From: a virus | Lineage: Duplodnaviria > Caudoviricetes | IMG/VR virus record: IMGVR_UViG_3300014204_000111 | Location: 32,001 to 96,000 of that record | Length of the DNA: 64,000 bases | Direction: 5' to 3' (one strand) | Part shown: positions 1 through 64,000 of the stretch, piece after piece | How the letters are laid out: each line of letters opens with the position of its first letter | How positions within the stretch are numbered: position 1 is the first letter of the stretch | The notes under the pieces: model-generated | The model's database searches: none | What the model was told of the DNA's origin: nothing | The model's input: only the letters and a program-made list of their open reading frames with translations | Program-made: the position numbers and the translations under genes

Positions 1-3
1 AAG

Positions 4-711
4 ATGAAGATGGAGACTGATAAGACAACTATTTATTTAACGAAGAAACTCCAAGAAGCTGAAGCTGCTGGAGATGATATACAAAGAGATAAATATTATC
101 AGTTACTTTTAGCAAAATATAACGATTTGATATATTTTATCGTCAAAAAGTTTGATATTCCACCGCGTGTAGGAGTTGATGATGTAGTGTCAGTTGCGAA
201 ATTAGGGTTATGGAAGGGATTTAAAAGATTTGACCCAAGTATTAGCAAAGCTACTACATATCTTACCAAAGTTATTAAAGGTGAAATATATAGATATTAT
301 AGAGATTATTGTTGGCAGTGGAAAGTTGCTCGTAGATTAAAAGAAGCTGTTTCCTCTTCAAAAGATGTAGAAGAAATTTCTAAAAAATACAATATATCTA
401 CCGAGGAAGTAATAGAAATTCAAAATATACTTCGTTCTAATTTATCGCACGAAGATTATCAAGAATTTCACGAAGATGTGGATGAACAAGCTTTTGAAAA
501 AACACATAATGATATAATAGTAGAACAAATGCTTTCAACTTTAGGAGAAATAGAATCAGAGGTTATTAAACTTTTTTATATAGAAGAAAGAGGAATAACT
601 GATATTGCTGACATTTGTTGTATAGAAGTTGCAGCAGTTAAAAAAATTCTTACTAAAGCTGTTGAGAAATTAAAAGAAGAATTTGAAAATGAAAAAGAGG
701 AAAATAAATGA
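4..711 (+). CDS. Sigma-70 family sigma factor, SigB/SigF/SigG-like
   Basis: Region 2 motifs DDVVSVAKLGLWKGFKRFDP...TYLTKVIKGEIYRYYRD; C-terminal region 4 HTH. Confidence 0.85.
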   Translation: MKMETDKTTIYLTKKLQEAEAAGDDIQRDKYYQLLLAKYNDLIYFIVKKFDIPPRVGVDDVVSVAKLGLWKGFKRFDPSISKATTYLTKVIKGEIYRYYRDYCWQWKVARRLKEAVSSSKDVEEISKKYNISTEEVIEIQNILRSNLSHEDYQEFHEDVDEQAFEKTHNDIIVEQMLSTLGEIESEVIKLFYIEERGITDIADICCIEVAAVKKILTKAVEKLKEEFENEKEENK

Positions 712-1538
712 TTGCTGGATTATTAACTTTAGATATGTTACCTGATTTGTATAATAAAATTGCAAAAGAAATAAAGAGTTTAGAAGCAGATAAAAATGCA
801 ATAGAGGTTATTCCAAAAGAGATAAGTAAAAAAGGATATGATTCTACTGGTTATAGATATCAATATCTTTGTAACGTATTAAATCAAGTTATTGGTTCTT
901 GGCATTGGACATTAACTCCTGATTTAATCCATAATTATCAATATGAAGTAACAGATAAATGGGGTAATACCAAAACATATTTTAATGTTTGTGTAAAAAC
1001 TACGTTGAGAATTGGTAATTGGATTCCGTCAGTCGATACAGAATCACAAGTCTCTTCTGTTTTTGAAATTTTGGATGAAAAAGTTCATTATGGAAATAAT
1101 ACGTCTCCTTTTGTTGGAGAAGCTATTAAAGGCTGCGTTACTAATTCTATCAAAAAGACTTTTGCTTTAGCTGGTTTTGGTGAAAGAGCAATGACTGGCG
1201 CTCTTGCCCGTGAATTTGGAGATGAATTACCTCCTGATGAAGAATTTGAAACTGCTGATTTCGAACATCCGGTAACTAAACCAATAAATAAATCAGTTCC
1301 AACCAAAGGAATAGAAATATATTCTACTTCATTTTATGATGCCAAAAACCCATATGGATTAGCACATTGTCATAGAACTAATTTCCCCCTCTCTGAAGAG
1401 CAAATGAATTTTTGTAAAAAAGAAAGATATAGACCTTCATCTGTGAAGGTAATTTCTGAGAGTAAGGGTAATATAAATAGTATAAAATTATCACCAGAGG
1501 AAATTGAATATGCCAAGGAACTTAAGCAAATTAGCTAA
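708..1538 (+). CDS. Rad52/Rad22-like ssDNA annealing protein
   Basis: LNQVIGSWHW and AIKGCVTNSIKKTFALAGFG resemble Rad52/Sak motifs; replication context. Confidence 0.6.
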   Translation: MIAGLLTLDMLPDLYNKIAKEIKSLEADKNAIEVIPKEISKKGYDSTGYRYQYLCNVLNQVIGSWHWTLTPDLIHNYQYEVTDKWGNTKTYFNVCVKTTLRIGNWIPSVDTESQVSSVFEILDEKVHYGNNTSPFVGEAIKGCVTNSIKKTFALAGFGERAMTGALAREFGDELPPDEEFETADFEHPVTKPINKSVPTKGIEIYSTSFYDAKNPYGLAHCHRTNFPLSEEQMNFCKKERYRPSSVKVISESKGNINSIKLSPEEIEYAKELKQIS

Positions 1539-1845
1539 TTTTCTTAAAAATTGTAGAGGAACTACAACACATAAAGATTTTGCGGCTAAATTAGCTGCCT
1601 TTTTTAATGAAGAGATTTTTATTTCTTATTCTCACTTAGCTAATATTGAAGCTGACCGAAAATCTCCAGACCAGTCTAAATTTCTTCGTTTATGTACAGA
1701 ATTTATCAAAATTGACCATGACACTGCTCTTGCAATGTGGGTAGAACAGAAAAGATTAGTAGAAGCTAATCGTAAATTTAAAAAAAAGATAGATAATTTA
1801 CAAAAAGAGTTTAATAAAAAAAATACGTTACCATTAGAGGATTAA
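1504..1845 (+). CDS. XRE-type HTH protein
   Basis: ISYSHLANIEADRKSP HTH-like segment. Confidence 0.55.
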   Translation: MNMPRNLSKLANFLKNCRGTTTHKDFAAKLAAFFNEEIFISYSHLANIEADRKSPDQSKFLRLCTEFIKIDHDTALAMWVEQKRLVEANRKFKKKIDNLQKEFNKKNTLPLED

Positions 1846-2262
1846 TGATTTCACTACCAAATAAGTATCCCTCTAGATTAATGACTGAGGTATATAATAC
1901 AAACCCTAAAATACTCGATGAGTTTATTTTAGATATTGGTAAAGAGAGAAAAATCAAAGACATTTCATTTATAGCAGATATTACAAAAGCCTATAGAAAA
2001 AAATTTAAGGCTCCTTATTATAGGATATTTATCTCTAACCACTTTCCTTTTGACAAAAGGAATAAACAATATGTTTCTTTGCTTAATAGTGGAGAGATAG
2101 TAATTTTATTAGAACCGTTTTTGTTTAAGACGGAAGTTTGCAATTATTCTAGTTCACTCTTTATGATTTCAAGTGGATTGCCTATTATAAGTAATGGAAA
2201 GATTATTCAAACAGTTAAATTATATGATATAGAATATATAGCAACAAGGTTTTTTCAAACGG

Positions 2263-2931
2263 ATGATACAAAATTATAGAGATTTATATGCCGGTAAAGT
2301 CATTGCTGTTATTGGGAGCGGCCCAACAGCAATAAAGTATAGTGGAAAAGAGGATATTGCTATTGTTCTTAATGGAGCAATTAATCTTGCCGCAAAAACT
2401 GACTATTTTATGGGATTTGATTTAAGTATTCCTGAACTTAGTTATTATTATTCTAATACGGCAATAACTAGATTAGTAGGAGCAAATATTGTTTCTATGG
2501 ATAGAATTGTCTATCCAGATTTACTTGATAGACAAAGAAAAATTCTTAGAGGAGGACATGTTACTGAGAATGAATTTCATTTAAGCAATATTGTACCAAA
2601 ATCTCCTCATGGATATTGGTTTTTTCAAACTAGAAAATCACCTATTTTTGATAAGGGAATGATGTATCTTTCAGCAATGGGCAATATATCAGTCCCTGGT
2701 GTAGAAACAGCTATTATTATGGGAGCTAAGAGAATCAATTTATATGGTATAGATTTAGGTAAAAGAGGATACTTTTATGCTCCTAGTAATTCTAAACAAA
2801 TTAAGGCTTATCAGCCACAAAGGTCTAAGTTTATGAATGATTTATTAACTTTATGCTTACAAAATGGCATAGAAATTGGAGTTTGTCGTGGACAAACCTC
2901 AAGAGTGACAGTGGGGGAAAATATTGGCTAA
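2263..2931 (+). CDS. GT29/DUF115-like nucleotide-sugar-binding protein (putative glycosyltransferase)
   Basis: VIAVIGSGPTA and GAKRINLYGIDL motifs. Confidence 0.5.
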   Translation: MIQNYRDLYAGKVIAVIGSGPTAIKYSGKEDIAIVLNGAINLAAKTDYFMGFDLSIPELSYYYSNTAITRLVGANIVSMDRIVYPDLLDRQRKILRGGHVTENEFHLSNIVPKSPHGYWFFQTRKSPIFDKGMMYLSAMGNISVPGVETAIIMGAKRINLYGIDLGKRGYFYAPSNSKQIKAYQPQRSKFMNDLLTLCLQNGIEIGVCRGQTSRVTVGENIG

Positions 2932-4126
2932 AGGTAATGTAGCAGAAATTTTAAAACAACATTTAGAAGATATTAAAACCCCAAAACCAAGAATTATGAC
3001 TGGATATAAGGATTTAGATGACGCATTAAAGGGGATTCGTCCATCAGATTTTGCAATTATAGCTGGAGGAACTGGAGAGTTTAAAAGTACGCTATCTACT
3101 AATGTACTTTTAGCAAATTTGAAACAAGGTCATTCTGCTGTAATGTATAATTATGAAATGTCTAATCTTCAATCTTTTCGAAGAATATTATGTGGAGAGA
3201 TGTTAACATCACTTTCAGATTTGGAAGACCCGAATCAATCGAAAGAGTTAATTAAGGCCACAGAAGAAAAAGCAGCAGAATTAGTGAAAAGTAATCTATA
3301 TTTTGTTGAAAACAATATTGATAACGTAGATATGTTACTTCTTGATATTGCTAGAAAAAAACAGGAAGGTTTTAATCTTTTTATTGTAGATTATATTCAA
3401 TTAATTAATAGTGACAAAGGCTCAAGAGTAGAACAAATAGAATATGTAGCTAGAAAGCTAAGGAAAGCTGCATTATCAACAGATACAGTAGTATTAGGAA
3501 TTTCTCAATTATCTCGCGCTCACAAAAGAGAAGGAGGGGAGCCGGATTTACATGACCTTAAAGGTTCCGGTGGTTTAGAGAATGATGCTACTCAAGTAAT
3601 TTTTGTTTTTACAAAAAGATATAATGAAATTTTGAGAGCTAAAGGCATTACTAAAGCATATCTTCCTTCCTATAGAGAATCAGAGCTTGTTATTAAAAAG
3701 AATCGTCACGGAGAATCAGGTCGTCGTTCTCGATGTATTGTACTTCCGTCTTATTATAAATTTATTAATATAGAAGATACAGTGGGAGTAGACCCATCTA
3801 AAATTGGGCCATTTCCTTGTATTGGAGATGAAGGTAGATGTAATGAGGAAGAATTTATAATAATAGGTAATGAATTTTATTGCGCTCATTGTAAAAGTAG
3901 GTATAATACTCAGTGTTCTCGTTGTAATGATACTGGATATGTAAGATATACTAAAATGAGCCATAATTATGATTATGAGTATATTGGATTTTGTCCATCT
4001 TGTCCTAGAGGTCAAGCCTTAGTAAGTAGTATTAAAGCGACTAATAGTATTCTCGATACTCCACAAGATAAAATTACTCTTTTACCATTTATTAAACAGG
4101 TTACTCCACAGGAAGTTTCTGTGTAA
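2924..4126 (+). CDS. dnaB: DnaB-like replicative helicase with Cys-rich C-terminal extension
   Basis: Walker A variant AGGTGEFKS, IVDYIQL, SQLSR, DLKGSGGLENDA, KNRHG. Confidence 0.9.
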   Translation: MAKGNVAEILKQHLEDIKTPKPRIMTGYKDLDDALKGIRPSDFAIIAGGTGEFKSTLSTNVLLANLKQGHSAVMYNYEMSNLQSFRRILCGEMLTSLSDLEDPNQSKELIKATEEKAAELVKSNLYFVENNIDNVDMLLLDIARKKQEGFNLFIVDYIQLINSDKGSRVEQIEYVARKLRKAALSTDTVVLGISQLSRAHKREGGEPDLHDLKGSGGLENDATQVIFVFTKRYNEILRAKGITKAYLPSYRESELVIKKNRHGESGRRSRCIVLPSYYKFINIEDTVGVDPSKIGPFPCIGDEGRCNEEEFIIIGNEFYCAHCKSRYNTQCSRCNDTGYVRYTKMSHNYDYEYIGFCPSCPRGQALVSSIKATNSILDTPQDKITLLPFIKQVTPQEVSV

Positions 4127-4680
4127 TGAAAATATATAAAGATTTTAGTTATGCTGATAGGGTTGGATATTATAAGTTTTTAGCAAATTATCCAGAAAAA
4201 ATAGCCAATTACGAACTTCAACCATTTAATTCTATTTATAGAAGAATAGAAGAATTTGCAGATAGTGATTATAATAGGGGATTTTGGGTATCTTCTCCAA
4301 ATCCCATTAATACAGGTTCGCTCTTAATTCCTCTTGCTATTAAATTAGGAATTACTTATGTTAATATATTAAATTTAACATCTAAAGATGTAGAAGAAAC
4401 AATGGAGATAGTTAGGAATACAGAGCTTATTATAGATGAAATAGGTAGCGAAGGCCAAAGAATGACTTGGTTAGTTGATAAGATTATGCAAGAACGATAT
4501 TCTAATGGTCTTATCACTTTCATTGGGTCTACTCGTCCATTTAGACAACTTAATAATACTTATAATGCAGCAACCTTATCTAAAATGGATAGTATGACTT
4601 GTTTTCGCGTAGATATAGAAACATTTGATATGTTTCCTTCTATGGATTCTAGTAAAAATATAATTTTAACGGAGAAATAA
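4126..4680 (+). CDS. Degenerate DnaC/IstB-like helicase loader
   Basis: LIIDEIGSE...IMQERY...TFIGS; follows dnaB; Walker A degenerate. Confidence 0.5.
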   Translation: MKIYKDFSYADRVGYYKFLANYPEKIANYELQPFNSIYRRIEEFADSDYNRGFWVSSPNPINTGSLLIPLAIKLGITYVNILNLTSKDVEETMEIVRNTELIIDEIGSEGQRMTWLVDKIMQERYSNGLITFIGSTRPFRQLNNTYNAATLSKMDSMTCFRVDIETFDMFPSMDSSKNIILTEK

Positions 4681-4990
4681 ATGATTAATTGTATTGAAGA
4701 AATTGACCAACGAAATAACCTTGGTTCGGGTATGTTTCTTTGGGCTAAAGAAAAAAAACTTGATGTAATGATTACTGTTAAAAGTCTTCCTTATAGTCTT
4801 AATCTCTTTCCTAAAGATGAGCATGGAGAAGTAAAAAAGATGGAAACTCCATTAGATTATAATGTAGTAGGAGGAGTTATTGAAGAAGTTTTTGGATATA
4901 ACTCTGCTGATACTTGGCTTATGTTTAAATCTAATGAAGGTAGAATCTTTGCTCTTAACACCAAAGAAGTTGTAATGATATCATTCATGG

Positions 4991-6106
4991 ATGAGCCAGA
5001 TGCAAAATAAGATTTTAGCGGTAGGAGATATTCAAATCTGCCCTAAATCTTATGACCAAATTGATAAATTTCTTAACGAATATCTTTTAGATTATATTAC
5101 TAAAAATGATATAGACACTGTAATATTTCCTGGGGATTTATTTGAATATTCTAACTATACTAATAACTATGTGAGTAGTGCTTCTATAATAAAGCCGTAT
5201 TCAAAATTCTTTGACTCTTTATCTTGGGTTAATCCTAAACATCTTAATAATTTTGGTAAGAAAGTAACAGTTATTATTGTTGATGGTAATCATGATAAAA
5301 GCTATGGTAGTTTTGCAAATGCCAATGATATATTTATTGCAGAACATATTATACATTCTTCGAAGACAATTGAATTATATAAACCACCTAGTTTAACCTG
5401 TGGATTCATTCTGGTTCCGTGGTTGATGCCTCATGAATATACGTCTCGTAGTGAGGTACTTGATTATATTAAGTTCCTTGCCTTCCAGTGTAAGTCTGAG
5501 GGGCTTATTCCGATATTGGTCGGACACTTGCGAGTTGTAGATTTAGAGTCTAGTATAAAGATAAAAAAATCGGATTATAGTTTCACTTTTTCTTCTGAGG
5601 AACTAAACTCGTTAGGTATTGAATATGGTATTTTAGGCGATATTCATACAAAACAAAATGTGGTTAATAAAATAGATTATATTGGATGTATTAGGCAGAG
5701 AAATTTTGGTGAAGTTAATAATCCTAGTGTATTTAGAGTTATTACTATTACTAATCAAGTGATAACACATGATAAATATGAGGTATGTAATTTTTTCCCT
5801 GAATATCATACTCTTACTGTAGAATCAGAAGAAGCTTTAGAGAAATTATTAGAAGATAATCATTTTATAGACAGAGATTTTTACAGGATTGATGCTTTAT
5901 TTCCTACAGTTACTAAAAGTTTTCGTCCTAATGTGATTGTACGTTCAACTGTTAAATTAGCTACTAAAGAACTGTCTACTCCAACAAGAGTCCAAGATTT
6001 AGATGCTTCAAATTTAATTAAAATTTATAATGATTATACAAAAGAATTTGATGACTTAGAAAAAATAATGAAATATTGGAACGACACTAATGATACAACA
6101 AGTTAA
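4991..6106 (+). CDS. sbcD: SbcD/Mre11-like nuclease
   Basis: GDIQ, GDLFE, GNHD, LGDIH motifs; next to SbcC. Confidence 0.85.
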   Translation: MSQMQNKILAVGDIQICPKSYDQIDKFLNEYLLDYITKNDIDTVIFPGDLFEYSNYTNNYVSSASIIKPYSKFFDSLSWVNPKHLNNFGKKVTVIIVDGNHDKSYGSFANANDIFIAEHIIHSSKTIELYKPPSLTCGFILVPWLMPHEYTSRSEVLDYIKFLAFQCKSEGLIPILVGHLRVVDLESSIKIKKSDYSFTFSSEELNSLGIEYGILGDIHTKQNVVNKIDYIGCIRQRNFGEVNNPSVFRVITITNQVITHDKYEVCNFFPEYHTLTVESEEALEKLLEDNHFIDRDFYRIDALFPTVTKSFRPNVIVRSTVKLATKELSTPTRVQDLDASNLIKIYNDYTKEFDDLEKIMKYWNDTNDTTS

Positions 6107-7820
6107 AATAGAAAATTTATGTACTATTAAAGATGTAGAATTTGATTTATCCGATATTTCTGTTGCTATGATTGTTGGAGAATCTGGAAGTGGTAAGACA
6201 ACTTTTATTGGTTCTATCTTTGCGTGTTTATATGGAAGTTTTCCTGATAAACCAGAACAGTCTTTATATGACGATGTTTTAAATAAAGAGGCACAAGCAA
6301 AGATATCTGTTACAATAGATATTTCTGGAAAATCATATGTAATACAAAGAATTATTGATAATAAAGACCGAAGATGTTATGCATATGTGTATAATATCAA
6401 TGATATGGCTTCTCCTATTGTTGGCCCTCAAATAAAAGGATTTAATCAATGGATAAGTAACAATTTATTTGATAAAAATATCTTTTTAGCTCTTTATTAT
6501 CTTAGTCAAAAAAAGAAAAATGACATATGTGATTTAGCACCATCAGTAGCCTCAACGGTACTTATGGGACTATTTGGGCTGGATTCTTTCTCAGATACTT
6601 CTAAAAAATACCAAGAATTAGCTAAAGATGCAAATAAAAATCTCGTATATGTAGATAACCAATTTTCAATAATAAGAACTGCTAAAAGTAGACTTGAAGA
6701 GTCTCAAATTAAAATTCAACAATGTTCTACTCAAATAGACGAATGTAATAAAGAACTTAGTGAAATTGACATGTTTTTAAATAATTCTGAATTAACAGAG
6801 CTATCTAAAAATATTACAAGAATTCAAACAGACATTGCGAAATCTCTTTCTTCAAAAGAGAAGTTAGAATTGTCAAATAAGGCAATAAGAAAACAACAAG
6901 ATGTTTATAAGGTTCAAGAGAATTTAATTCGTAACGCTGCGTGTAAAAAAGGCGCTAATTTTGAATATCCATCTTGTCCATTTTTAAATGCTGATAAAAT
7001 TGCTAAAAATTTACAAGATTTACAAGACCAAATTGACCGCAATAATAAGGATATGAGTAAACTTGATAAAGAGCTAGCTCAACAAAGAACTAAATTGCAA
7101 GAATTAACATCAGAAGATAAACCTGGATTTATAAATAAAAAAATTATTTCACAGGAACAAAAAAAGAATGTACTTTCTTTAATTGCTGCTAAAAATAAAG
7201 AACTAGGTGGATTAGAGAACGAAATAGAACATTTACAACAAATTATATCAAAAGAGTCTACATTAAAAAAGGAAAAAGAAATATTTAGAAAAAATGCTTT
7301 ATATGCAGACTTTTTATATAGAACATTTGGTAGAAGAGGAGCGCCATCTTTAATTGTAGAATCTTCGTTAGAAGAGATAAATATAATTGCAAACACTATG
7401 TGTACAGAGTATTATGTGCCATTTAAATTTGCTTTAACCTTTACGAAGGAAGATTCTAATGAAACCCTTCTCGGCTCTTTGAACGTGGTATTATTAGATG
7501 AGGCGTCAAAGCCGCGACATGTATCATCCTATTCTGGAGGAGAAATGCAGTTAGCCCAAATTGTTCTTAGATTTGCTATTCAAGAATATCTCAAAAAATA
7601 TTTAGCAAAAGATAAATTAGCAATTTTTATTGCTGATGAACCTTGGAGCGAAATGGATTCTAATTTAGCAGAATTAGCGTATAATATAATCAATGATAAG
7701 AGTGAATTAGCACAAATTTTAATTATTTCTCATGATACTTCTTTTTGTTCTAAATTTGAGAATGTTATAGAAGTAACAAAATTAGGTAATGAAACAAAGA
7801 TAGAGTTGGTACAAAAATAA
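6090..7820 (+). CDS. sbcC: SbcC/Rad50-like ATPase
   Basis: GESGSGKT, coiled coil, YSGGE signature, IADEP, ISHD. Confidence 0.9.
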   Translation: MIQQVKIENLCTIKDVEFDLSDISVAMIVGESGSGKTTFIGSIFACLYGSFPDKPEQSLYDDVLNKEAQAKISVTIDISGKSYVIQRIIDNKDRRCYAYVYNINDMASPIVGPQIKGFNQWISNNLFDKNIFLALYYLSQKKKNDICDLAPSVASTVLMGLFGLDSFSDTSKKYQELAKDANKNLVYVDNQFSIIRTAKSRLEESQIKIQQCSTQIDECNKELSEIDMFLNNSELTELSKNITRIQTDIAKSLSSKEKLELSNKAIRKQQDVYKVQENLIRNAACKKGANFEYPSCPFLNADKIAKNLQDLQDQIDRNNKDMSKLDKELAQQRTKLQELTSEDKPGFINKKIISQEQKKNVLSLIAAKNKELGGLENEIEHLQQIISKESTLKKEKEIFRKNALYADFLYRTFGRRGAPSLIVESSLEEINIIANTMCTEYYVPFKFALTFTKEDSNETLLGSLNVVLLDEASKPRHVSSYSGGEMQLAQIVLRFAIQEYLKKYLAKDKLAIFIADEPWSEMDSNLAELAYNIINDKSELAQILIISHDTSFCSKFENVIEVTKLGNETKIELVQK

Positions 7821-8797
7821 TGACAAAAGAAATAGGTGATAGTCTCGGCACTTTAAGTAAAGAATTAAATAAGGAGTATGGAGAAGGTACTATTGTTGAT
7901 TTAGATAACGAAGATATTTTTGATGTAGAAACTATTTCGACAGGCTCTTTAGTATTAGATGATTTAACTGGTATTGGAGGAATTCCTTGCGGAAGAGTAA
8001 CTGAGATTTTTGGTAGTGAAGGATGTGGAAAAACTACAATTTGCTCTCAAACAGTTGTTCAAGCTCAAAAGATGGGCAAGAGATGTTTATATTTAGATAC
8101 AGAACATACGGTTGATTTACGATATATGAAGAGTATGGGAGTTGATTTAAAAACACTTATTTTTTCTCGTCCTGCTATCGGAGAGGATGTAATGACAATT
8201 ATTAAAAGATATGTAGAAGAAGATTTAGTAGGATTAGTTGTTCTTGACTCTGTTGCTCAAATGACTACAAAAGCTGAGTCAGAGGGAGACATTGGAGATG
8301 CTAATATGGGAGGAAAAGCTCGTTTAATGGGTCAAACTCTTCGTCTTTTGAGCAAGCCTCTCTTTGACCATAATGTTGCATTAATTCTTGTTAATCAGGT
8401 AAGAGATAAAATTGGTATTACATTTGGTAGTCCTAAGACAACTCCTGGTGGCAAAGCTCTTGCTTTTGCTTGTAGTCTTAGAATTGATATGACAAAACTA
8501 AAAAAGATAAACGGAGATAAGGCCATTCTTACTAAAGCAGAAATTGTTAAAAATAAGTTGGCGTGTCCTTTTGCTAAAGGAGAATTAACAATTGTTCTAG
8601 GAAAAGGAACAATTATAGAACAAGAGATGGTTGAAATAGGTGTTGAAAAGAATTTATGGACAAAGGGTGGAGCTTGGTATAAAATAGATGAAGAGACTAA
8701 ATTTCAAGGCTCTGATAAGCTTGTAGAATATTTAACTGATTTAAGGAGTACGAATAATGAATTATACAAACAGTATCTCTCCACTTGTAGAGGCTAG
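7820..8797 (+). CDS. recA: RecA recombinase
   Basis: GSEGCGKTT, LDSVA, ARLMGQ, NQVR, TTPGGKAL, KNK. Confidence 0.95.
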   Translation: MTKEIGDSLGTLSKELNKEYGEGTIVDLDNEDIFDVETISTGSLVLDDLTGIGGIPCGRVTEIFGSEGCGKTTICSQTVVQAQKMGKRCLYLDTEHTVDLRYMKSMGVDLKTLIFSRPAIGEDVMTIIKRYVEEDLVGLVVLDSVAQMTTKAESEGDIGDANMGGKARLMGQTLRLLSKPLFDHNVALILVNQVRDKIGITFGSPKTTPGGKALAFACSLRIDMTKLKKINGDKAILTKAEIVKNKLACPFAKGELTIVLGKGTIIEQEMVEIGVEKNLWTKGGAWYKIDEETKFQGSDKLVEYLTDLRSTNNELYKQYLSTCRG

Positions 8798-9398
8798 TAT
8801 GGGAGTTAATATGTTAGATATCGAAAAATTTAATAAAATTAATGATTTTGATATTAAAAACAGAATTGCTCGTATTGGTACAATAATTAACGAACAATTA
8901 GTAGTAAGAATGTCTCGTTTTTTGAGTGATATATATAATTGTCCTTTAAATAGAATTAAGAATGCAGAAATTACTAGTGCTAATAACAAAATAACTATTG
9001 AGCTTTGTTCTCCTGGTGGAAGTGCTTTTGATTCTATATCTATTTATAATATGTTAAAAGATGCTTTACCAAAAGAAGTAGAGGTTACAACTGTTGCGTT
9101 GGGATTTGTGGCATCTGGTGCATCATTAATTTATTGTGCTGGTAGTAAGAGATTTTCTACCCGTGGTACTAGATTTATGCTTCATCAACCATCTCAACCA
9201 GGAGGATTTCCTGTTGACAAAGATGTTTTAGAGAATCACAGAGAAGTATTAGCTTCGTTTGAAGAAGAGGCTTATTCAATTTATGCCTTAACTACAGGCA
9301 GAAAAAAAACTCAAATTCAGAAAGATTTATATAGAAAGGATTTTTACCTAACTGCTGTAGCAGCACTTGATTATGGTTTAGTAACGGATATTATGTAA
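8757..9398 (+). CDS. ClpP-like protease
   Basis: SPGGS, VASGAS, FMLHQP, DF..A..ALDYGLVTDI; true start probably 8798 or 8811. Confidence 0.85.
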   Translation: MNYTNSISPLVEASMGVNMLDIEKFNKINDFDIKNRIARIGTIINEQLVVRMSRFLSDIYNCPLNRIKNAEITSANNKITIELCSPGGSAFDSISIYNMLKDALPKEVEVTTVALGFVASGASLIYCAGSKRFSTRGTRFMLHQPSQPGGFPVDKDVLENHREVLASFEEEAYSIYALTTGRKKTQIQKDLYRKDFYLTAVAALDYGLVTDIM

Positions 9399-10312
9399 TG
9401 GCAAAATTTATAAAAAGTATAACAGATATTTTATATTCTCCTTCTTCATTGAAAAATTTTATGGAATGTCATAGAAAATTTTATTTTGATAAAACTGGTA
9501 CTCCTAAAGCTGCTGAAGAATGGGGTGCTCTTTCTAGGGGAAATGCAGTACATTCAGCAATTGAGAAATATCATAAAAATAACTCTGTGTCAGAGGCAGA
9601 AATGGCTGATATGGGGGAAAAAGAATATAGAAGAGAATGGGGAGTTAGGAAAAGAAAGGGAATCAAAATAAAAACTAATTTTACTAATGATATTAAAGTA
9701 TGTAGAAATATGTGCCTTGGTTATGCCAGATTTATTGCTCCTTTATTAACCGTTGTTTCTTCTGAAGCGGAAATCAATTTTTCACTTCCTAGCGTTTTTG
9801 ATAGTATACCTCCAATTCATCGTATTACAGCTTTTACCTGTAAGTTAGACTTAATTTGTGATGAAGTTGATGGTTATTTATTAGCAGATGTTAAAACAGG
9901 AAAAGATTCTCCAACTGATTTTTATATAGAACAAGATTTTCAATTAGAAATGTATGCATATGCCTTAAATCATGGAGATTTTCAAATTTCTAAAGGTGAC
10001 TATGGAAGTAAAACATATACTAAAATAGTCTCTCCTATTAGTAGAGATAAAAAAGTAACACAAAAAGCAATTTTAAATCTTAAAAATTTATTAAATGAGA
10101 ATGGAGAGTTACAATCTAAACCAAATATTAGTAAAGTTGTATATAAATCAGATATTATGACTGAAGATTGTTTTCTTAAAACATTAAATCATACTCTAAA
10201 AGAAATTAAGCTTTGTTATGATGAAGATTATTGGCCTAAACACGTAGGAAGCATACATGCAACGGCGTGTTCGTTTTGTGATTATCAAGAAGTATGTAGG
10301 AAGGAGAATTAA
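9398..10312 (+). CDS. PD-(D/E)XK Cas4/RecB-like exonuclease
   Basis: YSPSSL..F.EC, GNAVH, LDL...DVKTG, QLEMYAYA, C-terminal CxxCxxxxxC. Confidence 0.85.
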   Translation: MAKFIKSITDILYSPSSLKNFMECHRKFYFDKTGTPKAAEEWGALSRGNAVHSAIEKYHKNNSVSEAEMADMGEKEYRREWGVRKRKGIKIKTNFTNDIKVCRNMCLGYARFIAPLLTVVSSEAEINFSLPSVFDSIPPIHRITAFTCKLDLICDEVDGYLLADVKTGKDSPTDFYIEQDFQLEMYAYALNHGDFQISKGDYGSKTYTKIVSPISRDKKVTQKAILNLKNLLNENGELQSKPNISKVVYKSDIMTEDCFLKTLNHTLKEIKLCYDEDYWPKHVGSIHATACSFCDYQEVCRKEN

Positions 10313-10696
10313 TATGCAAGTTAAGGTTAGTTGTACAGTTGATGATAAATTACTTAATAGACTTTTTAGTCGTACTAAAAGTAGTACTTGGGATAATAGA
10401 TTAGGTGTTCGTCTTAAAGCTATGTTAGAAAGTTTAGATAAAAGTTTGGGATGTAATGATGGTATTAAATATATTGTCCCATTAGGATATGAAGCTAAGG
10501 TTAATATTTGTGAGGAGGCTAAATTAATATACAAAGCGGGAACAGAATTATGTATTAGAAAAAGGCAAGATTTTCAAAGTAGAACAGGAACCTATATTAT
10601 TACATTGTCTGTATCAATTGATGGAGGTATGACATGGTGCAATGTTAATTCTATTGAGATTATAGGTAAAGAATTTTCTGGGGAATTAGAAATTTA

Positions 10697-10990
10697 ATGG
10701 CTATTGACGATGATGTTTTAAGTAGAGATGAATATAAGTGTTCTTTTTGTGGAGATATTAATAATCTAGAAATACATCATATTTCTTATAGAAGTCATCA
10801 TGGTAAGAATAGTAAAGAATATTTAGAAAGTTTGGCTAACAAAATTACTGTATGTCAATTGCATCATATAGCCATTCATCATCATGATTTACGGGTAATA
10901 TATAGTGTCTTAGAACCAGACCGTCCATTAGTTGTCACTAAAGAAGTTTGGGAAAAATTAGATAAAAATCAATATTCAGGAGTTAATTAA
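10697..10990 (+). CDS. Small HNH endonuclease
   Basis: RDEYKCSFCG, LEIHHI, N..TVC..HH. Confidence 0.8.
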   Translation: MAIDDDVLSRDEYKCSFCGDINNLEIHHISYRSHHGKNSKEYLESLANKITVCQLHHIAIHHHDLRVIYSVLEPDRPLVVTKEVWEKLDKNQYSGVN

Positions 10991-10991
10991 A

Positions 10992-11402
10992 ATGCAAGAC
11001 AAGAAAATTATTAAGATGTATCCAAAGTGGCAGTTCGAAAAGTACGCTCGTTTACAGGGTTGGAAATTCGATTATATGGGTCTACACGAAGCTCATATCA
11101 ATTCAAATAAACTTCCAGATTCAATGAAGTTTCAACCAAGCTATTTGGTTGACCAAGATTTCAGTAACCAACTTTCTCCTCTTACTTGGGTAGAAGTTAA
11201 ATCCTGTTCTAAATTAGGTGTTTTAAAAATTCTTAAGAGTGAATGGGAAATTCATCAAAAATTTAATGAAGTTTGGGGAGTGTATTATGCTATATATCAA
11301 CCAGCTACTAAAGATTTTGCTGGAGTAATACACATTGCTGAAATTGAAGAATTGCTTAAAGAAGATGGAGATTATCTCGTATTTAGTATAGAAGATATTT
11401 AA
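10992..11402 (+). CDS. Putative PD-(D/E)XK-fold nuclease
   Basis: FQPSYLV...WVEVK (catalytic D appears replaced). Confidence 0.35.
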   Translation: MQDKKIIKMYPKWQFEKYARLQGWKFDYMGLHEAHINSNKLPDSMKFQPSYLVDQDFSNQLSPLTWVEVKSCSKLGVLKILKSEWEIHQKFNEVWGVYYAIYQPATKDFAGVIHIAEIEELLKEDGDYLVFSIEDI

Positions 11403-12253
11403 TCTAAGAGGCAATTTATGAATAAGGTTATCGTTAAAACACTAGTCCCAAAAGACCAGAAAGAAATTACGTCATTTGATGTTAGTACGATAAGCAAAGA
11501 GGCTTTTGAAGAAGAGGTTGACCAATATGAATTTATTGGTATGGAGTACGAAAAGTACTTGTTAGACGATAATAGGAAAATCTTAATATTAGAATATCGG
11601 AGATTAAATGCCAACTAATAATTCTGTTCAAGACCAAAATACACAGAAGGTTCAATTAGGACACTTCATCCAGTTTAATGATAAGTTTGAATTAGGTAAT
11701 GAATTAGTTTCATTTGATACGTGTCAACTTAACATTAATTCTATCAACAAGACTCTTTATCTTTCTGTTAAAAAGGGTGATAAAGAGGTAGTAGAACTTG
11801 GCAAAATTACTAGATGGAAATTGACAACAGGAAATTTTATCATTAAAGGTGTAGGAGAAGATTATAGCTCTGTAACAATTCAGTTTGCTATGGCTCCTAC
11901 ACTTAACCCAGGATTAGTAGTTACTATTTATATTTCTAATCTTGAAATATTTTTAGATAAAGTAAATACTACTAATAAAATTGTTTTTGAAAATTTAGTT
12001 ATACCAAAGTAGGAGATTTAATGATTAATTTAAGTGATTTGAAGAAATTTATTGACGAAGCTTGTGATAAATTAGAGCAAGCTGGGTTTCCTTTAAATGA
12101 GGTAGATGTATGTTTAGATTATGAAGAGAGTTTAACTGACATAAAAATTAGTGAATTAAACTTATCTAATATATCTATTGTAAGTCACGATGATACAGAT
12201 GGTATGCCATACTTATCTATTGAAGTTATTAAAAAAAATAATTAGGAGGAATT

Positions 12254-12910
12254 ATGAGCGAAGTAGTAGTTTGTATTCCAAATGCATTAATTGATGATGG
12301 AATTCATATGGCAGGTTCCAATAAATTTCATGATTTAATGGATTATATTGGAGGATGTAGGTTTAGTGCTGTTAGAGACAAAACAGATAAAAGTTCTACA
12401 TCATTAGAATTTAATACATCTGTTAGACAATTAGTTGTTTGTGCTCTTATTCAAGACGGAGACGACCTCCTTATTTATCGAAGAAAAAACAAGACAGGCG
12501 AAAAAAGACTTGCTGGTTATTATTCTTTACCTAGTGGTCATATGAATGCTTTTACTAAAAACTTTCATGCTGATATTGTAGATGATACCTTAAGAGAAGT
12601 TACAGAAGAGTTGAATCTTACCCCCATTGGTCAAGAAGCTGTCTTTTCTCCAGAAGGAGCTACTTTACCTATGAAAGTATGTGCCTTATTTCAAACATCT
12701 TCACCCGAAGATAATGGCGTTCATTTAGTGCATACAGGATTGTTAATTAAAATTGATGTCACAGATAAATTTAAAGTTTCTCTTAAAGAAACTGGTTCTA
12801 TGGAAGAGTTGACCCGCGTTAATAGTAATAACTATTCAGAATATTTAAAAGAATGTGACTTATGGCTTAGATTAACTTTGCCTTGGTTTTCTCAATTAAT
12901 TTTGTTATAA
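12254..12910 (+). CDS. NUDIX hydrolase
   Basis: GEKRLAG.YS..SGHMN and LREVTEEL Nudix box. Confidence 0.75.
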   Translation: MSEVVVCIPNALIDDGIHMAGSNKFHDLMDYIGGCRFSAVRDKTDKSSTSLEFNTSVRQLVVCALIQDGDDLLIYRRKNKTGEKRLAGYYSLPSGHMNAFTKNFHADIVDDTLREVTEELNLTPIGQEAVFSPEGATLPMKVCALFQTSSPEDNGVHLVHTGLLIKIDVTDKFKVSLKETGSMEELTRVNSNNYSEYLKECDLWLRLTLPWFSQLILL

Positions 12911-14004
12911 GGATATTTAAATGAATAAATTAAGTTTCAAAGAAGAAGTAGTGGAGGTATTAGGATAATGGCAGCACCAGATGTACAAGTAACAATCACT
13001 TGGGTTGGAGATTTAGTTAAAGGACAGATTGTGATTGATAAGACAATCAAGATGAATTTTGATATTTCTCCAATTAGTCAAATTGATGAAACAGTCGGGA
13101 AGTATCTTGATATTGTGACTGAAATTATCAAGAGTTTTAAACTAAAATAATGTTAGTACGCGGAAGATTTGTTATTGATGAGTCGGCTTTAAAAATACTT
13201 ATAGCAGAATTACGACCATATTTAAATATGGATATTAAAGAAATATTTATCGAGTCAGACCGTTGTGTATCTATTAAGACTAAGTATAATAAATTTGACG
13301 TTGAAATTAAACTTAAACCAATAGTCTATAACGGACATTTAGCTATTGACTTATTTAAAATTTTTGTTTCTAAAGGATTAGAAATATCTTATTTAGTTGG
13401 AGCAATTGCTTCAAGTATAAAGAGTAAATTTAAAAATTATCCAGTAGATATAGAGGGAACAAAAATTATCTTTAATACTGTTAAAGCGTCTTATTCTGGT
13501 ATTTTAAAAAAGGAGATTTTATTTGATGGCATCTGGAATATTGGTAAATAAATTTGTTTATGATAATTTACCTTCAATAGGTAGATTTTCTACTCACAAT
13601 AATAATAGTAAACCTTTTGGTAAAGTAACTAATATTAAAAGTGATGAGGAAGGAAATTATATAATCAGTACAGAAATGAATAGTGGTTGGTATCCAAATA
13701 ATAATAATTGGTATCCAAATAACACTTCATCCACTAATTCAGGTAATCCTCCTTGGACATATCCATATGTGGGTCATGAACAGGTTCAACCGGGTTATGA
13801 TGATATAGTTAATAATTATACATGGCCTCCTCATACTCAAACATTAATTGAAAAAATATTAGATTTAGCTCGTTACTTACCAGGAGATGATTTAGAAAAT
13901 ATTATTAAGACACTCTCTCCTTCAGAAAAAGAAACTTTAAGATTAATTATTTCAAAAATTCACCCAGTATTAAGTAATGAGCCTATTGGAGACTTAGAAA
14001 TTTA

Positions 14005-14946
14005 ATGTTAGAATTTACAGGGCCGTGGATGGACTTTCCTATTCCATCAGAAGTTGTTAGAGACGAAGATTTAGAAGCAGCACAAACAGATTTAACTAAA
14101 TATGCTAAATTAGTCTTAATTAAAAGATTAAGAGAAAATGCTGATTATACAGTCTTTTTACCTAGTTTGACTTCTTGTAAAGCAATTGACGAAGTAAAAG
14201 GAAGAATAGGAATTATTTCTAAAACAACAGACCCTAATTTTTACTTAACCCAAGGAACCGCTGTTCTTGATTCTCTTATTTTGGGAGGAATCCAAACTTT
14301 TGAAATAGATAAACTACCTACAAATGGATTACCTACTATTTTATTTAAAGTTTCTTCTTTAATTGAGAATAATCAAATATTTGATACAGTAATGAATAGA
14401 AGAGATAAATTACCTTTGGTGTATTGGGTTGCTAAAACAAAATTAATGGATACGCAAGAGAAGTCTTTGAGTGATTTAGGCTTTGCTCTTTATGAAGAGG
14501 AAGGGAAAGAATTACGAGAAGCTCTTTTCTCTTATGGTGTTAATGTTTCTGATTTATCCGATTTTACTGCAATAGAGAAGTATAGACAAAATTTAATGTA
14601 TGTTTCTGAAGCAGATTATTATCAAGTAGTTCTTTATGATAAGATTGGATTTTTTGGTGCTTTAGGTGGAATTAGTAATCCTATTTATAGACAAAAATTA
14701 TCTCATTCAGCATTTATTACAGATAATAGAGCAGATTTTTATCCAAATGATATTCAAGACTATATATTAAATATTGCTGATAAAGATTATATTAACTACA
14801 GATTTAAAGTAGTTGATATCAATGGGATTGCTTATTTACAAGTGCAATGGCGTTTCCCCCAAGCAAGTTATGCTAAAAAACTTTTAGCAAGAAGAAGCTT
14901 TTCGCCATCAGAGCTTGTAACTCTTTATACGAAAAAAGAACTCTAA
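14005..14946 (+). CDS. Hypothetical protein
   Basis: 313-aa ORF, translationally coupled; no motif recognised. Confidence 0.6.
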   Translation: MLEFTGPWMDFPIPSEVVRDEDLEAAQTDLTKYAKLVLIKRLRENADYTVFLPSLTSCKAIDEVKGRIGIISKTTDPNFYLTQGTAVLDSLILGGIQTFEIDKLPTNGLPTILFKVSSLIENNQIFDTVMNRRDKLPLVYWVAKTKLMDTQEKSLSDLGFALYEEEGKELREALFSYGVNVSDLSDFTAIEKYRQNLMYVSEADYYQVVLYDKIGFFGALGGISNPIYRQKLSHSAFITDNRADFYPNDIQDYILNIADKDYINYRFKVVDINGIAYLQVQWRFPQASYAKKLLARRSFSPSELVTLYTKKEL

Positions 14947-14956
14947 GGAGAATTAA

Positions 14957-15661
14957 ATGTTAAAAGAAGGATTAAAACGTGGAGATTCTGGGGCTGCTGT
15001 TAAAGCACTTCAGACTGTAATTAATAAAACAGGATTAACCATTCTTAATGTGGATGGTATTTTTGGGCCAGCTACAGAGGCCGCTTTGATGAAATTTGGT
15101 GTAGGGAAAGTTCTTACTGCTGAAGCAATTAAACTCATTGAAGGTTCTGTTATCAAAGTAAAGCCTCAACCATATCCCAATTGGTTAGATACAATGCTTA
15201 CAATTGCTTTTGGAGAAATGAAAGCAGGAGCACGAGAGATTGGTGGTAATAATATGGGGCCGTGGGTTCGTAAATATATGGACGGTAATGAAGGGAAGGA
15301 ATGGCCGTGGTGTGCAGGATTTTCTTTGTGGTGTGTAAAACAAGCTGCGTTACCTTTTAAGCCACCTATTAAAGAAAAGTATTCTTCTGGACGTATTGGT
15401 AAAGAGGCTAAATCAAAAGGTTGGCTTACCAAAGATATTAAAAAGGTTTATCCTGGTTGTCTTTTCTTAGTTGAAGACCCTGATAAAAATCCTTCTCTTT
15501 ATCAACATACAGGTATTGTTGCTGAAGTTGGCCCAGATTATATAGTTACTATAGAAGGTAATTCTCGTATTCCAGGTGAAATTGGTGGAGATAAGGTCTG
15601 TAGTAAACATAGAGGAATAAAGAATCTTACATTTGTATTGTTGCCAAAAGTTTTGGCGTAA
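14957..15661 (+). CDS. Endolysin: peptidoglycan-binding domain + CHAP domain
   Basis: LKRGDSGAAVKALQ...DGIFGPATEAA; PWCAGF, HTGIV, TIEGNS. Confidence 0.88.
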   Translation: MLKEGLKRGDSGAAVKALQTVINKTGLTILNVDGIFGPATEAALMKFGVGKVLTAEAIKLIEGSVIKVKPQPYPNWLDTMLTIAFGEMKAGAREIGGNNMGPWVRKYMDGNEGKEWPWCAGFSLWCVKQAALPFKPPIKEKYSSGRIGKEAKSKGWLTKDIKKVYPGCLFLVEDPDKNPSLYQHTGIVAEVGPDYIVTIEGNSRIPGEIGGDKVCSKHRGIKNLTFVLLPKVLA

Positions 15662-15670
15662 GGTAATTCT

Positions 15671-16288
15671 ATGGGTAAAGAATGTCCTAAATGTAAAACA
15701 TACAAAGAAGATGTAGAATTTCATAAAAATAGTTCATCGAAAAATGGTTTATCTTCTTATTGTAAAGTGTGTAGACATAATATGGATAAAGAGCGCCAAT
15801 TATATTTTGACCAAAGAAAAGATATAAAAAAGTCATATGACCAAGAACGTCAAAATAATGATAGAGAAGTTATTAACGAACAGCATAGACAATATTATAG
15901 AAGAAATAAAGAGCAAATAAAAATTAAACATAAGGATTATTATGATAGTAACAAAGATATAATAAATGATAAGAAAAGAATATCTCATATAGAAACAAGT
16001 TATCAAATCTTTCTTTTAAAAGATAAGTTTATAAGGTTAAAAGGAGGTGAATGCGAACATTGTGGATTAATTTATGATATTTATAATTATCCTTCTTTTG
16101 AATTTCATCATATTGACCCCAAAATAAAGGAATTTGAAATTAGTAGAATGGGGTTATCCGCACATTCTTATGAAAAGCAGAGAGAGGAAATAAGTAAATG
16201 TTTATTATTATGTTCTAATTGTCACAGAATATTGCATTCTGTTAATGCTAAAAGTAATATAGAAAAATTCTTTAAGGAGAATAATTAA
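15671..16288 (+). CDS. HNH homing endonuclease with N-terminal Zn finger
   Basis: CPKC...CKVC; CEHCG, FHHIDP, LCSNCHRILH. Confidence 0.88.
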   Translation: MGKECPKCKTYKEDVEFHKNSSSKNGLSSYCKVCRHNMDKERQLYFDQRKDIKKSYDQERQNNDREVINEQHRQYYRRNKEQIKIKHKDYYDSNKDIINDKKRISHIETSYQIFLLKDKFIRLKGGECEHCGLIYDIYNYPSFEFHHIDPKIKEFEISRMGLSAHSYEKQREEISKCLLLCSNCHRILHSVNAKSNIEKFFKENN

Positions 16289-17454
16289 ATGGAAGATGTA
16301 AAAGTTGGGCAAGAATTAACAGTTGAACCAGAGCCAACAAGGGGCTTCATTACAGAAGAGATTACTACGGAGTTTAGAACCAAATTGGTTGCTCTTATGG
16401 ACGAATATGGAGCAAAGGATTTTGTGGGCGCAGTAGATAACGTGGAAGATACTTTATTTCAGGGTGTTGTAGTATCACATACTACTTCTCGTAAATATCT
16501 TGTTTCTATTGGGCGTTTTATTTTGAATATTGCTCAGATTCCTGGCCCTAAAATTGATAAGTTTTTAGCTGAATATTTTGAAGAAGAAGCAAAAATCTTT
16601 GCGGAAAAAGAGCGTATGGAAAAGGAACAAAATGAAGCACAGAGCGAAAAAAGTAATTAATCTTGTTTTGCCACTTTTAGCAGGAGCAATAACATATTAC
16701 TTTTTTCCAACAACCTATATTTTGATAGGAGTTATTGTTGTAGGTATGTATCTTTATGGATATTTTACCTACAACATTGGTTTTGATGAAGGTGTATATA
16801 TGGGAATTGCAAGTACTTCTAAAAGATGGAGTCAAGGAATCAAATCACAATTGGGAGCAATACCCAATTTCAACACCTTGCCTAAAGGAAACAAAAGTAT
16901 AAAGGAAGAATGGGATGCCTAAACAACAAGTAATTGTACCAGAGGGGTTTGAACCATTTGATTTTGGAATAGACCTTATATTAAACCAAAGTGAGTATGA
17001 ATCCGGTGCTCTTCATCTTCATTTTAAACCCAGACTTATTGCTACATTAATAAATCCTTTTGTTCTTGAGAGAACTGGTAATATGATGGACTTACTTGCA
17101 GGACAATTTACTGAAGATGGTAAAGCAATGTCTAATACAGACTTTGGAAAAGAAATGGATAAGGCTTTAGGAGATGTTTCTTCTGAGGCTGGAACTCTGT
17201 CTGCGGGGACTGAATTAAATGTCTTCGGAGTTATTGGGGTATTTTCTGGAGAGCATTATGTTGCTAATAAACTAGGTTCTATTGAAAACGCCGTTGTTAT
17301 TGGTACTCCTACATTCTCCAAAACAATCACCATGATTCCTGCTTGTGAATGTATGGTTGATTGGGCTGTTATAAATGGTAGTGGAATCATGGTGACAGAT
17401 ATTACTGTACAACAATTAGTCGATAGATTTTACATGGAAAGAACGAAAGGTGCA

Positions 17455-18345
17455 TCAGAGCGAAGAATTTCTGTCTATTAAAGACATTTTTTCTAGACCT
17501 TTATTTGTTAATTGACGGCGAGCTTTGATTGTTAACATACCCTGAGTAATTAAAAATGCTTCGTGATTACGAATTGTTTCTGGGCTTTCTCCTGTAGCTC
17601 CACAAAGAGCAGAAAGAGAAAGCTCATTTGTTTGATGTAGTAAGGACATAATTTTTAAATCTAACCTATCAAAACCACCTTCATAAATACCTAATTCTTC
17701 CATAATACTAATTGCCTTTTCTTTAGATACATAATTTGAAATAGTATATTCATCCAGAAGAGACTTCAATATTTGAACAATGTTTCGAGGTACTCCTCTA
17801 GACCTATTTGCTACTTCATGGATGATTTCAGAATGTAACTGTAATTTAAGAATCTCAGAATGCATTTGTGTGATTAGAATCAGTTCATCTTGGGTATAAT
17901 CTTCCATCTGGAAAGCTCTTAATCTTGATTTCAGAGGCTGAGACAGACAAGAGATATTATTAGTAGCAATGGCAATAGTGTAGTCATAAGAGCTAGGATA
18001 AGTTACACCATTTACACAAACAAGTCTATTTTCAAGGAATGGACGCAGAAAAAAGTCTAATTTAGAATTAGTAGCGTTCCATTCTTCAAGAAATATAATA
18101 GAATTATTTGGTAGCATGCCCATTGCATTAGCAACATCGACAGGAGTAGTGTCTACTGCACCTAATGTCTGTATATTTACAGAAAGAGTTTTAGCGATTT
18201 CGTTAATAAACATAGTTTTCCCTGTTCCACCTGTTCCAGAGGATAGGCAGAAATGAGGAAAATATGTTTTTCTTATCTTTGCTGCATTTGCAGCTCTTTC
18301 TAATTGTTGTTTAAGTGACTGTTGACCAATTATTGAAGTGAACAA
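17455..18345 (-). CDS. ruvB: RuvB-like Holliday junction helicase
   Basis: IIGQ, GTGGTGKT, PLKSR, RSRGVPR, GFDRLD, EAFLITQG; likely TTG start at 18345 after GGAGG. Confidence 0.85.
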   Translation of the reverse strand: MFTSIIGQQSLKQQLERAANAAKIRKTYFPHFCLSSGTGGTGKTMFINEIAKTLSVNIQTLGAVDTTPVDVANAMGMLPNNSIIFLEEWNATNSKLDFFLRPFLENRLVCVNGVTYPSSYDYTIAIATNNISCLSQPLKSRLRAFQMEDYTQDELILITQMHSEILKLQLHSEIIHEVANRSRGVPRNIVQILKSLLDEYTISNYVSKEKAISIMEELGIYEGGFDRLDLKIMSLLHQTNELSLSALCGATGESPETIRNHEAFLITQGMLTIKARRQLTNKGLEKMSLIDRNSSL

Positions 18346-18366
18346 AACTAGCACCTCCAGTCGCTT

Positions 18367-18414
18367 ATTATACCCACCGCCTCCTGTTTGCAAACGTCTC
18401 GAATTGGGTAAAAT
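18367..18414. promoter_or_regulatory. Divergent promoter pair sharing palindromic -35 GTTTGCAAAC
   Basis: GTTTGC-N14-GGGTAAAAT on +, GTTTGC-N14-GGGTATAAT on -. Confidence 0.75.
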
Positions 18415-18753
18415 AGAGCACAGACCAAAATTAGGAGAAAAATTTGATTCCCAATTTAGATTCATTAAGTAATATAAGAAAGAAGAGATTAAATATAGCA
18501 GAAGACTATCTTATTATGGTAGCTCCAGTACAATATGATTTTGATACTCCAATGACGCATGAAGTTTATATCAATAAGAGACAAGATGTACTATATTCTG
18601 TTTATTCATTGAAAGAAACAAGTGAAATCTTGTTTATTTTAAAAGCAGAAACTGATTTAGGTAGTATTAATGATGTATCAGTTATGACAGGGCCGAGTAG
18701 TGGTTTTAAATCTATGATTAAAGAACTTAAATTAAAATTAGTTAAAAAAGATT

Positions 18754-19605
18754 TTGGAAAAGAAGAGAATGTCTAAGTTAAATGATATATTGGATGTTTT
18801 GGGTAAGGTTGACTTATTAAAGGCAGGAATATATCCTTCTATAAAAGTATCTCGACCATATTCTCTTCCAATAGAACAATTAATTCAGACCATTCTTTCA
18901 CATCACTCAGAAAAATTAGGTTCTACGCCATTAGGGAAGGTAATTTCTAACATATCTAGCATTAGAGACCCTCGTACTCAAACCCCTTTATATGGTCATG
19001 GGTTTTTAAAAAATTCTCTTTCTCTTTTACCAAGAGATGAGAAAGGATTTAAATCTTTAATGCAAGTTATTTCTACTTCAGCGCCCAAAATTAACCCTGG
19101 ATATGAAGGATTTGCAAGTGGGGCAATGAATATTAATATAGATGCTCATAGAGGAAACTTAAAACAAGAAGCAAGAAAAGAATCTGGGGCAAGTCCTTTG
19201 ACTGGATATCAATTAACTCCAGATGGTAGTGGATATGTCCCTAGTAACTCTACTTTTAAAAATGGTAATTGGGAAACAAGAAGTAGATTAGGTGTAAATA
19301 ATACAGGACAAATCATTCCGAGGTCTGTTATTCCTAGACAATTATTTGAAAATTTTGCTTCTTTAATGGATGGAGTACAAATTGACCCTGGAAGTTTTGT
19401 TCGTAAAGGAAATACTTTAGAGGCAAAGATTCACGGTGGCTCTTTATCTAAAGGTATAGATGTTGTTGCAGATGAAAGTGGTGTTAGATATAAATTAGGT
19501 ATGGGTAATAAAAATATTATCGTGCCAGGAGTTAATATAGAGAAGGGTTCAGTTAGCCCAAAGACTATTCCGTGGCATCATATTACTCAAATTCTCAATT
19601 CTTAA
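18754..19605 (+). CDS. Hypothetical protein
   Basis: 283-aa ORF, no motif recognised. Confidence 0.6.
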   Translation: MEKKRMSKLNDILDVLGKVDLLKAGIYPSIKVSRPYSLPIEQLIQTILSHHSEKLGSTPLGKVISNISSIRDPRTQTPLYGHGFLKNSLSLLPRDEKGFKSLMQVISTSAPKINPGYEGFASGAMNINIDAHRGNLKQEARKESGASPLTGYQLTPDGSGYVPSNSTFKNGNWETRSRLGVNNTGQIIPRSVIPRQLFENFASLMDGVQIDPGSFVRKGNTLEAKIHGGSLSKGIDVVADESGVRYKLGMGNKNIIVPGVNIEKGSVSPKTIPWHHITQILNS

Positions 19606-20425
19606 AAAACACTTACTTAGTCTGCGACGAAGGTATAACATATGGGTTTCAAAATATTACTTTATTATCGAGAGGTAAGATGAAGAGAGAAGAAGAAGTT
19701 GTGGTTCAGTCTCCAGTAAAAAGACAGGACTTATTTGAAATGAAAGATTTCAAAGAATTAAAATTTATGGGTTATTACCCTTGTTTTTTAGAGTCTATCT
19801 CTGCTGATAAGACAAGAGTTATTATTAGGTATGGAAAATGGATGTGGGAAGCTCCTGCAACATGTATTAATATTGGATTAAATTAAGGAGATTAAATATG
19901 GATTATCAAAAGTTGATTGAAGAAATGAGAGAAAATCGTATTCCTAGCAAGGATATTATTATCGAAGCAGTACAAAATGCATCTAATACAATTATTTCTC
20001 GCATTGAAAAGGCGGATGTAATTAATTCTGATATGATTGATGTAATTAAGACAGTTTGTTGTTTATCAGATGTTAATTGTCATGATATCGCCATTTATGA
20101 TGCTCGTTTTTGTCAATTTGCTTGGAATGCTTTTTGTAGTAATGAATTCTATAAGACTATTGAAGATTTGAATGTTCCAATCAGTGATAAATTGATTGAA
20201 ACTGTTCTTGAATCTGTTTTGAAGTTTCCCGAATATGAGGGAGCTAATATTCATCGGGCTTACACCAAAATTTTTGAAGTAAGTCACTATTTGATTCAAA
20301 ATGGCTATGTGACAGTTATCGATGAAGGAGAATATGAAGGAGAATTGTGCCTAACTTCTTTAGGGAAGAAGGTTAATTCTGATTCTGCAACTCCAGATTC
20401 AGATATTAATGTATAAGGAACAGAA

Positions 20426-21052
20426 TTGAAACATTGTTATGAAGATGAGGCTATACACGAGAGAAGAAGAGAGGATATCAATTCTTTTGATTGTGACAGA
20501 GGTATCATTAGATTATATGGTGATATAAGTCCCAAAACAGTAAAAGAGGTAAATGAATTTGCCTCTGATTTTAACACACATCCTTTGGGAGTCGGAGTTT
20601 TAAGTCCCGAAGGAATTATTAAAAAGAAAGCTATTTGGGTAGAAGTAATGTCTTCTGGAGGATGTGTTCAAAGTGCATTAGCAATTTATGATATTTTAAC
20701 TACGGCATTTCCATCTTTTGTAGATATTTATACTTCTGCTGTTGGATATATTTCTTCTTCAGCAAATTTGATTTATTGTGCTGGAACAAAACGCCTAGCG
20801 TTACCTAGTACACAGTTTCTTTTAGATAAACCTGTAGCTCTTATGATAGATGGAACAACAAATGACTTTGAGCTACAAGCCGATTATGTACAGAGAATTC
20901 AGTCTCATATGACTAGAGTTTATAGTACAGTTTTTAAAGGAGCAAAAGGTAAGAAAATTCTTACACAATTATCAAATGAAAATCAAGTTCTTTTATCGGT
21001 TGAAGAGGCTTTAGCAGTTGGTTTAGTTACAGATATAATGGGACTGGAGTAA
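20426..21052 (+). CDS. Second ClpP-like protein, probably catalytically impaired
   Basis: SSGG, ISSSAN, EEALAVGLVTDI; FLLDKP replaces FMLHQP. Confidence 0.75.
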   Translation: MKHCYEDEAIHERRREDINSFDCDRGIIRLYGDISPKTVKEVNEFASDFNTHPLGVGVLSPEGIIKKKAIWVEVMSSGGCVQSALAIYDILTTAFPSFVDIYTSAVGYISSSANLIYCAGTKRLALPSTQFLLDKPVALMIDGTTNDFELQADYVQRIQSHMTRVYSTVFKGAKGKKILTQLSNENQVLLSVEEALAVGLVTDIMGLE

Positions 21053-21056
21053 ATTA

Positions 21057-21617
21057 GTGAAAATTTATGTAACAAGATTTGGCTCTTTGATTACTAAAGA
21101 GTGGGGAGTTCCATCTCTAAGAGATATTTCTTATGGTCTTGCGAATATTATTCGTTATAATGGCTCTTCAAGAAAGTTAATTAGTGTAGCTGCTCACTCT
21201 ATTTTTGTTTATGAACTTGCAACTTATTTTAAAGAGCCTTTAAATATTAGATTACATTGTTTATTACATGATGCAGCAGAATGTGTTATTGGAGATATTC
21301 CGTCTGCATTTAAAGTGCCTGAAATTATTACTATTGAAAATCAGGTTCTTGATAGAATTCTTGTTTCTATGGGATTAACATCTCCTAATCAATCTGAAGC
21401 AATTGTAATCAAAAAGTATGATTATGAAGCTCTTTGTATTGAGATTCATCATTTAGATGGTGGAGGAGAGGGGAATAAAGATTTAGTACATCGTCCTATT
21501 TTAGAATATCCTTTTGATTTAATTAGTAAATTTAACGAGAGACTTCAGACTTTTACTAATTGGGATGAAGAGTACGAGGTTCTTGCTAGACAACTATTAA
21601 AAGAATTTCATGTTTAA
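21057..21617 (+). CDS. HD-domain phosphohydrolase (YfbR-like)
   Basis: RYNG, SVAAHS, LLHDAAE..IGDIPS. Confidence 0.85.
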   Translation: MKIYVTRFGSLITKEWGVPSLRDISYGLANIIRYNGSSRKLISVAAHSIFVYELATYFKEPLNIRLHCLLHDAAECVIGDIPSAFKVPEIITIENQVLDRILVSMGLTSPNQSEAIVIKKYDYEALCIEIHHLDGGGEGNKDLVHRPILEYPFDLISKFNERLQTFTNWDEEYEVLARQLLKEFHV

Positions 21618-21812
21618 CGCTGTGGTTCTGAGGGTAAAATATATTATGACTAAGCTAGAACAAAAAATGTGGTATTTTCAGTGTTTGGGGTTTGACTTTC
21701 CCACTGCTTTATCTATGGCTAGTGCAGAATTGGAAAGTGAAAGGCAAATAGAGACAAATGATACCGCAAGTATTTTAGCTAATTTAATAATTTAAGTTTG
21801 TATGTAGCTACT

Positions 21813-21907
21813 AGAGGGATGGAACGCCCAGGTACACACAAGAACGGCTCTAGGCATAGTACCCGTTTTGAATGGTGAGAAAGTTCTGGTAAGTCGTGAG
21901 TCCCTTT
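21813..21907 (+). ncRNA. Candidate structured RNA upstream of tRNA-Ser
   Basis: Nested stems AGAGGGA/UCCCUUU, CCAG/CUGG, AGAACGG/CCGUUUU; GC-rich versus flanks. Confidence 0.35.
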
Positions 21908-21912
21908 ATTTT

Positions 21913-22001
21913 GGAGAATTGGTAGAGCCAGGTTTATTACGACATCCTGCTAAGATGTTGAACCCTAAAAGGTTCCGAAAGTTCGAATCTTTCATTCTCC
22001 G
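21913..22001 (+). tRNA. tRNA-Ser(GCT)
   Basis: acatc-ctGCTaa-gatgt, long variable arm, GTTCGAATC. Confidence 0.9.
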
Positions 22002-22925
22002 TATTTTAATATATTATAGGAGAAATAATGTTCGATTTATCAAAGTTTCAAGATATTATGTCTGCTGCTAAAAAGGATGGAGAAAAAATAACAACACCTT
22101 TAAAACATAAAACACCTCCTCCAATTAAACAAGAAAAATTAGCAGTAAATAAGAGTGAAAGTAATACTCCAACAAAACCTATTTCACCTGTAATATCTGA
22201 TACATCTGTTTTTATTTCGAAAATTTATGCGACTGCTAAAGAAACTGGAGATAAGAAATATTCTCGTAAAATAGAGATTCTTTTAAGTAATGATAATATC
22301 TTGTCTCTTTATTGGGACAAATATGGGAAGCTTTACTACACTATGCATCCAATTGGTGTTAGTGAAGGTATGACAGGTCAATATATTAGAGACCATGAAG
22401 CTTATGAGTTGATTATTAAAGATGGTAAGGTCATAGAAATAAAAGTACCTGAAACAATCAAAGAAAATCCAGAAGAATTTGCTGGTAATAGAGTTGCTCC
22501 AAGAGAGTTAAATGCAAAAGAGACTAAAGAGCCTATGAGATTTGTCCCTTGTACAATTCATAAGACTTATACAGCAAAGAGACAACCAAGAACAGATTGT
22601 CCGCAATGTAGGAAGTTATATAAACAAATGCATCCAGAAACTCAATAAATGGCATTCTATATCCTATATAGGAGATTATTATGTTAATTAATATAGTATT
22701 ATGTTTTATTATAACAATGATAATATTATTGTTATCTTGTAACAAATATGTACGATGGAATAGAAAAAGAATAGCAGAATGGATAAGGTCTGAACATGAT
22801 ATCAATCCATATTTGATTCCTTTGTTCTTTTGCTCTTCAGATGATTTGATAACCTTCTCCCTTATCGAAGGAATTTATGATAAGGATATACAATCTATAG
22901 TGTGTTATTTAAGAGGAGAATAAAT

Positions 22926-23675
22926 ATGAAGTTTTTTATTAGTTTTATTATTGCAATGGTGCTTTTCACTTTGCCTTGCTGGGCGCTGGATTCAGAATTG
23001 AAGGATACAGCTTTTCGTTATACGTCAGAAGTTGTAACATATGATGGTTGCTCAGAGTGTTTTTATCCCGATAGGGATTCTTGCCTTGCTCTTTATGAGA
23101 GAGATGGAGTTGGTTATTGGCTTACCTCAGATGTACCCGAAGTAGGGCTTATTAGTGTCGATGGACATGAAGCTCAAATTTATAAGCGTGGAGTAGGTTG
23201 GGTGGTTCTTGTAACGGAGACATATGCCCCTTTTCTTGGTATGACACCTCATACATTTTATGTAAACGACGGAGAAGAGTTTTATTACAGCGATATCAAT
23301 CAATATCAAACTGTAACCAAGGGTCACGAAGTACATATGGATGCATTCTTTGTAGAAATGAATACCACACCTTTGCCGGAGAACGAGGGCGCTCCAGTCT
23401 TCAACCACATGGGGGAAGTAGTTGGTATTGTGGTAGGAAAGGCAGAACCATGCAAGAAATGCCCAAGTTATAAGCCTTGTGGTGGCACTAGATTTATTAG
23501 ATTAACATTGGATATGTTTGAACCTGTGTTAGAAATGGGAGAAGTACCAAAGATTGACCCTGTTTTTATCGAAGAAATTTATCCAGAAGTAATTCCTGAA
23601 GTAGTACCTCAACCTGATTTTAGTTATCAACCTGATGAAGAACCTGAAGTTATTGTTGTTGAAGGAAGGGGTTAA
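22926..23675 (+). CDS. Secreted trypsin-like protein, catalytic Ser apparently lost
   Basis: Signal peptide; ENEGAPVFNHMGEVVGIV versus canonical GNSGGP. Confidence 0.5.
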   Translation: MKFFISFIIAMVLFTLPCWALDSELKDTAFRYTSEVVTYDGCSECFYPDRDSCLALYERDGVGYWLTSDVPEVGLISVDGHEAQIYKRGVGWVVLVTETYAPFLGMTPHTFYVNDGEEFYYSDINQYQTVTKGHEVHMDAFFVEMNTTPLPENEGAPVFNHMGEVVGIVVGKAEPCKKCPSYKPCGGTRFIRLTLDMFEPVLEMGEVPKIDPVFIEEIYPEVIPEVVPQPDFSYQPDEEPEVIVVEGRG

Positions 23676-26160
23676 AATGTTATTTGGTATTTATGAGATT
23701 GAGTATCCTGATGAGGGTCATATAATCATAGAGGCTGAATCAGAGGATGAAGCCAAACAAAAATATAACGAACATACTGGTACGCCAATGGAATTTGATA
23801 TGTTAGGTATTTTTGATGTTTGTCAAAGTTGCGGACAAGCAATATTACCCGACGAAGATTAATGTATTCTAAGACGGAGATAAGTAATGGAACATTTGGA
23901 ATATAATGTATTTTATTCAGGGACAAATCTTTTAACCGCACTTGATTATCTTAATAATATTGCGACTAAAGAGGGTTGGGAATTGGTTAGTGTTGCTGGT
24001 GATTATAGTAATGGGTATGTATTATTTTTAAAGAGGGTCATTAAAAATGAATCTATAGCAAAACCCACGGAGGTTGAATCGTGCTAATTAATACAATTAA
24101 GACACTTTTTATTGTGTTGATATTATTTTTATCAGTATCTTGCGTTCCTGACACAGAATATAAACCAAATCCTACTGAAACAGTCTTGGTGTTGTCCAAA
24201 ACTATTGCAGGAGATAGTTTTAGCGGGCATATGTACATAGTGGAAACAGATAAAGGAACATGTTTAGCTGGTGATGGAGGATGGGCATATCCTAAGATGA
24301 CAATAGGAAATAGTTACAATATCAGATATACAATGTATAACGGATATAAGTATGTCCTTAGCATAGATGAAACATTAGTAAATGAAACAAGTCAACGAGG
24401 TGCAAAATGCAAGTAATTTGTAAGGTATGTCATGGCAGAGGTCGTGTGGGTGGGACGGGAAATCCTATTGAAACAGCATTCCTAAGAGGTATGACAGAAT
24501 TACTTACAGGGGGAATGAGTAAAATTCCAGCAGATATTGATGGTAGTATCGAGTGTGATGCGTGTCACGGTACTGGTACAATTGAATCTTTTAAGCGTAG
24601 TTTAGTTCAAAAACTAAAAGATGCTTGGTATCAACTTATTAATCCATAAAGAGGTAATATAATGAATGTTATAATTTATTCGTATACAGATGATGATTGG
24701 GAAGAGCGCCAACAAATGCATATTGATGGCAAATTCGTAATGAGTGTTGGCGGTGGAGAACCTGAAGATATGAGAATTGGCAGGGATTTAGTTCCTTGTC
24801 AAGAAATTGCTTCGTTTATGAAGAAGGCTTTTGATGCAGCTAAGAATGGAGAAGAATTTACTCTTGAAGTTAAAGAGTGTACTGAGGATGAGTGGGATGA
24901 GTTGTAAAAAGAATAGTAAAGAAAAGAATAGTAAAGTAAAGAAGTGGAGAAGTTATTCTTATCAATTATTATTTTGGTATCCTACATGTTATCAGTTAAA
25001 ACTTTACATAAATGAAGAATTAGCTATTCCGGTAGGATTTGTCCAGAGAAGTAGAACAAAATGGTTTGGTGCAGAAGATGGTCATCAAATTGACAACCTT
25101 ATATATGGCAAAACAAAACATGAAGTAGCTAAACAAATCTTAGAAAGATATTATTTTGAACCTGATAAATGGAAGTAGATAAATGTCACCAATTTTAATT
25201 ATAGGTTTTTCTATTGCATCTTATTTTTTCTTAAAGGCTCTTTATTCTTATATTAGATATAAGCGAGGAGAAAAAGAATATCAGAAATTAATAGACAAGA
25301 ATCATTATGAGAATACTAAAGCAGCACTAGGTGAATATGGAGTTGATTATACTCCAGAACAAGCAAAAGAGACAATGGATATAATAAGGTCTGTTGTAAA
25401 TAAAAATTACAACAGAAAACTACAAGGCAAAAAGCCACAAGTTGCTTATTCTCAGAGAGTGGTTGAGAATCCAGATGGAACCAAGAGATATCAAATTTTG
25501 GCAAATGGAGAAGTTCACGGAGAAGTTTTCGGTGTTACTTTTAAAGATACTCAGTTAATTAAAGATTAGGAGAAAGTTATGTATAAACAAAAAACTGTAA
25601 CAATTACTTGTCCAAATTGCGGTCAAACCAGAACAGTACCAGAATCAGATATGAGAGTTCATGCAGATTGGGAAGATGGTGGTTATTGTAGCGAAGAATG
25701 TTCTAAGGCATCACGAGGAGATTACCATCGAATATTATGGAATGTTGGTAAATGGGTAGAGAATTTATGGAAATGGAGAGGATAAGACAAAGACTCTTTA
25801 TCTTAGGAGAAAAATGAAATATTTAATTAGTTTAATTGTTGTGTTGTTGTGAGGGAGATAAAGAGAGAAGATGGAGATATGAAAACAATTAATTTAGATG
25901 ATTATAAAGATTTTGATATTTTAAGTTCGTGGTATGAATTAACCAAACAATTTGAAATGTTAGAAGGGCGTTTGAGGTTAGAAGGTTTTTCAGAGGATGA
26001 TTATTTGGATTTGACCACTCACGAAATGGTGGATTTATTATACAATCATCTAAAGGAACAACATCGTAAGACTCCAGAAGGAAGAGAAACACTTCGACAA
26101 CACGAAGAATATATGAAAGTTCATTATCCAGAAGACTCTTAATTATGGGTAAAATAACTA

Positions 26161-26230
26161 TGGAAATGTGATGAAACAAAACTTGCTATCTCGACGGCTC
26201 CAGCGCCCTTCATCAGGCTTCCACTGGAGC
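26161..26230 (+). ncRNA. Pseudoknotted leader RNA of HNH gene (copy A)
   Basis: TGGAA/TTCCA, TGATGAA/TTCATCA, GCTCCAG/CTGGAGC; homologue at 46640-46705. Confidence 0.75.
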
Positions 26231-26249
26231 TTATTTTTTTATTGGAGAA

Positions 26250-26753
26250 ATGATGGAAACTAAAGTGTGTAGCGTGTGTAAAAGAGCCTTGCCTTTTGAT
26301 AGATTTGGCCCAGATAAAAGAAATAAAACTTATGGTTTAAGATGTGAGTGTAAAGATTGTAGAAAAGATTACTATAATTTACACAGAGATAAGTTAAATG
26401 AACAACATAGAGCTTATAGAATTAATAATCCAGAACTTTATGGTGCATATCGTATTAAAGCAATACACAGATATTTTGTTATAAAACATAAACAAATTCT
26501 TCATTTAGGCGGAGAATGTCGTATATGTCACTTAAAATATAATATAGATAATCAATATATGTTTGCATTTCACCATTTAAATCCTGAAGAGAAAGATAAG
26601 ACGGTTAGTGACTATAAAGATTTTGAAGCCTCTTTGGTAGAAGTGAATAAGTGCGAATTATTATGTCACAATTGTCACAGTGGCTTGCACGCAACAAATA
26701 ATGAAATGTGCGTAAGAGATTTAAAAGAACAATTACTTGTCGATTTGAAGTAA
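26250..26753 (+). CDS. HNH homing endonuclease with N-terminal Zn finger
   Basis: CSVC...CKDC; CRIC, FHHLNP, LCHNCHSGLH. Confidence 0.88.
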   Translation: MMETKVCSVCKRALPFDRFGPDKRNKTYGLRCECKDCRKDYYNLHRDKLNEQHRAYRINNPELYGAYRIKAIHRYFVIKHKQILHLGGECRICHLKYNIDNQYMFAFHHLNPEEKDKTVSDYKDFEASLVEVNKCELLCHNCHSGLHATNNEMCVRDLKEQLLVDLK

Positions 26754-28697
26754 TTCTTCTATAGAGGCTCTTTTTTGTCTAGTTAAACCGTTCATCATAT
26801 ACTGGAACTGAAAAGATTTAATGAGGGAAGGATTTATTCCTCCCTCTTTACCTTCAATATAGGTTTGTCCGTATTTATCTATGTTGGCTTGTTTACGAGC
26901 CTCAAAACTTTCCATACCTGCTTGTGTTTTTAAGAAACCTGCTTGCTCTGCACCTTTTTTACTATAATGGGTTTGATGTGGCAAAGGTGGTTTATCTTCT
27001 AATGGTTCTGGTTCTGAGCCGCCCAGGAAAGGATGACCGGCAAAGCTGGTCACGTTCTTTACATCTCTTGTTTTGTTTAAATTTAAACATCTTAAACATC
27101 CAGCGCAACTATGAGGATTTCCATCATCGCTCTCTTCACCTGTTCCCATATCCTTTCCTCCACGACAAGGAGAAATCATAAAACCTTGGTTTCCATTCTG
27201 TAGTCTTTGAATAAGAGCTAGTTTTTGGGAATGTTCTGGTCTACCATTAATAGATTGAGCGAACTTAGAGATGTATTCTTCATCTTGAAGAGGAAAATGC
27301 GTATATTCTAAATTAGTATTTTTTAATCTAGCATCTTTATTATGTCTTAATCCGTGTTGGACGGCAATACCAGTAGCTCCAGCATTAAGAGCAGAATGAA
27401 TGGCGTGTGCTTCTGGTTCAGTCATATCTTCGAATCTAGGAGCAGAAATTTGCATTGAAACATTAGGTAAAGAGAAAAGACCACTTAATTCATGCATGTA
27501 GTTTTTATCTAATTCATCTACAACAGGAATACCAGTAGATTTAGTTAGAGGAACTTTAGTGTATCCCCAAACATTAACTAATGGTTTTCCATCTTTTCCT
27601 ACTTGAGAGAAGGCATTTTTTAAACCAGCTAAGTGTCTTGTTGAAATTTCTTTGATAGTATTTAAGTTAATAGAACCGTCAGGATTATAAACTTGTACTC
27701 CTCTTTGTTGTAAACCTTTCATTAATTCATCATCAAAAGGCATAGAATTACCAGTAGCTATTTTTTGAGGGTCAAGTAAAAATCTATGTCCCATAAGTAA
27801 ATCACCAGAAGGATGAAGTCTCATATTTCTTTCGCCCGTTTTAGCAACATATGTTTGAAGCTCTTTACCTAATCTTGGCCCAAATCCAGCGGTTAAAGAG
27901 GCATAGAAGTTCTTCATTCCTGATTGAGTTGCTGTAGGTTTAGCTAAAGCTCCTAATTCAGCAAAACATCCTCTACACATTCCAGGTCTTTCACAATCAT
28001 GTCCAGAGCAAGTAGCAGCGTTAATTTGAGGAGTAATACTTAGGCTTGAAGGGAATATACCTACTTGAGGGTCAAATCCATGTTCTTCTACTGTTCCCCA
28101 TCTTTGTCCAAATGCTTGTATATTTTGTTTCTGGGCAGTATCTGCCATATTATAGACTTGTTTTGTTTGTTCTGGAGTTAAATTAATAGAATTATAAGAA
28201 GTTGATTTACCTCTACCTGTTTTATATCCTTTAAACATTTGGGGAAAGTAATCTACCATTCTTTTAATTAAGTCTTTGCTACTCTTAGTGTCTCCTTCTA
28301 ATTGTAAACCATTTGGAGAGTTTTTGATTAGGTTCTTTATCTTTGTATAATCATTAATTTGTTGTTTAGTAGCCATATAAGGAGCTAATTCTCTCATAAG
28401 TTGATTTTCTAAGCCTGCATCTGTAATGGGATTACCAGCATTATCTTTTCCAGAAAGAGCCGCTATAATCATTTGTTTATGTTGACCCCAATTTGGAGTT
28501 GTTAAAAGACGAGCAGCGCCAGATAAGTTTACAACTCTACCAATCTTACTATTGCCAGCTTGAGTTAAACTACCAGCACGGTTAGTTTCTTTAATAACTA
28601 AGTTATGAAGTGTCTGAGCTTCTACATTAGGATTCTTTTTGGTAGAGACACCTTTGAAGAATTCAAATGATTCAAAAATTTTATCTGGATTTAACAA
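26733..28697 (-). CDS. Large Gp88-like Cys-rich (Fe-S) protein
   Basis: TCSGHDC...CRGCFA, RLHPSGD, WGYTK, C...CAGCLRC. Confidence 0.6.
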   Translation of the reverse strand: MLNPDKIFESFEFFKGVSTKKNPNVEAQTLHNLVIKETNRAGSLTQAGNSKIGRVVNLSGAARLLTTPNWGQHKQMIIAALSGKDNAGNPITDAGLENQLMRELAPYMATKQQINDYTKIKNLIKNSPNGLQLEGDTKSSKDLIKRMVDYFPQMFKGYKTGRGKSTSYNSINLTPEQTKQVYNMADTAQKQNIQAFGQRWGTVEEHGFDPQVGIFPSSLSITPQINAATCSGHDCERPGMCRGCFAELGALAKPTATQSGMKNFYASLTAGFGPRLGKELQTYVAKTGERNMRLHPSGDLLMGHRFLLDPQKIATGNSMPFDDELMKGLQQRGVQVYNPDGSINLNTIKEISTRHLAGLKNAFSQVGKDGKPLVNVWGYTKVPLTKSTGIPVVDELDKNYMHELSGLFSLPNVSMQISAPRFEDMTEPEAHAIHSALNAGATGIAVQHGLRHNKDARLKNTNLEYTHFPLQDEEYISKFAQSINGRPEHSQKLALIQRLQNGNQGFMISPCRGGKDMGTGEESDDGNPHSCAGCLRCLNLNKTRDVKNVTSFAGHPFLGGSEPEPLEDKPPLPHQTHYSKKGAEQAGFLKTQAGMESFEARKQANIDKYGQTYIEGKEGGINPSLIKSFQFQYMMNGLTRQKRASIEELLQIDK

Positions 28698-28727
28698 AAT
28701 TATCCTCTAATTTTAGGTTGATATAGT

Positions 28728-28784
28728 ATTTTACCCTCTATTATGCTCTTAACATGTTAAGCAAGCCTGGATTTGGGGTATAAT
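28728..28784. promoter_or_regulatory. Divergent promoters around palindrome CTTAACATGTTAAG
   Basis: GTTAAG-N14-GGGTATAAT (+); GTTAAG-N11-GGGTAAAAT (-). Confidence 0.6.
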
Positions 28785-29373
28785 ACATCGTTATGGGAGA
28801 CTGAGTGGGACGATACGCACCAATTGAATAGAGGAGATATAAATGGTTAATGATGAAGAAGCTTTAGAACTTGGAAAGAAAATACTTGCTCAAAGAGAAA
28901 GAGAAAATAAAAAGCAAATGAAAATTATTGCTATACATACTGAAGCTAATCAAAAAATTATTGATGAAATTGAACACCTTCAAAAACAATATGAAGAAAT
29001 GCCTTTCGAAGTTGCTTCTTTTATTTTAGGTTTTTTTGAATCTAAAAATCAAACTATTTGGTCTGGGACTAGTTCTCATACTATGTCTATATGGTACAGA
29101 AGATGTGAATCACAGTTAAAAGATAAACCTATTTTAGCATATTTAGAAGAGGTGGTTCATGATAGATATGGAGATTGTAACCTTTCTTATCAGATTCACT
29201 TTTTTGATACAAAAGAAGAGTTGGGTAAGTGGATTATGTTATATGATACAGAGTCGAGAAGAATAAGGTATGTGTGGGAAGATTATAAGTGTATTAATAT
29301 CGAAGCAAAAGAAGTGTTTATTTTGGATGGAGAAGTTATCGGAGAGCGAAAAGTAGACAGAAGTTATGTTAGT

Positions 29374-29763
29374 TTATAATTGTGTCAAATGTTCGAGATG
29401 ATGACAGTTATGACACAAACAAATACACTTATCTATTTCTTCCCAAAAGTTTGGATTAGTTATATATTTTATATTTAACTCTAATTTTTTAGAATCTGGG
29501 TCTTTGTGATGGAAGCATAATACTAATGGGTTAGTTTCTCCACAATGATAACAACCTCTTGATTGCTTATAATCATAAAATAGTATTTGTAATTTTTTAG
29601 TACGACGCCGCGCTGTTTCAGGATTGTAATAACTCTTTTTAGTATAAGATTTTACTTTTTCTTGGTTGTTTTTTCGAAAATTTCTCGAATATTCTCTAAG
29701 TTTATCTTGATTCTCGCTCCGCCATTTTTTCATATAAATCTTTTTTTGTTCTGTAGTAATCAT
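29374..29763 (-). CDS. HNH endonuclease
   Basis: CYHCGE, FHHKDP, LCHNCHHLEH; probable leaderless ATG at 29763. Confidence 0.85.
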   Translation of the reverse strand: MITTEQKKIYMKKWRSENQDKLREYSRNFRKNNQEKVKSYTKKSYYNPETARRRTKKLQILFYDYKQSRGCYHCGETNPLVLCFHHKDPDSKKLELNIKYITNPNFWEEIDKCICLCHNCHHLEHLTQL

Positions 29764-29783
29764 AAGATATATTATCCACAAAA

Positions 29784-30239
29784 TTATGAATTTTTAATTA
29801 GGTTATCTAGATATTGTTTTAGTTGTTGTTTTGACAATTCGCCTTCATAACGGTTTATAATCTCTCCATTTTTATTGATGAAGATAGTAACAGGAATCGC
29901 GCTTATATTATATATAGAGTGTGCCTCAGACGAATACCCAAAAATCCAAGGATATTTATGTTTTTCGACAAAGTTTTTTGGATTTCCGTCAAAATCAACG
30001 GCTAGACTGATAATTGTGATTTTATCTGAATAATCTGGGTATAAAGAATTAATTGTGGATAATTCAGAGATACAATATGGACACCAGACTGCCCACCAAT
30101 TTAAAACTATCGGAGTTTTATATTCAGAAAGTTTATGAGATTTATTATCAAAAGTTTTGAATTTGAAATCAATGGCGGTTGACCCGCACAACAGGGTAGC
30201 AAACAGCACTATCACTAGGGTTATAAAAATGTGTTTCAT
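29784..30239 (-). CDS. TlpA/ResA-like thioredoxin
   Basis: N-terminal signal/anchor, WAVWCPYC, IPVTIFINKNG. Confidence 0.9.
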   Translation of the reverse strand: MKHIFITLVIVLFATLLCGSTAIDFKFKTFDNKSHKLSEYKTPIVLNWWAVWCPYCISELSTINSLYPDYSDKITIISLAVDFDGNPKNFVEKHKYPWIFGYSSEAHSIYNISAIPVTIFINKNGEIINRYEGELSKQQLKQYLDNLIKNS

Positions 30240-31503
30240 ATATCATATTACCCATAAGGAGAATTAAATGGATAAATTTATTGAAAAACTTAGAAAGATG
30301 GAAACATTAGATGCAGCAACTTGGTTGGTAAATAAATATCCTTTAGATAAGAATTTTAAATTGATTCTTATTAAGTTTGAAGATTTAGAAGAACTTCTCT
30401 CTTTAATTAGTAATAAGATAGAGAATAAAGAGTTTTTGACTGGATTTACTGTAGATGAAGAGAAAGGAATCAGGTTTGAAAAGGATTTGCTATGTCCTTT
30501 CTCTCTTCCTCAAGCTGATACATTTGAAGGTGTGAGAATTTTAAATTTATATGAAGATTTATCTATAAGAATCGAGGAATACAATGATAAGAATAACTAA
30601 TTTAGATAGAAATAGGGTTGTTTATTTTGCTAATGATTTTATCAATGACGACTCTGTTAAGCATAAAGAGGCAGGAATTGTTGCTCAATTCTTGTCTAAG
30701 TATAGCGCTGATTCTTCACAAAAGATTGAAGCAATTTTAAGAAAGCAAAAGTGGTATAAGGCTGGAGATTTCTACGCAGAAGTGATTGAAAGCACAATGT
30801 CTTCTAGTATTAAACAGATTGAGAAATTATTAGGAGTATAATTATGGATATTATATTAACAAACGAAGAAAAGACCTTGATAGAAGAATGGAAAAACACC
30901 ATCTATAATACTTCTCGTAAATTTACAGATGATGAATATAATTTCAGGGAAGATGATGAATTGAATTGGTTTGAATTATGTTTTGGCTGGCTTCTAGGGA
31001 AAGGCGTGGATGAAATAAGAGCAAATTCCCTTGCCATTTATATGCGTTATAACTTAGAAATAGCATAAAGGAGTATAAGATGCAGTGGTTAGCTAAATGG
31101 ATGGCAGCATGGTTTATTCGAAAGTTTTGGGGGCCAAGATGCAAAGAAATTTCATTAGGATGTGGAGGTTGTGATGCTTGGCTTATGTATGATTATCTTT
31201 TTGGGGATAAGTGGTTTGATGGTGATGTAAAGATGGTTAAGATACACATTTATGTTCCTGAAACAACTGTTATTAATGAGGAGGAATAAATGAATTGTTT
31301 TATTTTATTGCAAGAAGTAGAAAGTTGTGGAAAACCTTATCAGTTATTTCATAGCGCTCATAAAACAATGGAAGGCGCTTTAAAGAAGATGAAAGAAAAT
31401 GCTGTAGATTGTAAACAAATACCTAGTGGAGAGTTTTGGGTAAGAGACAAGCAGTTTAATGTAGCTTATTATAGCATTACAAAAACAATTTTAGGAGAAT
31501 AAA

Positions 31504-32043
31504 ATGATTTGGGTAAGTGGAGATACACATCTAGGCCATGTGGGTATAATTGGCTCATGCAATAGACCTTTTCAAAATGTTGAAGAAATGAATAAAACAA
31601 TTATTGATGGGTTCAACGATAGAGTTGGAAAGAATGACATTGTTTATTTCTTGGGAGATTTTACTTGCAATGCTAATACAGAAATCTGCAAAGAGTATAT
31701 GCGTCAACTCAAGGGTAAATGGGTTATGATTCAAGGTAATCATGATAGAAAGAAGGCTCTTCAAGAAATGAAGAGCGAAGGACTTATTATTAAACATGAC
31801 AAGATTATGAAGATTGAATATGGTGGTCGTAAAATGGTTCTTTCTCATTGTCCTATGGTGACTTGGGAAGGAATTTATGATGGTGTATGGCATATTCATG
31901 GTCATACACATTCTAATTATAACCATCCTTCTCCAATGGCTTATGATGTTGGTGTGGATGGACATAATTTTTTACCTATTTCTTTTGATGAATTAAATAC
32001 TATTATGGTTCGTAGATGGCTGGCAACAGGAATGCAAAGATAA
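31504..32043 (+). CDS. Calcineurin-like metallophosphoesterase
   Basis: DTHLGH, LGDF, GNHD, HGHTH, DVGVD. Confidence 0.9.
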   Translation: MIWVSGDTHLGHVGIIGSCNRPFQNVEEMNKTIIDGFNDRVGKNDIVYFLGDFTCNANTEICKEYMRQLKGKWVMIQGNHDRKKALQEMKSEGLIIKHDKIMKIEYGGRKMVLSHCPMVTWEGIYDGVWHIHGHTHSNYNHPSPMAYDVGVDGHNFLPISFDELNTIMVRRWLATGMQR

Positions 32044-32492
32044 TGTTTTTAGAAACTTATGAAGAACAAGTAGAGTATATACGGTCATTTTTTTTAGATA
32101 GGATATTATCAAAACCTAAAATAAGGAGAAGTAAATGTTTAATACAATAATGTTTTGGGCCTATTATCATTGGTGTAATTTAATTGTTTTGATTCCTATG
32201 TTTGCTCTTTATCTGAGTTAATATGTGGGAAGACGTATATGAAGTATTAGAGAAAAAACAATTATACTTTAAGAATTTACTCAAAAGTGAAGCAGAAAGA
32301 AAATTTAAAACTAAAGTTAAATATGGAAAGGCTTCTTTTCTTAGAAAAATTAAATTAATTTTTTTTGCTATTAAACCTAGACGAGGTATATCTAATGGTA
32401 TTTATTATCGTTGGAGATGGAAATGGCTAAAACGTCGTTATCGTAAAACGAATAGTATTACTTACAAAGGAAAAAAGAAAGGAGAATTTTAG

Positions 32493-32981
32493 TTGAATAT
32501 TTTTGTTTTAGATTTATCTCCACAAAAAGCAGCACAGTATCATATGAATTCTCATGTTTGCAAAATGATTCTTGAATCTGCACAACTTTTATCTAACGCT
32601 GTTTATGAAAATAATAAATATCTTTATGATATGCTGAATGAAAAAGGATTAATGTCTAAATATGCATGGTATAATCATCCTTGTTCAAAGTGGGCAGGGG
32701 ATTCTGCTGATAATTTCGCATGGCTTTTAGAGTTGGCTCTTAATCTTTGTGAAGAATATTCTTACAGATATAAAAAAGTTCATAGTTATCAACCTAGACT
32801 ATGGAGATACGCATCTATAGATTTAGAGGATATTACTTGTCCAATGACTCCTTTTTATTTAGCCATGCCAGATGATTGTAAGTCAAATGACCCTGTTGAA
32901 TCTTATCGTAAATATTACATGAACTATAAAAGACACCTTGCTTCTTGGAAAATGAGAGGTTGCCCGGAGTGGTGGAAATGA
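32493..32981 (+). CDS. Pyrimidine-dimer DNA glycosylase-like protein
   Basis: MNIFVLD, HVCKMILESAQLLS, HPCSKW, AMPD, YRKYY. Confidence 0.75.
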   Translation: MNIFVLDLSPQKAAQYHMNSHVCKMILESAQLLSNAVYENNKYLYDMLNEKGLMSKYAWYNHPCSKWAGDSADNFAWLLELALNLCEEYSYRYKKVHSYQPRLWRYASIDLEDITCPMTPFYLAMPDDCKSNDPVESYRKYYMNYKRHLASWKMRGCPEWWK

Positions 32982-33720
32982 ACGAAGTAATAGTCATCTT
33001 ACTGTCTTTTTTTGGTGGTGTTTTTCTTCCGTTGTTTATTATAGGATTATTTTGGCTGTATGATAAGTATAATGAAAGAAAAAGACAAAAAATAGATTTA
33101 ACATCTAGACCTACTTTAAGTTCTTATTCAGTTGGTGATAATCCTACTATTTTTCAAGTTTGTTGGAATCAATTAGGAGAGTTACAAAGTCCTTTAGGAG
33201 AGTTACAAAGTCTTTTTAACAAGAGTGTTTTTATTCCTATTCATTATCAAAGAGAATTTACTAATCATCAAGACGCTCTTGATTGTTTTGATGAAGCAGT
33301 TAAAATAGTAGAAGAATATAAGAAGTCTCTTCAACCTAAGAAAGTAATTAAGAATCAGGATATAGACGTATGAATATTTTCTAGTAGATTTTATTCTTCT
33401 TTGTATGGTGGTATTTACTGCTTATATTATTTGTCACATAAAGGACGTGATAGAAGACATCCAAGATAATAAAAGACAAAGAGAATATTCGGAAGAATAT
33501 GAAAGAAGGGTCTTAAAACTTAAAGAAGAATTTACAGTTCCTCTTCATGTTTTACAAAAGGTTTATGTTTATGAAGGAGATTTAGATGTTTGAAGCAATG
33601 TTTTATTTAAATTTTATACTTCTTTGTTTGATTGTTTATGTGATAGCAGATAGACTTGTTAAAGTAGAAAAGAAAGTCAAAGAATTAATTAAGAACGCAG
33701 AAGATAGATTAGAGAAACGT

Positions 33721-33749
33721 GTTTAAAATCTCGTAGCAATGGGTATAAT
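33721..33749 (+). promoter_or_regulatory. Phage promoter (SigB-like)
   Basis: GTTTAA-N14-GGGTATAAT. Confidence 0.75.
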
Positions 33750-33759
33750 GAAGTATAAT

Positions 33760-33847
33760 GGCCGTGTGGTGGAACGGGATACACGCAACACTTAGAATGT
33801 TGTGGCACTTTTGCCGGTGCTTGGAGGTTCGACTCCTCTCGCGGTCA
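33760..33847 (+). tRNA. tRNA-Leu(TAG)
   Basis: caaca-ctTAGaa-tgttg, long variable arm. Confidence 0.9.
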
Positions 33848-33887
33848 TTTTAAATATTGGCAGAAGTCAAAATATATGGGTAAAATA

Positions 33888-33918
33888 GTTGTATGTTATA
33901 TTTTAAGGAACATACAAC
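33888..33918 (+). promoter_or_regulatory. 10-bp hairpin over the HNH translation start region
   Basis: GTTGTATGTT...AACATACAAC immediately before ATG 33919. Confidence 0.6.
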
Positions 33919-34629
33919 ATGGCTCAGAAAAGGACTTGGACTGACGAACAATTGACAGAGATTGTTAAATCTTCTATTTCAATTGCAGAGGTAACATTAA
34001 AATTAGGCTTGGTTATTGCTGGTGGAAGTGCTGCTTTGATTAAAAATCATATTAAAAGACTACAATTAGATATATCTCATTTTCATCGTAAGCAATGTTG
34101 TTCGGATGAATCATTAAAACAATTACATTTAAAACAGACATTTCCTATAGAGTCTATATTAATCAAAAATTCGACCTATAAGCATACTTCTACTTTAAGA
34201 CTAAGATTAATCAAAGAAGGACTTAAGGTTTATCAATGTGAGAATTGTCATTTGGAAGAGTGGTTAGAAGAACCAATTCCATTGCAATTGCATCATATTA
34301 ATGGGATTAGGGATGATAACAGAATTGAAAATCTTCAATTGTTGTGTCCTAATTGTCATGCTAAGACTGATACATATTGTGGTAAGAATGTCAACAAAGG
34401 TGTTAGAAAGGTCAGAGAAAAGAAGATTATAGAATCTAATAGTCTAAGACAAGTATCTATTGAAAAATTTCAAAGAATATTACCCGATGAAGTAATTTTA
34501 AAGAAATTATTATATAAAGGATTGTCTTGTACACAGATTGGATTTCTTTTTAATGTTACAGAAGCGGCAGTTAGAAAGTATTTAGGTAAATTAGGATTAT
34601 ATATTGCTGGTAAATATATAAGAAAGTAA
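33919..34629 (+). CDS. HNH endonuclease between tRNA-Leu genes
   Basis: CENC, LQLHHINGIRDDNRIENLQLLCPNCH. Confidence 0.9.
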   Translation: MAQKRTWTDEQLTEIVKSSISIAEVTLKLGLVIAGGSAALIKNHIKRLQLDISHFHRKQCCSDESLKQLHLKQTFPIESILIKNSTYKHTSTLRLRLIKEGLKVYQCENCHLEEWLEEPIPLQLHHINGIRDDNRIENLQLLCPNCHAKTDTYCGKNVNKGVRKVREKKIIESNSLRQVSIEKFQRILPDEVILKKLLYKGLSCTQIGFLFNVTEAAVRKYLGKLGLYIAGKYIRK

Positions 34630-34630
34630 T

Positions 34631-34718
34631 GGACGAGTGGCGAAACTGGTAAACGCGCAGTTCTCAAAAATCTGTGGGGATAAACCTCTTGTGAGTTCGA
34701 ATCTCACCTCGTCTACCA
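34631..34718 (+). tRNA. tRNA-Leu(CAA)
   Basis: ctCAAaa loop, variable arm, encoded CCA. Confidence 0.88.
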
Positions 34719-34855
34719 ATTTAAATTAGGTGTGAGATGTGGTTAAAGAAATTGATTATAAAGTTGTGGAATTGGCTTTTTTATCGTTATGATAAAGTTC
34801 CAGAGGGAGAACCTGAAGAGCAATATATAATGTTAAGTCGTGGTATTAAGATAAA

Positions 34856-34944
34856 GAGGAAGTAGGCGAATTGGCATAGCCACTCCCCTGAGACGGGAGA
34901 GAGGAAAACCACCTCGATTGCAGGTTCGAGTCCTGCCTTCCTCA
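34856..34944 (+). tRNA. tRNA-Leu(GAG)
   Basis: ctccc-ctGAGac-gggag, variable arm, GGTTCGAGTCC. Confidence 0.88.
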
Positions 34945-37316
34945 TTATTAGGAGATAGTATGTCACAATTGTCATTAACTAAAAACAGAGAACTAAGTAA
35001 TGAAGAGGTTTTAGAGTCATTAGTTAATCTAACTTTTGAGGATTTACCTGATAAATCTGTATCATTTCGAAGAGAGCGTACTATAATACCAACTAAGACC
35101 AAGAAGAATGCATCACAAGATGGAAAAATACAATTTCATCCAGATTTTAATGACCCAGATTATTTAGAGGCTATTCGTCTAGAAGCAGAAACAAACAGAA
35201 TTATTGCTCAAGAAAGAATAGATATGATGCAGATGCAAAGAGAGAGTAGAAATGCTCCTATAAATGTTGAGTTAACATATGTTGATAGAGAACCTAAATT
35301 TGTATATATTCCAGTTACTGAAATTGGGAATGGAAAGATTCATAGTATTCCTGTTAAGTTTGTTCGTGGTGGCACTTTAGTTTGGAACAATTATTTATCA
35401 CCAGAAATGCAAGATGTTATAGGATGGAGAGGCAAGATTAAAATTGAAGAAATATGGGATAGTGAGAAACAAAAAGCTTGTTTAATAAGTTGGCGTGATG
35501 AATTTAACTTGAGATATATAGATGTTGTTTATGTAGATTATATTGTCAATAAGCCAGAGTATGAGGTGATTAGTGAGTAAAATATTTGAAGCATCTGTTT
35601 TAGAAGAGGGACAAGTTAGAGGAGTTAAGAGAATTAAAGAAGGTATTGGTTTTACTTCTCAAACTTATTATGCCGCAGAATGCGTTTGTTTAGATGGAGT
35701 ATTTGCCATTAAAACAAAATCTCCTTTAGAAGAAGGAGATATTATAGTTATCTCTTTATTGAAGGAAACAGAACAAATTAAAGATTGTGTGCCAACTTCA
35801 GTAATAGGAGATTATGCTCCAAGCTCATTAGAGGATTAATTATGTTTTTAACTAGAGAATTAATACTTACAACAATTGCAGAGAATATGGCTCATACTTA
35901 CCAAGTGTGGATTTATAAGCATAATTCAGAAAAAGATATAACTACATTTTGTTCTTGGCTTGCACAAGGTATCATTAATGATTTAAGAAATCAATATGGT
36001 AAGACAATTCCAGAATCCATTTATAAAGATGTTAGAAATTTTTGTGCAAGTTCATATTGGGATTTGTACCATACTGTTCCTCTGTATAAGGCTCAAACTT
36101 TTAATATTGGAGAGCATAATTTTAATTGTATGGATACTGATGCTATTACTATAATGATAGTAAGAGATTACAAGGAAGGTCAAGAAATGCCGATGTATCT
36201 TGGTAGAACAAAAACTATAAAGGAAGAAAACAAGATGACTGAATTAGATAAAGTTATGGCTCCAGAAAAGACTCTTAAAGACCCAGAAGTAGTTATAATT
36301 GAACAAGGTTTACAGAATATTACAAATGCTGAAAGTGAATTGATAGAACTATTAAGTCGTTATTCTACTTGTATTTCTTCTGTAGAAACAATTGGTTCTA
36401 ATATAGTTGCTCTTTTTGCGGAATAAATTATGATATATAAAGAGAGAGTAAAAACTAAACAATCAATGAAGAAAGATTATTTTCCAGAAAGAAAAGAAAC
36501 TTTAGAAGCTATCATTGAGTGTATAGATAGGTCTTGGAGTAAAACACTTCTTCATGCTCGATATAAAAAGTCAGCATATATGCATGATATTTTAGGGGTA
36601 TTTTTTTCTTATCTTCGTAACCAGATACGTTCAAGACTAGAACCTGATGATATGGTTCTTGCATTAGAAGTATGTATTGGGATTAATATTCTTTGTGATA
36701 GAAATAATTGGATAGTTCATGGTAGCAGACCTAAATTTAAATTGGATGCAATTACAATAGGTAATTCAATTTTTTCTGGAGAAGAGATTAATCAAGAGCT
36801 TAGAGATGAAATTTCAGACTTGCTCTTTATGGGCGAAGAGTTGAGGTTTATTGATAAAGGTATAGAACAACTAGAGAATATGATTGTTCAATATGAAGCT
36901 TCTATTGGTGAAGCACATAAACTAGGTAACAATATTGTTAAATTATTTTCGGAGTAATATTATGGCAGATGAAGTTAAGAAGACAGCGTTAGATACGTTG
37001 AACAGTATTATTGGTTTTGATGCGAGTAAGGACGCTCAAGCCGATGTTCGTGCAGGTACAAGTGGAGTCTTTGACGAAGTTTTAAAGACTGTTCGTGAAG
37101 AGCGGGATGCCGAGATTAAGGCTAAGGCGATTGTCCTTTTTAAGGATGCTATTACTCGCGCTAAGTCCTTGGCTAAGATTAAGAGTGATTTTGACAAGCT
37201 CTACCGGAAAGAAGAAGGTGAGTTAGTCAAGCTAGTCAAGCGTATCGAAGCTATGTCACGCGGCGAGGCTCCTCCAATTGATGAAGGCGAGAAGAAGGAA
37301 GATTAATCTAAAATTG

Positions 37317-37343
37317 AAGGGAAGGGTCTTACCCTTCCCTTCG
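37317..37343 (+). terminator. Strong hairpin after ORF ending at 37306
   Basis: GAAGGGAAGGGT-ctt-ACCCTTCCCTTC; no U-tract. Confidence 0.45.
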
Positions 37344-37363
37344 CATCTAGCGAGGATTTAAAT

Positions 37364-37822
37364 ATGGAAATTTTAACAAGCGAAAACCCTATTCTTCATA
37401 AGCCTTGTGATACATTGAGTTTTGAAGAATCTTTAAAGATTGGTCTTAAGTTAAGAGAAAAATTAGCTGAAATTAACAAAGAGAGTTTTAATTCACTTGG
37501 TCTTTCTGCTCCTCAAATAGGAGAAAATGCAAGAGTTTTTGTAACACAATTTTTGCCAAATAGTGATATTGAAATTTATATTAATCCAGAAGTTATTTCT
37601 TTTAGTACAAAAAAGAAGTTTCTTCATTCCGAGGGGTGTCTTTCATTACCAGGGGACACATTTAATGCAGTTCGTTCTCTAACTTATACAATCAAATATA
37701 TCCAAGAATCAGGCGAATCTATTATACATTCTTATTATTATTTACAGAGCGCAATTATTCAACATGAATACGACCATCTCGAAGGTAGGTTAATATATCG
37801 TGGAATTTCAAAAACAGTATAA
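37364..37822 (+). CDS. def: Peptide deformylase
   Basis: GLSAPQIG, EGCLSLP, QHEYDHLEG. Confidence 0.93.
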   Translation: MEILTSENPILHKPCDTLSFEESLKIGLKLREKLAEINKESFNSLGLSAPQIGENARVFVTQFLPNSDIEIYINPEVISFSTKKKFLHSEGCLSLPGDTFNAVRSLTYTIKYIQESGESIIHSYYYLQSAIIQHEYDHLEGRLIYRGISKTV

Positions 37823-38312
37823 TGATATATATAATAAATATAGAAATCAAATATACTTTCATATATATAAAAAAGTTCATAATATAGAAGATGCTGAGGA
37901 TTTAACTCACGAAGCTTTTATCAAAAGTATGAATCATATGGAAAAGAAGGGTATTCAAGAGGGAGTTCAAGCTCTTTTATATTTTGCTGCAAATAGTGTT
38001 ATTTCTAATTTTTTTCAAAATAAGAAAAGAAATGATGCTATTACTAGTCATGCTATTACAATATATAGAAACGAAGTTTCTAACGATTTTGATACAAACT
38101 TATTATTCTCTTCATCTCTCAAGGCTATATCTCCTTTTTTAACTAAAACAGAAAATAAAATCTTATTACTTCTAGAAAAAGACTTAACAACTAAAGAGAT
38201 GCAAGATGAATTGGGATTAAGTATGGATTATATAAGACGTAAAATAACACACCTTCGTAAACTATTAAAGGATACGTCTGAATATCGTATATTGCAAAGG
38301 AAATGGGAATGA
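37800..38312 (+). CDS. ECF-type sigma factor
   Basis: EDAEDLTHEAFIK; C-terminal HTH. Confidence 0.75.
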   Translation: MEFQKQYNDIYNKYRNQIYFHIYKKVHNIEDAEDLTHEAFIKSMNHMEKKGIQEGVQALLYFAANSVISNFFQNKKRNDAITSHAITIYRNEVSNDFDTNLLFSSSLKAISPFLTKTENKILLLLEKDLTTKEMQDELGLSMDYIRRKITHLRKLLKDTSEYRILQRKWE

Positions 38313-39182
38313 TGGTGTTGATTAACCAAGTAGCACCTATTGACAGTGCTATTAAATATGCAGAAAAATTACTACCATATCATTATGACACATTTGTATT
38401 GGCATTAATCCTCTCTGATGTGGATAGAATAAAAAAATCTTCTCTATTTATATCACAACCAATGAACTCTATTTTACAACGTGGATTTGTAGCAATAGGT
38501 AAATATAAGATTGAAGGAAAAGTTGTGGATGTTTATTTAATAACTGATGCAAGGAATTTCACAAAGAGTTTTATTTATACACATTTTGGTTTTGGTACTA
38601 TTAATAGTACCTCAGTAGAGGTTGATTTAGATGTTTAAAGTAGTTGATTGTCCTAAATGTAAGTCTCAAATAAGAGATTATGCTTGGAAAATTATAACAA
38701 TGAAACAGGAAGATATTCAACTTTCTGGATATGGAATAACGATTGGTTATAAAATAGAATATACGATAAAATGTCCTGTGTGTGACAATTTGTTGGAGAT
38801 AAATGAATGTTATTAGAAGAATGTGAGTATTTTAAATGCTTTCTTCTTACAACAAGAATAAAGCTTTTTAAATCAATTATTAATCATTGTCAAAAATATG
38901 ATGGTTATGATAAATATACTCATTATGAACAAATGTTTCTTTTAGAGACTAATATATCCTTTTTTAAAAAAAGACAATTTTTGATACAACAACAAACTAA
39001 ACAAAGTAGAAGAGCTTTATTTTTACCATCTAGTCATACAAATTGTGACATAAATTTAGTATGGAAAAAAATGGTTTATTTGTATCCTCAATTATATCCA
39101 ACTAATTTTATGGTATATGATTTGAATGATATTATCTCTTCTAAATTTAATTTTAAAGCACAACATGTAAGAGGAATATAAA

Positions 39183-39716
39183 ATGAGATACATATATTTA
39201 TTGTTAGTAATATTAATGATAGGTTGTACAAAAACCCAATCAAATACTAGTTTTGGTTATCATTGGATAACTCAACCTGTTAATATAAAATTTAGTGGTT
39301 GCTCTATCCAAGAAATAGAGTTAATTACTTCAGCTCTTGAAAAAACTAATCATTTAGATTTTAAATATAATATAAGCGATAAATCTCCTAATATTGAAAT
39401 TAAGTCTTATCAAGGAGCATGGACAAAAAGCTCTTCATCTTCGCCAACAGCGGAAGATAATATTGGTGGTAGGACTGACATGAAAGTAAAAGGAGCAGAA
39501 ATCAATTCAGTAACTATTTGGATGAATAGCTATATTCTAGAAGATAATGGAGGATATCCTACTGTATTTCAATCTGTATTTCTTCATGAGTATGGACATG
39601 CTATGGGAATGATACATAGTAATGATAGCCAAGGAATAATGAATGTTAATAATCCTTGGAAGGGACTAGAGTTTTATTCACAAAAAGAAATTAATATGAT
39701 TAATGAGAGATATTAA
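39183..39716 (+). CDS. Matrixin-like zinc metallopeptidase lipoprotein
   Basis: Lipobox MIGC; HEYGHAMGMIHS with Met-turn. Confidence 0.8.
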   Translation: MRYIYLLLVILMIGCTKTQSNTSFGYHWITQPVNIKFSGCSIQEIELITSALEKTNHLDFKYNISDKSPNIEIKSYQGAWTKSSSSSPTAEDNIGGRTDMKVKGAEINSVTIWMNSYILEDNGGYPTVFQSVFLHEYGHAMGMIHSNDSQGIMNVNNPWKGLEFYSQKEINMINERY

Positions 39717-40067
39717 TGGAACATTTTTTTTACAAATATTTTAGAATTCAATGGTTAATCGGAATATGTGTATACAAGATTATGAAGTGTCTTTGTCTTG
39801 GCTTACTTGGCCTTTAACATTATTATTTATTAGTTATTTTAATGCTAAATCTTTAGCGGGAAATTTATTTAAATCCCTTAAACCTGTAGACCCTTTTGTT
39901 AAACGTCTTTTAGAAAAAGAGAAAGAATTAAAACAAGTTGAAGAGCAAAGAAATTTATTGATAAAACAGAAGCTACAGTAAATAAGATAATACTTGTACA
40001 AAAAGAAATTAACGTCAAGCAAGATTTGATAGAAGAAAAATTAGCAACTAAGGCTATTATTGACCAT

Positions 40068-40095
40068 GTTTGAAACTTGGCTATAAGGGTATAAT
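40068..40095 (+). promoter_or_regulatory. Phage promoter (SigB-like) of pncB-pncA
   Basis: GTTTGA-N13-GGGTATAAT. Confidence 0.75.
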
Positions 40096-40122
40096 ATGGT
40101 AGTCAACAACTAGGAGTTAATT

Positions 40123-41502
40123 ATGAGAACGCAATCGATTTTTCAAGAATTTCCGATTATTGGAATAAATGACTGGTATTCTATTAGCGAAGCTTATGCG
40201 TATTGGAAGAAGAATTTACAAAATGAGATAACAGTCTTTAATTTTCATTATCGTCAAGCTCCTTTTGGACATAATTATATTATTATGTGTGGAAGTCAAA
40301 CTGTATTTGACTTCCTTTCTGCGTATAAAAAGAGTTCTATTCCACAGAGAAGAGATTTTTGGACTAGAATATGTAAACAACAAGGAATTTATGACAGCAA
40401 ATTTCATCGTTATTTATATACTCTTTCATTTAATGATTTAGAGATTAAGAGTGCCAGAGAAGGTGATTTTGTCTTTGCTTATGAACCTTTGATGACAGTA
40501 AAAGGCTCTGTTGTTAAATGTCGCTTGTTAGAAGATTTAATTATTAATAGCATTAATTATGAAAGTGCGGTATGCACCAAGGCATTCCATATTAGCAATG
40601 TTACAATGAAACCTTTTGCTGAATTTGGTACAAGAAGATGTAAGGGATTTTTTTCTCCTCTTCAAGCTAGTCGTGCTGCATTAATTGGTGGCGCTTCTTC
40701 AACAGCTAACTGTTTAGCTTCCGACATGTATGGAGCAACATTATCTGGAACAATGTCTCATTCATGGATTGAATTTTGGCATGACCAAAAAACAGCCTTT
40801 AAGAAATGGGCAGAAATTTATCCTAAAGACCCTGTGTTTTTAGTGGATACATATGATATTCACACAGGTATTCATGATGCTATTGATGTAGCAAAAGACT
40901 TTGGTTATTCATGTGGTATTCGTTTAGATAGTGGAGATTTTGTTAAGTGGTCTCGTTATATTAAGATGGTTGCAGCAGAAGCACATGTACATGTAGATGT
41001 TATTGTTTCTGGAGATATGGATGAACATTCTGTTCAACATTTAGAGTCTTGTGGAGCAACAATTGATAAATATGGAATTGGAACTAAGTTAGTTGACCCA
41101 GAAAGAGTGGGTGGAGTTTACAAAATGTGTGAATCTATGCGAACATATATTTGTAAATTCTCAGAAGATGGGAAAGAAAGTTATCCAGGTAATTTAGTAA
41201 CTTGGAGAGTTAAAAACAGACAAATTTCAGATTATCCACTTTTTGATTATATTACTCCTAATGGTGATTGTTTTATTGGAGAAGGAAAAGCTGATGATTT
41301 ACAAGTAACTTCTGATTGGTTCAAAGATGATAAATATTGTAGTTCGTTTCAAAAGGCTAAGAATCTGTGCAATTATTCACGAAGGACAAATATGTTAATG
41401 ACACTAGAAGGACGTAGTTTAGATAATTATCAAGTTGTGGTTAATCCTATTATTTTGGCACATAAAATAATATTAAAACGTATTTATAGTGGAGGACGCT
41501 AA
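40123..41502 (+). CDS. pncB: Nicotinate phosphoribosyltransferase
   Basis: EFGTRR, GTMSHSW, LVDTYD, GIRLDSGD, YGIGT, GGVYK. Confidence 0.9.
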   Translation: MRTQSIFQEFPIIGINDWYSISEAYAYWKKNLQNEITVFNFHYRQAPFGHNYIIMCGSQTVFDFLSAYKKSSIPQRRDFWTRICKQQGIYDSKFHRYLYTLSFNDLEIKSAREGDFVFAYEPLMTVKGSVVKCRLLEDLIINSINYESAVCTKAFHISNVTMKPFAEFGTRRCKGFFSPLQASRAALIGGASSTANCLASDMYGATLSGTMSHSWIEFWHDQKTAFKKWAEIYPKDPVFLVDTYDIHTGIHDAIDVAKDFGYSCGIRLDSGDFVKWSRYIKMVAAEAHVHVDVIVSGDMDEHSVQHLESCGATIDKYGIGTKLVDPERVGGVYKMCESMRTYICKFSEDGKESYPGNLVTWRVKNRQISDYPLFDYITPNGDCFIGEGKADDLQVTSDWFKDDKYCSSFQKAKNLCNYSRRTNMLMTLEGRSLDNYQVVVNPIILAHKIILKRIYSGGR

Positions 41503-41503
41503 A

Positions 41504-42073
41504 ATGAGAGCACTATTGATTATTGATTTTCAAACAGATTTTATCGAAGGCTCTCTAGCGATAAAGAGGGCAGGAGCAATGTTATCTCTTATAACAGAGT
41601 TGGCTAGAGAATTTTATAAAAATGGACTAGTAGTAACTACCCAAGATTCTCACCCATATAACCATTGTTCTTTTGAAGAGAATGGAGGTCAATGGCCGCG
41701 TCATTGTGTCAAAAATTCTTGGGGAGAAGATTTCTCATATAAGTTTAAATCAAATGTTTTGCCTTATGTAAGTTTCAATATTAAGAAAGGTGAACGCCCA
41801 GAATGTGATAGTTATTCTGCTTTTAAAGATGATGGTGGTCATGATACTGGATTAAAAAATTGGTTAACAGAGAAAGGTGTTGATGAAGTTTATATTGTTG
41901 GTGTAGCATTAGATTATTGTGTTAAAGCATCTGCTCTACATAGTGTTGAAAGCGGATTTAAAACATATCTTTTAACTGATGTTTGCAAAGGTGTTTCTCT
42001 TCAAGGCTCTTTATCTTCTATTGAAGAGATGGAAAAAGCTGGAGTAATTATTACTCGTTCGGAAGTGATATAA
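41504..42073 (+). CDS. pncA: Nicotinamidase
   Basis: IIDFQTDF..GSL, TQDSHP, WPRHCV, KG...DSYSAF, ALDYCV. Confidence 0.92.
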   Translation: MRALLIIDFQTDFIEGSLAIKRAGAMLSLITELAREFYKNGLVVTTQDSHPYNHCSFEENGGQWPRHCVKNSWGEDFSYKFKSNVLPYVSFNIKKGERPECDSYSAFKDDGGHDTGLKNWLTEKGVDEVYIVGVALDYCVKASALHSVESGFKTYLLTDVCKGVSLQGSLSSIEEMEKAGVIITRSEVI

Positions 42074-43604
42074 TGCCTAATTTAGAAGATGATGTAGAAA
42101 TTGTAACAAAGATTTGTAACGATTGTGGTAAAGAGGAGACTTGTATTCTCCATCATAGTAAATATAAGTGTTCTGTCTGTCGAGAGAAAGAAATCAAATA
42201 TATTATGGAAGAAACAAGAAAAGATTGGAAAATCCTTTTTTGTTTTATTATATTATTTGTTGCTTTCGTAGTTATTTCTATTATTTGGGTACTTATTACA
42301 TGTCTATAAAAATAGGTTCACAAGGTTTATGGATAGAACCTACAGATGAAGAAAAAGACGAAATTTTAAATAGACTTGTCATCAAAACTGGTAGAACTTT
42401 AGAAGAATGTTCAACTTTTGGAAGGTTGTGTTTCTGGAGAGAATTTAAAATGGAAACTAGTTTAGAGATGATGAATCTCACAGATATATGGATGATACAA
42501 CGAAAAGAAGAAGCGAAAGTGAAATGGCTAATTAAGTGGAGAATTATATGATAACAGAGTTTTTTAAAACAATTTATGGAAATTTGTTTGGTCGTTGGAC
42601 TTCTTATAGTTATGGATTTGGCTGGAAAGATGATTATGGAAACATTAGGATGAGGGAAAAGCCCTGGATGTCAAGTGATAAACCTATCACTGTCTTATAT
42701 CAAAAGAATTCGATTTCTAATAATCGTAGGAGTAAAGTTATTCCAGGGCATTTAACAAAACTAGAGTTAATAAATGAATTTAAAAATTATAATAAGGATA
42801 CATCTGAAGCGCAAGAAGATATGGTGTTAAGAGAATTAGATTTACTGTTAGCAAAAAAGATTAAAAATAAATAATAAATTAGGAGATTACACATGTTTAA
42901 AATGAAACGTGTTCCAGTTGCACCAAAAAACAAAATTAAAGTTACAAAAGAGATAGAAGTGCATAATTTACAAGAAGCAGTTGATTATTTTAAAGGATGT
43001 AATTTTAGTGATGTTAAGCTTAAAGCAATTATAGATGATTCTTATTATGATAGTGTCGTAGCTACTTATAATTGTCAAGAAACAGATGAAGAGTTTGCTG
43101 CTAGACAATCTAAGTATCAAGATGATTTAAAAGTTTATAAGGAATGGGAGAAGGCTAATGCTGCTAATATTAAAATTTATAAAGAGAAAAGAGCAGAATA
43201 TAAAAAGAATCTAGAAGCTCAAAAAGCCGCAACTGAAAAGATAAATATTCTAAAAGAATTAGACAAAATACAGAAAAGACAAGAGGCTTTAGCGAAAAAG
43301 GAAGCTGCATTATTAAAAGGTAATATATAGGAGTTTATATGACGAGTATTAGTGAGACAATTTCTTCAGAAGAGTTTGATAATACTATTATTGAGACTAG
43401 ACATTATTCTCTTGAAACACCTAAAGGAGAGGTATACTGTACTAATGTAGGAGATATAGAGAATGAGAATAATTTTATAGAAATTAGTATTTTACCTGAT
43501 GGTGTTGTGCTTGAAAGTATTGCAGAAGATGGCTCTCCTGTCCAATCTATTCAAGTATCTAAAGAGGCTATGAAATATTTTTGCGAGGAAATTATTAAGA
43601 GATT

Positions 43605-43970
43605 ATGAGAAAAATAGCGGTTGTAGGAAGCAGAAGTTATGATACTCCTCAAGATTGGATAGAATTCAGAAAAACAATGTTGGAAATTATTCAAGATGAT
43701 GAAGTAATGTTTATTAGTGGAGGAGCTAATGGTTCAGATACAATGGCTGAAAAATTTGCAAAACTCTATTCTATACCAATTTTAATTTGGTATGCTAATT
43801 GGAATAAATTTAAAAAATCAGCAGGATTTATTAGAAATCAACAAATTGTAGATAATGCAGAGGAATTAATTGCGTTTTGGGATGGAGAAAGTAAAGGAAC
43901 TCAACATTCGATAGAATTAGCAAACAAGAAGGGTATTCCAGTAACAGTGATTAATATTATTAAAGGATAA
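43605..43970 (+). CDS. YspA/SLOG (DUF2493-like) protein
   Basis: AVVGSR, ISGGANGSD, AGFIRN, AFWDGESKGT. Confidence 0.85.
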   Translation: MRKIAVVGSRSYDTPQDWIEFRKTMLEIIQDDEVMFISGGANGSDTMAEKFAKLYSIPILIWYANWNKFKKSAGFIRNQQIVDNAEELIAFWDGESKGTQHSIELANKKGIPVTVINIIKG

Positions 43971-43973
43971 AAA

Positions 43974-44885
43974 ATGAATATTTCAGATTTTGAAACAGAA
44001 GCAATAAGTGGCAATGTATTTGATTTATGCAAAACACAAAATAATGTTGTAGAGGCTAAGGTAGATGGTGTTAGAGCTATGATAGGTAATCTTAACGGAC
44101 AAAGATTTATGCATAGTCGCAATAAAGTAAATGGTGTTTATGTTAATTATGCTGATGTTTTTGATTATATTCAGGTTCCTGACGGAATAGTTGTAGATGG
44201 AGAATTAGCATATCCAGGTAAATCTAGCAAAGATGTAATGAGAGTATTTGGTTCTTCACCAGAACAAGCTAAAAAAAAGTTATTAACATTAGGTAAACCT
44301 ACTTATTATATTTTTGACGCTCTTTGTCATAATAATTTAGATATGAGAGGTCATTCTCAACTAACTAGGAGACTTACGGCTGAGCTAATAGCTGCTAATA
44401 TGAATTCATATTTTGTGACTGTAGCTCCCGTTTTAGCACAATCATGTAGCTCCTTTGCTCTTGACTCTTTACTTGCTCAATCTAAACAACTAGGTTATGA
44501 AGGATTAGTAATAAAAGATAGAACTAAGTCTTATGACGGCTCGACTTGGGGAAAGGTAAAGGGGTCTTATACCTACGATTTTGTTATTGTAGGATTTGAA
44601 GATTCTAAATCACCTAAATATCAAGATAAAGGTATTGCTGCTCTTCGATTAGGTTTATATAATAAGGATGGTAAACTAGTTTTTGTTACTAAATGTTCTG
44701 GACTAACTGATATTGAGCGTTTTGCTTTTTATCAAAATAAAACAGAATATATTGGAAAAGTAGTAGAAGTAAGTGCTGAAAGAATGTTTGAAACAGGAGC
44801 GTTAAGACATCCATCGTATTTAAATTTACGACCAGATTTGACTGACATACATCAAACATTTAAAAAGTACAATATAGATAAATAG
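43974..44885 (+). CDS. ATP-dependent DNA ligase
   Basis: EAKVDGVR, DGEL, IFD, EGLVIK, KVK, LRHP...RPD. Confidence 0.9.
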   Translation: MNISDFETEAISGNVFDLCKTQNNVVEAKVDGVRAMIGNLNGQRFMHSRNKVNGVYVNYADVFDYIQVPDGIVVDGELAYPGKSSKDVMRVFGSSPEQAKKKLLTLGKPTYYIFDALCHNNLDMRGHSQLTRRLTAELIAANMNSYFVTVAPVLAQSCSSFALDSLLAQSKQLGYEGLVIKDRTKSYDGSTWGKVKGSYTYDFVIVGFEDSKSPKYQDKGIAALRLGLYNKDGKLVFVTKCSGLTDIERFAFYQNKTEYIGKVVEVSAERMFETGALRHPSYLNLRPDLTDIHQTFKKYNIDK

Positions 44886-44905
44886 TTATAATAAAGAGAT
44901 TAAAA

Positions 44906-45169
44906 ATGAAAAATAGAACACTTAGTATAAATAAAAAAAGAGAATTGAGAAAGTCTCATCCCTGTTGTTCTATTTGTGGATATAATAAATATCCTGAAAT
45001 TCTCGAAATTCATCATAATAATTTTAATCCTAGAGACAATATCCCAGAGAATCTTTTAGTTATATGTCCTACTTGTCATAAAGAAATTCACTATCAACAA
45101 GAAATAGAAGAAGGTATAAAAATTCTTAAAGAGAAAGATATTTTAGATAAAATTAAAGAGTTAGAATGA
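44906..45169 (+). CDS. Small HNH endonuclease
   Basis: CSICG, LEIHH, NIPENLLVICPTCHKEIH. Confidence 0.85.
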   Translation: MKNRTLSINKKRELRKSHPCCSICGYNKYPEILEIHHNNFNPRDNIPENLLVICPTCHKEIHYQQEIEEGIKILKEKDILDKIKELE

Positions 45170-46049
45170 GTTTTTGGAAAGATGACGCCATAGAAGAGTG
45201 GAAATTTGTTAATCTTATTTGGGAACAAGTACGAGCTGGTATACACAGAAGATTTATAATGAGAATTAATGTACTTGATTATACATATTCTAAATGGTGG
45301 GATGAATTGATTAAATATTCAGAGGAAATCTTTAAGTAAATTATATGGATAAATATATAAGAACAACATTTTATTCTCGTCATCATTTTATTAGCAATAT
45401 ATTAATTAATTATCGTTGGAATTTTACGTTTACAATTAAATGGAATATGAGAAGAATATTATATCTTAGAAACAAATCTCCGCAGCATCTTTTTGGTTTG
45501 CATAATATTTGGAGACAATTAAAATATAATGGTTTGAGGTAACTATAGATGAGGTTCTTAAGATACATAAGTGTAAAAAAGATTATAATAAAAAAGATAA
45601 GAGCTATAAAAATATGATGAATAGATATTATATAGAAGATAGGCCGTTTTATCTAAATCTATTTGGTCATTGGAGAATATCGTTTCAAGCATATATTTGT
45701 ATAGGATTAAAGACTAATAGTAAATATAGATTTTTACCGATGTATAATGCTAAAAAAAGTTTAAAGGAAAAATGGAGTTTATTACGCAAAGATTACATAA
45801 ATTAAGTTTTGTAAGAAAAATTAGATTATATATAAGGTGTCTACGTATAAATTGTTGGAGCTTGTTTACGTTAACTGCTTGTTTAAACAAGATGAAATCT
45901 AAATGACAGTAGGCCCAACTAAATGGAAATTTCTTATTTACATATTTTTTTGCATAAGAACACCGTATATTTCACCTTGTGTTATGAAAATGAACCTTAC
46001 TGATGCATGGGTACTTAGGAAGAGATAACCTAAATTTTACCAGATATTT

Positions 46050-46078
46050 GTTTCGTCGCTCTTCACCAGGGGTATAAT
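46050..46078 (+). promoter_or_regulatory. Phage promoter firing antisense into HNH gene
   Basis: GTTTCG-N14-GGGTATAAT. Confidence 0.6.
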
Positions 46079-46617
46079 TAAAGATTAAGTAGTTTTTTCA
46101 TTTCGTCTATTGTATCATTGAAGTTAGGAAAGTTTCTATTACCATAGATAGCGTGCCAAGTTTCGTGGCAATTGGAGCATAATACAACACATTTACTGGC
46201 TTCTTCTATAATTCTTTCTTTTTTACAATTTCTTAAAGTTGAAATACCGTAATCTTTATCATTATAATCGAGATGATGGAATATTAAGGCTAAAGAATTA
46301 TTATATCCACATAAACAGCATTTAATTTTGAGAGTTCTAACAAATTCGGTATTAGTTTTGCAAGTTTCACTAAAACATTTTTTACATCTCGAAGCGTAAC
46401 CATCATAATGCGTTATGTCTGTATAAAACTCTATTTTATTTTTAGTTTCTTTACATTGAGAACAGGTTTTATATGATAAATTTTTATCTTGTTTTGATTT
46501 TCCTCTACGAAGTGCTGCTGATTTTTGACTAGCGAATAATAATTGTGCTCTACCTTCTGGAGTACTTATGCGTTTTCTTGCTTTGTCTCTTAGTTTTTGT
46601 TTTGTTTCTTCCGTCAT
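46078..46617 (-). CDS. HNH homing endonuclease with Zn finger
   Basis: CSQC...CKKC; CCLCG, FHHLD, LCSNCHETWH. Confidence 0.88.
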   Translation of the reverse strand: MTEETKQKLRDKARKRISTPEGRAQLLFASQKSAALRRGKSKQDKNLSYKTCSQCKETKNKIEFYTDITHYDGYASRCKKCFSETCKTNTEFVRTLKIKCCLCGYNNSLALIFHHLDYNDKDYGISTLRNCKKERIIEEASKCVVLCSNCHETWHAIYGNRNFPNFNDTIDEMKKLLNL

Positions 46618-46639
46618 TGTTTTGTCCTAAAATAAAATT

Positions 46640-46705
46640 GCCCCAGCGGACAGCCTGACGAAGGGCGAACTGAGGCATTCTACAATTGGATTTCGTCATT
46701 GTCCA
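46640..46705 (-). ncRNA. Pseudoknotted leader RNA of HNH gene (copy B)
   Basis: TGGACA/TGTCCG, TGACGAA/TTCGTCA, GCCTCAG/CTGGGGC. Confidence 0.75.
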
Positions 46706-46736
46706 GTTTATTTTACCCATATTTAACTGAAAAGAT

Positions 46737-46765
46737 GTTTGAGCATCAGTAATATTGGGAATAAT
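46737..46765 (+). promoter_or_regulatory. Phage promoter (SigB-like)
   Basis: GTTTGA-N14-GGGAATAAT. Confidence 0.65.
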
Positions 46766-46819
46766 ACATTGAACAGGAAATCCCGTCTATATCGTAAAAT
46801 TATTTAGGTTGGTGTTAAA

Positions 46820-47182
46820 ATGGCAAAATTTCGTGATGCTAATGGAAACATTGTTGAAGGCGTAGCAATTAACGAAGCATCGGATAAGAGGATTCAAGCA
46901 AAGTTGGCTTGTGGTCTATCACCTCGTGGGCGCTTAATGAAGATTCCGGCGGATGATAATCAGGTTGTCCTTTTCAATGCTTATTCAGAGGCTCTTGAGT
47001 CTTTGATTAGTTCCGAGGATGCTCTAACTGTATTGGGCAAGACTACAATTAATATGCTTAGGACTGCTAAAGATAACCTATCAAAAGGTGTCAATGCATA
47101 TCAACGCATGAAGAGTAATGGTCTTACTCTTGCTGATTTTGCTAAGCCTGCTCCTGTGGTAGAAACTTCCGAAGTAGGGTAA
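46820..47182 (+). CDS. Hypothetical protein
   Basis: 120-aa ORF with its own promoter. Confidence 0.65.
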   Translation: MAKFRDANGNIVEGVAINEASDKRIQAKLACGLSPRGRLMKIPADDNQVVLFNAYSEALESLISSEDALTVLGKTTINMLRTAKDNLSKGVNAYQRMKSNGLTLADFAKPAPVVETSEVG

Positions 47183-47190
47183 ATTAAATA

Positions 47191-47525
47191 ACTACGTCTT
47201 AATTGAAAGGTTAAGAATATCGCACAGGGCAGCCTGGGGTGGTAAAATAGCTTAGAGAAGTTAGATGCCGCCAAGAGTGTTACTTGGCGGTTTTTGCTCC
47301 TGTGTTTAGGAACCTGCGAAAGTGGGTAAAATAAGACTAACAGCACCCAGAAGGCTTAGTTAGTGTCTTGTAACGGACAACTATCCTAAGTGCTTAGGAA
47401 AGTTTCCCATACTAAATGCCGACCACCTGGGTCTTTTATCTCGATATATCTCAGAAATTCTGCTATGGTTGTTAACCCTCTTATAAGAGGGCAGAGTGGA
47501 TTGTAAATTATCGAGTTTTCGTAGT
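47191..47525 (+). ncRNA. Large structured RNA of unknown class
   Basis: Many helices, two GAAA tetraloops, long-range pseudoknot, paired ends; no long + strand ORF. Confidence 0.6.
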
Positions 47526-47595
47526 CTCTTAGTTTAGCAGCAGAAACATTGCCTTGTCACGGCAAAGATAGCGAGGGCAGCACTCGTAGGGACTG
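47523..47595 (+). tRNA. tRNA-Asp(GTC), atypical T loop
   Basis: ttgcc-ttGTCac-ggcaa; acceptor AGTCTCT/AGGGACT. Confidence 0.8.
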
Positions 47596-47649
47596 TTTTA
47601 TTTTTAAAATTTGTTCATTGAAAATTGTTTGCAAATTATTAATAACAAT

Positions 47650-47929
47650 GCCCAGGTGGTGAAATTGGCAAACACAAGGGACTTACATAAAATTGAGCGT
47701 ATATAAAGGAATTTATATATGGATGTCGCCTAATTCGGTGAAACCTAAGTCAAAAGATATGGCAATACCGAGCCAAACTCTAATAAGAGAAGTGTGTAGA
47801 GACTATACAGCGACCATCCAGAACGGATGAAGATAGAGTCCAGACCCCAAACTTAACAGGTAGAGAAATCTATGGTGGTATGAAAATCCCTCGGCTTCGG
47901 TCTTACGGGTTCGATTCCCGTCCTGGGCA
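47650..47929 (+). tRNA. tRNA-Leu(TAA) interrupted by group I intron
   Basis: Exons 47650-47684 and 47883-47929 join to aggga-ctTAAaa-tccct. Confidence 0.9.
47685..47882 (+). mobile_element. Group I intron (198 nt, no ORF)
   Basis: Inserted after U34, ends in G; core AATTCGGTGAAACC, GTAGAGACTA, AAGATAGAGTCC. Confidence 0.9.
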
Positions 47930-48860
47930 TTTATTTTAAATTAGGAGATAATTATGGAGAAATCTTGTTGGTGGATAGAAGGTGGATTATGTTATTTAGA
48001 GCATAATCGTAGAAATACTACAGATGGACGTTCATGTGTTAAATGTAATGGTGTATGTAAGGGTTATATTTCTAAAAGAGAATTTCTTTCACAGTTTATT
48101 CCAAGTGATAAATTGATAATTATGAGCGAGGAAAGTAATATAAATGAAAATTCAATTGATTGTTTATGAAATTTTTGCATGTAATAGTCGTAGAATATTT
48201 CCAAGATTTCCATCTATTCCTCTTGGTGACAAAGTAGATTGTATAAAATTTATGATGATTTCTCATAATAATGTGGTTCCTTTATCAAAAATATGGAAAG
48301 CAACAAAGAGAAAAGAAGGTACACAATAAATGGATGTTAAATTAATTGCTCTTATTATTACGGCTATGGCAGACCATTATTTAGGATATGAATTTGATAT
48401 ACGTAACTTTTACCTTAAATATCATAAATCTATGAATCTTTGCTCAGGTAATAATTTAACTCATATTTGGTCACAGCTTGAACATAGAAGTATAAATTAT
48501 AAGCGGAGTGTAGAATGAAATTTTTATTTCCCAGGTTTATTGCTGTTGAAATGACACTAGGAACGTGGAAAGAAATTTGCCATTTAAATTTCTTTGATAA
48601 AAAATGTATGGCTTTAAATTATGTTTCAGGAACAACATTTTTATCTATGACAAGAATGTTAGAAGAGCTAAAAAAGCTTCTATAACACTGGAGAATACAA
48701 AGAAATGTATAGTATATTATGGTATATAAAATCTTCTATCTATATTAAGATAAAACGAGAATCAGGAATATCTCCTTCTTCTTTATCTCTTTACTGGAGA
48801 GTGTTATGTTTACTGAAAGGTGTTAATGTTTCCATAAATCTATAGCATATAAAATATCAA

Positions 48861-48935
48861 GGATGGTTATCACTCTGAGAGCGAGACAAGCTGTTAACTT
48901 GTTATAGGATAGTTTGATTCTATCACCATCCGCCA
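48861..48935 (+). tRNA. tRNA-Asn(GTT)
   Basis: acaag-ctGTTaa-cttgt, GCCA end. Confidence 0.85.
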
Positions 48936-48946
48936 TTTTTTTATGC

Positions 48947-49018
48947 GCCCTTAAAGCGTAGATAGCGACGCGGGACTCCTGTAAAGTTCAGAGAATTGTG
49001 CAAGTCAATTTGGGGGCT
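48947..49018 (+). tRNA. tRNA-Thr(TGT)
   Basis: ggact-ccTGTaa-agttc; acceptor begins GCC. Confidence 0.75.
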
Positions 49019-50325
49019 TTTGAACTCTAAATAAGGTAATAAAATGATGTTTTTTATTAAATTAATCAGTCTTAAAATTAGAGATTACAGAACATTTGGT
49101 TTAGAATTTAATGATTATTATCCTTATTATTGTTTGCGTAAACCATTTTTTAATCATGCATTATCAGTTTATTTTGACATCTTTATTAGGTCGATAAAAT
49201 CATGACATTATTTTTGCATTTAATTAGCACTATTTTACATATGAAGAAATTCAATCCTTATCGTAAATTTAATTATAATATAAGAGAGTGGAGAGTATTA
49301 TATCCTAAGCTTATATTTAATAATAAATATAAGAGCAGATATCCTCTAAAATTAAGTGATGTTCTTAGATGTATGAAAAATGAGAAGAAAAGTGTGTCTA
49401 GAAATAGAGCGTTTAAATGAAAATACGAATAATAGCTTTTATGATTAATAGGTTGTTCTGGAAAAAATATTTTAATATAACTCCTGAAGAAAAATTTCTT
49501 TCTCAGACTCAGTGTGGGATGGTTAATCCATTATCAACATTATGGAGATATTTAAAAAAGTGAAGATACAATTAATAGCATTTAAAATTATGTTGTTACA
49601 TCATGTTAAATCAAATAGGGGATTTAGCTTAACATTCTTTGATTTAAAGAAGATTAACCAAGAGTTAGACCATCGTTCAATGGGAATGAGAACAATTAAG
49701 TCTTTGTCTCTTTATTGGGGAGAAATTAAGTGCAAGAACTTTTATTCTTATAGTGTGCAAATATGATTTTTAAACTAATTGCTACGGTTATTTTATTAAG
49801 AACTTATCATTCACAACATCTTTCTCTTAGAGAGCATTATAAGGCTTATACTATTTTTATGTCTACAGATTTAGAATTACCATTGTCTGAACTACTTAAT
49901 CGTTTAAAAAGATGTCTGAGATAAATCGTTATAAGGAATCAATTAAATGAGATTGAAATTAATTGCTGTGATAATGGGTTTAATGTATATGGATAGATTG
50001 AAAGTTTATCGTAATGACTTATATAATCTTAGTAAAAATCCGGATATAAGTTTTTCTAGTGGCTTAGTAAACGTTTGGAAAATAATAAAGGAAGAGAGAA
50101 AGAGTAAAAGATGAAATTTAGATTAATTATTTTAATAATATGTATAATGTCTACACACCAAGGTAATAATATACATAAAATATTTGATTTATACGATATA
50201 TATGACTTAAGTAAAAATTCAAATTTCACTTTTATTAATAGCTTATCAAATATTTGGGAAGAAGTTAAATTATCAGGTGTTTGGGAAATTTAAACTAATC
50301 TCTATAGGTGTATGTGCGTTTCTCT

Positions 50326-50353
50326 GTTTAAAACCTCCTAGAACGGGTATAAT
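50326..50353 (+). promoter_or_regulatory. Phage promoter (SigB-like)
   Basis: GTTTAA-N13-GGGTATAAT, 7 nt before tRNA-Gly. Confidence 0.75.
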
Positions 50354-50360
50354 GAGTTAT

Positions 50361-50435
50361 GCGGGTATGATGTCAATGTCAGCATGGGGCGCTTCCAACG
50401 CCTTCGTCAGAGTTAGAGCCTCTGTATCCGCTCCA
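50361..50435 (+). tRNA. tRNA-Gly(TCC)
   Basis: gggcg-ctTCCaa-cgcct, TCCA end. Confidence 0.88.
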
Positions 50436-50448
50436 ATTTAGAGTTTAC

Positions 50449-50631
50449 GGGAGAGGTCTATAAGTCTCATTTTGAGGTATCAATTTTATACTCAATGAGT
50501 GTCACTCTTATAGATATGGTAAGTCCTACGGGCATCAATTTGGTGTAATGAGCACGCTCCCACAATTTGAAATACCTAAGATGCCTCCTGTGAGTTCCGT
50601 GGGATGGAGATGAGGTATGCCTTAACGGAAC
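50449..50631 (+). ncRNA. Candidate structured RNA(s) between tRNA-Gly and tRNA-Ala
   Basis: Closed multistem 50449-50561 plus pseudoknot 50572-50631. Confidence 0.45.
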
Positions 50632-50701
50632 CATAATGAGTATAACAAGAATTATACATAGGCTTTTTAGTTTGAAATTAAATATTTAAGGTAGTAAATA
50701 T

Positions 50702-50776
50702 GGGCGATTAGTGCTAATGGTAAAACATCTGCCCTGCAAGCAGAAATTATCAGTTCGACTCTGATATTGTCCACCA
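50702..50776 (+). tRNA. tRNA-Ala(TGC)
   Basis: tctgc-ccTGCaa-gcaga; G3:U70; ACCA. Confidence 0.9.
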
Positions 50777-51015
50777 ATTTAATAATATGGATATACAAAT
50801 AGTAAGAAAAATGATATGTTATAAAGCATCTTATTTATGGAATAGAGATTTTGATAAATATATAAGGACTTATTATGAGGATGGTAACTTTTATAGCGAA
50901 GGACATATGGGGTATTCTGAATCAATAAAAAAGACTTTTCGTAATTTAAAGATGGGAAGAGCAGCAATTAAGAGAAAAGAAATTTTTCCTATTTGGTATT
51001 ATGGATTTAAAAAAT

Positions 51016-51107
51016 GGAAGAGGAACCATACAAGCGCGCTGGCTTCGCCTTGAAAGCGAAAGGGACGTGTAAAAGCGTTTGGGGAGCGTGACCTCTCTCT
51101 TCCGCCA
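51016..51107 (+). tRNA. tRNA-Ser(TGA)
   Basis: ttcgc-ctTGAaa-gcgaa, variable arm, GCCA. Confidence 0.85.
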
Positions 51108-51560
51108 TTTATTTTAGGATAAACAATGAAGATAACAGACCCTAAATATGACCCAAGCAATGCCTTACATAGTGCATTCTTTGAACAACTGGAACTTTGA
51201 ACAACTGGAAGAGTTATGCCAAAATAATCCTGGTATAGAATATAGGTATGATTGGACAAGGGAGATTGGAACTGATGTTTGGTATCCCGTATTTTTAGGT
51301 ATGTCTGTGCGTATAAAGTTAAAGAGATATCCAGAAAATGCTGATTTGGAAATATAAATGATTAATAATAAAGAGGTATATAATTATGGAAGTGATTGTA
51401 GTTAGACAAAGAGACCAAGAAACTCTTGAAGAGCAAGATGTAAGAGTTTTTGTCTCTTCAGATGAAGCACAAGCAGTTTGCAATAAACTAAATGTTGAGT
51501 ATGAAGTTATTATTTTGGAAGAATTAATTTGTGGTGATTTTGAAAAAATTAGGAAAGAAT

Positions 51561-51635
51561 GACCTTATCGTATAGTGGTAATTACGATTCTCTGCAAAAG
51601 AATAGACAGTAGTTCGATTCTACTTTTGGTCTCCA
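51561..51635 (+). tRNA. tRNA-Cys(GCA)
   Basis: attct-ctGCAaa-agaat, U73, CCA. Confidence 0.85.
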
Positions 51636-51639
51636 ATAA

Positions 51640-51713
51640 TGGCCTGTAGTTTAATGGTAAAACTTCTGCTTTACACGCAGATGTTGGGGATTCGATTTCC
51701 TTCGGGCCAACCA
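51640..51713 (+). tRNA. tRNA-Val(TAC)
   Basis: tctgc-ttTACac-gcaga, ACCA. Confidence 0.88.
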
Positions 51714-51744
51714 TTTTAAATTTGTTGATTCCCGAACTATTTAT

Positions 51745-51831
51745 GGGAGAGCGTTGGAGTTAGAGAGCCAAGACAGACTGTAAATCTGTTCCCTTCGGGG
51801 TGAGTAGGTGCGAATCCTACCTCTCCCACCA
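51745..51831 (+). tRNA. tRNA-Tyr(GTA)
   Basis: acaga-ctGTAaa-tctgt, variable arm, ACCA. Confidence 0.9.
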
Positions 51832-51846
51832 TAAAGAGGTTTTATT

Positions 51847-52991
51847 ATGAATAGTTTTTTAAGTTTAATTGTATATTATTTTCGTATAAATGGATGGTTT
51901 CGTGGGGTTGATATTAAAGAAAAATTAGAATGGGTTTCATTTAAAAGAGTAAGACAACATCACAAAGCGCTTTTTTCCTCTTTATCTGAATGTTTAAATT
52001 ATCAGAAGAGAAAATAAATGTCTTTAAAAAGAATTTTTGATTGTGCTTTACTATGGTTTTTTAATGCAAGTGTTGGAGTAGAATATGAAGATATAGATGA
52101 AAAACAATATCTTCTTAAACATTTAAGAATGGCGCATATTGTTGAGCCTCTTACTGAATTATTAGTGTTAGCTAAGTTTAAGGAAGATTGTATTGAAAAA
52201 TAATCTTGAAAATGTTCTTTTATTGGCTTATAATTATTTTGTTTGGGGAGGAGTTATTAGTGATGATTGGCCTATGAAAAACAAATTATACTGGGTTAAA
52301 AATGAAGTATTAAAGGAGCTTCATTCTTTATCTTGGTATTTAGATTGGATTAAAAATCACATTAAGGAATTTTCAGAGTTATAAATATTAATGGTGGTTC
52401 GTCTAATTGGTAGCTGACCTTACCCTTTGAAGGTAAAGATGGGAGTTCGAGTCTCTCACCACCAGTTTTTTAAAATACTAATATGCCCAATAATGGTGCA
52501 ATTTATGAATATAATAAAGAGAATTAGAGATATAATTATAAGTAAAGCTAGGAATACTTTGATTGGACAAAATTTTGCATTGCTTCATTTTATCTCTTTA
52601 TCTTCTATGTTACATATTATCAAGGCAAATAAATGATATTCACACAATTAGTTTGTTTAAAAATGTTCCACAAATCTCAAAAATACGAAATACCTTTCGT
52701 AGAGGCGTATTATACTTGTAAAAGACATAGGCTTCATCATTATACATGGCAACAAAAAATAAAAGAATCTTGGAATATACTGTATAGACAAGCAATTCAT
52801 AGGAACAAATTATGTTAAAACAATTTCTTAGGTTGTGTGTCGTTACAATATTTAATCATAGATATGGTGGACGTTTACAATACAACAACCGACAACTTGT
52901 ATCAGTATGTTTTCGCTTTGGTAAATGTAGATTAATATTCGGGTTATCTTATTATTTAGAATCTTTGATACGATTTAGTCAAAATAAATAA
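51847..52991 (+). other. Second block of related microprotein ORFs
   Basis: 51847-52017, 52018-52203, 52193-52384, ~52492-52636, 52633-52818, 52812-52991; LSxxL-type C-terminal helix in most. Confidence 0.55.
52392..52465 (+). tRNA. tRNA-Gln(TTG)
   Basis: ttacc-ctTTGaa-ggtaa; U1-A72, G73. Confidence 0.88.
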
Positions 52992-52999
52992 AATTATAT

Positions 53000-53071
53000 G
53001 TCTCTTTAGTTTATATAGTAAAACAAGAATCTCCAAAATTTTAGAAGTCTGTGCAAGTCGGACAAGAGGCG
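53000..53071 (+). tRNA. tRNA-Trp(CCA)
   Basis: agaat-ctCCAaa-atttt; G73. Confidence 0.8.
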
Positions 53072-53099
53072 TTTGAAATTTCTCTGTGTTGGGTATAAT
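53071..53099 (+). promoter_or_regulatory. Phage promoter (SigB-like)
   Basis: GTTTGA-N14-GGGTATAAT. Confidence 0.75.
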
Positions 53100-53149
53100 A
53101 ATGTGTGCTGGTGACGGTTCATCGTCTTAAAGCTAGTGCCAGCCATTTC

Positions 53150-53220
53150 GCCCCGGTAGTTTAACAGAAGAACATAAGACCTTCAATCTTAGAGTCGGAG
53201 TGCGATTCTCCGTCGGGGTA
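53150..53220 (+). tRNA. tRNA-Glu(TTC)
   Basis: taaga-ccTTCaa-tctta. Confidence 0.8.
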
Positions 53221-53222
53221 AT

Positions 53223-53840
53223 TTACTTTTTAATTGGAATCGGTTCTTTTAAATTATGATGGACTTCCCAATGACAGTTAGGACAAACTAGCATTAAGTT
53301 AGTAGGAGAATTGACAACAGAAAGTAATTCGTTGATATCGAATTCTGGAATAGGTTTAATATGATGAATTTCAACATAATTAGAATATCCACAACAAGAA
53401 CAGACCATTGGAAGTTGCATTTTTTTAATTAATACTCTTGCTAATTCTCTTATTCTAGCATTTTTATTTTTGCTAGTAAGAACCTCTGAGATGGTTATAT
53501 CTTGTTTATTTATTATGGCTATTTTATGCGGTCTACATTCTGGACAATATTTTCTATTAGACCTGATTGGAGTATCACAAATAAAACACCTACCTTCTAA
53601 TGGACGAACACCCGTTGTTCTAGTTAAATTGGTATGAGTACCAGAACAAGATTGAGAACAAAATTTTTGTCTATTATCTGTTGCAATAAAATGTTTATTA
53701 CATTGTAAGCAATATTTATCTGGGATTGCTTTCCATAATTTATAGCAATCAGAAGAACAAAAATGATGGGTATATTTATTTGCATCTGAAGGTTTTCTTT
53801 CAAAAGTTTTTTGACATTGGGTGCAAGTGAGTTGTATCAT
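53223..53840 (-). CDS. HNH endonuclease with Cys-rich repeats
   Basis: C..C...F, FCS..C repeats; EIHHIK, NLMLVCPNCHWEVH; probable start 53840. Confidence 0.88.
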   Translation of the reverse strand: MIQLTCTQCQKTFERKPSDANKYTHHFCSSDCYKLWKAIPDKYCLQCNKHFIATDNRQKFCSQSCSGTHTNLTRTTGVRPLEGRCFICDTPIRSNRKYCPECRPHKIAIINKQDITISEVLTSKNKNARIRELARVLIKKMQLPMVCSCCGYSNYVEIHHIKPIPEFDINELLSVVNSPTNLMLVCPNCHWEVHHNLKEPIPIKK

Positions 53841-54748
53841 AGTAATAGTATTTTTACCCATATTTTAAGTTCGAACCCCATCCGCGCTGCTTTATTTTTT
53901 AATAGAAACTATCTTTTAAATTAAAGGAACCATTAATGTTTGTAGCAGATTATATTTATAGATATGTACATGATGAACAACCTGATGCTTGTTATGATTT
54001 GGGAAGAGCATTTATCAATATTGTTAATTGTATTGAAGCAGATGAAGGGTTTTATTCTGATGGACAAGAATTTCATAGAATTAGACCTCAATTTAGGGAT
54101 AATTATCCAAAATATTTCTTAACTGGCAATAATGTTGCTATGGAAATTAGAAATGACCGTGCTGATGGTAGAACACTTATTGCCTATTTTACGAGAGAAA
54201 GAGTTTGGGATATGAGAGATGACTTAATTTTAGATGAAAAAGGATTTCTTTTAAAAATTATTAAATATTATGATTAAGTGGAGAATAAAATGATTTATGT
54301 GTATATTGATGAAGATTCTGGACGTTTAGCTATTCAGAAAGGTAAAAAACTTAAGAGAGATGAAACAAATGTATATTGGTCTCCAGAAGTAAAGAGTAGC
54401 GGAAATGCTAAATGGAAGTATGACGAAACGAATTTTGAAGAATGGATTGCTGGTCTAGTTGAATTTTTAAATGAATAGTTTTAATAAGTTCTTATTGATA
54501 ATTGTCGATACATTTATCTATCATGGTAATTTTAAATTTTTATCATTATCGGAATATTTAGAATATCTAAAAAAAGGAGGTTAATATGCGAATTTTTATT
54601 GTTTGTCTTGTGGCTCTTTTCTGTCTTGGCTCTTTAGTTGCCTGTAATACCAAGAATGTTGGTAACGAAGGAACTACAGCGGCCACGAATTAAATAGTAA
54701 TGAAGAGAGAAATCTCATTTCTATTCTAAAGTATATATTATCCATCAA

Positions 54749-54821
54749 TCCGACGTAGTGTAAAAGCTTAGCACATCAAGTTGTGGACTTGGGAGAGTGG
54801 GAGCGTTACCCACCGTTGGTA
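54749..54821 (+). tRNA. tRNA-His(GTG)
   Basis: tcaag-ttGTGga-cttgg. Confidence 0.75.
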
Positions 54822-54827
54822 ATTTAT

Positions 54828-54904
54828 GCTCGCGTAGTTTAATTGGATAAAATTCGGAGTTGTGTCCTCCTGAGATTTCAGTTCGAATCTGAACGCTTGT
54901 ACCA
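54828..54904 (+). tRNA. Atypical or degenerate tRNA, GTG anticodon
   Basis: Canonical D and T arms, ACCA end, mismatched acceptor stem. Confidence 0.55.
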
Positions 54905-54906
54905 TT

Positions 54907-55314
54907 TTGAGGAAACAAATGATTATTAGAAGATTTACATATGAAGATAATCTAGATAGATTAGTTATTGCAAGAGATGATAAAGATTGGAAGATGGCAG
55001 ATAAAATTAAAAATTATCTTCTCTCTTTATCTTTCAAGATTATGATTTATCCAGATGGTGCTATAGTAATGCACAAAACAATAAAGGGGCAAGGAATTAT
55101 TATCCAGAGGGAAGTTGGCGGAATATTCAAGTGTTCTAATGAATTTCCAGAAGCCAGAGAACTTTACTACAATAAAGCGTTAAATAAATATATATATGTT
55201 CCTCTTGATGTAATAAAAGCGAAGGAAAAAATTAATCTCTTAAAAAGAGATTTAATGTTACATGAATGGATAGAAATTTTCCATAATACACCTACTCATA
55301 TAAATAGGCTATGA
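54907..55314 (+). CDS. Stand-alone protein resembling the CysRS C-terminal anticodon-binding domain
   Basis: ARDDKDWKMADKIKNYL...IYPDG resembles AR..KDW..AD.IR..L...G....D...G. Confidence 0.55.
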   Translation: MRKQMIIRRFTYEDNLDRLVIARDDKDWKMADKIKNYLLSLSFKIMIYPDGAIVMHKTIKGQGIIIQREVGGIFKCSNEFPEARELYYNKALNKYIYVPLDVIKAKEKINLLKRDLMLHEWIEIFHNTPTHINRL

Positions 55315-55692
55315 CACTAACTAATTTTTTAAATTTGATTGTATATTCTCTCTGTAAGACAGAAAATATTATGACAAATAATAGCATTGGACTTGAGGAT
55401 AAAATTATTCGAATGAAAGTAATAAATAAGAAAATGTTGACCTCTTTATCTATAAGATTGAAAGAATTAAAATATGGCTATGACAAAATATTCAGGTAAT
55501 TGAGGTCATAATATGAAATTAACTAATTTTTTAAATTTAATTCTATATTCGTTATGTTTTAATGATAAGTATTATCAAAATTCCTTAACTAGCAAAATTA
55601 CGTCGATTAAATTTTTAGATAAAAAGATACTTTGGTCTACAGAACAATCATTAAAAATGAAAAAATTGGAAAAATTAAATTATCATTAAACT

Positions 55693-55720
55693 GTTTTGAA
55701 AACGCTCTACGGGGTATAAT
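55693..55720 (+). promoter_or_regulatory. Phage promoter (SigB-like)
   Basis: GTTTTG-N13-GGGTATAAT. Confidence 0.7.
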
Positions 55721-55725
55721 TATAC

Positions 55726-55899
55726 ACCAGGAGATGCTCATAGGGTAAATGGGCGATGGAGTTTCTAAGCGGTCAAGAGGTAATAGATAGACACGAAGCG
55801 GCTTCCAGTTGTTTTGTGAACTTTTGATAGTCGGTAGAGACTCTTTGATTATCTCTGTAATCTTAAATCAAAAGAATGGTTCGAATCCTTCCCCTGGTA
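55726..55899 (+). ncRNA. 174-nt tRNA-like RNA with greatly extended anticodon arm
   Basis: ACCAGG/CCTGGT acceptor, 6-bp D stem, GGTTCGAATCC T arm. Confidence 0.65.
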
Positions 55900-56088
55900 T
55901 TTTTATGAATATATTAAAAGAATACTCATTTTTAATTACAAGAATAATGTGGTCTATTGTTTGTAATAGACATACACACCCAAGAATACGTTATTTTATG
56001 CGTGATAATCCTGCAAGTGTGCATAAAAATTGGGTTTTACTTAAAAGAATATTCTCCCAAATAATAAGGGATGTACAGGAGTATCGTG

Positions 56089-57081
56089 ATGATTAATAGA
56101 TTTCCTCATATTGCTAGATTGGGGTCAAGAGAAAGTGAAGGAGTTTTTGACTCTGATGTACAAATAACCGAAAAAATCGACGGCTCTACGTTTGCTTTTG
56201 GTAAACTTCATGGTAAAGTTCGTATGAGAACTAATTCTCAAGAGATTCAATTAGGACAACATCCTGAAATGTTTCGTAACGCTGTTATGGTTGTTCAAGA
56301 ATTGAAAGATAGACTTCCTGAAGATGTTATCTTCTATGGAGAGTATCTTCGTAAGAATCGTCACAATGCTTTAACTTATGGTCGTATCCCTAAGAACCAT
56401 ATTATGATTTTCGGTATTCTCGCTAATGGTGAATGGATTACTGATTATAATAAAATGGCTGCTTATGCTGAATCTTTTGGTTTTGAGTCTGTTCCTCTAT
56501 TATTTCAAGGAAAAGTTACATCTTTTAAAGATATTGAGCCTTTGTTAGAAGGTGAAAGTATTCTTGGTGGAAGGATGGAAGGTGTTGTTATCAAGAACTT
56601 TGCTCAAACCATGCATTATAAAGATAAAGAGCAATTGCAGTTTATCAAGTTTGTTAACGATAGTTTTAAAGAAGTCCGTCACATTTCCAAAGATGCAAAG
56701 CAAATTGGACGTTTGGGTGAAACTCTACAAACTAAAAGCAACCTAGATGGTTTGCAATTGGATTTAGATATTCTGACTCAGGCATTTGTGACGGACGCTC
56801 GTTGTCATAAAACTATTCAGCATCTTCATGAAGATGGAAAGTTAAAACTTGATTATTGTGATTTTCCAGTGTTAATGAAAGAATTGGCTTCTGATTTTAT
56901 TTCTGAAGAGAAACTTTCTTGTATTGAAGAGCTAAAGAAATTATTGGTTGGTCGTTGTGATGAAAGACTCATTGACCAATCGGCAGATAATTTGTGGAAA
57001 CAGATTTTTTCTAAGCAAGTTTGTAAAGCTCTTCAACATAAAATGACTGGTATTTATAAAGCTTGGCTGCTGGAGAGATAA
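56089..57081 (+). CDS. RNA ligase (Rnl2-like)
   Basis: TEKIDGS, FYGE, FG, VPLL, EGVVIK, KFV. Confidence 0.8.
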   Translation: MINRFPHIARLGSRESEGVFDSDVQITEKIDGSTFAFGKLHGKVRMRTNSQEIQLGQHPEMFRNAVMVVQELKDRLPEDVIFYGEYLRKNRHNALTYGRIPKNHIMIFGILANGEWITDYNKMAAYAESFGFESVPLLFQGKVTSFKDIEPLLEGESILGGRMEGVVIKNFAQTMHYKDKEQLQFIKFVNDSFKEVRHISKDAKQIGRLGETLQTKSNLDGLQLDLDILTQAFVTDARCHKTIQHLHEDGKLKLDYCDFPVLMKELASDFISEEKLSCIEELKKLLVGRCDERLIDQSADNLWKQIFSKQVCKALQHKMTGIYKAWLLER

Positions 57082-57083
57082 TT

Positions 57084-58100
57084 ATGAATATTCAAGAAAT
57101 ACAAGAGAATGCAAAAGAATATATTAAGGAAGTTATTGAGGTTCCAACAGGCCACATTTTGATTATTCAAGGTGAACACGGCCTGTTGGAATGTTTGTCT
57201 CTTTCTGATTATGGAAAAGAAAAGAATGTTAAAGCATCTTTTCTTGGATTAGAGAATGATATTAATGGCGTTATTCACGGAGAGATGTTACCATTAGAAG
57301 ATAAATGGGTAATTACTATTTCTTCTCAATATGGTTGCTCAATGGGATGTAAATTCTGTGATGTTCCTAAAGTTGGCCCAGGACGTAATGCAACAGAAAC
57401 AGATATTCTTCGTCAATTCTTTGCGGTAATGTCTCTTCATCCTGAAGTAAAGAGTTCAAGAATTAATCTACATTATGCTAGAATGGGAGAGCCTTCATTT
57501 AATCATACGAATGTAATAAAGTCAGCTTGTAAACTGTCTCTCTGGTTTAAAAAAACTAATTATCAGTTTCATCCAGTTGTTTCCACTATGATGCCTAAAA
57601 ATAATACTTATCTACGTAATTTCTTATATAATTGGATGCAGTTTAAAGAAGATAATGATGGTGAAGCGGGACTTCAATTAAGTATTAACTCTACTGATAG
57701 AGAACAAAGAAAGAATATTTTTGGTGGAACAGCATCAAATTTAGATTCAATTAGCTCTTTAGTTGAATTTTTACCTGTTTCTCGTCGAAAGATTGCTCTT
57801 AATTTTGCTCTATGTTCTGATTCTATTATTGATGCAAAAGAGTTAAAGAGGCTCTTTAGTCCTGATAAGTTTATGTGCAAAATTACACCAATGCATGAAA
57901 CAAAAGCTTGTGAAGTAAACAATCTCCATACTCCAGAAGGATATAGCTCATTTGTTTCTTATAAGCCTATTGAAGAGGCTCTAAAAGCAGAAGGGTTTGA
58001 TGTTATTGTCTTTGTTCCTTCTCTTGAGGAAGATAAAGGAAGAATTACTTGTGGTAACGCTATTCTAAGTGATGAAAGATTTAAGGAGATAAATAAATGA
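57084..58100 (+). CDS. RlmN/Cfr-like radical SAM RNA methyltransferase
   Basis: ISSQYGCSMGCKFC, MGEP, LSINS, C-terminal TCG. Confidence 0.8.
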   Translation: MNIQEIQENAKEYIKEVIEVPTGHILIIQGEHGLLECLSLSDYGKEKNVKASFLGLENDINGVIHGEMLPLEDKWVITISSQYGCSMGCKFCDVPKVGPGRNATETDILRQFFAVMSLHPEVKSSRINLHYARMGEPSFNHTNVIKSACKLSLWFKKTNYQFHPVVSTMMPKNNTYLRNFLYNWMQFKEDNDGEAGLQLSINSTDREQRKNIFGGTASNLDSISSLVEFLPVSRRKIALNFALCSDSIIDAKELKRLFSPDKFMCKITPMHETKACEVNNLHTPEGYSSFVSYKPIEEALKAEGFDVIVFVPSLEEDKGRITCGNAILSDERFKEINK

Positions 58101-58593
58101 TACCACTATGGGCTATTTGGATTGTTTGTATTAGCTTAATTTTGTTAACAGCAAGAATTTGGCTCCCTATTTTAATTGTTGTTTTTACTCTTTTTGTATC
58201 AGTGATAGCTATAATAATGCAATTGATAGGAGACGCATTTCAGTGGTGGGCTGATTTATTTAAATAATGTTAAGACAATTTATCATTAAAATAGTATATG
58301 TTGTCTATTGGAAGAATACATTGTCCCATAGAGATATACCAGGAGATATATTTTTTAGGTATAAATGTTATAAATATGCTAAAACTACGTCTGGTTTTTT
58401 TAGCGCTGCACAAACATCCTCTGGATTTAAGAAGTTAAAAAACAAGGTATTGCATGGATAAATTTTTAAAATCGATTTTTTCTATTTTTAGAAAAAATCA
58501 TAGACTATTGTTACTCTATAATTATGTAAGTTTGAAAAATTCTTTTGATGATAGGATTTTTTGGGCTAAAAGAAACAGGGATATGTGAATCCT

Positions 58594-58621
58594 GTTTAGA
58601 ATCGTGTGGGTTGGGTATAAT
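58594..58621 (+). promoter_or_regulatory. Phage promoter (SigB-like)
   Basis: GTTTAG-N13-GGGTATAAT. Confidence 0.75.
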
Positions 58622-58630
58622 ATAAAACAA

Positions 58631-58705
58631 GGGAAGATAGCTCAATTAGTAGAGTGCTAGATTGAAACTTTGGTGACATTGGTGCAATTCCATTTCTTCC
58701 CACCA
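58631..58705 (+). tRNA. tRNA-Phe(GAA)
   Basis: ctaga-ttGAAac-tttgg, ACCA. Confidence 0.85.
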
Positions 58706-58712
58706 TAATTTC

Positions 58713-58790
58713 GGGCCTATAGCTCAGTTGGTTTAGAGCAGCAAACTCATAATTTGTTGGTGGTAGGTTCGAGTCCTATTAGGCCCACCA
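58713..58790 (+). tRNA. tRNA with CAT anticodon, likely Ile2 (or elongator Met)
   Basis: GGGCCTATAGCTCAG..ctCATaa; GGGCCTA acceptor typical of Ile2. Confidence 0.88.
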
Positions 58791-59046
58791 CTTAATTTTA
58801 GGAGAAATATATGAAGAGAGAAATTTGGATGGCAAGCAAGGCGTTGAAAGGTGCGATTGAAACTCTTAATGCTTTATTTTGTTCAAGTGATAAAGAGAAA
58901 CAAATCAGCAAAAAACAAAAGAATCAATTGGTCAATTTGTTATGCGAGGACTTATCTCAAATGATGTTAGAAGATGCTTATGATATTATCAAAGAAGCTC
59001 TTAAGCAGAAGACTATTCAGACAGGTCATTAATATATCGTGGGAGA

Positions 59047-59826
59047 TTAAAGAGAGAATCTATCTTGTATATCTCTAATTGTTAGAGGTATTATTCCTGG
59101 GGAATGGTCTAGTTCCCAATGACAATTAGGACATAAGATAGTTAGGTTTTCAAGAGCATTAACTTCTGATATTTTAGCATCTTTTGGAAACGAAGAGACA
59201 GATTTGATATGGCATATTTCTACGTGCTTACCATATCCACAATTTGAACATTTCATATCTTGAACTTTGACATTAAATATAAAGAGGATAATTCTTTTAG
59301 CGTGTTCTCTAATTCTAGAAAAGACGTTTGTAGAATATTTAGACTTATGAATAACTGCCTCTAAAGTTATATCTCCAAAATCATTATTAGGTAAAGGAAT
59401 ATGTTTTGTATTTTCTCCAAAACAAGCAGGGGTAGTTGGAATTCTAGAAGAATAATATTTTTTTCTACATTTTGGACAATATTTGTTACTTCTAGGGATT
59501 GATTCTCCACATTCAATACATTGTCCTAAAGGTTGCATTCTTTTTCGTGGAGTATGAGCGTTATTATAAATTGCTCCACAAGTTTGTGAACAGAATGTGT
59601 TGGTTATTTTAGTTAAACTAGAAATTGTTCTAATAATTTCTGTGCCACATTGTTTACAATGTGTTCTTATATTTTCTTTTTGAGAAGCATCTATAAAACA
59701 TTGCATTGTACAATAGTTATTATCACCAAGGTCTTTTCGATATTTGATAAATTCAATATCGCAATGGTCACATTTGACTAGAATGGTTTTATCCGTTAGT
59801 TTTAAAGGTTTACGTGTTCTTTGCAT
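59047..59826 (-). CDS. HNH endonuclease with Cys-rich repeats (paralogue of 53223-53840)
   Basis: CSNCGY..HVEICHIK, NLTILCPNCHWELDH. Confidence 0.88.
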   Translation of the reverse strand: MQRTRKPLKLTDKTILVKCDHCDIEFIKYRKDLGDNNYCTMQCFIDASQKENIRTHCKQCGTEIIRTISSLTKITNTFCSQTCGAIYNNAHTPRKRMQPLGQCIECGESIPRSNKYCPKCRKKYYSSRIPTTPACFGENTKHIPLPNNDFGDITLEAVIHKSKYSTNVFSRIREHAKRIILFIFNVKVQDMKCSNCGYGKHVEICHIKSVSSFPKDAKISEVNALENLTILCPNCHWELDHSPGIIPLTIRDIQDRFSL

Positions 59827-59880
59827 AGTATACTACTTTACCCATTTTTTACAGGTTCAAATCGTGAATATCTGATAGTT

Positions 59881-59909
59881 GTTTGAGATGTCACTGACAA
59901 GGGTATGAT
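59881..59909 (+). promoter_or_regulatory. Phage promoter (SigB-like)
   Basis: GTTTGA-N14-GGGTATGAT. Confidence 0.7.
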
Positions 59910-59919
59910 ATTACATCAA

Positions 59920-59995
59920 CCGCAGAGGGAAGGCTCAGTTTAGCCTCGAAATTCTTATAAAATTTTATACTTTCGTGCAACTCGAAATCTGCGGA
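59920..59995 (+). tRNA. Atypical tRNA with TAT anticodon (Ile-UAU)
   Basis: CCGCAGA/TCTGCGG acceptor, aaatt-ctTATaa-aattt, tttcg-tgcaact-cgaaa. Confidence 0.7.
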
Positions 59996-60344
59996 CTTAA
60001 TTTAAATATAACCTTGAAGGAATATAATATGAGTAAAGTGGAGAACTAAAGGTTTCAATAAATAGTTAATAAACCCAGTAAGTGTTAATGATTTCTTTAA
60101 CAAACATAGTGAATTTAACAAAAATATAAGTAATAATATTATGGAGAAAATAGATAAACAATATAAACCATTGAAAGATATGATAACTAAGTCAATAAAA
60201 GAAAATCAGACACTTACTAATATGGGTTTATGAAGTTTAATTTAGGAGTATCAATGCTTATTTTATGGTTTAGTATTGGATTTATAATTGGAGTGATTGT
60301 TGGCGGAGCATTTGTTGTAGGTGTGTTAGAAGGATTTTAAATAA

Positions 60345-60429
60345 GGTAGGATATGCAAACTGGTTAAGCGGCATATCTGATAAGTATGTGGAGCAATCCG
60401 TGTTGGTTCGAATCCAACTCCTACCACCA
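60345..60429 (+). tRNA. tRNA with GAT anticodon (Ile) and long variable arm
   Basis: catat-ctGATaa-gtatg; GGA-GCAA-TCC arm; ACCA. Confidence 0.85.
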
Positions 60430-61275
60430 TTAAATATAAAGAGAGAAAGAAATGACACTAAATCGTTTTAAAGATAAATTATTTATATGGTATTCCATGA
60501 ATTTTTCTGTAGGTTGGTGGATTTTAAAAAAAGAAAACCATAAAGGTTTATTAGATTCTAAACGAAAGTTTATAACTAGATGGGGAATGGGCTGTTATAT
60601 GCCAAAAAAATCATTAGTTATTGTTTTTCATGTTCCACGATTTAAGCCATATAAAACTAAGTTCCAAGCAGAGGAAGTTATTTCAGATTTTCTTCATGCA
60701 ATAAATAAGGATAAAGTAGGTTAATAGAATGACAAAAAGAGATTGGCTGTGGGTTCTATTTTGGTTAGGATTTTTAACTAGTGGATTAACATGGATAGCA
60801 GGATGTATCGTCTATATATACAGTGAAGAGCAAAAGACATTTGGCTTGTTGTTGTTTGGATTCTTTTAGTTAATCCTAAGAATCCAGAAGAGGTTAAGCC
60901 TGTATATGTTGAAGCAAGAGTTATTGTAAGTCCGTTTAAACTAGAGTAATAGGTTATAATAATGAAAAAAGAAGATGTTAAAAAACTTTTAGATAAGCAA
61001 ACAACATATTCTTCTGAAGAAGGCTTCCTTGTAGCAGAAGAGAGCGCGAAAGAGAGCGCTCTCTCTATGGTATTATCTTTAACGACCACAATAGAGCCTT
61101 ATTTTGATACCACTCTAGATAATGGAGTTGATATATATTACGATACTAATAACAATGAATTACAAATTCATTGTCCTCCTCTTGGTTCTTCAAATTTTTA
61201 TTGTTTTACTAATATCAATGGTAAACGTAAATTAACTAGAAACCCTTCTCATGAAGAACTGGTTGAATTTTTAAT

Positions 61276-61341
61276 GCTTCTGTAGTACAAAAGATAGTAT
61301 ATTGGTCTACGAAACCGAAGATGCAATTTCTTTCAGAAGCT
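61276..61341 (+). tRNA. Truncated tRNA-Arg(ACG)
   Basis: Perfect acceptor GCTTCTG/CAGAAGC, ttggt-ctACGaa-accga; variable/T region shortened. Confidence 0.6.
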
Positions 61342-62022
61342 CTTTATATTTTAGGAGTTAATTATGACCAAAATGTATAAATGTATTGACTGCGGAGTTG
61401 ATACACAGAAGATTGATGAATATTACATTGTTCACAATTGGGTATGGAATGAAGCAATGCCAATGACTCCAATAAATGCTATTTATATTGAGGATGGGAA
61501 AGTAAAAACAGATGTTCTTTTAAGACAAGGGAAAGGAATGCTTTGTATTGGTTGTCTTGAGAGAAGACTCAGACGTAAGTTAACTAAGAAAGATTTCCTA
61601 GATTGTCCTGTTAATACAGATAATAAAAGATGGCCTAAGAGCAAAAGATTAAGAAAGAGGATGAAGAGATGATTTCACCTTTTAGACATGAAATTGGTAG
61701 AAGTAGAATTTACAGTCAAGAGCAAAGTCCTAGAGTTTTTGAAGTTTGGATTGAATTAGAAGATGGAAGTCAATATCCTTATAGAGGTAACTACAGTAAA
61801 CCTGTTAGCAAACCATATAGAGATAGATGGCTTAAAAACGAACAAGAAGGGTATGACGGATTGAATCCTAGAAAGTTAAATTCAAAACCTAAAAGAATAT
61901 TTATTTTAGAAGTTTGGTTAGAAGTCGTCGAGGTACGTGAAATATGATTGATATACTTGTTTATCATTATTTTGATGATTCTATCTTTGTGGTAGATTTC
62001 TATCGTTAAATAAAGAGAAGTT

Positions 62023-62050
62023 GTTTGAGCCGTTTCGTTCTGGGTATAAT
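62023..62050 (+). promoter_or_regulatory. Phage promoter (SigB-like)
   Basis: GTTTGA-N13-GGGTATAAT. Confidence 0.75.
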
Positions 62051-62269
62051 AAGTCAGTGCGAAATAAATATACAGGTATAAATAAATGACATATAAAGAG
62101 GCAAGAGAAAAGCAAGATTTATTGTTTGCTACATATCCTTATCTTCCAGTTAAGATGTGGCAAAATAATAAGGGAGAATGGATTTTATCTATTGAGGAAA
62201 ACCTTGTTACATCACAGAATGTAGATTCTTATTTATATTTACAAGAAACAAAGAGTTGGGGATAAAGAA

Positions 62270-62551
62270 ATGTTAAAACTTAGATTATGGTTAGATGATG
62301 TTCGTCCTGCTCCAATCCTAGATAGTTGGATGGTAGCAAAGAATTATCAAGAGGCAATTACTTTAATTGATAAATATACGTTCTTTCTTTGCTCTTTAGA
62401 CCATGATTTAGGTGAAGAGAAAGATGGTGCTGATGTTTTACAGTATATGATAGATAATGATAAGGTTCCTGAATTGGTATTGATTCATTCTAAGAATCCT
62501 GTTGGAGTTGCAGAAATGAATAGAATGCTAAATCGTTATTGGGATAAATAA
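62270..62551 (+). CDS. Cyclic-phosphate-processing receiver-domain protein
   Basis: LWLDDVRPAP, SLDHDLG, IHSKNPVG. Confidence 0.75.
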   Translation: MLKLRLWLDDVRPAPILDSWMVAKNYQEAITLIDKYTFFLCSLDHDLGEEKDGADVLQYMIDNDKVPELVLIHSKNPVGVAEMNRMLNRYWDK

Positions 62552-62812
62552 ATGGATATTAAACAAACTCTTATTGCAATGCTTGATTTAAAAGATAAAA
62601 TAGACAAAAGAAAAGATATTTTATGTCAACGTATATCTCCGTCTATATTATATACATATCTTCTTTATAATAAAGATAAAGAGTATGCTGATTTGCTAAA
62701 TCAATTTAATCAGTTAAGAATTGATTTAGCTCATTCTTTAGAAAACTCATATGAAAGTATGGGCGATTTATTAGATTATGTAAAAAGTTCGATAGATTCT
62801 AAGTAAAGCCGT

Positions 62813-62840
62813 GTTTGAGACTCTTCATCTTGGGTATAAT
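62813..62840 (+). promoter_or_regulatory. Phage promoter (SigB-like)
   Basis: GTTTGA-N13-GGGTATAAT. Confidence 0.75.
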
Positions 62841-62845
62841 AACAT

Positions 62846-62951
62846 GCGAGACAAAACTGACGGCTATGACGCACACCGCAATCATGGTTGATAACCTAAT
62901 AAATCTATGACTTGGCTCCGTTGATAGAAATGGAGAAGTAGCGTTTCTCGT
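62846..62951 (+). ncRNA. Candidate ~105-nt structured RNA
   Basis: Starts at predicted TSS; GCGAGA/TCTCGT closing stem; two internal hairpins. Confidence 0.45.
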
Positions 62952-62961
62952 TCTATAATAT

Positions 62962-63036
62962 GTCCCCGTGGTGTAAAGAATAGCATACGACTCTTCTAAA
63001 GTCTTGGATAAGGTTTGATTCCTTACGGGGATACCA
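62962..63036 (+). tRNA. tRNA-Arg(TCT)
   Basis: gact-ctTCTaa-agtc, ACCA. Confidence 0.85.
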
Positions 63037-63068
63037 TTTTAAATCATTTTGTAAATATAAATAATTAT

Positions 63069-63148
63069 GGAAGCAAAGCTCATTTGGATTGAGCATTCGA
63101 CTTTTAATCGAAAGGTAGGTTTGGGTTCGAATCCCCCTGCTTCCACCA
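63069..63148 (+). tRNA. tRNA-Lys(TTT), enlarged variable region
   Basis: ttcga-ctTTTaa-tcgaa, ACCA. Confidence 0.8.
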
Positions 63149-63163
63149 AATTAACTATTATAT

Positions 63164-63237
63164 GGGTCGTTAATTCAACGGTAGAATAAGTGACTTTTAA
63201 TCATTCTATGAAGGTTCGATTCCTTCACGACCCACCA
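63164..63237 (+). tRNA. tRNA-Lys(TTT)
   Basis: agtga-ctTTTaa-tcatt, ACCA. Confidence 0.9.
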
Positions 63238-64000
63238 ATTTTAACTATGAAAGATACATCAAAGACAATACTTATCTATATATATTTGGCAATACATAGA
63301 TTACATACTAGATTATATAATAAACATCGTGATTATTTATATAAATTCTCAGATGTGTGGACAGAAATAAAGAATGTCAAAACTAAAGTTTCTCTTCAAA
63401 ATAGCAAAGTATATAGATGACTTATCTTGGAACTGTATGTATCAAAAAGTCTTTATGACTAAATTATCTGAGAAATGGAAACCAATAAAAGATGCTTATG
63501 CCTATTATCAAGAAAGATTAAGAGCAAATGACTAATATATTATTCCTTACTTCTTATTATATACGATGGAATATAATAAGACTAAGACGAAAATTAGATA
63601 AGACACTTAATATTTTCCAAACGTTATATCCAAGAAGAATATATCATAATTGGGAATCAATTAAAAAGGCAATAAAAATATGAAAACAAAAATTATTAAA
63701 ACTGAAGTGATTGAAACTCTTCATCATATATTTCCTAGTGGCGCAATTATTGAAGAGGTTCGTTCTTCTATTAAAAAGAAATCTCAATATAAAATTATAG
63801 ACGGTACAAAAAGAAATCAATCATATTTTTATATTGACCAAGAAGTATATAAAATGAATTATAATAACCATTATTATGATGATTTTTATAAACTATCTAT
63901 TCCTCCAGAAAAATTGATGTTATTTGATGATATTGATACTTCTAAGTTAATTAATTTTCAGATTATGCAAAATGGATTTCTTTATCCTTTTAATAGTGAT

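Follow-up and report, generated by a model that had tools for sequence, protein, structure and literature searches.

The pyrBI leader (pyrL) of Escherichia coli is a promoter-proximal attenuator in which a short ORF runs through the terminator and ends beside the start of the gene; a closely trailing ribosome prevents the terminator hairpin, and the system senses UTP. In guanidine-IV (mepA) RNAs and in the cobalamin L5-L13 kissing loops, an upstream segment pairs with the loop of a downstream hairpin and so decides the fate of the transcript, and in ColIb-P9 repY/repZ the translation of a leader peptide controls pseudoknot formation ahead of a replication gene. HEARO/omega-RNAs, the partners of IscB and TnpB, are several hundred nucleotides long, carry a guide, act with large RuvC-containing proteins and lie at transposon ends. 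The homing endonuclease genes of T-even phages have late promoters, RBS-sequestering hairpins and, in mobE and segF, terminators (Edgell, Gibb and Belfort 2010, PMC2988022).

Here, we describe a leader RNA of ~85 nt that precedes two HNH genes of a phage with a genome of 220,861 bp, both located in the 64,000-nt stretch that was analysed (the window). Among public runs, no RNA run is listed as containing this DNA, and the single run that covers it in full is a landfill metagenome, which may be its source. We found no prior description of such a leader in the literature. Our analysis suggests that it is probably a cis-acting transcription attenuator for the gene that follows it.

Organization of the two HNH cassettes

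Each of the two HNH genes is equipped with its own promoter-like motif and leader, and the order of the elements is identical in copies A and B: promoter-like motif, P1/P2, stem with U-tract, Shine-Dalgarno sequence (SD) and ORF (Table 1). The initial annotation had proposed a shared 5' unit in front of two HNH genes on opposite strands, and both copies are indeed present. Its assignment of both proteins to the HNH type also holds, as both match the HNH endonuclease family phrog_2255; neither protein has a Pfam match.

The promoter-like 12-mer, previously taken as the beginning of the shared 5' unit, proved to be a genome-wide motif: GGGTA[AT]AAT occurs in 61 copies versus 7.7 expected. The starts of four ORFs (47-659 codons) lie exactly 5 nt past TAAAAT, which places the transcript start of copy A at approximately 26160-26162. 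On the basis of these motif statistics, we predict a promoter class with a transcript start ~6 nt past TAAAAT, i.e., at P1. The leader lies on the strand of its gene between this motif and the start codon, with no second promoter in between. In every member of the leader family described below, the gene starts 12-27 nt past the terminator stem, leaving no space for one.

Table 1. Elements of the two HNH cassettes (positions within the window)
Feature	Position	Strand	Remarks
Copy A cassette	26145-26249	+	
Copy A promoter-like motif ATGGGTAAAATA	26145-26156	+	-10 TAAAAT at 26150-26155
Copy A P1 5' strand UGGAA	26161-26165	+	pairs with 26219-26223; predicted transcript 5' end
Copy A P2 5' strand UGAUGAA	26169-26175	+	pairs with 26209-26215; AUG 26171-26173, GUG 26168-26170
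Copy A loop L1, 20 nt	26176-26195	+	"variable loop" of the initial annotation
Copy A terminator stem 5' strand GGCUCCAG	26196-26203	+	pairs with 26224-26231
Copy A CGCCC	26204-26208	+	GCC 26205-26207, mini-helix 5' strand (3 bp); flanking single Cs, linkers
Copy A P2 3' strand UUCAUCA	26209-26215	+	within apical loop of terminator hairpin
Copy A GGC	26216-26218	+	mini-helix 3' strand
Copy A P1 3' strand UUCCA	26219-26223	+	
Copy A terminator stem 3' strand CUGGAGCU	26224-26231	+	
Copy A U-tract	26232-26243	+	followed by SD GGAGA 26244-26248
HNH-A gene, 167 aa	26250-26753	+	phrog_2255, E 5.5e-22
Copy B cassette	46720-46618	-	
Copy B promoter-like motif ATGGGTAAAATA	46709-46720	-	
Copy B P1 5' strand UGGACA	46700-46705	-	pairs with 46647-46652
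Copy B P2 5' strand UGACGAA	46692-46698	-	AUG 46699-46697; pairs with 46662-46656
Copy B loop L1, 15 nt	46677-46691	-	
Copy B terminator stem 5' strand GCCUCAG	46670-46676	-	pairs with 46646-46640
Copy B UUCGCCC	46663-46669	-	UUC, linker; GCC 46664-46666, mini-helix 5' strand; last C, linker
Copy B P2 3' strand UUCGUCA	46656-46662	-	one compensated pair versus copy A
Copy B GGC	46653-46655	-	mini-helix 3' strand
Copy B P1 3' strand UGUCCG	46647-46652	-	
Copy B terminator stem 3' strand CUGGGGC	46640-46646	-	
Copy B AA + U-rich tract	46629-46639	-	followed by SD AGGA 46628-46625
HNH-B gene, 179 aa	46078-46617	-	phrog_2255, E 1.4e-25

Leader structure and homologues

The three helices that had been noticed to differ in sequence yet stay paired are 100% paired in both copies, and the differences between A and B are compensated. 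The third of them, originally regarded as a pseudoknot helix, is paired in both copies, but the U-tract directly after it leads us to read it as an intrinsic terminator stem: an 8-bp stem is followed by UAUUUUUUUAUU in copy A and a 7-bp stem by AAUUUUAUUUU in copy B. The loop of this hairpin is unusually large (20-23 nt) and complementary to the 5'-terminal ~15 nt of the RNA, comprising P1 and P2. The MFE fold of both copies contains the stem, a GCC:GGC mini-helix and the U-tail, and a second pseudoknot formed by CGCCC and GGC, as suggested earlier, is plausible, since GCC can pair with GGC over 3 bp.

Pattern scans identified four further sequence homologues (L013, L172, L179 and L211), bringing the family to six members from about four lineages. 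The terminator stems of these four measure 10-11 bp and are followed by UUUU(U). The leader precedes an HNH gene in A, B and L211 and a DnaD/O-like replication gene in the remaining three of the six, indicating that the RNA is not restricted to nuclease genes. The 221-kb phage and phages of ~37 kb have an identical core of 15 nt.

All helices are 100% paired across the six homologues in a manual parse; when strands are exchanged between members, the paired share of P1 and of the terminator stem (T) drops to 63-65%. In the six-member alignment, 91.7% of the cells are paired, as compared to at most 42.7% with the partners slid; six pairs are changed on both sides, and the covariation score (0.279 versus 0.135) was reached by none of 500 shuffles. 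P1, compensated in five sequence versions, and the terminator stem both covary; since MAFFT alignments misregister P1 of copy B and the terminator stems of A, B and L013, the terminator covariation relies on the manual parse. The mini-helix displays no variation within the family, and for four of the six members the constancy of CGCCC and GGC is a circular finding, as the search pattern contained those bases. Overall, the helices, their covariation and the existence of homologues agree with the earlier view of a real, conserved and pseudoknotted RNA.

Due to the complementarity of P1 and P2 and the GCC:GGC pairing inside the terminator loop, the continuous 3' strand P2b-GGC-P1b-T3' is paired end to end, over 23 of 23 nt in A and B and over 26-37 nt in the others. 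The linker grows with the length of P1 (5 bp/1 nt, 5 bp/2 nt, 6 bp/3 nt and 7 bp/3 nt). We infer on steric grounds that the four helices can coexist as one coaxial double pseudoknot, in which linkers of 1-3 nt would cross the deep grooves in the fashion of classical H-type pseudoknots. In this four-helix model, the conserved bases of the six homologues are nearly all Watson-Crick paired.

An equal topology with unrelated sequence was found upstream of two replication-gene homologues (L442 and L436), and the two-helix complementarity is significant in these and in L438, likewise unrelated in sequence (p <=0.002). In nine out of ten leaders, the duplex between the 5' region and the terminator loop is stronger than in shuffled sequences; complementarity was scored by duplex energies, a test of the longest single run being underpowered. 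One GC-rich candidate, L074, fitted the descriptor loosely and was left out of the member count.

In line with the initial failure to recognise a riboswitch or ribozyme, Rfam 15 returned no match at gathering thresholds in the whole window, nor any at E up to 10 for copies A and B, L172 and L194. Neither megablast of positions 25000-28000 nor tblastn of the neighbouring 654-aa ORF produced a match among 50,697 phage records, and relaxed core patterns yielded no new member among the IMG/VR matches listed. A covariance model (R1) run on two whole virus records recovered the known copies only. With the same model, the regions upstream of 15 L013/L211 replication protein homologues and of 80 L172 loader homologues gave no significant match, suggesting that sequence homologues are rare. 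HNH-A has three database relatives, of which the one inspected lacks such a leader, and four cultured-phage homologues of HNH-B (phrog_2255) sit among tRNA genes without it.

The leaders also contain a candidate reading frame. An AUG is kept in the 5' strand of P2 in all six members (as GUG-AUG in A and AUG-ACG in B), and its frame is open through the terminator in all of them, as it is in L442 and L436; L437 and L438 have no leader ORF through the terminator. Compared with shuffles, the longest ORF reached p values of 0.02-0.11 in eight of ten leaders (~0.09 each for A and B). The 5'-terminal AUG of copy A opens a frame of three codons only. A third-position bias was observed only in L1 (4/5 sites) and is absent overall (4, 9, 8).

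L1 had been described as unrelated between the copies. It does differ between A and B, but partial conservation is seen among the relatives, which share AAUUG(A)A and in which the 3' half of the loop forms pairs with the U-tract region. The corresponding pairing is marginal in copy B (p 0.067), and L1 of copy A has no significant pairing partner. Neither loop has a match beyond chance on either strand of the 220,861-bp genome.

Possible functions of the leader

As the best explanation, the leader probably attenuates transcription of the adjacent gene in cis, with termination predicted from the sequence. Each cassette would then be a self-contained expression unit consisting of a phage promoter, the ~85-nt leader RNA, an intrinsic terminator, an RBS and the gene. 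The knot may set the share of polymerases that stop at the U-tract and hence the amount of HNH or replication protein; in the read-through mRNA, it could also bury the 5' end. No mutually exclusive antiterminator helix was found in the parsed leaders, where P1/P2, the mini-helix and T can on paper coexist, and a switch is thus not evident from the sequence.

Our favoured sub-mechanism, which we advance tentatively, is gating by the ribosome. If a ribosome engaged the emerging 5' end before the polymerase had transcribed the loop, the 5' strand would be prevented from pairing there. The same ribosome would then melt the 5' strand of the terminator, resulting in read-through; without a ribosome, the knot would close and transcription would stop. 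It is somewhat more doubtful that the leaders represent a widespread, undescribed phage class, a ribosome-gated "terminator knot" whose terminator loop takes up the 5' end of the transcript together with its start codon, 5'-proximal or leaderless.

The same promoter-to-terminator unit could also be a small RNA gene releasing a stable ~85-nt product that acts in trans as a regulator, decoy or anti-defence RNA, with the downstream gene expressed by leak-through only. In its favour are the unit's own promoter-like motif and terminator, the compact, fully paired fold with a sequestered 5' end and the 15-nt core shared by the 221-kb and ~37-kb phages. We nevertheless consider it unlikely, given that a same-strand gene always follows the unit directly, starting 12-27 nt away without a promoter between, and that no conserved single-stranded seed is apparent and the loops lack a target in the genome.

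Less likely again is a sensor of a small molecule or protein gating the terminator. It would be a riboswitch, or else an operator to which the HNH protein, a replication protein or some host factor binds. Autoregulation by a single protein does not account for every member, given that some leaders precede HNH genes and others DnaD/O-like genes, and neither a riboswitch match in Rfam nor a competing antiterminator was found. Conservation of the core sequence does exceed what pairing needs, and the terminator is available as an expression platform, but the conserved bases of this six-member sample are nearly all Watson-Crick paired and form no obvious pocket.

The leader might alternatively be an ordinary leaky terminator that limits a selfish gene, the complementarity between the 5' strand and the loop being functionless and P1/P2 merely inherited by descent. 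Terminators do limit mobE and segF of T4 (PMC2988022), and the independent lineages number only about four. However, the compensation of P1 in five sequence versions and the recurrence of two-helix complementarity in the unrelated L442, L436 and L438 (p <=0.002) make this explanation improbable.

The initial annotation had suggested an RNA-guided nuclease, with the RNA serving as scaffold and guide for the HNH protein. The RNA adjoins an HNH gene in three cases (A, B and L211) and its loop differs between A and B; the same RNA, with its 15-nt core unchanged, however, stands before replication genes in L013, L172 and L179, the loops have no target beyond chance in the phage genome, and the loop of the relatives shows partial conservation and base-pairs with the U-tract region. 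Furthermore, HNH-A and HNH-B are free-standing phrog_2255 endonucleases of 167 and 179 aa, unlike the RuvC-containing IscB and TnpB, the four sampled phrog_2255 members of cultured phages lack the leader, and no HEARO/omega-RNA model matches it. A guide function is therefore very improbable, which removes one candidate new RNA-guided nuclease. The other early suggestion, a new small self-cleaving ribozyme, is equally hard to sustain despite the compact, doubly pseudoknotted RNA, as no Rfam model of a self-cleaving ribozyme (HDV-like, twister, pistol, hammerhead or hatchet) gave a hit even with E values of up to 10 allowed. The order of its strands (P1a, P2a, T5', GCC, P2b, GGC, P1b, T3') is also unlike that of HDV-like ribozymes, and almost no unpaired bases are conserved, the conserved positions being nearly all Watson-Crick paired in the model.

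Returning to attenuation in cis, a ribosome-gated terminator knot, if true, would couple replication and homing-endonuclease genes to the translational state of the host. If the model holds, the promoter, the 85-nt knot and the terminator would constitute a compact, portable control module of phages, carried along by selfish HNH cassettes and used by small phages at the entry to their replication genes. Such a module offers a way to examine how the dose of free-standing homing endonucleases is kept low beyond the T4 model, and whether the availability of ribosomes is sensed by early phage genes. The unusual fold, in which the 5' end of the transcript would complete the terminator hairpin, is a target for structural and co-transcriptional folding studies.

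Comparison with described systems

With HEARO/omega-RNA, the leader has in common that a structured RNA lies beside a gene with an HNH domain. It differs in its length of ~85 nt, in having a terminator at its end, ahead of a small HNH ORF, in its loops without a target match and in its additional occurrence before replication genes.

The likeness to the loop-pairing platforms is the long-range pairing of an upstream segment with the loop of a downstream hairpin. In the phage leader, however, there is no recognisable ligand aptamer, the pairing partner is the leader's own 5' end, and the pseudoknot seems able to form together with the terminator stem instead of competing with it; sequence and Rfam show no relationship either.

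As in the T-even endonucleases, a free-standing HNH gene has its own late-type promoter, and RNA structure together with a terminator would restrain its expression. In A and B, the SD lies outside the structure, 3' of the U-tract, with a weak 4-bp pairing in A only, and the terminator is located upstream of the ORF instead of inside it, its loop being paired by the 5' end of the transcript. The leader RNA, moreover, also serves genes that do not encode endonucleases. A third HNH gene in the window (33876-34629) has the classical T4-type form, a hairpin enclosing the SD.

Compared with pyrL, UTP-sensing logic is not evident in the phage leader, and ribosome dependence is putative. The start codon lies within the strand that pairs into the terminator loop, pyrL has no counterpart of the double pseudoknot, and the setting is that of a phage, before replication and homing-endonuclease genes. 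The two systems are alike in that a candidate ORF that begins upstream of the terminator would read through it and stop beside the start of the gene, so that a ribosome trailing closely would keep the hairpin from forming, and in that a leader with an intrinsic terminator stands just before the gene.

Architecture and genomic setting of the leader

The virus record, 220,861 bp long and represented in the window by its bases 32001–96000, has direct terminal repeats, a G+C content of 31.7%, at least 18 tRNA genes and one group I intron. Both copies of the cassette described in the initial annotation, A and B, are present, and their parts follow the same order: the 12-mer ATGGGTAAAATA, P1a (5–6 nt), P2a (7 nt, UGAYGAA), loop L1 (15–20 nt), T5' (7–8 nt), CGCCC, P2b (UUCRUCA), GGC, P1b, T3', a U-rich tract and a Shine-Dalgarno (SD) sequence preceding the HNH gene. 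HNH-A and HNH-B are related proteins (37% identity across the HNH core) and, in line with their original assignment, match the PHROG family phrog_2255, "HNH endonuclease" (E 5.5e-22 and 1.4e-25, respectively); neither matched Pfam. A third HNH gene uses the same ATGGGTAAAATA motif, but its leader is unlike those of A and B: a 9-bp hairpin at the transcript start holds the SD sequence AAGGA within its loop, with the start codon immediately past the stem, a classical T4-like arrangement.

Features in the window
Feature	Position	Strand	Details
Leader, copy A	26145–26249	+	
HNH-A	26250–26753	+	
Alternative hairpin, copy A	26215–26232	+	AGGCUUC/GGAGCUU
Examples of the two promoter classes	33741, 53091, 58613, 62832		GGGTATAAT and GGGTAAAAT
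Third HNH gene	33876–34629		236 aa; Pfam HNH and HNH_3
Fourth HNH ORF	44906–45169		Short, 87 aa; Pfam HNH, E 2.6e-4
Promoter at the 3' end of HNH-B	46070	+	GGGTATAAT
HNH-B	46617–46078	-	
Alternative hairpin, copy B	46652–46639	-	UGUCC/GGGCA
Sigma-70-like match, copy B	46705–46677	-	P1a TGGACA and loop TAGAAT; 10/12, 17-nt spacer
Leader, copy B	46720–46618	-	
ORF beyond the HNH-B cassette	46820–47182		
Putative non-coding RNA	47322–47640	+	GTGGGTAAAATA followed by ~300 nt
Its terminal stem and U-run	near 47560–47605		
Group I intron	47640–47862		Rfam RF00028, 69.8 bits

Two other RNA features lie at higher coordinates than copy B. The group I intron begins just past a tRNA-like 5' half (GCCCAGGTGGTGAAATTGG...) and may interrupt a tRNA gene not called by ARAGORN. 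The stretch before it, with ~300 nt free of ORFs in the transcript direction, several hairpins and a stem plus U-run at its end, may represent a further non-coding RNA.

Scans with exact patterns of the core yielded four further distinct members, in each of which P1, P2, the terminator stem and the U-tract are also present: L013 (on the same 37.4-kb viral contig as L199), L172, L179 (identical in sequence to L194 and L258) and L211. All four have a sigma-70-type promoter (TTGACA, N17, TAGAAT or similar) upstream of the leader and a gene beginning 15–27 nt past the terminator stem. Further linkage to HNH genes was found in L211; L013 and L172 precede a DnaD-like helicase loader/O-like replication initiator, and L179 precedes a small ORF followed by what we read as a candidate O-like replication gene. 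The leader RNA is not specific to HNH genes. At L211, positions 3086–5819 hold an endolysin-like amidase, promoter, leader, HNH gene, small ORF and a homologue of the L013 replication gene (43% identity), whereas in L013 the same leader directly abuts that gene. The HNH gene therefore looks inserted between a pre-existing ancestral leader and the replication gene, a gene order that suggests a route by which a cassette of leader plus HNH gene could form and later move.

When a covariance model of the leader was run on the regions preceding IMG/VR homologues of the L013/L211 replication protein, no leader related in sequence was found. Several of these regions do include a promoter together with a structured leader and terminator. 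One of them, L442, shows exactly the same layout in unrelated sequence (P1 UAUGCAAC/GUUGCAUA, mini-helix GGCU/AGCC, P2 CACUAC/GUAGUG), with P1b abutting T3', and the layout is likewise repeated in L436 (P1 UAUGCAA/UUGCAUA, mini-helix ACACC/GGUGU, P2 CGACUAG/CUAGUCG). Pairing of the 5' region with the terminator loop had a better duplex energy than 1000 shuffles at p <= 0.024 in 9 of 10 leaders; the remaining one, L437, gave p 0.089.

Pairing, covariation and the terminator

Both copies have an MFE fold in which the T5':T3' stem, an internal loop and a GCC:GGC helix of 3 bp are followed by the U-tract. The third helix of the initial annotation is thus paired in both copies, but what had been labelled a pseudoknot is an intrinsic-terminator stem with a loop of 20–23 nt, within which P2b and P1b sit. 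The second pairing proposed for CGCCC and GGC appears in the same folds as GCC:GGC; the invariance of these bases is circular in the four members added by the scans, whose pattern already included them, and since the mini-helix is invariant within the family, within-family counts speak neither for nor against it.

With GCC:GGC paired, the 3' strand P2b-GGC-P1b-T3' is paired end to end (23/23 nt in A and B, 26–27 of 28 nt in the other four members), its partners being, in order, P2a, GCC, P1a (the transcript's 5' end) and T5'. Between T5' and GCC the linker measures 1–3 nt and is longer with a longer P1: 1 nt for 5 bp in copy A, 2 nt for 5 bp plus a bulge in the L172 group, and 3 nt for 6 bp in copy B and 7 bp in L013. 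GCC is joined to P2b by a single C, across the 7-bp P2. In a classical H-type pseudoknot, a strand crossing the deep groove of a 5–7-bp helix needs such linker lengths, so all four helices could coexist. On this steric argument, we infer that they would form one coaxial rod, with the 15–20-nt L1 running back along it. An alternative small-loop, terminator-like hairpin can be drawn in A and B between GGC plus P1b and the 3' part of T3'; by eye, it has no counterpart in L172 or L013.

As first noticed for A and B, the helices differ in sequence yet stay paired. A manual parse gave 100% pairing in all six members; with 5' and 3' strands swapped between members, P1 was paired at 65% and the terminator stem at 63%. 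P1 takes five different sequences (UGGAA/UUCCA, UGGACA/UGUCCG, AACAAAA/UUUUGUU, UGGGA/UCUCA and UGAGU/ACUCA), and P2 shows a single compensated change, U-A to C-G. In the model-based six-member alignment, which comprises only about four independent lineages and places copy B P1 out of register, lowering the counts, 91.7% of cells in P1, P2 and the mini-helix pair, against 19.8–42.7% with partners slid by 1–3 columns. In six pairs both partners change, a number equalled in 4 of 500 shuffles, and the covariation score is 0.279 vs. 0.135 (0.279 being reached by 0 of 500 shuffles).

Promoters, a possible reading frame and the loop

The 12-mer is promoter-like, as proposed, but not private to the cassette: GGGTA[AT]AAT has 61 copies genome-wide vs. 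7.7 expected from composition. Most are GGGTATAAT (~45), with a GTTTGAA-like box ~17 nt upstream, and many precede tRNAs and small genes; the 16 copies of the GGGTAAAAT variant have no such box, and this variant stands before all three promoter-bearing HNH genes (A, B and the one at 33876). At four GGGTAAAAT copies, ORFs of 47, 49, 202 and 659 codons begin exactly 5 nt past TAAAAT, which suggests leaderless mRNAs; judging from these motif statistics, transcripts of the class probably begin ~6 nt after the hexamer, and the predicted start in A and B is P1a base 1 or 2. The GGGTATAAT promoter at the 3' end of HNH-B points into that gene, so a unit directed toward the ORF beyond would read antisense through the entire HNH-B cassette. 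The sigma-70-like match inside the leader is confined to copy B and may be due to chance; its transcripts would be without the 5' strands.

An AUG is kept in P2a of all members (AUGAUG in the four added members, GUGAUG in A, AUGACG in B), and its frame is open through the terminator in six of six. The frame at CGCCC takes three different phases among members, so the core is conserved as RNA, not peptide. An AUG lies exactly 6 nt past the -10 hexamer in L179 and L442, where it would be a leaderless start, and 8 nt past it in L436; the ORFs of L442, L436 and L013 stop no more than 9 nt from the gene start or overlap the gene. The longest ATG-ORF equals or beats dinucleotide shuffles in eight leaders (p 0.021–0.11), but not in L437 or L438. 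Of the five L1 sites that vary among three close relatives, four fall at third codon positions; over the whole ORF these relatives showed no third-position bias (counts 4, 9 and 8). In copy A, the 5'-terminal AUG opens a frame of just 3 codons, ending in a UGA that overlaps the next AUG. Translation of the leader is a possibility.

The initial annotation considered a possibly RNA-guided HNH nuclease with the loop as guide, a reading that the data do not support. Neither L1 nor its complement matched elsewhere in the genome beyond shuffled-loop level, and the same RNA stands before replication genes. There are hardly any relatives of HNH-A, and the single one inspected is without the leader; the HNH-B family is common in cultured phages, and four sampled homologues sit among tRNA genes, likewise without it. 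The loops are also not simply unrelated, as had been stated, since relatives have AAUUG(A)A in common. In the L172 group, L013 and L442, the 3' half of L1 is complementary to the U-tract plus the bases that follow (p <= 0.032), marginally so in copy B (p 0.067), and not in copy A or L436 by the same test; this pairing is the familiar A-tract extension of intrinsic terminators. A small ribozyme, also suggested earlier, is not supported by comparison with the known self-cleaving families. The leader likewise matched no Rfam riboswitch model and does not qualify as an omega/HEARO RNA.

A probable attenuator leader and its closest parallels

A search of Rfam 15 gave no match to the leader, whether at gathering thresholds or with E relaxed to 10, in agreement with the earlier failure to recognise a riboswitch or ribozyme, and literature searches found no earlier description. 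With its fixed order of parts, conserved pairings, terminator features and lack of specificity for nuclease genes, the leader is a genuine RNA element, conserved and absent from Rfam, and most likely a new structural form of a known kind, the attenuator leader. It would attenuate transcription of the gene that follows. Since the helices are mutually compatible and arise in the order in which they are synthesised, pairing by the 5' strands probably prepares the large-looped hairpin for folding; it would also hide the transcript's 5' end, and a ribosome sitting on the 5' strand would work against it. The nearest parallel in logic is the pyrL attenuator; the nearest in biology is the multilayer restraint placed on T-even homing endonucleases (PMC2988022).

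Follow-up and report, generated by a model that had tools for sequence, protein, structure and literature searches.

Does the abundance of small open reading frames (ORFs) between the tRNA genes of this phage reflect chance in AT-rich spacer DNA or translation of genes and, if the latter, do the products belong to one family with a common role? The question is raised by positions 45345-63420 of the window (the 64,000-nucleotide stretch analysed here), for which a preliminary description had proposed a family of more than twenty hypervariable microproteins. The phage genome is 221 kb in size with a GC content of 31.7 %, and occurs in landfill and groundwater. It encodes an HK97-type portal and is not T4-like, with its best matches in the INPHARED set of isolated phages (~23 % identity) being the portals of Firmicutes and Arthrobacter phages, many of them of Herelleviridae type. 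The portal of the closest complete relative is 52 % identical; this relative has a single tRNA gene and lacks the tRNA island, microprotein arrays and any match to the family described below.

Open reading frames of the tRNA island

RNA genes and three minus-strand HNH genes account for 23 % of the island, with ~22 tRNA or tRNA-like genes interspersed, while + strand ORFs of 35 aa or more occupy 64 %; thirty-eight non-nested + strand ORFs are 35-80 aa in length. An RNA ligase and a radical-SAM enzyme are encoded in the neighbourhood. True transmembrane (TM) microproteins (58097, 60230 and 60729) and a lipoprotein-like ORF (54586) are encoded within the same island. All fourteen ORFs quoted in the preliminary description were recovered where it had placed them, with the same termini. 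These include 49560, which has a GTG start overlapping the preceding stop, and 63247, an internal ATG of an ORF at 63190-63420, just 3' of tRNA-Lys. The core of the family lies in array 1, given here with ranks from leave-one-out HMM searches:

48144..50293, + strand: array 1, eleven tandem small ORFs (46-72 aa) with one interruption by tRNA-Asn, GC 27 % (ORF coverage, sequence and overlaps, alignment A3)
48144..48329, + strand: core family member, 61 aa, pI 10.0, SD-like GAGG upstream (rank 2/3438, E 0.0066)
48330..48518, + strand: core family member, 62 aa, start abutting the preceding stop (rank 1, E 0.0024)
48515..48685, + strand: weak family member, 56 aa, ATGA overlap with the preceding ORF (aligns in A3; rank 47; dicodon score 0.51)
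48705..48845, + strand: doubtful member, 46 aa, SLSLYW motif, stopping 16 nt 5' of tRNA-Asn (dicodon score -0.16, the array minimum; HMM E 4.2)
48861..48935, + strand: tRNA-Asn(GUU) within array 1 (ARAGORN call; absent from the Rfam output)
49044..49205, + strand: weak family member, 53 aa (rank 8, E 0.23)
49202..49420, + strand: weak family member, 72 aa, net charge +15, ATGA overlap (aligns in A3; rank 173)
49417..49563, + strand: core family member, 48 aa (the shortest), ATGA overlap (rank 1; AlphaFold2 pLDDT 71, helices 2-19, 23-33 and 39-47)
49560..49766, + strand: core family member, 68 aa, GTG start in a GTGA overlap, assigned by aligning other N-termini (rank 3)
49763..49924, + strand: core family member, 53 aa, ATGA overlap (rank 2, E 0.0098)
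49947..50114, + strand: core family member, 55 aa (rank 4; 32 % identical to 50111, E 5e-8)
50111..50293, + strand: core family member, 60 aa, ATGA overlap (rank 1, E 3e-5; three helices in AlphaFold2, pLDDT 60)

The ORF core of array 1 is far beyond chance expectation. On the + strand, 0.90 of the sequence lies in ORFs of 40 aa or more, compared to 0.11 +/- 0.09 in shuffled sequences (maximum 0.43) and 0.08 on the - strand, while one-strand coverage reaches 0.96 in a second array (array 2; shuffles for both arrays 0.08-0.11). SD-like motifs of at least 4 nt are found upstream of 64 % of array-1 and 56 % of array-2 ORFs; the frequency is 56 % for long genes and 10 % for spurious ORFs. Six of the ten array-1 junctions are 4-nt start/stop overlaps (ATGA/GTGA), and at one more the stop directly abuts the start. 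Mean dicodon coding scores for the arrays are intermediate (0.28-0.29), falling between those of held-out real genes (0.88 +/- 0.26) and those of spurious open ORFs (-0.44 +/- 0.53). Acidic residues are depleted more than AT bias predicts. Within the conserved blocks, conservation is highest at codon position 2 (0.72 and 0.60, versus 0.53 and 0.44 for position 3), which suggests that constraint acts on the peptide and not on a DNA motif.

The intermediate dicodon scores and the failure to find homologs (see below) would both be expected if the ORFs were not genes but had opened by chance in AT-rich spacer, or were remnants decaying there, with shared termini arising from start-codon context and sequence bias. 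This is, however, very improbable given one-strand coverage of 90-96 % at a GC content of 25-27 %, where shuffled sequences reach ~10 %, an SD frequency matching that of real genes, the joining of adjacent ORFs by start/stop overlaps, and a leave-one-out family signal with 0 decoy or minus-strand ORF matches at the inclusion threshold.

Paralogs in two arrays and scattered candidates

Leave-one-out HMMs place 48144, 48330, 49417, 49560, 49763, 49947 and 50111 at ranks 1-4 of 3438 sequences, decoys included, and by this comparison the seven ORFs are a paralog family with statistical support. Three further array-1 ORFs (49044, 48515 and 49202) rank 8, 47 and 173. The family pattern is matched weakly by three or four of the neighbouring array ORFs and by some ten scattered ones. 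The candidates outside array 1 include:

45345..45542, + strand: weak candidate, basic, 65 aa, C-terminal GLHNIW motif (C-terminal regex match; HMM E 0.97; - strand also open, coverage 0.62)
51847..52384, + strand: three abutting small ORFs (56, 61 and 63 aa) from a tRNA-Tyr-like gene to tRNA-Gln, with pattern-level resemblance only (ORF coverage 1.00 versus 0.08 shuffled; dicodon scores 0.30-0.74; HMM E 0.8-2.5)
52812..52991, + strand: small ORF, 59 aa, weak pattern, ending 5' of tRNA-Trp (dicodon score -0.02; HMM not significant)
54471..54584, + strand: 37-aa ORF, the best-scoring scattered candidate (top non-training match in two leave-one-out runs, E 0.01-0.045)
55311..55689, + strand: pair of neighbouring paralogs, 62 and 58 aa, in the same 'NFLNLI.YS' subgroup as 51847 (45 % identical, E 3e-11)
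63247..63420, + strand: weak candidate, 57 aa, directly 3' of tRNA-Lys (C-terminal regex match; HMM E 0.42)

None of 45345, 48705, 51847, 52812, 54471, 55311 and 63247 is individually separable from decoys by HMM (E 0.1-4). Collectively, the C-terminal motif is enriched, occurring in seventeen + strand ORFs versus 2.8 in shuffles and six on the - strand. The proposal of a family with over twenty members in this region thus stands for the seven-ORF core, while ORFs outside the core score no better than shuffled ORFs in the HMM searches. Both 49947/50111 (32 % identity, E 5e-8) and 55311/55513 (45 % identity, E 3e-11) are true paralogs, with a 46-nt direct repeat (family D2, 70-85 % identical) at the 5' ends of the latter pair. 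At only 32-45 % identity, these pairs are old, and not the recent duplicates they had been taken for.

Array 2, which lies beyond the window (genome positions 123851-126914), comprises ~16 genes over 3 kb with no tRNA among them, and has a GC content of 25-27 % together with array 1. The array-1 HMM matches the array-2 member g125088 (E ~3e-4), and hhalign comparison of the two arrays gives P=0.0018 over the C-terminal block. The genome-wide member count is ~26 or more, and the two tandem arrays, the duplicate pairs and the link between the arrays bear out the suggestion of an expanded paralog family.

Only self matches were returned from clustered (5.8 billion) and representative (1.84 billion) protein sets, the sole non-self matches, P0008 and P0009, being tandem-repeat artefacts. 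Among 28 members compared to PHROGs and Pfam no family was matched at E<=0.01, with the exception of one borderline match, and no structure or profile look-alikes were found in the PDB, BFVD or ESM Atlas. On this basis the family is lineage-specific, detected in one genome only, with no homolog in the databases searched. The refuting outcomes named in the preliminary description are thus half borne out, ORFs outside the core scoring no better than shuffled ones and the family being absent from the closest complete relative.

Predicted proteins and transcription unit

The members are ~45-75 aa in length, with a pI of mostly 9.5-11, a net charge of +4 to +15 and 13-25 % aromatic residues, a basic and aromatic composition that is partly a by-product of coding sequence with a GC content of 25-27 %. 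Conserved motifs of a hydrophobic N-terminal helix, of the form M-x-x-[KRQ]-L-I-A-x-x-I in array 1 and K-I-I-R-x-x-x-Y in array 2, are followed ~12 residues later by a conserved basic-aromatic position, while the C-terminus incorporates a conserved amphipathic helix motif (L-S-x-hydrophobic-W-x-x-hydrophobic-K) and then a basic tail. AlphaFold2 pLDDT values are 74-89 for the N-terminal helix, ~84 for the C-terminal helix and 50-61 for the middle, and the pTM of 0.32 makes the tertiary arrangement unreliable. Thus, where a constant two-helix scaffold with a diversified insert had been envisaged, confident terminal helices and an uncertain middle are retained, while a common tertiary fold is unsupported at this pTM; the term 'hypervariable' applies solely in the sense of an unalignable, length-variable middle. 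A helix-turn-helix of the resolvase/AlpA type was considered for the C-terminal motif and rejected, the similarity being superficial, with no Pfam helix-turn-helix or PDB profile match and the same low pTM.

The hydrophobic N-termini, and the TM microproteins and lipoprotein-like ORF sharing the island, could point to N-terminally anchored, small membrane-acting proteins (superinfection exclusion, holin-like or type I toxin-like). The maximum 19-residue Kyte-Doolittle means of the members, however, range from 0.14 to 1.26, compared to 1.74-2.99 for the nearby true TM microproteins, and the N-terminal stretch is broken by charged residues. With no member exceeding 1.26, the N-terminus is ruled out as a membrane anchor and a membrane role is highly unlikely.

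A TGGGTAWAAT box is enriched (40 matches versus 14.8 expected, with one mismatch allowed), while a generic sigma-70 scan is at background (113 versus 103.5). Two such boxes flank array 1:

47323..47332, + strand: promoter-like box TGGGTAAAAT (enriched motif)
50344..50353, + strand: next promoter-like box CGGGTATAAT, immediately 5' of a tRNA-Gly-like gene (motif scan)

Downstream of the former are a structured-RNA region, a tRNA (47523-47595), an intron-bearing tRNA, ORF 47954 and array 1, and the latter likely marks the end of the array-1 transcription unit. No good box occurs in promoter position in the array interior, where the one single-mismatch match (49975) falls inside ORF 49947. As the array has no box of its own and lies between two boxes preceding RNA genes, it is most likely co-transcribed with the tRNAs. 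No RNA run containing the region was found.

Related systems and candidate functions

The T4 internal proteins IPI, IPII and IPIII are encoded by tandem small genes, and have an N-terminal capsid-targeting sequence, ~10 conserved residues and divergent bodies. The microprotein genes are similarly small and in tandem, with a conserved N-terminus and divergent remainder, but they encode a conserved C-terminal helix too; a tag of the internal protein type was rejected, there being no consistent L/I-x-E prohead-protease site after the N-terminal block (alignments A3 and A5). Clusters of small ORFans form the hyperplastic regions of T4-type phages, including the T4/T2L tRNA region (PMC2839356, PMC4122927, PMC2330249). 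As in these regions, small variable genes of unassigned function are grouped between conserved blocks and interspersed with tRNA genes and with free-standing homing endonucleases (here the three opposite-strand HNH genes), and the cluster, with 38 ORFs of 35-80 aa, is absent from the closest relative. The T4-type ORFans are, however, mostly mutually unrelated and individually flanked by PeSL promoter/stem-loop cassettes, whereas here one paralog family is present and array 1 is translationally coupled, without an internal box in promoter position. A PeSL cassette per ORF was rejected, since boxes only flank array 1 (47323 and 50344) and the ORFs overlap by 4 nt. The host-takeover module of SPO1 includes 26 small early genes, and those of its members that have been characterised each bind host proteins or RNA (PMC6873191, PMC10531801, PMC8892312). 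Here too, very small genes are densely clustered in the genome of a large virulent phage, but the SPO1 genes are mutually unrelated, in contrast to the paralogs here. They are located in the terminal redundancy and served by their own strong early promoters, and no sequence or profile similarity to SPO1 module proteins was found for the 28 members in PHROGs and Pfam.

The location of the genes among tRNAs, with which they are apparently co-transcribed, could indicate that the microproteins bind RNA, be it precursor transcripts, tRNA mimics or the phage tRNAs themselves. They would then serve as chaperones or processing cofactors, or protect their targets from host anticodon nucleases, each paralog being specialised for particular RNAs. 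T4 has a small tRNA-processing factor (cef) encoded near its tRNA genes. The high pI, charge and aromatic content without a TM segment, the nearby RNA ligase and radical-SAM enzyme, and a member count of the same order as that of the tRNA and tRNA-like genes are consistent with this, but AT bias can account for the composition, no known RNA-binding domain was detected in the Pfam scans, no structural match was obtained, and array 2 is ~20 kb away from the last ARAGORN tRNA, making such a role unlikely. It is similarly doubtful that the peptides themselves are of little importance, with the ORFs being young proto-genes or remaining open so that ribosomes shield the AT-rich inter-tRNA transcript from Rho-dependent termination or RNases. 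The intermediate coding score, a GC content below that of the genome, homologs found nowhere in the searches, a closest relative without either family or tRNA island, and the tight translational coupling of an array lacking its own promoter-like box would fit this explanation. Against it are the conservation of peptide blocks at both ends, including tryptophan, which has a single codon and is rare in AT-rich DNA, the greater conservation of codon position 2, the excess depletion of acidic residues and the absence of tRNAs from the 3-kb array 2.

The explanation considered best, with about an even chance of being correct, is that of a translated, lineage-specific family of small cytoplasmic binders, tandemly duplicated and co-transcribed with tRNAs, with an accessory role in host interaction. 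The family would have expanded in this phage by tandem duplication, with the arrays transcribed alongside the tRNAs and translated via SD sites and ATGA/GTGA coupling to give products predicted to be cytoplasmic, strongly basic, aromatic-rich and all-helical. Their terminal helices may pack as a small scaffold, with the variable middle setting the specificity of each paralog, and the proteins could be dispensable accessory factors that bind macromolecules of the host or phage in the manner of host-takeover or counter-defence proteins, being made concurrently with the phage tRNAs. This functional class is suggested by analogy with small-gene clusters in large virulent phages, namely the SPO1 module and T4 hyperplastic regions, and with the T4 ORFan 55.2 (PMC4396842). 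The products are probably accessory host-interaction factors, and the anti-defence, host-takeover or adaptor role put forward in the preliminary description rests on analogy with other large phages. Expansions of small genes are common among very large phages, and the arrays are a genuine, but not extraordinary, case.

Composition and transcription of the tRNA island

The phage is represented by a single virus record of 220,861 bp (31.7 % GC), of which bases 32001-96000 form the window. It encodes an HK97-type portal and major head protein, as well as DnaB, SbcCD-like proteins, a NAPRTase, a DNA ligase, an RNA ligase and a radical-SAM protein. ARAGORN distinguished twenty tRNAs in this phage, with fourteen found in the region 45345-63420 (window coordinates unless genome coordinates are stated). 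Further RNA genes and several protein-coding features were located in this island:

46078-46617, - strand: HNH endonuclease-like gene
47523-47595: extra tRNA (Rfam)
47675-47862 (within 47650-47929): group I intron (Rfam, 69.8 bits)
approximately 50359-50439: Gly-like tRNA, detected solely by blastn against phage tRNAs already known (KVP40-type tRNA-Gly)
51745-51828: extra tRNA (Rfam)
53223-53861, - strand: HNH endonuclease-like gene
54586-54693: lipoprotein-like ORF of 35 aa, with a signal peptide and L-V-A-C lipobox
58097-58267: TM peptide
59047-59826, - strand: HNH endonuclease-like gene
60230-60340: TM peptide
60729-60869: TM peptide
61276-61341: extra tRNA (Rfam)
63069-63145: extra tRNA (Rfam)

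The group I intron apparently sits inside a phage tRNA gene, with the tRNA at 47523-47595 just upstream. The three HNH genes are antisense to the tRNA island, and those at 53223-53861 and 59047-59826 share segments of 50-60 nt that are 70 % identical in a repeat search. The tRNA-Asn at 48861-48935 is atypical, being called by ARAGORN and absent from the Rfam report at E ≤ 0.1, and the 95 nt ORF-free spacer 3' of it contains no significant structure (z -0.57). A spurious ORF of 54 aa (50277-50441) overlaps the Gly-like tRNA. RNA and HNH genes make up 23 % of the region 45345-63420 and + strand ORFs of at least 35 aa make up 64 %, with thirty-eight non-nested + strand ORFs of 35-80 aa.

Contigs identical to the phage (45000-64000) occur at low depth in a groundwater metagenome from 2022 and a landfill metagenome from 2018, the latter probably being the origin of the assembly. 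The groundwater contigs hold no variation usable for selection tests and are accompanied by many spurious low-identity pieces.

A promoter-like box, TGGGTAWAAT, is enriched across the window, with 40 matches at no more than one mismatch against 14.8 expected. Copies include:

47323, + strand: exact, just upstream of an RNA gene
50344: one mismatch
53090, + strand: exact, just upstream of an RNA gene
55711: one mismatch
58612, + strand: exact, just upstream of an RNA gene
62041, + strand: exact
62831, + strand: exact, just upstream of an RNA gene

Most of the exact + strand copies in the island directly precede tRNA genes. The sole match inside array 1, a run of eleven tandem small ORFs (48144-50293, + strand) split once by tRNA-Asn, is a one-mismatch copy at 49975 within ORF 49947 (ORFs are named by their start coordinates). 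On the basis of these motif positions, array 1 probably belongs to one transcription unit, which would run from the box at 47323 through a structured-RNA region, the tRNA at 47523, the intron-bearing tRNA, ORF 47954 and four ORFs to tRNA-Asn and seven further ORFs. Co-transcription of array 1 with the tRNAs may thus be expected.

Coding character and paralogy of the arrays

All of the ORFs quoted in the preliminary description are present, with the termini quoted there. A second array lies beyond the window:

genome 123851-126914: array 2, approximately 16 small basic ORFs of 46-79 aa in tandem, 25 % GC, with zero tRNAs inside

In array 1 (27 % GC), + strand ORFs of at least 40 aa span 0.90 of the DNA, as against 0.11 ± 0.09 in mononucleotide shuffles (maximum 0.43) and 0.08 on the - strand, while the coverage in array 2 is 0.96 against 0.08. 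Shine-Dalgarno-like motifs of at least 4 nt precede 64 % of the array 1 ORFs, 56 % of those in array 2 and 56 % of the long genes, compared to 10 % of spurious ORFs nested in long genes. Six of the ten array 1 junctions are ATGA or GTGA overlaps, and at one the stop and start codons directly abut. The array ORFs are thus real-looking, coupled genes which are presumably translated, and their interpretation as non-genes is disfavoured. Their dicodon scores are intermediate (array means 0.28-0.29), between those of held-out real genes (0.88 ± 0.26) and spurious open ORFs (-0.44 ± 0.53), so that the array genes stand out in composition and may be young. A search for sequencing runs covering the region returned no RNA data set. 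Recoding of stop codons to give one long gene could be ruled out, as consecutive ORFs shift frame via the 4-nt overlaps, and is further opposed by the ARAGORN count of zero suppressor tRNAs. Likewise, DNA repeats do not explain the arrays, since direct repeats are weak, with the sole exception of a 46-nt 5' repeat common to 51847, 55311 and 55513.

Alignment of ten array 1 ORFs revealed three conserved features, namely a block at each terminus and, approximately 12 residues after the N-terminal one, a basic-aromatic position. With leave-one-out profiles, ranked among 3438 sequences that included shuffled and reversed decoys, seven ORFs (48144, 48330, 49417, 49560, 49763, 49947 and 50111) ranked first to fourth (E 3e-5 to 0.17), with 49044, 48515 and 49202 ranking 8th, 47th and 173rd, respectively. 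Array 1 profiles repeatedly retrieved the array 2 member g125088 (E ~3e-4) and window ORF 54471 (E 0.01-0.045). Conversely, a profile built from array 2 only placed four core members of array 1 among its seven best non-training matches (~1780 ORFs). The ORFs of array 2 share an N-terminal motif, 'KIIRxxxY', and a C-terminal one, 'G-[LI]-x-x-[IVL]-[WFL]-x-x-[LI]-K', and hhalign aligned the two arrays over the C-terminal 16 columns (P = 0.0018). A C-terminal regular expression, derived post hoc, matched 17 small ORFs on the + strand, compared to 2.8 in shuffles and six on the - strand. In the blocks that are conserved, conservation peaks at codon position 2 and is lowest or almost lowest at position 3, as expected for peptide constraint rather than a DNA signal. 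A sigma-70 promoter as cause of the conserved C-terminal codons was ruled out, with inconsistent spacing and a generic scan at background level.

The ORFs thus form a paralog family spread over two arrays. As judged from sequence patterns, it comprises a solid core of seven, with approximately four further array 1 ORFs and 16 array 2 ORFs sharing the pattern, while about eight to ten additional scattered members are plausible. The preliminary description, which envisaged an array of more than twenty microproteins interleaved with tRNA genes across 45345-63420, most of them of one expanding family, is partly confirmed: the core stands, but its scattered examples are individually inseparable from decoys by HMM. 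The pairs it took for recent duplicates, 49947/50111 and 55311/55513, are true paralogs but old ones, at 32 % and 45 % identity, respectively. All-against-all BLASTP linked only a few pairs, and iterative HMM growth from six array 2 seeds recruited nothing, array 2 being too diverged. Small + strand ORFs at genome 105616-108260 (73616-76260 in window numbering, beyond the window) weakly resemble g125088 (E 1e-3) and include an adjacent paralog pair at genome 107829/108048 (E 2.5e-4); a third patch of the family could lie here.

Lineage-specific occurrence of the family

No family was found in Pfam or PHROGs with ten and then twenty-eight members, one borderline match at E ≤ 0.01 aside. A PDB profile search gave a single meaningless match (E 1.3), and the ESM Atlas and Foldseek against BFVD gave zero look-alikes and matches, respectively. 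In 5.8 billion protein clusters searched by word index, the only matches were proteins of the phage itself, and profiles run exhaustively against 1.84 billion representatives gave the same result apart from two tandem-repeat artefacts.

There is no close relative among 50,697 isolated phage records, where the nearest portal matches, in phages of Firmicutes and Arthrobacter, are ~23 % identical, while metagenomic portal homologs reach 48-60 % identity, those at 60 % lying on short contigs. Single-protein scans of viral contigs with RNA ligase and portal queries gave no match, and two contigs with RNA-ligase homologs hold no family member. The nearest near-complete relative, IMGVR_UViG_3300037067_013225 (202,677 bp, 39.9 % GC, CheckV 91 %, portal 52 % identical), was reached only with an alignment query. 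It yielded no match in the family search, has a single tRNA and hardly any stretch lacking ORFs of at least 100 aa, and its DNA ligase homolog adjoins thyX and a sugar-nucleotide/glycan-type gene cluster, not a tRNA island. The tRNA island and arrays are therefore specific to the lineage of the phage studied here, in which they form the most AT-rich DNA. The shift within one clade is large, from 39.9 % GC and one tRNA in the relative to 31.7 % GC and 20 tRNAs here. In a single lineage of jumbo phages, the family, for which no homologs were found in these searches, has either arisen or diverged until it can no longer be recognised.

Protein properties and candidate functions

The family products are basic, non-membrane proteins (pI mostly 9.5-11; net charge +4 to +15) with 9-26 % aromatic residues, and are predicted to be helical. 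Compared to the long genes, they are depleted in acidic residues, Gly, Ala, Thr and Pro, and enriched in Ile, Lys, Leu, Phe, Arg, Tyr and Trp. AlphaFold2 predicted three helices from a 10-row alignment (pLDDT 60), and with a 28-row alignment gave a 48-aa member an N-terminal helix (pLDDT 74-89), a C-terminal helix (~84) and an uncertain middle. The proposed scaffold of constant ends around a variable middle agrees with the confident terminal helices, but a common fold does not follow, and the packing of these helices is left unestablished because pTM is only 0.32. The two terminal helices may form a scaffold. Homodimer prediction for 49417 scored 0.02, which speaks neither for nor against dimerisation.

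The favoured reading is that the family may represent accessory binders for interaction with the host, as suggested by analogous small-gene clusters in SPO1 (PMC6873191, PMC8892312, PMC10531801) and T4 (PMC2839356, PMC4122927, PMC4396842). Homing endonucleases and functionally uncharacterised ORFs also lie inside the tRNA clusters of T4/T2L and T5 (PMC2330249). The preliminary interpretation is partly supported, in respect of a paralog family, with the putative binder role resting on analogy. Alternatively, the proteins could be RNA- or tRNA-binding partners of the phage tRNA kit. In the most specific form of this alternative, which we consider improbable, the arrays would be a library of RNA-binding microproteins serving the tRNAs and tRNA mimics, of which the phage has unusually many, the constant helix pair holding RNA and the variable middle recognising one species, thereby escorting or shielding the translation kit from host anticodon nucleases; such a library would add to the tRNA arms race a layer of proteins that is so far undescribed. 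Translated spacers or proto-genes are a further rival to the binder reading. Membrane-acting peptides are disfavoured, as no family member has a membrane-spanning segment, while the nearby TM peptides (36-56 aa; Kyte-Doolittle 1.7-3.0) and the lipoprotein-like ORF score far higher. These four (54586, 58097, 60230 and 60729) are unrelated microproteins of the same island.

The family is an orphan example of a known phenomenon, the lineage-specific expansion of small proteins in plastic regions of large phages, and its importance is potential rather than demonstrated. New inhibitors of host machinery, and anti-defence factors, come mainly from small phage proteins, which are systematically under-annotated. 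A statistically supported family of at least 26 members, in the same lineage-specific AT-rich DNA as the tRNA island, therefore provides a concrete candidate set for screens of binding or toxicity. It also lends itself naturally to the question of how phages create new genes, in which tandem duplication and rapid divergence can be set against de novo birth in tRNA spacers.

Follow-up and report, generated by a model that had tools for sequence, protein, structure and literature searches.

Is the structured stretch that abuts the tRNA-Asp gene of this phage one large RNA, or is it assembled from several smaller elements? The window (the whole stretch of DNA that was analysed, 64,000 nt) comprises bases 32001-96000 of a 220,861-bp IMG/VR phage genome in which terminal repeats are present; positions are those of the window unless they are named as genome positions. 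The locus lies at 47177-47525 in a + strand region that is dense in tRNA genes and very small open reading frames (ORFs). In a preliminary description it had been read as one structured RNA of about 335 nt, starting near 47191 from a promoter marked by the -10-like motif GGGTAAATT and running to the 5' end of tRNA-Asp, closed by the helix ACTACG/CGTAGT, tied together by a pseudoknot and possibly acting as a ribozyme or a tRNA-processing RNA. All of the helices and sequence elements quoted there were found at their positions, GGGTAAATT at 47177 among them, and fold energy, GC content, the ORF listing and the adjoining tRNA-Asp gene bear out a structured, non-coding, + strand stretch next to tRNA genes. 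One large RNA spanning the stretch is unlikely, as a promoter and a terminator split it. The stretch is read here, with somewhat better than even confidence, as the place where two transcription units of the early/tRNA region meet, made up of the tail of a gene with its terminator, a promoter and a two-hairpin RNA (Table 1).

The stretch 47183-47525 was folded to -106.3 kcal/mol, with z-scores of -3.5 to -4.0 against dinucleotide shuffles. Calibration on the phage's own genome (55 random 343-nt windows) gave a mean z of -1.0 with a standard deviation of 1.5, and z <= -3.5 was reached by 3/55 of these random windows; the z-score alone therefore places the stretch only in the top ∼5%, which is unexceptional. 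Its GC content of 41% falls within the top 3% of 343-nt windows in a genome with about 31.6% GC (31.6-31.7%). For the whole region the + strand gave -106 and the - strand -90 kcal/mol, a gap that is accounted for by G-U pairs. Long-range contacts were scored by contiguous run; RNAduplex on whole sequences gave only long-loop duplexes. Scored in this manner, the two contacts that had been thought to hold the proposed RNA together stand at chance level: the 7-bp contiguous run of the long-range pseudoknot 47232/47422 was equalled or beaten in 185/200 shuffles, and a 6-bp terminal helix of the kind formed by ACTACG/CGTAGT (47191/47520) arose in 89/1000.

Table 1. Features of the locus and related sites, with coordinates in the window unless otherwise indicated
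Feature	Coordinates	Strand	Description
ORF, 120 aa	46820-47182	+	Stop 47180-47182; directly upstream of the structured stretch
Direct-repeat copy 1	47149-47187	+	Degenerate early promoter: weak -35, -10-like GGGTAAATT at 47177-47185
Unit A, ∼105 nt	47191-47295	+	Hairpins 47197-47216 (GAAA loop), 47218-47244 and 47248-47263 (small), then the terminator-like hairpin
Intrinsic-terminator-like hairpin	47267-47295	+	GCCGCCAAG/CTTGGCGGT, 9 pairs, 6 G-C, -14.6 kcal/mol, then T5
Early-type promoter P2	47304-47332	+	-35 GTTTAGGA 47304-47311, 12-nt spacer, -10 GGGTAAAAT 47324-47332
Unit B, 185 nt	47338-47522	+	Non-coding leader between P2 and tRNA-Asp
B module 1, ∼93 nt	47342-47434	+	Irregular rod closed by ACCCAG/CTGGGT, then TTTT; -28.1 kcal/mol
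Inter-module linker TTTTATCTCGATA	47434-47446	+	Between B modules 1 and 2
B module 2, 76 nt	47440-47515	+	7-bp stem CTCGATA/TATCGAG, rod with small three-way tip, then TTTTCGT
tRNA-Asp(GTC)	47523-47595	+	Rfam RF00005, 38 bits
tRNA-Leu(UAA) with 198-nt group I intron	47649-47930	+	Rfam RF00028, 69.8 bits; ARAGORN intron option
Other TTTTAWCTYGATA sites (same genome)	L058:5781-5793, L058:5863-5875	+	Both between modules of another RNA array
Further early promoters in the window	33721-33749, 40068-40095, 50326-50353, 55693-55720, 58594-58621, 62813-62840
Second-class motif sites	Window 21632, 26147, 33878; genome 132672, 156418, 160929, 214905, others

Promoter, putative terminator and duplicated segment

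The early promoter was searched for genome-wide with the regular expression GTTTnnnn-N10-13-GGGTAWAWT, and Markov-simulated genomes were used as background. The consensus was found at 38 sites, against 0.23 in the simulations; 36/38 are + strand sites, in the interval from 50 to 130 kb of the genome. Its form is GTTT(G/A)(A/G)AA, followed after 11-12 nt by GGGTATAAT. Elsewhere in the genome, early promoters are placed either 4-9 nt before the 5' ends of tRNAs or, where a gene has an ATG with a GGAG-type Shine-Dalgarno sequence, ∼25-29 nt ahead of that ATG. From the 4-9 nt gaps between -10 boxes and tRNAs, and from ATGs 4-6 nt past GGGTAAAAT, a start of transcription near 47338 (+/-2) can be inferred for P2. 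The tRNAs that start 4-9 nt past a -10 box would have almost no 5' leader. A second class of motif, GGGTAAAAT without a -35 element (15 observed, 3 simulated), precedes many genes, structural/head genes among them, with 4-6 nt between it and the ATG; such a placement points to a late promoter whose mRNAs would have little or no leader.

The position of P2 bears directly on two of the helices that had been assigned to the large RNA. The sequence of the hairpin ACCTGC-GAAA-GTGGGT is present as described and serves as the spacer and the -10 box of the promoter; that of ACTAAC/GTTAGT is also present, with a 5' strand that straddles the predicted start site.

Upstream of P2 a G+C-rich hairpin stands directly before a U run, at which termination is predicted. 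It is the only strong terminator-like site within 20 kb and ends 13 nt upstream of the -35 element of P2. A layout of hairpin, GGTTTTTGCT and early promoter recurs at genome 122278 (122220-122335), where it ends another non-coding RNA array, and in both cases the early promoter follows 13-22 nt further on. A strong hairpin is missing before most of the 37 remaining early promoters, so the pairing of terminator and promoter does not hold generally across the genome. The consensus promoter and the terminator-like hairpin, both internal to the stretch, contradict its reading as one RNA of about 335 nt.

The P2 region is itself one copy of a direct repeat, 47149-47187 matching 47295-47334 with 77.5% identity over 40 nt. 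Copy 1 overlaps the final codons and the stop of the 120-aa ORF, and copy 2, the strong promoter, reads APVFRNLRKWVK-stop in the register of that ORF. Copy 2 thus still reads as an alternative in-frame C-terminus of the ORF, which fits an insertion of the segment in between (unit A); the repeat pattern suggests that these ∼105 nt were inserted by recombination between the duplicated promoter segments. A start from copy 1 is predicted near 47191; this weak copy is without the GTTT of the -35 element and may be inactive. Folded alone, 47191-47297 gave four hairpins at -34.2 kcal/mol, and a z of -3.9 was obtained for the + strand of 47190-47330. Unit A as modelled may be either the 3' tail of the transcript of the upstream ORF or a small RNA from the weak promoter copy.

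The putative leader RNA and its linker

Unit B contains no + strand ORF of at least 40 aa and folds to -50.7 kcal/mol with a z of -2.7, the values for the two strands being equal (-2.70 and -2.68); against the background of the genome this z is unremarkable. When B was folded alone it formed two self-contained closed modules, each then followed by UUUU, and the segment that had been proposed to pair with 47232 paired with 47345-47350 instead. Module 1 begins 3-5 nt past the predicted start of P2 transcription; a tRNA-like three-way fold with a forced D arm was 3.2 kcal/mol worse. Module 2 has -22.3 kcal/mol and a z of -3.5. The 3' end of B is expected at the 5' end of tRNA-Asp, and tRNA-Leu(UAA) is probably on the same transcript as B and tRNA-Asp. 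The spacer between the two tRNA genes (47596-47648) is very AT-rich. CCA is not encoded in tRNA-Asp, and UUUU comes right after it. ARAGORN fails to call this tRNA; its T loop is GGCAGCA and its D loop AGCAGCAG, the usual forms being TTCRANY and GG.

The linker between the modules contains the motif TTTTAWCTYGATA, which occurs at three sites in the genome against 0.075 in simulations, all on the + strand, and a stem-closed RNA module stands immediately before every one of them. The other two sites belong to a second array of promoter-driven RNA modules with repeated linkers, which lies ∼42 kb from B and whose linker, TTTTAACTTGATAA, closely matches the B-module junction TTTTATCTCGATAT. The shared linker connects B with a tendency, seen across the genome, to form strings of small structured RNAs and, as judged from its recurrence, may be a common processing or termination signal. 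The RNA-module arrays of this phage resemble B in being promoter-driven, polycistronic and stem-closed, with U-rich linkers and TTTTAWCTYGATA in common; they include permuted tRNA mimics and long hairpins, whereas the modules of B have no T arm or other part of a tRNA. Promoter-proximal units at genome 100928-101050 and 104033-104140, and also at 103077 and 120734, have their T arm, their sealed acceptor-like hairpin and their D arm in an exchanged order; after circular permutation in silico, ARAGORN called a tRNA across the junction in 2/6 of the units tried.

Known families and relatives

The stretch was compared with Rfam 15 using a 431-nt sequence, the laxest filters and E <= 10. Nothing was matched in 47183-47522, and the positive controls, intron and tRNA, were recovered at the scores listed in Table 1; the stretch belongs to no catalogued RNA family. 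GOLLD, ROOL, raiA, OLE, HEARO, 6S, tmRNA, YrlA and the other Rfam 15 families gave no match, and no tmRNA was called by ARAGORN. A group I intron (RF00028) is absent from 47183-47522; that of the neighbouring tRNA-Leu was detected in the same searches. The tRNA model gave no score on either B module at E <= 10, and ARAGORN at low threshold was also blank. tRNAs were all that the Rfam search returned over the rest of the genome; RNase P RNA, tmRNA and every other family were absent.

For RNase P RNA both a model match and a P4 helix, in which a GGAAAGUCC strand pairs with a distant ACAGAA..GGCUUA strand, were looked for. The bacterial models (RF00010/RF00011) gave no match at E <= 10 in the 431-nt search, and AGGAAAGT (47396), in which an echo of RNase P had been seen, is the 3' strand of an ordinary local hairpin without a P4 partner; a P4-like helix was dropped, as this strand sits in the local stem. 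On inspection of the sequence two further candidates were set aside. Both CCTAAG and TATGG, the halves of the canonical 11-nt GAAA receptor, are present and are never opposite each other in any helix; the longest + strand frames, of 14 and 19 codons, have no ribosome-binding site that would point to a small protein. Nothing in the analysis points to catalysis or to the tRNA-processing role that had been proposed.

Relatives of the locus were sought by several routes. Distant-mode blastn of 47150-47620 against 50,697 phage records gave no match, and the structured stretch is single-copy in its own genome. Exact-pattern scans were run with the tRNA-Asp anticodon arm, the tRNA-Leu 5' end and the promoter consensus (viral contigs), with a B 19-mer (metagenomes) and a B 18-mer (prokaryote genomes), and with an 18-mer each from unit A and module 2; they returned unrelated tRNAs or isolated chance matches without flanking similarity. 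Covariance models built from the single sequences of the B modules found no paralogue in the genome, nor any in one distant relative. With no homologue, covariation cannot be tested, no helix has evolutionary support, and a new class, as had been suggested for the stretch, cannot be established.

The sequences around the locus are similarly isolated. No homologue of the 120-aa ORF was found among 5.8 billion proteins, and it belongs to no Pfam or PHROG family; the minus-strand 81-aa ORF at 47101-47346 was assigned to none either. The nearest relative of the DNA ligase is 35% identical and the best relative of the portal protein 60%. Judged by portal, ligase and flanking-ORF similarity, the phage is nearly an orphan. 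The one IMG/VR relative that was reached via the portal protein, to which it has 52% identity, is 202 kb long; it has one tRNA only, and neither blastn nor covariance models gave a counterpart of the structured stretch in it.

Competing explanations and known systems

The preferred reading, a junction of two transcription units, was built on the elements, the promoter statistics and the folds described above; the ends of the transcripts, their termination and processing, and their stability are predictions from these. The transcript of the upstream ORF would cross the three small hairpins of unit A and end at the terminator; a short RNA launched at ∼47191 by the weak duplicate promoter may follow the same path. 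P2 would launch a new transcript near 47338, of which the first 185 nt would be B, with its two independently folding rod-like modules, their 6-7-bp closing stems and UUUU after each. This transcript would continue through B, tRNA-Asp and the intron-bearing tRNA-Leu in tandem and, going by what is established about the processing of pre-tRNAs, a cut by host RNase P at the 5' end of tRNA-Asp (47522/47523) would free B. The U-rich linker between the modules may be a second cut site. B would then be a further member of this phage's promoter-driven polycistronic small structured RNAs.

That the whole stretch is nevertheless one RNA, as in the preliminary description, is considered distinctly improbable. 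Such an RNA would have the good fold energy and z-score of the full stretch, two GAAA tetraloops and a start, predicted from the motif at 47177, that falls where the closing helix has its 5' strand; a further helix, GCACAGGGCA/TGCTCCTGTGT (47222/47295, -14.2 kcal/mol), bridges the terminator and, since it spans it, would form only in read-through RNA, which leaves this reading some room. A canonical promoter within the stretch speaks against it, as do a good terminator there, the pseudoknot and closing helix that are no better than chance, one GAAA hairpin that is the spacer of a promoter and a closing helix that competes with the acceptor stem of the tRNA; Rfam gave no ribozyme or large-RNA match, yet the same search detects the group I intron 150 nt off. 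It is very improbable that the palindromes act as DNA, as a replication origin or a site of recombination or packaging: B folds equally well on both strands and direct repeats flank A, but the region, which a promoter and co-oriented tRNA genes border, contains no iterons or AT-rich unwinding element and as a whole owes 16 kcal/mol of extra + strand stability to G-U pairs.

The other explanations concern B itself. It may be without function, a remnant of decayed tRNA or tRNA-like genes or filler from a rearrangement, with the leader being cut off by RNase P and degraded. This is judged unlikely: homologues and paralogues are lacking, module 2 is of tRNA size with a 7-bp closing stem, the D-arm-like GTTA..TAAC hairpin of module 1 resembles that of tRNA-Asp and the z-score is modest, but the GC content is 41% in a 31.6% genome in which the true spacer at 47596-47648 is very AT-rich, the modules are cleanly closed, a conserved linker is common to another RNA array and the tRNA model scores nothing even at E <= 10. 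Polymerase-modifying antitermination RNAs are known from phage HK022 (put type), and a cis-acting leader for the downstream tRNA genes, whether of this type, an attenuator pair or an antisense clamp on the 5' end of tRNA-Leu, would suit the position of B directly after a promoter and its two stem-loop domains with a U run after each. B at 47422-47432 is perfectly complementary over 11 nt to the start of tRNA-Leu (its first 11 nt, 47650-47660), at -22.6 kcal/mol, which would fit the clamp. This complementarity was equalled in 7/200 shuffles (p about 0.035, uncorrected for the many features examined), the 5' sequence of tRNA-Leu was found in an exact-pattern scan to be common and widely conserved, the closing stems, whose interiors are long and whose G-C pairs are few, would be weak terminators, and no riboswitch, T-box or leader family was matched; the complementarity is taken as a lead only, and a cis-acting leader is regarded as quite doubtful. 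A similarly small chance is given to B being a new kind of functional RNA that acts in trans or in cis, in a phage-wide system of processed modules with a dedicated linker or processing signal; its exposed CCGACCACCUGGGU would pair with the conserved 5' end of tRNA-Leu, either the intron-bearing one of the phage or that of the host, and so control the folding, splicing or availability of this tRNA. To call B a decoy or binding RNA would be a guess.

GOLLD and ROOL RNAs have sizes of roughly 600-800 nt. The stretch resembles these and RNase P RNA in its setting beside phage tRNA genes, its several hairpins and its GNRA loops, but its largest coherent unit has 185 nt, it forms no P4-type long-range helix and it has no Rfam match at E <= 10. 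In phage T4 RNAC and RNAD, two small RNAs, are released by the tRNA-processing machinery. These RNAs (species 1 and 2) are yielded by the T4 tRNA region and have no known role (PMC3014915). B is likened to them by genomic setting only, as a small non-coding RNA predicted to be cotranscribed among phage tRNA genes; it differs in heading its transcript rather than lying between tRNAs, and in having no recognisable tRNA-like arms. By this analogy B would belong to the loosely known kind of small RNAs of phage tRNA regions. The PeSL cassettes of T4-type phages consist of a stem-loop terminator and a repeated early promoter in a variable small-ORF region, flanking inserted pieces, and they shuffle small genes in these phages (PMC2839356, PMC4122927). 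The composite at 47267-47332, found also at genome 122278, and the 40-nt repeat flanking A are reminiscent of these; the promoter here is GTTTrrAA/GGGTATAAT, however, most of its copies are without a stem-loop, and the segment between the repeats is a 105-nt non-coding unit rather than an ORF.

If the reading as a junction of two transcription units is right, most of the stretch would be the ordinary punctuation of genes, namely terminator, promoter and leader, and not a candidate for a new large ribozyme. The promoter consensus would offer a simple means of delimiting all of the early transcription units of this genome. B would keep attention as a 185-nt orphan two-module RNA that is predicted to be made together with tRNAs, in a phage that is rich in non-coding tRNA-related RNAs, and the linker that it shares with another array suggests a common route by which the structured RNAs of this phage may be made and cut.

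What the first reader, a model, noticed from the sequence alone, without database searches (positions are those of the whole stretch)
47523..63036. Systematic compensatory rewriting of the tRNA elbow (D-loop 18/19 with T-loop 55/56)
Established: G18-U55 and G19-C56 are near-invariant in tRNAs. Seen: ten tRNAs have G55 in the T loop (TGCAA/TGCGA/AGCGT/GGCAG) and all have AG rather than GG in the D loop. They are Asp, Thr, Ser-TGA, Tyr, Trp, Glu, His, Phe, Ile-TAT and Arg-ACG. Arg-TCT and (less clearly) Asn have D-loop GA with T-loop TTTGA (A19-U56). Gly has D-loop GT with TTAGA (U19-A56). His and Ser-TGA also swap 54/58 to A54/U58. tRNAs with TTCG keep GG. Inference: this is selection for a folded L-shape with altered elbow sequence rather than decay. 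It may evade host elbow-reading nucleases, modification enzymes or T-loop-targeting mobile elements.
Basis: partly seen in the sequence, partly recalled or inferred. Interest (0 to 1): 0.75.

Follow-up and report, generated by a model that had tools for sequence, protein, structure and literature searches.

The report
Phage tRNAs with an alternative elbow
Ten transfer-RNA genes of this 221-kb uncultured phage build the corner of the L-shaped molecule from a matched A18/G55 pair instead of the near-universal G18/U55; they look like working tRNAs of a widespread design I could not find described, not decaying copies.

Summary
The window holds 10 tRNA genes with G at T-loop position 55 (an 11th lies just past the window). 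All have A-G where other tRNAs have G18-G19. All 14 tRNAs with TTCGA loops keep GG (0/11 against 13/13 tabulated, Fisher p = 4e-7). Asn and Arg-TCT carry A19-U56 and Gly carries U19-A56.

The pairing is general. IMG/VR tRNAs picked only by an A18 D-arm have G55 in 41 of 45 cases. Those picked only by a G55 T-arm have A-G and no GG in 25 of 28. In bacterial genomes the figure is 31 of 34. A complete 640-kb Nealsonbacteria genome uses this elbow in its only tRNA-Cys and only tRNA-Phe(GAA), so it works in ordinary translation.

The T-loop UGCRA with an inserted adenosine matches the UGNRA T-loop and intercalating A known from riboswitches.

So these are functional tRNAs on an alternative, probably isosteric elbow. 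It is an inherited design class, not a rewriting peculiar to this phage. Evasion of T-loop-cutting nucleases or of modification enzymes is plausible but untested. Arg-ACG and Ser-TGA look damaged.

This scan has already reported the same elbow on many other genomes. I found no paper describing it.

The parts
47523..47595 (+). tRNA-Asp(GTC), G55 class. T-loop GGCAGCA (G54 G55 C56 A57 G58). A18 at 47539, G55 at 47577.
   Evidence: 21/21 stem pairs. Rfam tRNA 38.0 bits, with A and G aligned to model G18 and G19 and G to U55. G73 and C38 present.
48947..49018 (+). tRNA-Thr(TGT), G55 class. T-loop TGCAAGT, D-loop AGATAGCG. A18 at 48964, G55 at 49000. C33 and A8 are unusual.
   Evidence: 21/21 stem pairs in the structure-only scan. 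Not found by ARAGORN default or by Rfam.
51016..51104 (+). tRNA-Ser(TGA), G55 class. T-loop AGCGTGA (A54/U58). Long variable arm, G73, encoded CCA. Weak D stem.
   Evidence: Acceptor 7/7, anticodon stem 5/5, T stem 4/5, D stem at most 3 pairs. Not found by Rfam. Lower confidence.
51745..51828 (+). tRNA-Tyr(GTA), G55 class, bacterial-type long variable arm. T-loop TGCGAAT, D-loop AGTTAGAGAG. A18 at 51762, G55 at 51810.
   Evidence: 21/21 pairs. Rfam 39.6 bits. An IMG/VR Tyr (L216) has the same D-loop and T-arm but different stems.
53000..53071 (+). tRNA-Trp(CCA), G55 class. T-loop TGCAAGT, D-loop ATATAGTA. A18 at 53017, G55 at 53053. G73.
   Evidence: 21/21 pairs. Rfam 45.4 bits.
53150..53220 (+). 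tRNA-Glu(TTC), G55 class. T-loop TGCGATT, D-loop AACAGAA. A18 at 53166, G55 at 53202. C33.
   Evidence: 21/21 pairs. Rfam 52.8 bits with alignment.
54749..54821 (+). tRNA-His(GTG) #1, G55 class. T-loop AGCGTTA (A54/U58), D-loop AAAAGCTTA. It lies 6 nt upstream of the canonical-elbow His #2.
   Evidence: 20/21 pairs. Rfam 37.6 bits. Infernal's D-loop placement is ambiguous.
58631..58702 (+). tRNA-Phe(GAA), G55 class. T-loop TGCAATT, D-loop AATTAGTA. A18 at 58648, G55 at 58684. A73 and encoded CCA.
   Evidence: Rfam 58.7 bits with alignment. Belongs with a set of 22 other A18/G55 tRNA-Phe sequences from IMG/VR and bacterial genomes that show heavy compensatory change.
59920..59995 (+). tRNA-Ile(TAT), G55 class. 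T-loop TGCAACT. Irregular D arm (G8 G9; alternative 5-bp stem with loop CAGUUU).
   Evidence: 20/21 pairs. The minimum-energy fold gives acceptor, D and T arms. Not found by Rfam. Lower confidence.
61276..61341 (+). tRNA-Arg(ACG), G55 class but truncated. T-loop TGCAATT, D-loop AAAAGATA (A20 kept). About 6 nt are missing between the anticodon loop and the T loop. A53-U61.
   Evidence: Rfam 34.3 bits with a 6-column deletion. Probably damaged.
48861..48932 (+). tRNA-Asn(GTT). 19-56 swapped to A19-U56. D-loop TCTGAGA, T-loop TTTGATT.
   Evidence: 20/21 pairs. Found by ARAGORN default. Not found by Rfam.
50361..50432 (+). tRNA-Gly(TCC). 19-56 swapped to U19-A56. D-loop CAATGTCA, T-loop TTAGAGC.
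   Evidence: 21/21 pairs. Not found by Rfam.
62962..63033 (+). tRNA-Arg(TCT). 19-56 swapped to A19-U56. D-loop AAAGAATA, T-loop TTTGATT.
   Evidence: Rfam 47.8 bits. 20/21 pairs.
47650..47929 (+). Comparator: tRNA-Leu(UAA) with canonical elbow (AATTGGCAA / TTCGATT), split by a group I intron at 47685-47882.
   Evidence: Rfam RF00028 69.8 bits. Sequence read.
50702..52465 (+). Comparators with GG / TTCGA: Ala 50702-50773, Cys 51561-51632, Val 51640-51710, Gln 52392-52465. They are interleaved with Ser-TGA and Tyr of the G55 class.
54828..54901 (+). Comparator: tRNA-His(GTG) #2 with GG / TTCGAAT, but two mismatches in the acceptor stem.
   Evidence: Rfam 37.1 bits. Parse.
58713..58787 (+). Comparator: tRNA-Met(CAT) with GG / TTCGAGT. 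It starts 7 nt after the CCA of the G55 tRNA-Phe.
   Evidence: Rfam 68.1 bits..
60345..60426 (+). Comparator: tRNA-Ile(GAT) with GG / TTCGAAT and a 13-nt variable arm.
   Evidence: Rfam 51.8 bits..
63069..63234 (+). Comparators: two tRNA-Lys(TTT) with GG / TTCGA.
   Evidence: Rfam 51.7 and 68.8 bits.
56071..57081 (+). Context: RNA ligase gene inside the tRNA island.
   Evidence: Pfam PF09414, E = 5.5e-19. PHROG 548 'RNA ligase', E = 1.2e-23.

Best explanation
These are working tRNA genes built on a second, matched version of the tRNA elbow.

In ordinary tRNA, G18 slides between bases 57 and 58 of the T-loop and bonds to pseudouridine 55, while G19 pairs with C56 to form the flat outer face. 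Here the T-loop is U54-G55-C56-R57-A58 and the inserted base is A18. This is the same combination (a UGNRA T-loop plus an intercalating adenosine bonded to the G at loop position 2) that riboswitches use. [quoted passage not shown]

G19-C56, or a Watson-Crick swap of it, is kept. The outer face read by RNase P, the ribosome and other elbow binders is therefore preserved, while the inner 54-55 site is changed.

Shown here:
- strict 18/55 and 19/56 covariation in this phage;
- the same covariation in both directions in IMG/VR and in bacterial genomes;
- intact, compensating stems;
- a non-redundant anticodon set;
- use as the only tRNA-Cys and only tRNA-Phe(GAA) of a complete CPR genome.

Inferred: the 3-D geometry (A18 intercalated and bonded to G55). 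Position 55 cannot become pseudouridine, because it is not a uridine. Enzymes and nucleases that need U54-U55 should not act on these tRNAs.

The design was most likely inherited or acquired from a wider pool, not invented in this phage. Arg-ACG and perhaps Ser-TGA are damaged members.
For: In this phage:
- 0/11 G55 tRNAs against 13/13 U55-C56 tRNAs have GG in the D-loop (p = 4e-7). The A-G lies at the GG offset.
- The structure-only scan gives 20 cloverleaves, against 0 on the other strand and 0 in shuffles.
- G53-C61 is kept in 10/11.
- Only His is duplicated between the two classes. Together the 28 tRNAs cover 19 amino acids.
- G55 and canonical genes lie 4-8 nt apart in tandem.

Elsewhere:
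- An A18-only selection in IMG/VR gave G55 in 41/45.
- A G55-only selection gave A-G without GG in 25/28.
- Bacterial genomes gave 31/34.
- 22 unique A18/G55 tRNA-Phe sequences have 371/374 stem cells paired, with many pair types.
- The complete Nealsonbacteria genome has TGCAA loops in its sole Cys-GCA, sole Phe-GAA, Thr-GGT and one of two Met-CAT tRNAs.

Literature:
- UGNRA T-loops take an intercalating A that bonds to the sugar edge of the G at position 2, and UGNAA is favoured (bioRxiv 10.1101/2022.12.26.521914).
- A57 is likewise favoured here (7/11 against 0/14).
- In tRNA, residue 18 intercalates between 57 and 58, and 19-56 is the exposed face (PMC4810234).
- The Rfam TYMV tRNA-like model has a GGGUGCAACUCCC T-arm and a CAGU D-loop.
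Against: - There are no expression, charging or structural data for any of these RNAs.
- No RNA run is listed for this phage.
- No close relative with a tRNA island could be fetched, so conservation of these particular genes is untested.
- Five of the variant tRNAs are invisible to the Rfam model.
- Several carry further oddities: C33 in Thr and Glu, G8 in Ser-TGA and Ile-TAT, no G-1/C73 in His, a deletion in Arg-ACG. Part of the set may be non-functional or specialised.
- Minimum-energy folds of Thr, Ser-TGA and Arg-ACG are not cloverleaves.
Confidence: 0.75

Rival explanations
1. Adaptive evasion. The A18/G55 elbow is kept because it removes the U54-U55 site. These phage tRNAs would then survive host T-loop-cutting immune nucleases (Cash/Schlafen type), or escape host T-loop enzymes, and keep translation going during infection. 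This adds a selective reason to the best explanation and does not replace it.
For: - CbCash cuts tRNA just 5' of U55, and single changes of U54 or U55 abolish cutting (PMC13462974).
- Phage tRNAs are known to neutralise tRNA-cutting defences through changes in the anticodon loop (PMC10264068, PMC11464382, PMC11555353).
- An RNA ligase gene sits in the tRNA island, which fits a conflict over tRNA damage.
- The design is common in phage contigs.
Against: - Only 11 of 28 tRNAs carry it, so a pan-tRNA T-loop nuclease would still cripple the set.
- The same elbow serves core tRNAs of a free-living CPR genome, where phage evasion is not the point.
- The host is unknown and no nuclease has been tested.
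- CbCash also cuts anticodon loops.
Confidence: 0.3
2. Neutral alternative. A18/G55 is simply an allowed, equally good solution that arises now and then and spreads by gene transfer among phages and small genomes, with no special benefit.
For: - The distribution is sporadic. Among 290 unselected neighbour tRNAs in viral loci, 2.4% have G55.
- Only 2 of 121 sampled Patescibacteria carry the A18 D-arm pattern.
- Canonical and variant tRNAs are mixed in this phage.
- No phage-encoded partner was found: no TruB, CCA-adding enzyme or Schlafen domain.
Against: G18 and U55 are near-invariant in cellular tRNAs, so a truly neutral alternative should be commoner in ordinary bacteria. Earlier notes of this scan report phages in which nearly every tRNA is converted (not checked here).
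Confidence: 0.35
3. Decay. The variant tRNAs are pseudogenes that are drifting away from the consensus.
For: - Arg-ACG has a 6-nt deletion and A53-U61.
- Ser-TGA has a weak D stem.
- Five variants fail the Rfam model.
- Seven of the 11 G55 genes lack an encoded CCA, although many of the phage's other tRNAs have one.
Against: - Both partners change together in 11 of 11.
- Stems are intact, and no comparable cloverleaves appear in shuffles.
- The anticodons are not duplicates of the canonical set.
- The same pair recurs with compensatory stem changes in unrelated tRNAs and in essential single-copy tRNAs.
Confidence: 0.05
4. Not for decoding. The variant tRNAs act as decoys, sponges or regulators, like the many tRNA-like RNAs of this phage, and are not substrates for translation.
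For: Earlier notes on this genome describe Y-RNA-like and tmRNA-like tRNA mimics. A tRNA-like hairpin beyond the window also has a TGCAAGT loop.
Against: - They have complete anticodon arms whose anticodons complement the canonical set.
- Identity elements known from E. coli (from my own knowledge) are present: G73 in Asp, Trp and Ser; A73 in Phe, Tyr and Ile; A20 in both Arg tRNAs; long variable arms in Tyr and Ser.
- The same elbow is used in sole-copy cellular tRNAs.
Confidence: 0.08

Closest known systems
Canonical bacterial and phage elongator tRNA elbow (G18-Psi55, G19-C56, T54-A58; Rfam RF00005)
   Same: Same cloverleaf, same loop sizes, G53-C61 closing pair, G19-C56 outer pair, and the inserted base at the same D-loop offset.
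   Different: 18/55 is A/G instead of G/U, so pseudouridine 55 is impossible. A57 is preferred over G57. Some members have G54/G58 or A54/U58.
UGNRA-type T-loop with an intercalating adenosine in FMN and cobalamin riboswitches (bioRxiv 10.1101/2022.12.26.521914), plus the 'unique rRNA T-loop' GGAAG noted there
   Same: Same five-base motif (U-G-N-R-A, with UGNAA favoured). The adenosine donor inserts between loop positions 4 and 5 and bonds to the G at position 2. The GGCAG loop of tRNA-Asp parallels GGAAG.
   Different: In those RNAs the motif docks other loops in non-tRNA folds. Here it sits in a full tRNA with the 19-56 pair and an anticodon. The geometry in these tRNAs is inferred, not solved.
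Valine-accepting tRNA-like structure of turnip yellow mosaic virus (Rfam RF00233)
   Same: The model consensus has a UGCAA T-loop and an A-G D-loop. Its D/T-loop association is described as nearly identical to that of tRNA (PMC4810234), with a D-loop adenosine contacting the T-loop (PMC6265322).
   Different: It is a pseudoknotted 3' end of a plant RNA virus genome, not a free tRNA. The phage CAT tRNA scores only 19.9 bits against a 40-bit cut-off.
Staphylococcal non-proteinogenic tRNA-Gly (PMC4574755)
   Same: Natural bacterial tRNAs that lack G18-G19.
   Different: Per PMC4574755 they have U18-U19 or C18-U19 and lack U55 and C56. They donate glycine for cell-wall pentaglycine synthesis instead of decoding. 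The phage tRNAs keep a matched pair and span many amino acids.
Phage tRNAs that neutralise tRNA-cutting defences (PMC10264068, PMC11464382, PMC11555353)
   Same: Phage-borne tRNA variants whose sequence differs at the site a nuclease reads.
   Different: The known cases change the anticodon loop or stem. Here the change is in the elbow, and no nuclease has been tested.

Membership tests
tRNA (Rfam RF00005) | Cloverleaf with 7/4/5/5-bp stems and 7-nt anticodon and T loops | tested here: met
   At least 20 of 21 pairs for Asp, Thr, Tyr, Trp, Glu, His#1, Phe and Ile-TAT, and for Asn, Gly and Arg-TCT. No hits in shuffles. Ser-TGA and Arg-ACG fall short.
tRNA (Rfam RF00005) | Score at or above the 29-bit gathering threshold | tested here: inconclusive
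   Met by Phe 58.7, Glu 52.8, Trp 45.4, Tyr 39.6, Asp 38.0, His#1 37.6, Arg-ACG 34.3 and Arg-TCT 47.8. Thr, Ser-TGA, Ile-TAT, Asn and Gly gave no hit even at E <= 10.
tRNA (Rfam RF00005) | Near-universal G18, G19, U55, C56 | tested here: not met
   This is the finding itself: A18/G55 in 10 window tRNAs, and A19-U56 or U19-A56 in 3. G19-C56 is kept in all G55 tRNAs.
tRNA (Rfam RF00005) | U33 and a readable anticodon | tested here: met
   U33 in 8 of the 10 window G55 tRNAs; C33 in Thr and Glu.
tRNA (Rfam RF00005) | Processed, aminoacylated and used on the ribosome | not testable with these tools
   No RNA data. Indirect support comes from the sole-copy Cys and Phe tRNAs with this elbow in a complete CPR genome.
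UGNRA T-loop / adenosine-receptor motif | Loop positions 1-5 read U-G-N-R-A | tested here: met
   TGCAA or TGCGA in 7 of the 10 window G55 tRNAs (8 of 11 in the genome). The others are GGCAG and AGCGT.
UGNRA T-loop / adenosine-receptor motif | An adenosine intercalates between positions 4 and 5 and bonds to G2 | not testable with these tools
   At sequence level an A is present at position 18 in 11 of 11. The 3-D contact is inferred from riboswitch structures.
TYMV-type tRNA-like structure (RF00233) | Model score at or above 40 bits, and a pseudoknotted acceptor at a viral RNA 3' end | tested here: not met
   Best hit 19.9 bits, E = 0.11. These genes have ordinary paired acceptor stems.
Staphylococcal non-proteinogenic tRNA-Gly | Gly anticodon with U18-U19 or C18-U19 | tested here: not met
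   The phage Gly has G18-U19 paired to A56. The G55 tRNAs are not Gly (PMC4574755).

The most novel reading that the evidence does not exclude
The A18/G55 elbow is an immunity-proof or orthogonal tRNA chassis. By deleting the U54-U55 site while keeping the outer G19-C56 face, phages would field a pool of decoding-competent tRNAs that T-loop-cutting defence nucleases (Cash/Schlafen type) and host T-loop enzymes cannot touch. The mixed set in this phage would then mark which tRNAs its host attacks.
Probability: 0.25. Interest if true: 0.85.

Novelty: new variant of a known kind. Interest (0 to 1): 0.6.

Why it matters
G18 and pseudouridine 55 are taught as universal tRNA features, and gene finders, modification enzymes and some immune nucleases rely on them. 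A natural, matched alternative has several consequences:
- Annotations of phage tRNA sets are incomplete. ARAGORN default found 4 of the 10 here, and Rfam at its gathering score on the whole window also found 4.
- tRNA design has a second workable elbow that could serve for orthogonal or nuclease-resistant tRNAs.
- The idea that phages harden their tRNAs against elbow-directed attack becomes directly testable with simple transcripts and a published nuclease.

This phage is a moderate example, with 11 of 28 tRNAs converted. Earlier notes of this scan report phages in which almost all are.

Tried and rejected
Looking for relatives with a tRNA island:
- Megablast of the island against cultured phages found no match. 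Distant blastn found only generic tRNA hits.
- The search for related loci with the RNA ligase or the terminase alone found nothing.
- The terminase alignment gave viral contigs of at most 29% identity.
- The single metagenome scan gave one 49%-identical terminase locus, L427, with no tRNA. Its record is not held for whole-record search.
As a result, conservation of these particular genes in a sister phage was not tested.

Expression: no RNA holder is listed. A groundwater run holds only short fragments identical to this phage.

Link to loss of the pseudouridine-55 synthase: TruB_N was not found in the complete CPR genome that has G55 tRNAs. However, it is present in 90 of 121 sampled Patescibacteria, and the A18 D-arm pattern occurs in only 2 of 121, one of them with TruB. 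No usable correlation came out.

Phage-encoded partner: no CCA-adding enzyme, TruB or Schlafen domain was found.

Minimum-energy folding of the Rfam-negative tRNAs was not decisive.

Literature: searches for A18 with G55 in tRNA, for G55 with phage, and in the tRNA-array and non-canonical-tRNA papers gave no description of this elbow. The original TYMV structure paper could not be opened under the id I tried.

Full report
**What the window is.** The window is bases 32001-96000 of a 220,861-bp IMG/VR virus record with direct terminal repeats. GC content is 31.5%. The sequence was recovered from a landfill metagenome, and traces of the same phage occur in a groundwater run. It has a terminase, a portal and head proteins. 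It has no close cultured relative.

**Checking the observation.** I therefore scanned for cloverleaves by base pairing alone.
- With at least 20 of 21 stem pairs, the genome gives 20 hits on the + strand, none on the - strand and none in five shuffled genomes.
- Looser parsing and hand inspection bring the catalogue to 28 tRNAs, 27 of them in the window.
- Ten window tRNAs have G at T-loop position 55: Asp, Thr, Ser-TGA, Tyr, Trp, Glu, His#1, Phe, Ile-TAT and Arg-ACG. An eleventh (anticodon CAT) lies 7.2 kb past the window end.
- Their T-loops are TGCAA/TGCGA (8), GGCAG (Asp) and AGCGT (His#1, Ser-TGA).
- Every one has A-G 3-4 nt into the D-loop, where the canonical tRNAs have GG, and none has GG.
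- All 14 tRNAs with TTCGA loops have GG (0/11 against 13/13 tabulated, Fisher p = 4.0e-7).
- Infernal alignments to the Rfam tRNA model put the A on G18, the G on G19 and the T-loop G on U55. The exception is His#1, where the D-loop placement has low posterior and would break the 19-56 pair.
- Asn and Arg-TCT read G18-A19 with U56. Gly reads G18-U19 with A56.

**Quality of the individual genes.**
- Strong members, with Rfam scores of 37-59 bits and full pairing: Phe, Glu, Trp, Tyr, Asp, His#1 and the CAT tRNA.
- Thr and Ile-TAT have perfect or near-perfect cloverleaves but fail the Rfam model. They carry extra oddities: C33 and A8 in Thr, and G8-G9 with an irregular D arm in Ile-TAT.
- Ser-TGA has a weak D stem.
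- Arg-ACG lacks about six bases between the anticodon loop and the T loop and is probably damaged.
- Glu also has C33.
- G53-C61 is kept in 10 of 11.
- Identity elements known from E. coli (my own knowledge) are in place: G73 in Asp, Trp and Ser; A73 in Phe, Tyr and Ile; A20 in both Arg tRNAs; long variable arms in Tyr and Ser.
- Only His occurs in both elbow classes. Together the tRNAs cover 19 amino acids.
- Variant and canonical genes lie 4-8 nt apart, so they must share transcripts and processing.

**Is the covariation general?** I tested it in both directions on public data.
- An IMG/VR scan for a D-arm that forces A18 (TAGCTCANNNAGTAGAGC) and says nothing about the T-loop returned 80 loci. 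Of these, 45 parse as full cloverleaves and 41 of the 45 have G55.
- A scan for a G55 T-arm (GTAGGTGCRANNCCTAC) gave 28 unique parseable tRNAs. Of these, 25 have A-G and no GG in the D-loop, and one more reads A18-G19 after a GG.
- Among 290 unselected neighbour tRNAs in the first set, 7 (2.4%) have G55. Six of the 7 show the A-G.
- G54 goes with G58 in all GGC loops. A57 is favoured in G55 loops.
- U56 goes with G-A, and A56 with G-T.
- The same D-arm scan of one genome per prokaryote species gave 31 of 34 with G55, many from Patescibacteria.
- In 22 unique A18/G55 tRNA-Phe sequences, 371 of 374 acceptor, anticodon and T-stem cells pair, with three to seven pair types at most positions. This is the signature of selection on a working fold.

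**Does it work in translation?** A complete 639,534-bp Nealsonbacteria chromosome has 45-46 tRNAs. Its only Cys-GCA, its only Phe-GAA, its Thr-GGT and one of two Met-CAT tRNAs have TGCAA T-loops with A18. Its Leu-TAA has G56 with a D-loop that reads G18-C19. An organism cannot do without tRNA-Phe and tRNA-Cys, so this elbow serves normal decoding. It also shows that the design is not confined to phages.

**How it most likely works.** In tRNA, residue 18 stacks between 57 and 58 and touches residue 55, and the 19-56 pair forms the exposed face used by RNase P, the ribosome and T-boxes (PMC4810234). T-loops outside tRNA are mostly UGNRA, with UGNAA favoured. The base that stacks between loop positions 4 and 5 is almost always adenosine, which bonds to the sugar edge of the G at position 2. 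[quoted passage not shown] The phage loops UGCAA/UGCGA with A18, and GGCAG in Asp, are these same solutions placed in a tRNA. The Rfam model of the valine-accepting tymovirus tRNA-like structure also has a UGCAA T-loop and an A-G D-loop. That element is reported to have a D/T association nearly identical to tRNA, with a D-loop adenosine contacting the T-loop. I infer that A18/G55 is an isosteric elbow that keeps the outer face and changes the inner 54-55 site. This step is inference from analogous structures, not shown for these tRNAs.

**Consequences and rivals.** Position 55 cannot be pseudouridine. A published CRISPR-associated Schlafen nuclease cuts tRNA just 5' of U55 and is blocked by single changes of U54 or U55 (PMC13462974). 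Phage tRNAs are known to defeat anticodon-directed defences. An RNA ligase gene sits in this tRNA island. Evasion is therefore a reasonable selective story, and I give it about 0.3. Against it, two thirds of this phage's tRNAs keep TTCGA, and the elbow also serves cellular core tRNAs. A neutral, horizontally spread alternative is about as likely. Decay is excluded for the class but is likely for Arg-ACG. A link to loss of TruB was not borne out. The phage encodes no TruB, CCA-adding enzyme or Schlafen domain.

**Novelty.** Searches of the held literature for A18 with G55 in tRNA, and reading of the reviews on non-canonical tRNAs, the T-loop and tRNA arrays, found no description of this elbow. 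Earlier notes of this scan report the same A18/G55 elbow in well over a hundred other genomes, so it is not new to the scan. This phage is a mosaic, moderate example. I class it as a new variant of a known kind: a tRNA that uses a known T-loop solution.

Noticed in passing
window 47650-47929: tRNA-Leu(UAA) is split by a 198-nt ORF-less group I intron (47685-47882, Rfam 69.8 bits). The intron is inserted between U34 and A35. The 5' exon ends in U and the intron ends in G, the same site as the cyanobacterial/plastid trnL intron (the site comparison is from my own knowledge).
   Followed up: partly
window 48947-49018 and 53150-53220: tRNA-Thr(TGT) and tRNA-Glu(TTC) have C33 instead of the near-universal U33 (anticodon loops CCTGTAA and CCTTCAA).
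   Followed up: no
window 60345-60426: tRNA-Ile(GAT) carries a 13-nt variable arm, like a class II tRNA.
   Followed up: no
window 54749-54901: Two adjacent tRNA-His(GTG) genes, one with a G55 elbow and one canonical. Neither has G-1 or C73 (both have A73). The canonical one has two acceptor-stem mismatches.
   Followed up: partly
window 53223-59826: The tRNA island also holds an RNA ligase (56071-57081), a radical-SAM-like protein of PHROG 24834 (57063-58100) and two HNH endonuclease genes on the - strand (53223-53861, 59047-59826).
   Followed up: partly
IMG/VR loci L023-L102 and this window: There are secondary covariations inside the T-loop. G54 always goes with G58 (GGCAG/GGCGG). A57 is preferred in G55 loops, while G57 dominates in TTCGA loops.
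   Followed up: partly
G000:C1 about 98440-98520, 103095 and 103912 (beyond the window): T-arm-like hairpins sit behind TGGGTATAAT promoters. One has a TGCAAGT (G55-type) loop. They belong to the tRNA-like RNAs described in earlier notes on this genome.
   Followed up: no
G001 (Nealsonbacteria chromosome CP179888.1): No TruB_N domain was found in this complete 640-kb genome, although 90 of 121 sampled Patescibacteria have one. Its tRNA-Leu(TAA) has a TTGGAGT T-loop with a D-loop that reads G18-C19 (a C19-G56 swap).
   Followed up: partly
window 47523-63237: 16 of the 27 tabulated tRNAs in the genome encode their 3' CCA, but only 4 of the 11 G55 tRNAs do. The phage has no CCA-adding enzyme domain.
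   Followed up: partly

Follow-up and report, generated by a model that had tools for sequence, protein, structure and literature searches.

What is an RNA gene that has the arms of a tRNA, an 87-nt duplex where the anticodon arm should be, and an RNA ligase gene directly downstream? The question is raised by an uncultured phage whose genome record in IMG/VR is 220,861 bp long, carries direct terminal repeats and has a G+C content of 31.7%. We analysed bases 32001–96000 of this record, a stretch of 64,000 nt that we refer to as ‘the window’; positions are those of the window unless the genome or another record is named. The RNA, 174 nt long, had first been noticed from the sequence, and the original prediction described it as a novel tRNA-like gene with its own promoter, acting perhaps as a decoy, a ribosome binder or a spliced precursor. 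A tRNA-like RNA gene with its own promoter is supported by the fold, by the promoter family and by the absence of matches to models of known RNAs. The three proposed roles fared differently: the decoy is still a candidate, the ribosome binder found no support, and the spliced precursor is unlikely.

The RNA can be folded into five arms (Table 1). All of the helices named in the original prediction are present between 55726 and 55899 on the + strand, and the match of this fold with tRNA exceeds chance. The five-arm fold has an energy of −51.9 kcal/mol, only 0.4 kcal/mol from the MFE structure (−52.3 kcal/mol), which retains every helix but the T stem; the folding z of the whole RNA is −2.4 to −2.9. 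The T loop, of tRNA type, is bordered by G53 and C61, and the GG of the D loop, required for a tRNA elbow, is present. The 11-mer GGTTCGAATCC of the T arm (55878–55888) occurs three times in the 221 kb of the genome; the other two copies lie inside tRNA genes, which points to descent from a tRNA. The variable-arm region can form either of two hairpins: an outer one, the one originally proposed, with a 6–7-bp stem and a 15-nt loop (−50.7 kcal/mol), or an inner one, with a 6-bp stem and a 4-nt loop (−51.9 kcal/mol), which is the preference of RNAfold. The arms of the tRNA core are as listed in the original prediction, but the core is less regular: the T stem has a bulged U55877, or otherwise two mismatches; acceptor pair 7 is an A-C mismatch; the linkers that join the acceptor to the D stem, and the D stem to the long arm, are 3 nt each, not two and one; and U8 is missing. 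Because of these irregularities, the RNA may not make a true L-shape. An ORF that overlaps the RNA (55809–56096) matches no family, and complementarity between the unpaired loops and other parts of the genome goes no further than chance 10-mers. A 7-nt version of the apical loop, resembling the loop of tRNA-Gly(UCC), can also be drawn, a likeness that we take to be at chance level.

Table 1. Features of the 174-nt RNA locus and of the genes that follow it (window positions)
Feature	Position	Strand	Evidence or remark
Phage promoter	55692-55720	+	TGTTT, 18 nt, TATAAT, with GGGG before TATAAT
tRNA-shaped RNA, whole gene, 174 nt	55726-55899	+	Fold; no Rfam or ARAGORN match
Acceptor stem, 5' strand	55726-55731	+	Six Watson-Crick pairs with 55893-55898
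D arm	55736-55754	+	6-bp stem, 7-nt loop with GGG
Long arm in anticodon-arm position, 87 nt	55758-55844	+	32 pairs
Variable-arm region, two mutually exclusive hairpins	55845-55872	+	Folding energies
T arm	55874-55891	+	Canonical loop UUCGAAU, bulged U in stem
Acceptor 3' strand and discriminator A55899	55893-55899	+	CCA not encoded
T run, five T	55900-55904	+	Immediately 3' of the RNA
Rnl2-type RNA ligase, next gene	56071-57081	+	Pfam RNA_ligase PF09414, E 5.5e-19; PHROG RNA ligase
Radical SAM gene, overlaps end of ligase gene	57063-58100	+	phrog_24834, E 1e-111

The consensus −10 that had been seen 5 nt before the RNA is part of a longer phage promoter motif. Its TATAAT occupies 55715–55720, and the 5' end of the RNA, A55726, follows about 5–6 nt on. 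The family motif consists of TGTTT, 18–19 nt and TATAAT, mostly with GG or GGG before the TATAAT, and the genome has about 40 copies of it between 60 and 131 kb, every one on the + strand. Exact matches in the window number six, against 0.01 expected (0 of 100 shuffles). Other copies lie 17–30 nt before the start codons of small genes, or 4–10 nt before the 5' ends of tRNAs. Copies within window 40067–62840 include those at 50325–50353, 58593–58621, 62022–62050 and 62812–62840; the genes that the family drives are tRNAs, odd small RNAs and numerous small ORFs whose leaders measure 17–30 nt, and its −35-like element is unlike TTGACA at the usual spacing. Judged by the position of the motif, the first acceptor base, or one next to it, is probably where transcription starts, so that there would be no 5' leader to remove. 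Expression of the 174-nt RNA is predicted from this promoter. The T run that follows the RNA was not called in a terminator scan, nor is there a convincing terminator after the RNA, so read-through into the ligase gene is likely; no further copy of the family promoter lies between the two. The RNA most likely heads a transcription unit that continues through the ligase and radical SAM genes, just as ordinary tRNAs head other units nearby.

Those units belong to a long tRNA island, in which the 174-nt RNA gene also sits. ARAGORN finds 18 tRNAs in the window and Rfam some further ones; CCA is encoded in 14 of the 20 tRNAs that ARAGORN calls in the phage. One of these genes, tRNA-Leu(UAA) at 47649–47930, carries a group I intron of about 198 nt at position 37 (Rfam, 69.8 bits at 47675–47862), a site that we take to be the one known from cyanobacteria and plastids, occupied here in a phage. 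A probable tRNA-Gly(UCC) with an encoded CCA and a non-canonical T loop, UUAGAGC, at 50361–50435, was missed by both ARAGORN and Rfam, and in several other island tRNAs the T loop begins UGC rather than UUC. Automatic calls thus undercount the tRNAs of this phage, and their true number is well above the total called. The island also holds two HNH endonuclease genes (53223–53861 and 59047–59826) and, at 62270–62551, a gene for a 93-aa stand-alone cyclic-phosphate processing receiver (cREC) domain (PF20274, E 3.5e-25), a marker of RNA-repair systems. It is, in short, an island of tRNAs mixed with RNA-repair parts. Elsewhere in the genome (170350–184002, + strand), a single open reading frame runs for 4,551 codons.

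Is the RNA a member of a known family? At the locus (55600–56000), Rfam gives no match at E ≤ 10 to tRNA (RF00005), tmRNA, tRNA-Sec, YrlA, group I introns or small ribozymes; the same library does detect the group I intron in tRNA-Leu(UAA), 8 kb upstream. ARAGORN finds neither a tRNA nor a tmRNA, intron mode included. The features themselves agree with these results. Where a tRNA has a 5-bp anticodon stem and a 7-nt loop, this RNA has its 87-nt, 32-pair arm. Where tmRNA (RF00023) has G3:U70, the pair at position 3-70 is C3-G70, and a tag reading frame and pseudoknots are absent; the RNA is indeed, as had been stated, not a normal tmRNA, and it likewise has no group I core. In relation to YrlA (RF02553), the arm topology is reversed, the motif GNCGAAN0-1G is absent from the RNA, and the phage has no TROVE gene. 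As for tRNA-Sec (RF01852), an 8-bp acceptor forms only with the A-C mismatch, and there is no UCA loop. The comparison with tmRNA, YrlA and tRNA-Sec models that accompanied the original prediction has thus been made, and came out negative even at a permissive threshold. ‘Novel’, the word used there, holds in that no catalogued family matches, but not entirely: rnaC of phage T4, to which we return below, has the same order of arms and also lies in a tRNA cluster.

Searches for relatives were equally negative. The region 55400–56300 has no blastn match among 50,697 phage records; a scan of IMG/VR for the exact pattern of T arm and acceptor returned nothing close; and protein scans of IMG/VR with the ligase and with RecA found no close relatives. 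A scan of IMG/VR for sister phages by the promoter motif gave single matches at chance level, two of them in one record (G001). The RecA of that record is just 31% identical, and that of a jumbo-phage record with one match (G003) is 33% identical. A scan of metagenome contigs for the pattern of D loop, gap and T arm produced six matches, all of them ordinary tRNAs beside a chance 12-mer. A covariance model of the RNA (R1), run over 86 sources and two jumbo-phage records, recovered the query plus weak 16-bit matches only. Two of the weak matches, each of about 85 nt (16 bits, E about 0.2), lie at window 37260–37345 and at L004:13946–14030; they may be further long-variable-arm tRNA-like genes that standard detectors miss. 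None of these searches found a homologue or paralogue of the 174-nt RNA. Two DNA sequencing runs do contain the stretch: one is probably the landfill metagenome that was its source, and the other is a groundwater metagenome, in which it appears as short identical pieces. The identical groundwater sequence is the sole other occurrence, and neither run contains variants or joints at the locus.

With no relatives in which to look for covariation, the argument for selection is carried by internal evidence, and this comes from the long arm. The arm comprises, in order, a 10-bp helix, a 2-bp helix, an 8-bp helix, an internal loop of 12 nt on one side and 2 nt on the other, and a 12-bp apical helix. 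Its 32 pairs are 13 A-U, 10 G-C and nine G-U, and there are no A-C oppositions within the helices. Folded as the + strand, the arm has an energy of −31.3 kcal/mol (z −4.2); folded as the − strand, −10.0 kcal/mol (z +0.17). This asymmetry points to constraint on the strand that is transcribed. So do the pairs themselves: a neutrally decaying DNA palindrome would collect G-U and A-C oppositions equally, and nine of the one with none of the other is what constraint at the level of RNA would predict, and what a palindrome of recent origin would not. The genome holds no other copy of the arm, which is consequently not a repeat element.

The evidence of the arm bears on the plainest alternative to a working gene, namely that an insertion disrupted what was once a long-variable-arm tRNA, which survives as a functionless leader of the ligase operon. 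The imperfect core (the bulged T stem, the acceptor mismatch and the odd linkers) is of the kind that decay would leave, CCA is not encoded, unlike in most of the called tRNAs, the searches yielded no relatives that could show constraint, and the HNH endonuclease genes of the island could drive rearrangements. Against decay, a strong promoter of the phage family stands intact exactly at the 5' end, and the insert, besides having no second copy that would make it a repeat element, has kept all of its pairs and folds only on the transcribed strand, unlike a palindrome decaying neutrally. We regard decay as rather unlikely, and prefer to see in the locus a functional RNA gene.

Another possibility is a tRNA gene interrupted by an insert. 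The original prediction raised, as a speculation, the idea that the RNA could acquire an amber anticodon if an insert were excised, and so become an amber-suppressor tRNA. This idea has little support, since the excisions fail, there is no motif at the junctions and the splicing enzymes are missing. The proposed 104-nt product is not called by ARAGORN. Deletion of each possible middle segment of 30–124 nt produced 4,654 variants, and at default stringency none of these single excisions was called a tRNA; at relaxed stringency many were, with mutually inconsistent anticodons, the proposed splice never among them. A bulge-helix-bulge is absent from the proposed junctions because the 3' junction falls within the continuous 10-bp helix, and genes for the splicing endonuclease (PF01974) and for RtcB (PF01139) are absent from the 221-kb phage genome. 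Recoding of stop codons, a further possibility that we considered, was rejected: ORF cover is dense under standard code 11, TAG ends 17 of the 195 long ORFs of the phage (~9%), nothing special is gained by reading it as sense, and TAG is an ordinary stop.

The broader form of the splicing idea is that the RNA is an insert-bearing pre-tRNA, from whose anticodon loop a hairpin of about 70 nt is cut, the halves being joined by the neighbouring ligase to give a long-variable-arm tRNA with anticodon CUA or another. Several observations favour it. A 5-bp stem and a loop, UU-CUA-AG, with U33 and a purine at 37, can be read in the base of the arm; an RNA ligase gene comes next; and the phage tolerates one interrupted tRNA gene already, that of tRNA-Leu(UAA) with its group I intron. 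There are also precedents. Lak megaphages have oversized tRNAs with ‘enigmatic introns’ and no known splicing mechanism (10.1101/356790). We found another on an unrelated 44.5-kb phage contig (L039:651–762): a canonical tRNA-Cys(GCA) with a 39-nt hairpin inserted within its anticodon, and, 1.7 kb downstream of it, a ligase that belongs to the same family. Like the 174-nt RNA, these are genes of phage tRNA clusters—in large phages, in the case of Lak—in which a hairpin interrupts the anticodon region. They differ from it in that removal of the insert restores a callable tRNA, and in that the insert of the 174-nt RNA base-pairs across the entire would-be anticodon loop. To this difference must be added the failed excisions and their contradictory anticodons, the lack of a bulge-helix-bulge, of a group I core and of any ribozyme match, the absence of splicing endonuclease and RtcB, the ordinary use of TAG, and the kind of ligase concerned, which is of the nick-sealing Rnl2 type and not of the Rnl1 type that closes anticodon loops. 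We give this reading little credence. A true precursor, in which a double-strand- or loop-specific nuclease of host or phage removes the hairpin and the adjacent ligase rejoins the halves, is less probable still. Were it to exist, it would represent protein-only tRNA splicing in a bacterial virus, yielding a long-arm tRNA (e.g. with anticodon CUA), and would provide the first physiological substrate for an Rnl2-type ligase. Since neither the intact RNA nor any single-excision product is called a tRNA, we treat the RNA as non-decoding.

The ligase gene is where the original prediction placed it, immediately downstream, but its ORF can begin 171 nt on (ATG 56071) rather than 190 nt on; the latter distance fits the shorter, 330-aa form. 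The AlphaFold model of the protein (pLDDT 92) has full-length T4 RNA ligase 2 as its best PDB matches (2HVR and 2HVQ, E 3e-11), and on the strength of this model the enzyme is classed as a nick-sealing, Rnl2-type ligase. The radical SAM protein encoded next has weak partial matches to RlmN/Cfr models, far under their cut-offs. It is 55% identical to a Bacteroides phage protein and belongs to an uncharacterised phage family; there is no RNA context beside this homologue, the closest one, in the Bacteroides phage. Nor is there such an RNA upstream of the closest relative of the ligase (53% identity). That relative is encoded on a 5.3-kb metagenome contig, and 800 nt upstream of it (L002:310–402) lies a 93-nt tRNA(UAU), which has a TTGACA/TATACT promoter of its own. 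Its variable arm is long, its acceptor has 8 bp and its T stem 4 bp, an 8/4 shape that is, we presume, the one described for allo-tRNAs. In a scan of 80 more distant ligase loci in IMG/VR, which covered tRNAs, orphan T arms and upstream gaps with structure, we found no RNA like rnaC. An ORF-free gap of at least 120 nt within 900 nt upstream is present at five of the 80, and the three gaps of those five that directly abut the ligase gene contain neither a T-loop motif nor a tRNA-like fold. In L042, a 175-nt match that combines a T-arm-like motif with a fitting acceptor seems to be due to chance. The pairing of RNA and ligase is, then, not general.

The spacing and the survey of ligase loci also bear on the possibility that the fold acts in cis, as a signal for processing or regulating the mRNA of the ligase and radical SAM genes (through cleavage that defines its 5' end, for example, or as an operator to which the repair enzymes bind), and not as a trans-acting RNA. 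With no family promoter between RNA and ligase gene, and no convincing terminator after the RNA, co-transcription is probable. But the end of the RNA is about 171 nt from the ribosome-binding site of the ligase gene, too distant for a direct translational operator; ordinary tRNAs precede ORFs in other units of the island, so position alone is no sign of regulation; and 75 of the 80 ligase loci of other phages lack any ORF-free gap of at least 120 nt in the 900 nt upstream. A cis-acting leader seems to us distinctly improbable, and we return to the RNA as a product in its own right.

How does such a product compare with the tRNA-like RNAs already described? Bacterial Y RNAs (YrlA, and Yrn1 of D. 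radiodurans) are likewise non-decoding tRNA mimics with T and D arms. YrlA RNAs share one operon with the RtcB ligase, and have been proposed as possible competitive inhibitors of anticodon nuclease (PMC7790460); the RNA-repair operon rsr-yrlBA-rtcBA (PMC4201824, PMC7790460) thus places them, as the 174-nt RNA is placed, beside an RNA ligase. The arrangement of arms is the opposite. In YrlA the ends of the RNA lie in the ‘anticodon’ stem, the acceptor is closed, and the order is T arm, acceptor loop, D arm. The 174-nt RNA has no GNCGAAN0-1G, TROVE neighbour or RF02553 match, and its partner is an Rnl2-type ligase instead of RtcB. With topology, motif and partner genes all different, the likeness is not one of membership, but would be an analogy of function. 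The tRNA-like domain of tmRNA resembles the 174-nt RNA in another way, in having an acceptor/T-arm minihelix with a long helix instead of an anticodon arm. The 174-nt RNA differs from it in its full D arm, in the lack of G3:U70, tag frame and pseudoknots, and in its length, well under that of tmRNA.

The same genome contains other promoter-driven units that resemble tRNAs. One, of 116 nt (L004:2407–2522; genome 98407–98522), is a second tRNA mimic, with a 7-bp acceptor and a canonical 3' T arm. Its interior holds several hairpins, of which one looks like another T arm and precedes a 7-nt ‘acceptor 3' strand’; CCA is absent, and neither Rfam nor ARAGORN calls the unit. At least five more units open with a closing stem, which a T arm follows (L004:4932–5030, 7080–7165, ~7873–8000 and ~8033–8160; genome 120734–120800). 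Three of these continue with a closed, acceptor-like hairpin, and in two of the three a D-arm-like segment pairs to the 5' end. YrlA-type Y RNAs have their arms in this order, but the units have no Rfam YrlA match and the phage has no TROVE gene. Might the 174-nt RNA be a Y-RNA-like scaffold for a Ro60/Rsr–PNPase machine, or a tmRNA-like binder of ribosomes that works through SmpB? The presence of T-arm-first units in this genome is in favour of the former, as is the drawing of D. radiodurans Yrn1 with its ends at the acceptor position (PMC4201824). The negative Rfam and ARAGORN results speak against both. The missing motif and TROVE gene, and an acceptor stem of 6 bp, far under the length of a Ro-binding stem, count against a Y RNA; the missing G3:U70, tag ORF and pseudoknots count against a tmRNA. 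We think either identity very improbable indeed.

By layout, the closest analogue of the 174-nt RNA is T4 rnaC (species 1 RNA), a likeness that need not imply common descent. The role of rnaC is still unexplained (PMC3014915, PMC9697503). In its 139 nt, an acceptor-like stem is combined with two hairpins, the first of about 58 nt, and then a canonical T arm. Its consensus fold has 14 covarying pairs across three genera; it is present in 740 phage records, and has no Rfam family. Both are small RNA genes within phage tRNA clusters, and both run from an acceptor-like stem through a long irregular hairpin, a shorter hairpin and a T arm with the loop UUCGAAU to the 3' acceptor strand. In pairwise alignment, sequence identity is confined to the T loop, and blastn of the locus against the phage collection that holds the 740 rnaC records gave no match. 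The differences are several. rnaC has no D arm, which the 174-nt RNA possesses, and has two U-U oppositions in its acceptor stem; it lies directly downstream of rnaD and tRNA-Arg, whereas a promoter of its own stands at the 5' end of the 174-nt RNA; rnaC is widespread, whereas no relative of the 174-nt RNA was found; and no RNA ligase gene adjoins it, whereas the 174-nt RNA precedes one. The T4 ligase gene in question, rnlB, lies elsewhere in the T4 genome, we believe, and not beside rnaC. Relative to rnaC, whose layout and tRNA-cluster setting it shares, the 174-nt RNA has the D arm and the dedicated promoter in addition. The 174-nt RNA is an orphan in sequence, akin to the ‘stable RNAs’ of phage tRNA clusters, and what can be said of it beyond its structure and promoter has a single genome as its basis.

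With moderate confidence, we conclude that the 174-nt RNA is a real, non-decoding, tRNA-mimic RNA gene. It would be transcribed from the phage-specific promoter as the first element of a unit that continues into the Rnl2-type ligase and radical SAM genes. Its acceptor stem, D arm and canonical T arm would give it a tRNA-like elbow and minihelix, a module that the 3'-processing, CCA-adding and T-loop-modifying enzymes of host tRNAs could recognise, so that the RNA should be released and stabilised by being trimmed and capped. The 87-nt imperfect duplex is probably the working part, since an RNA that has this duplex instead of an anticodon arm is far too long to act on the ribosome. We infer that the RNA takes part in a conflict over tRNA damage and repair. 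It could serve as bait or competitor, with a host nuclease or some other tRNA-binding factor as the target, or as a substrate or partner of the co-transcribed nick-sealing ligase; to a role as bait or substrate specifically, we attach roughly half of the confidence that we place in the gene itself.

The stable tRNA-cluster RNAs of T4, rnaC and rnaD, have been a puzzle for decades. To our knowledge, T4 RNA ligase 2 has no known natural substrate. That an unrelated phage sets an rnaC-style mimic, with its own strong promoter, directly before a gene for an Rnl2-type ligase is a lead that can be tested. If the pairing is functional, non-decoding tRNA mimics with long duplexes may be partners, substrates or protective bait where phage translation contends with host nucleases that cut tRNAs, and the same idea could be applied to T4. 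If it is not, the locus would be a clean example of the reuse of the tRNA scaffold for other RNAs.
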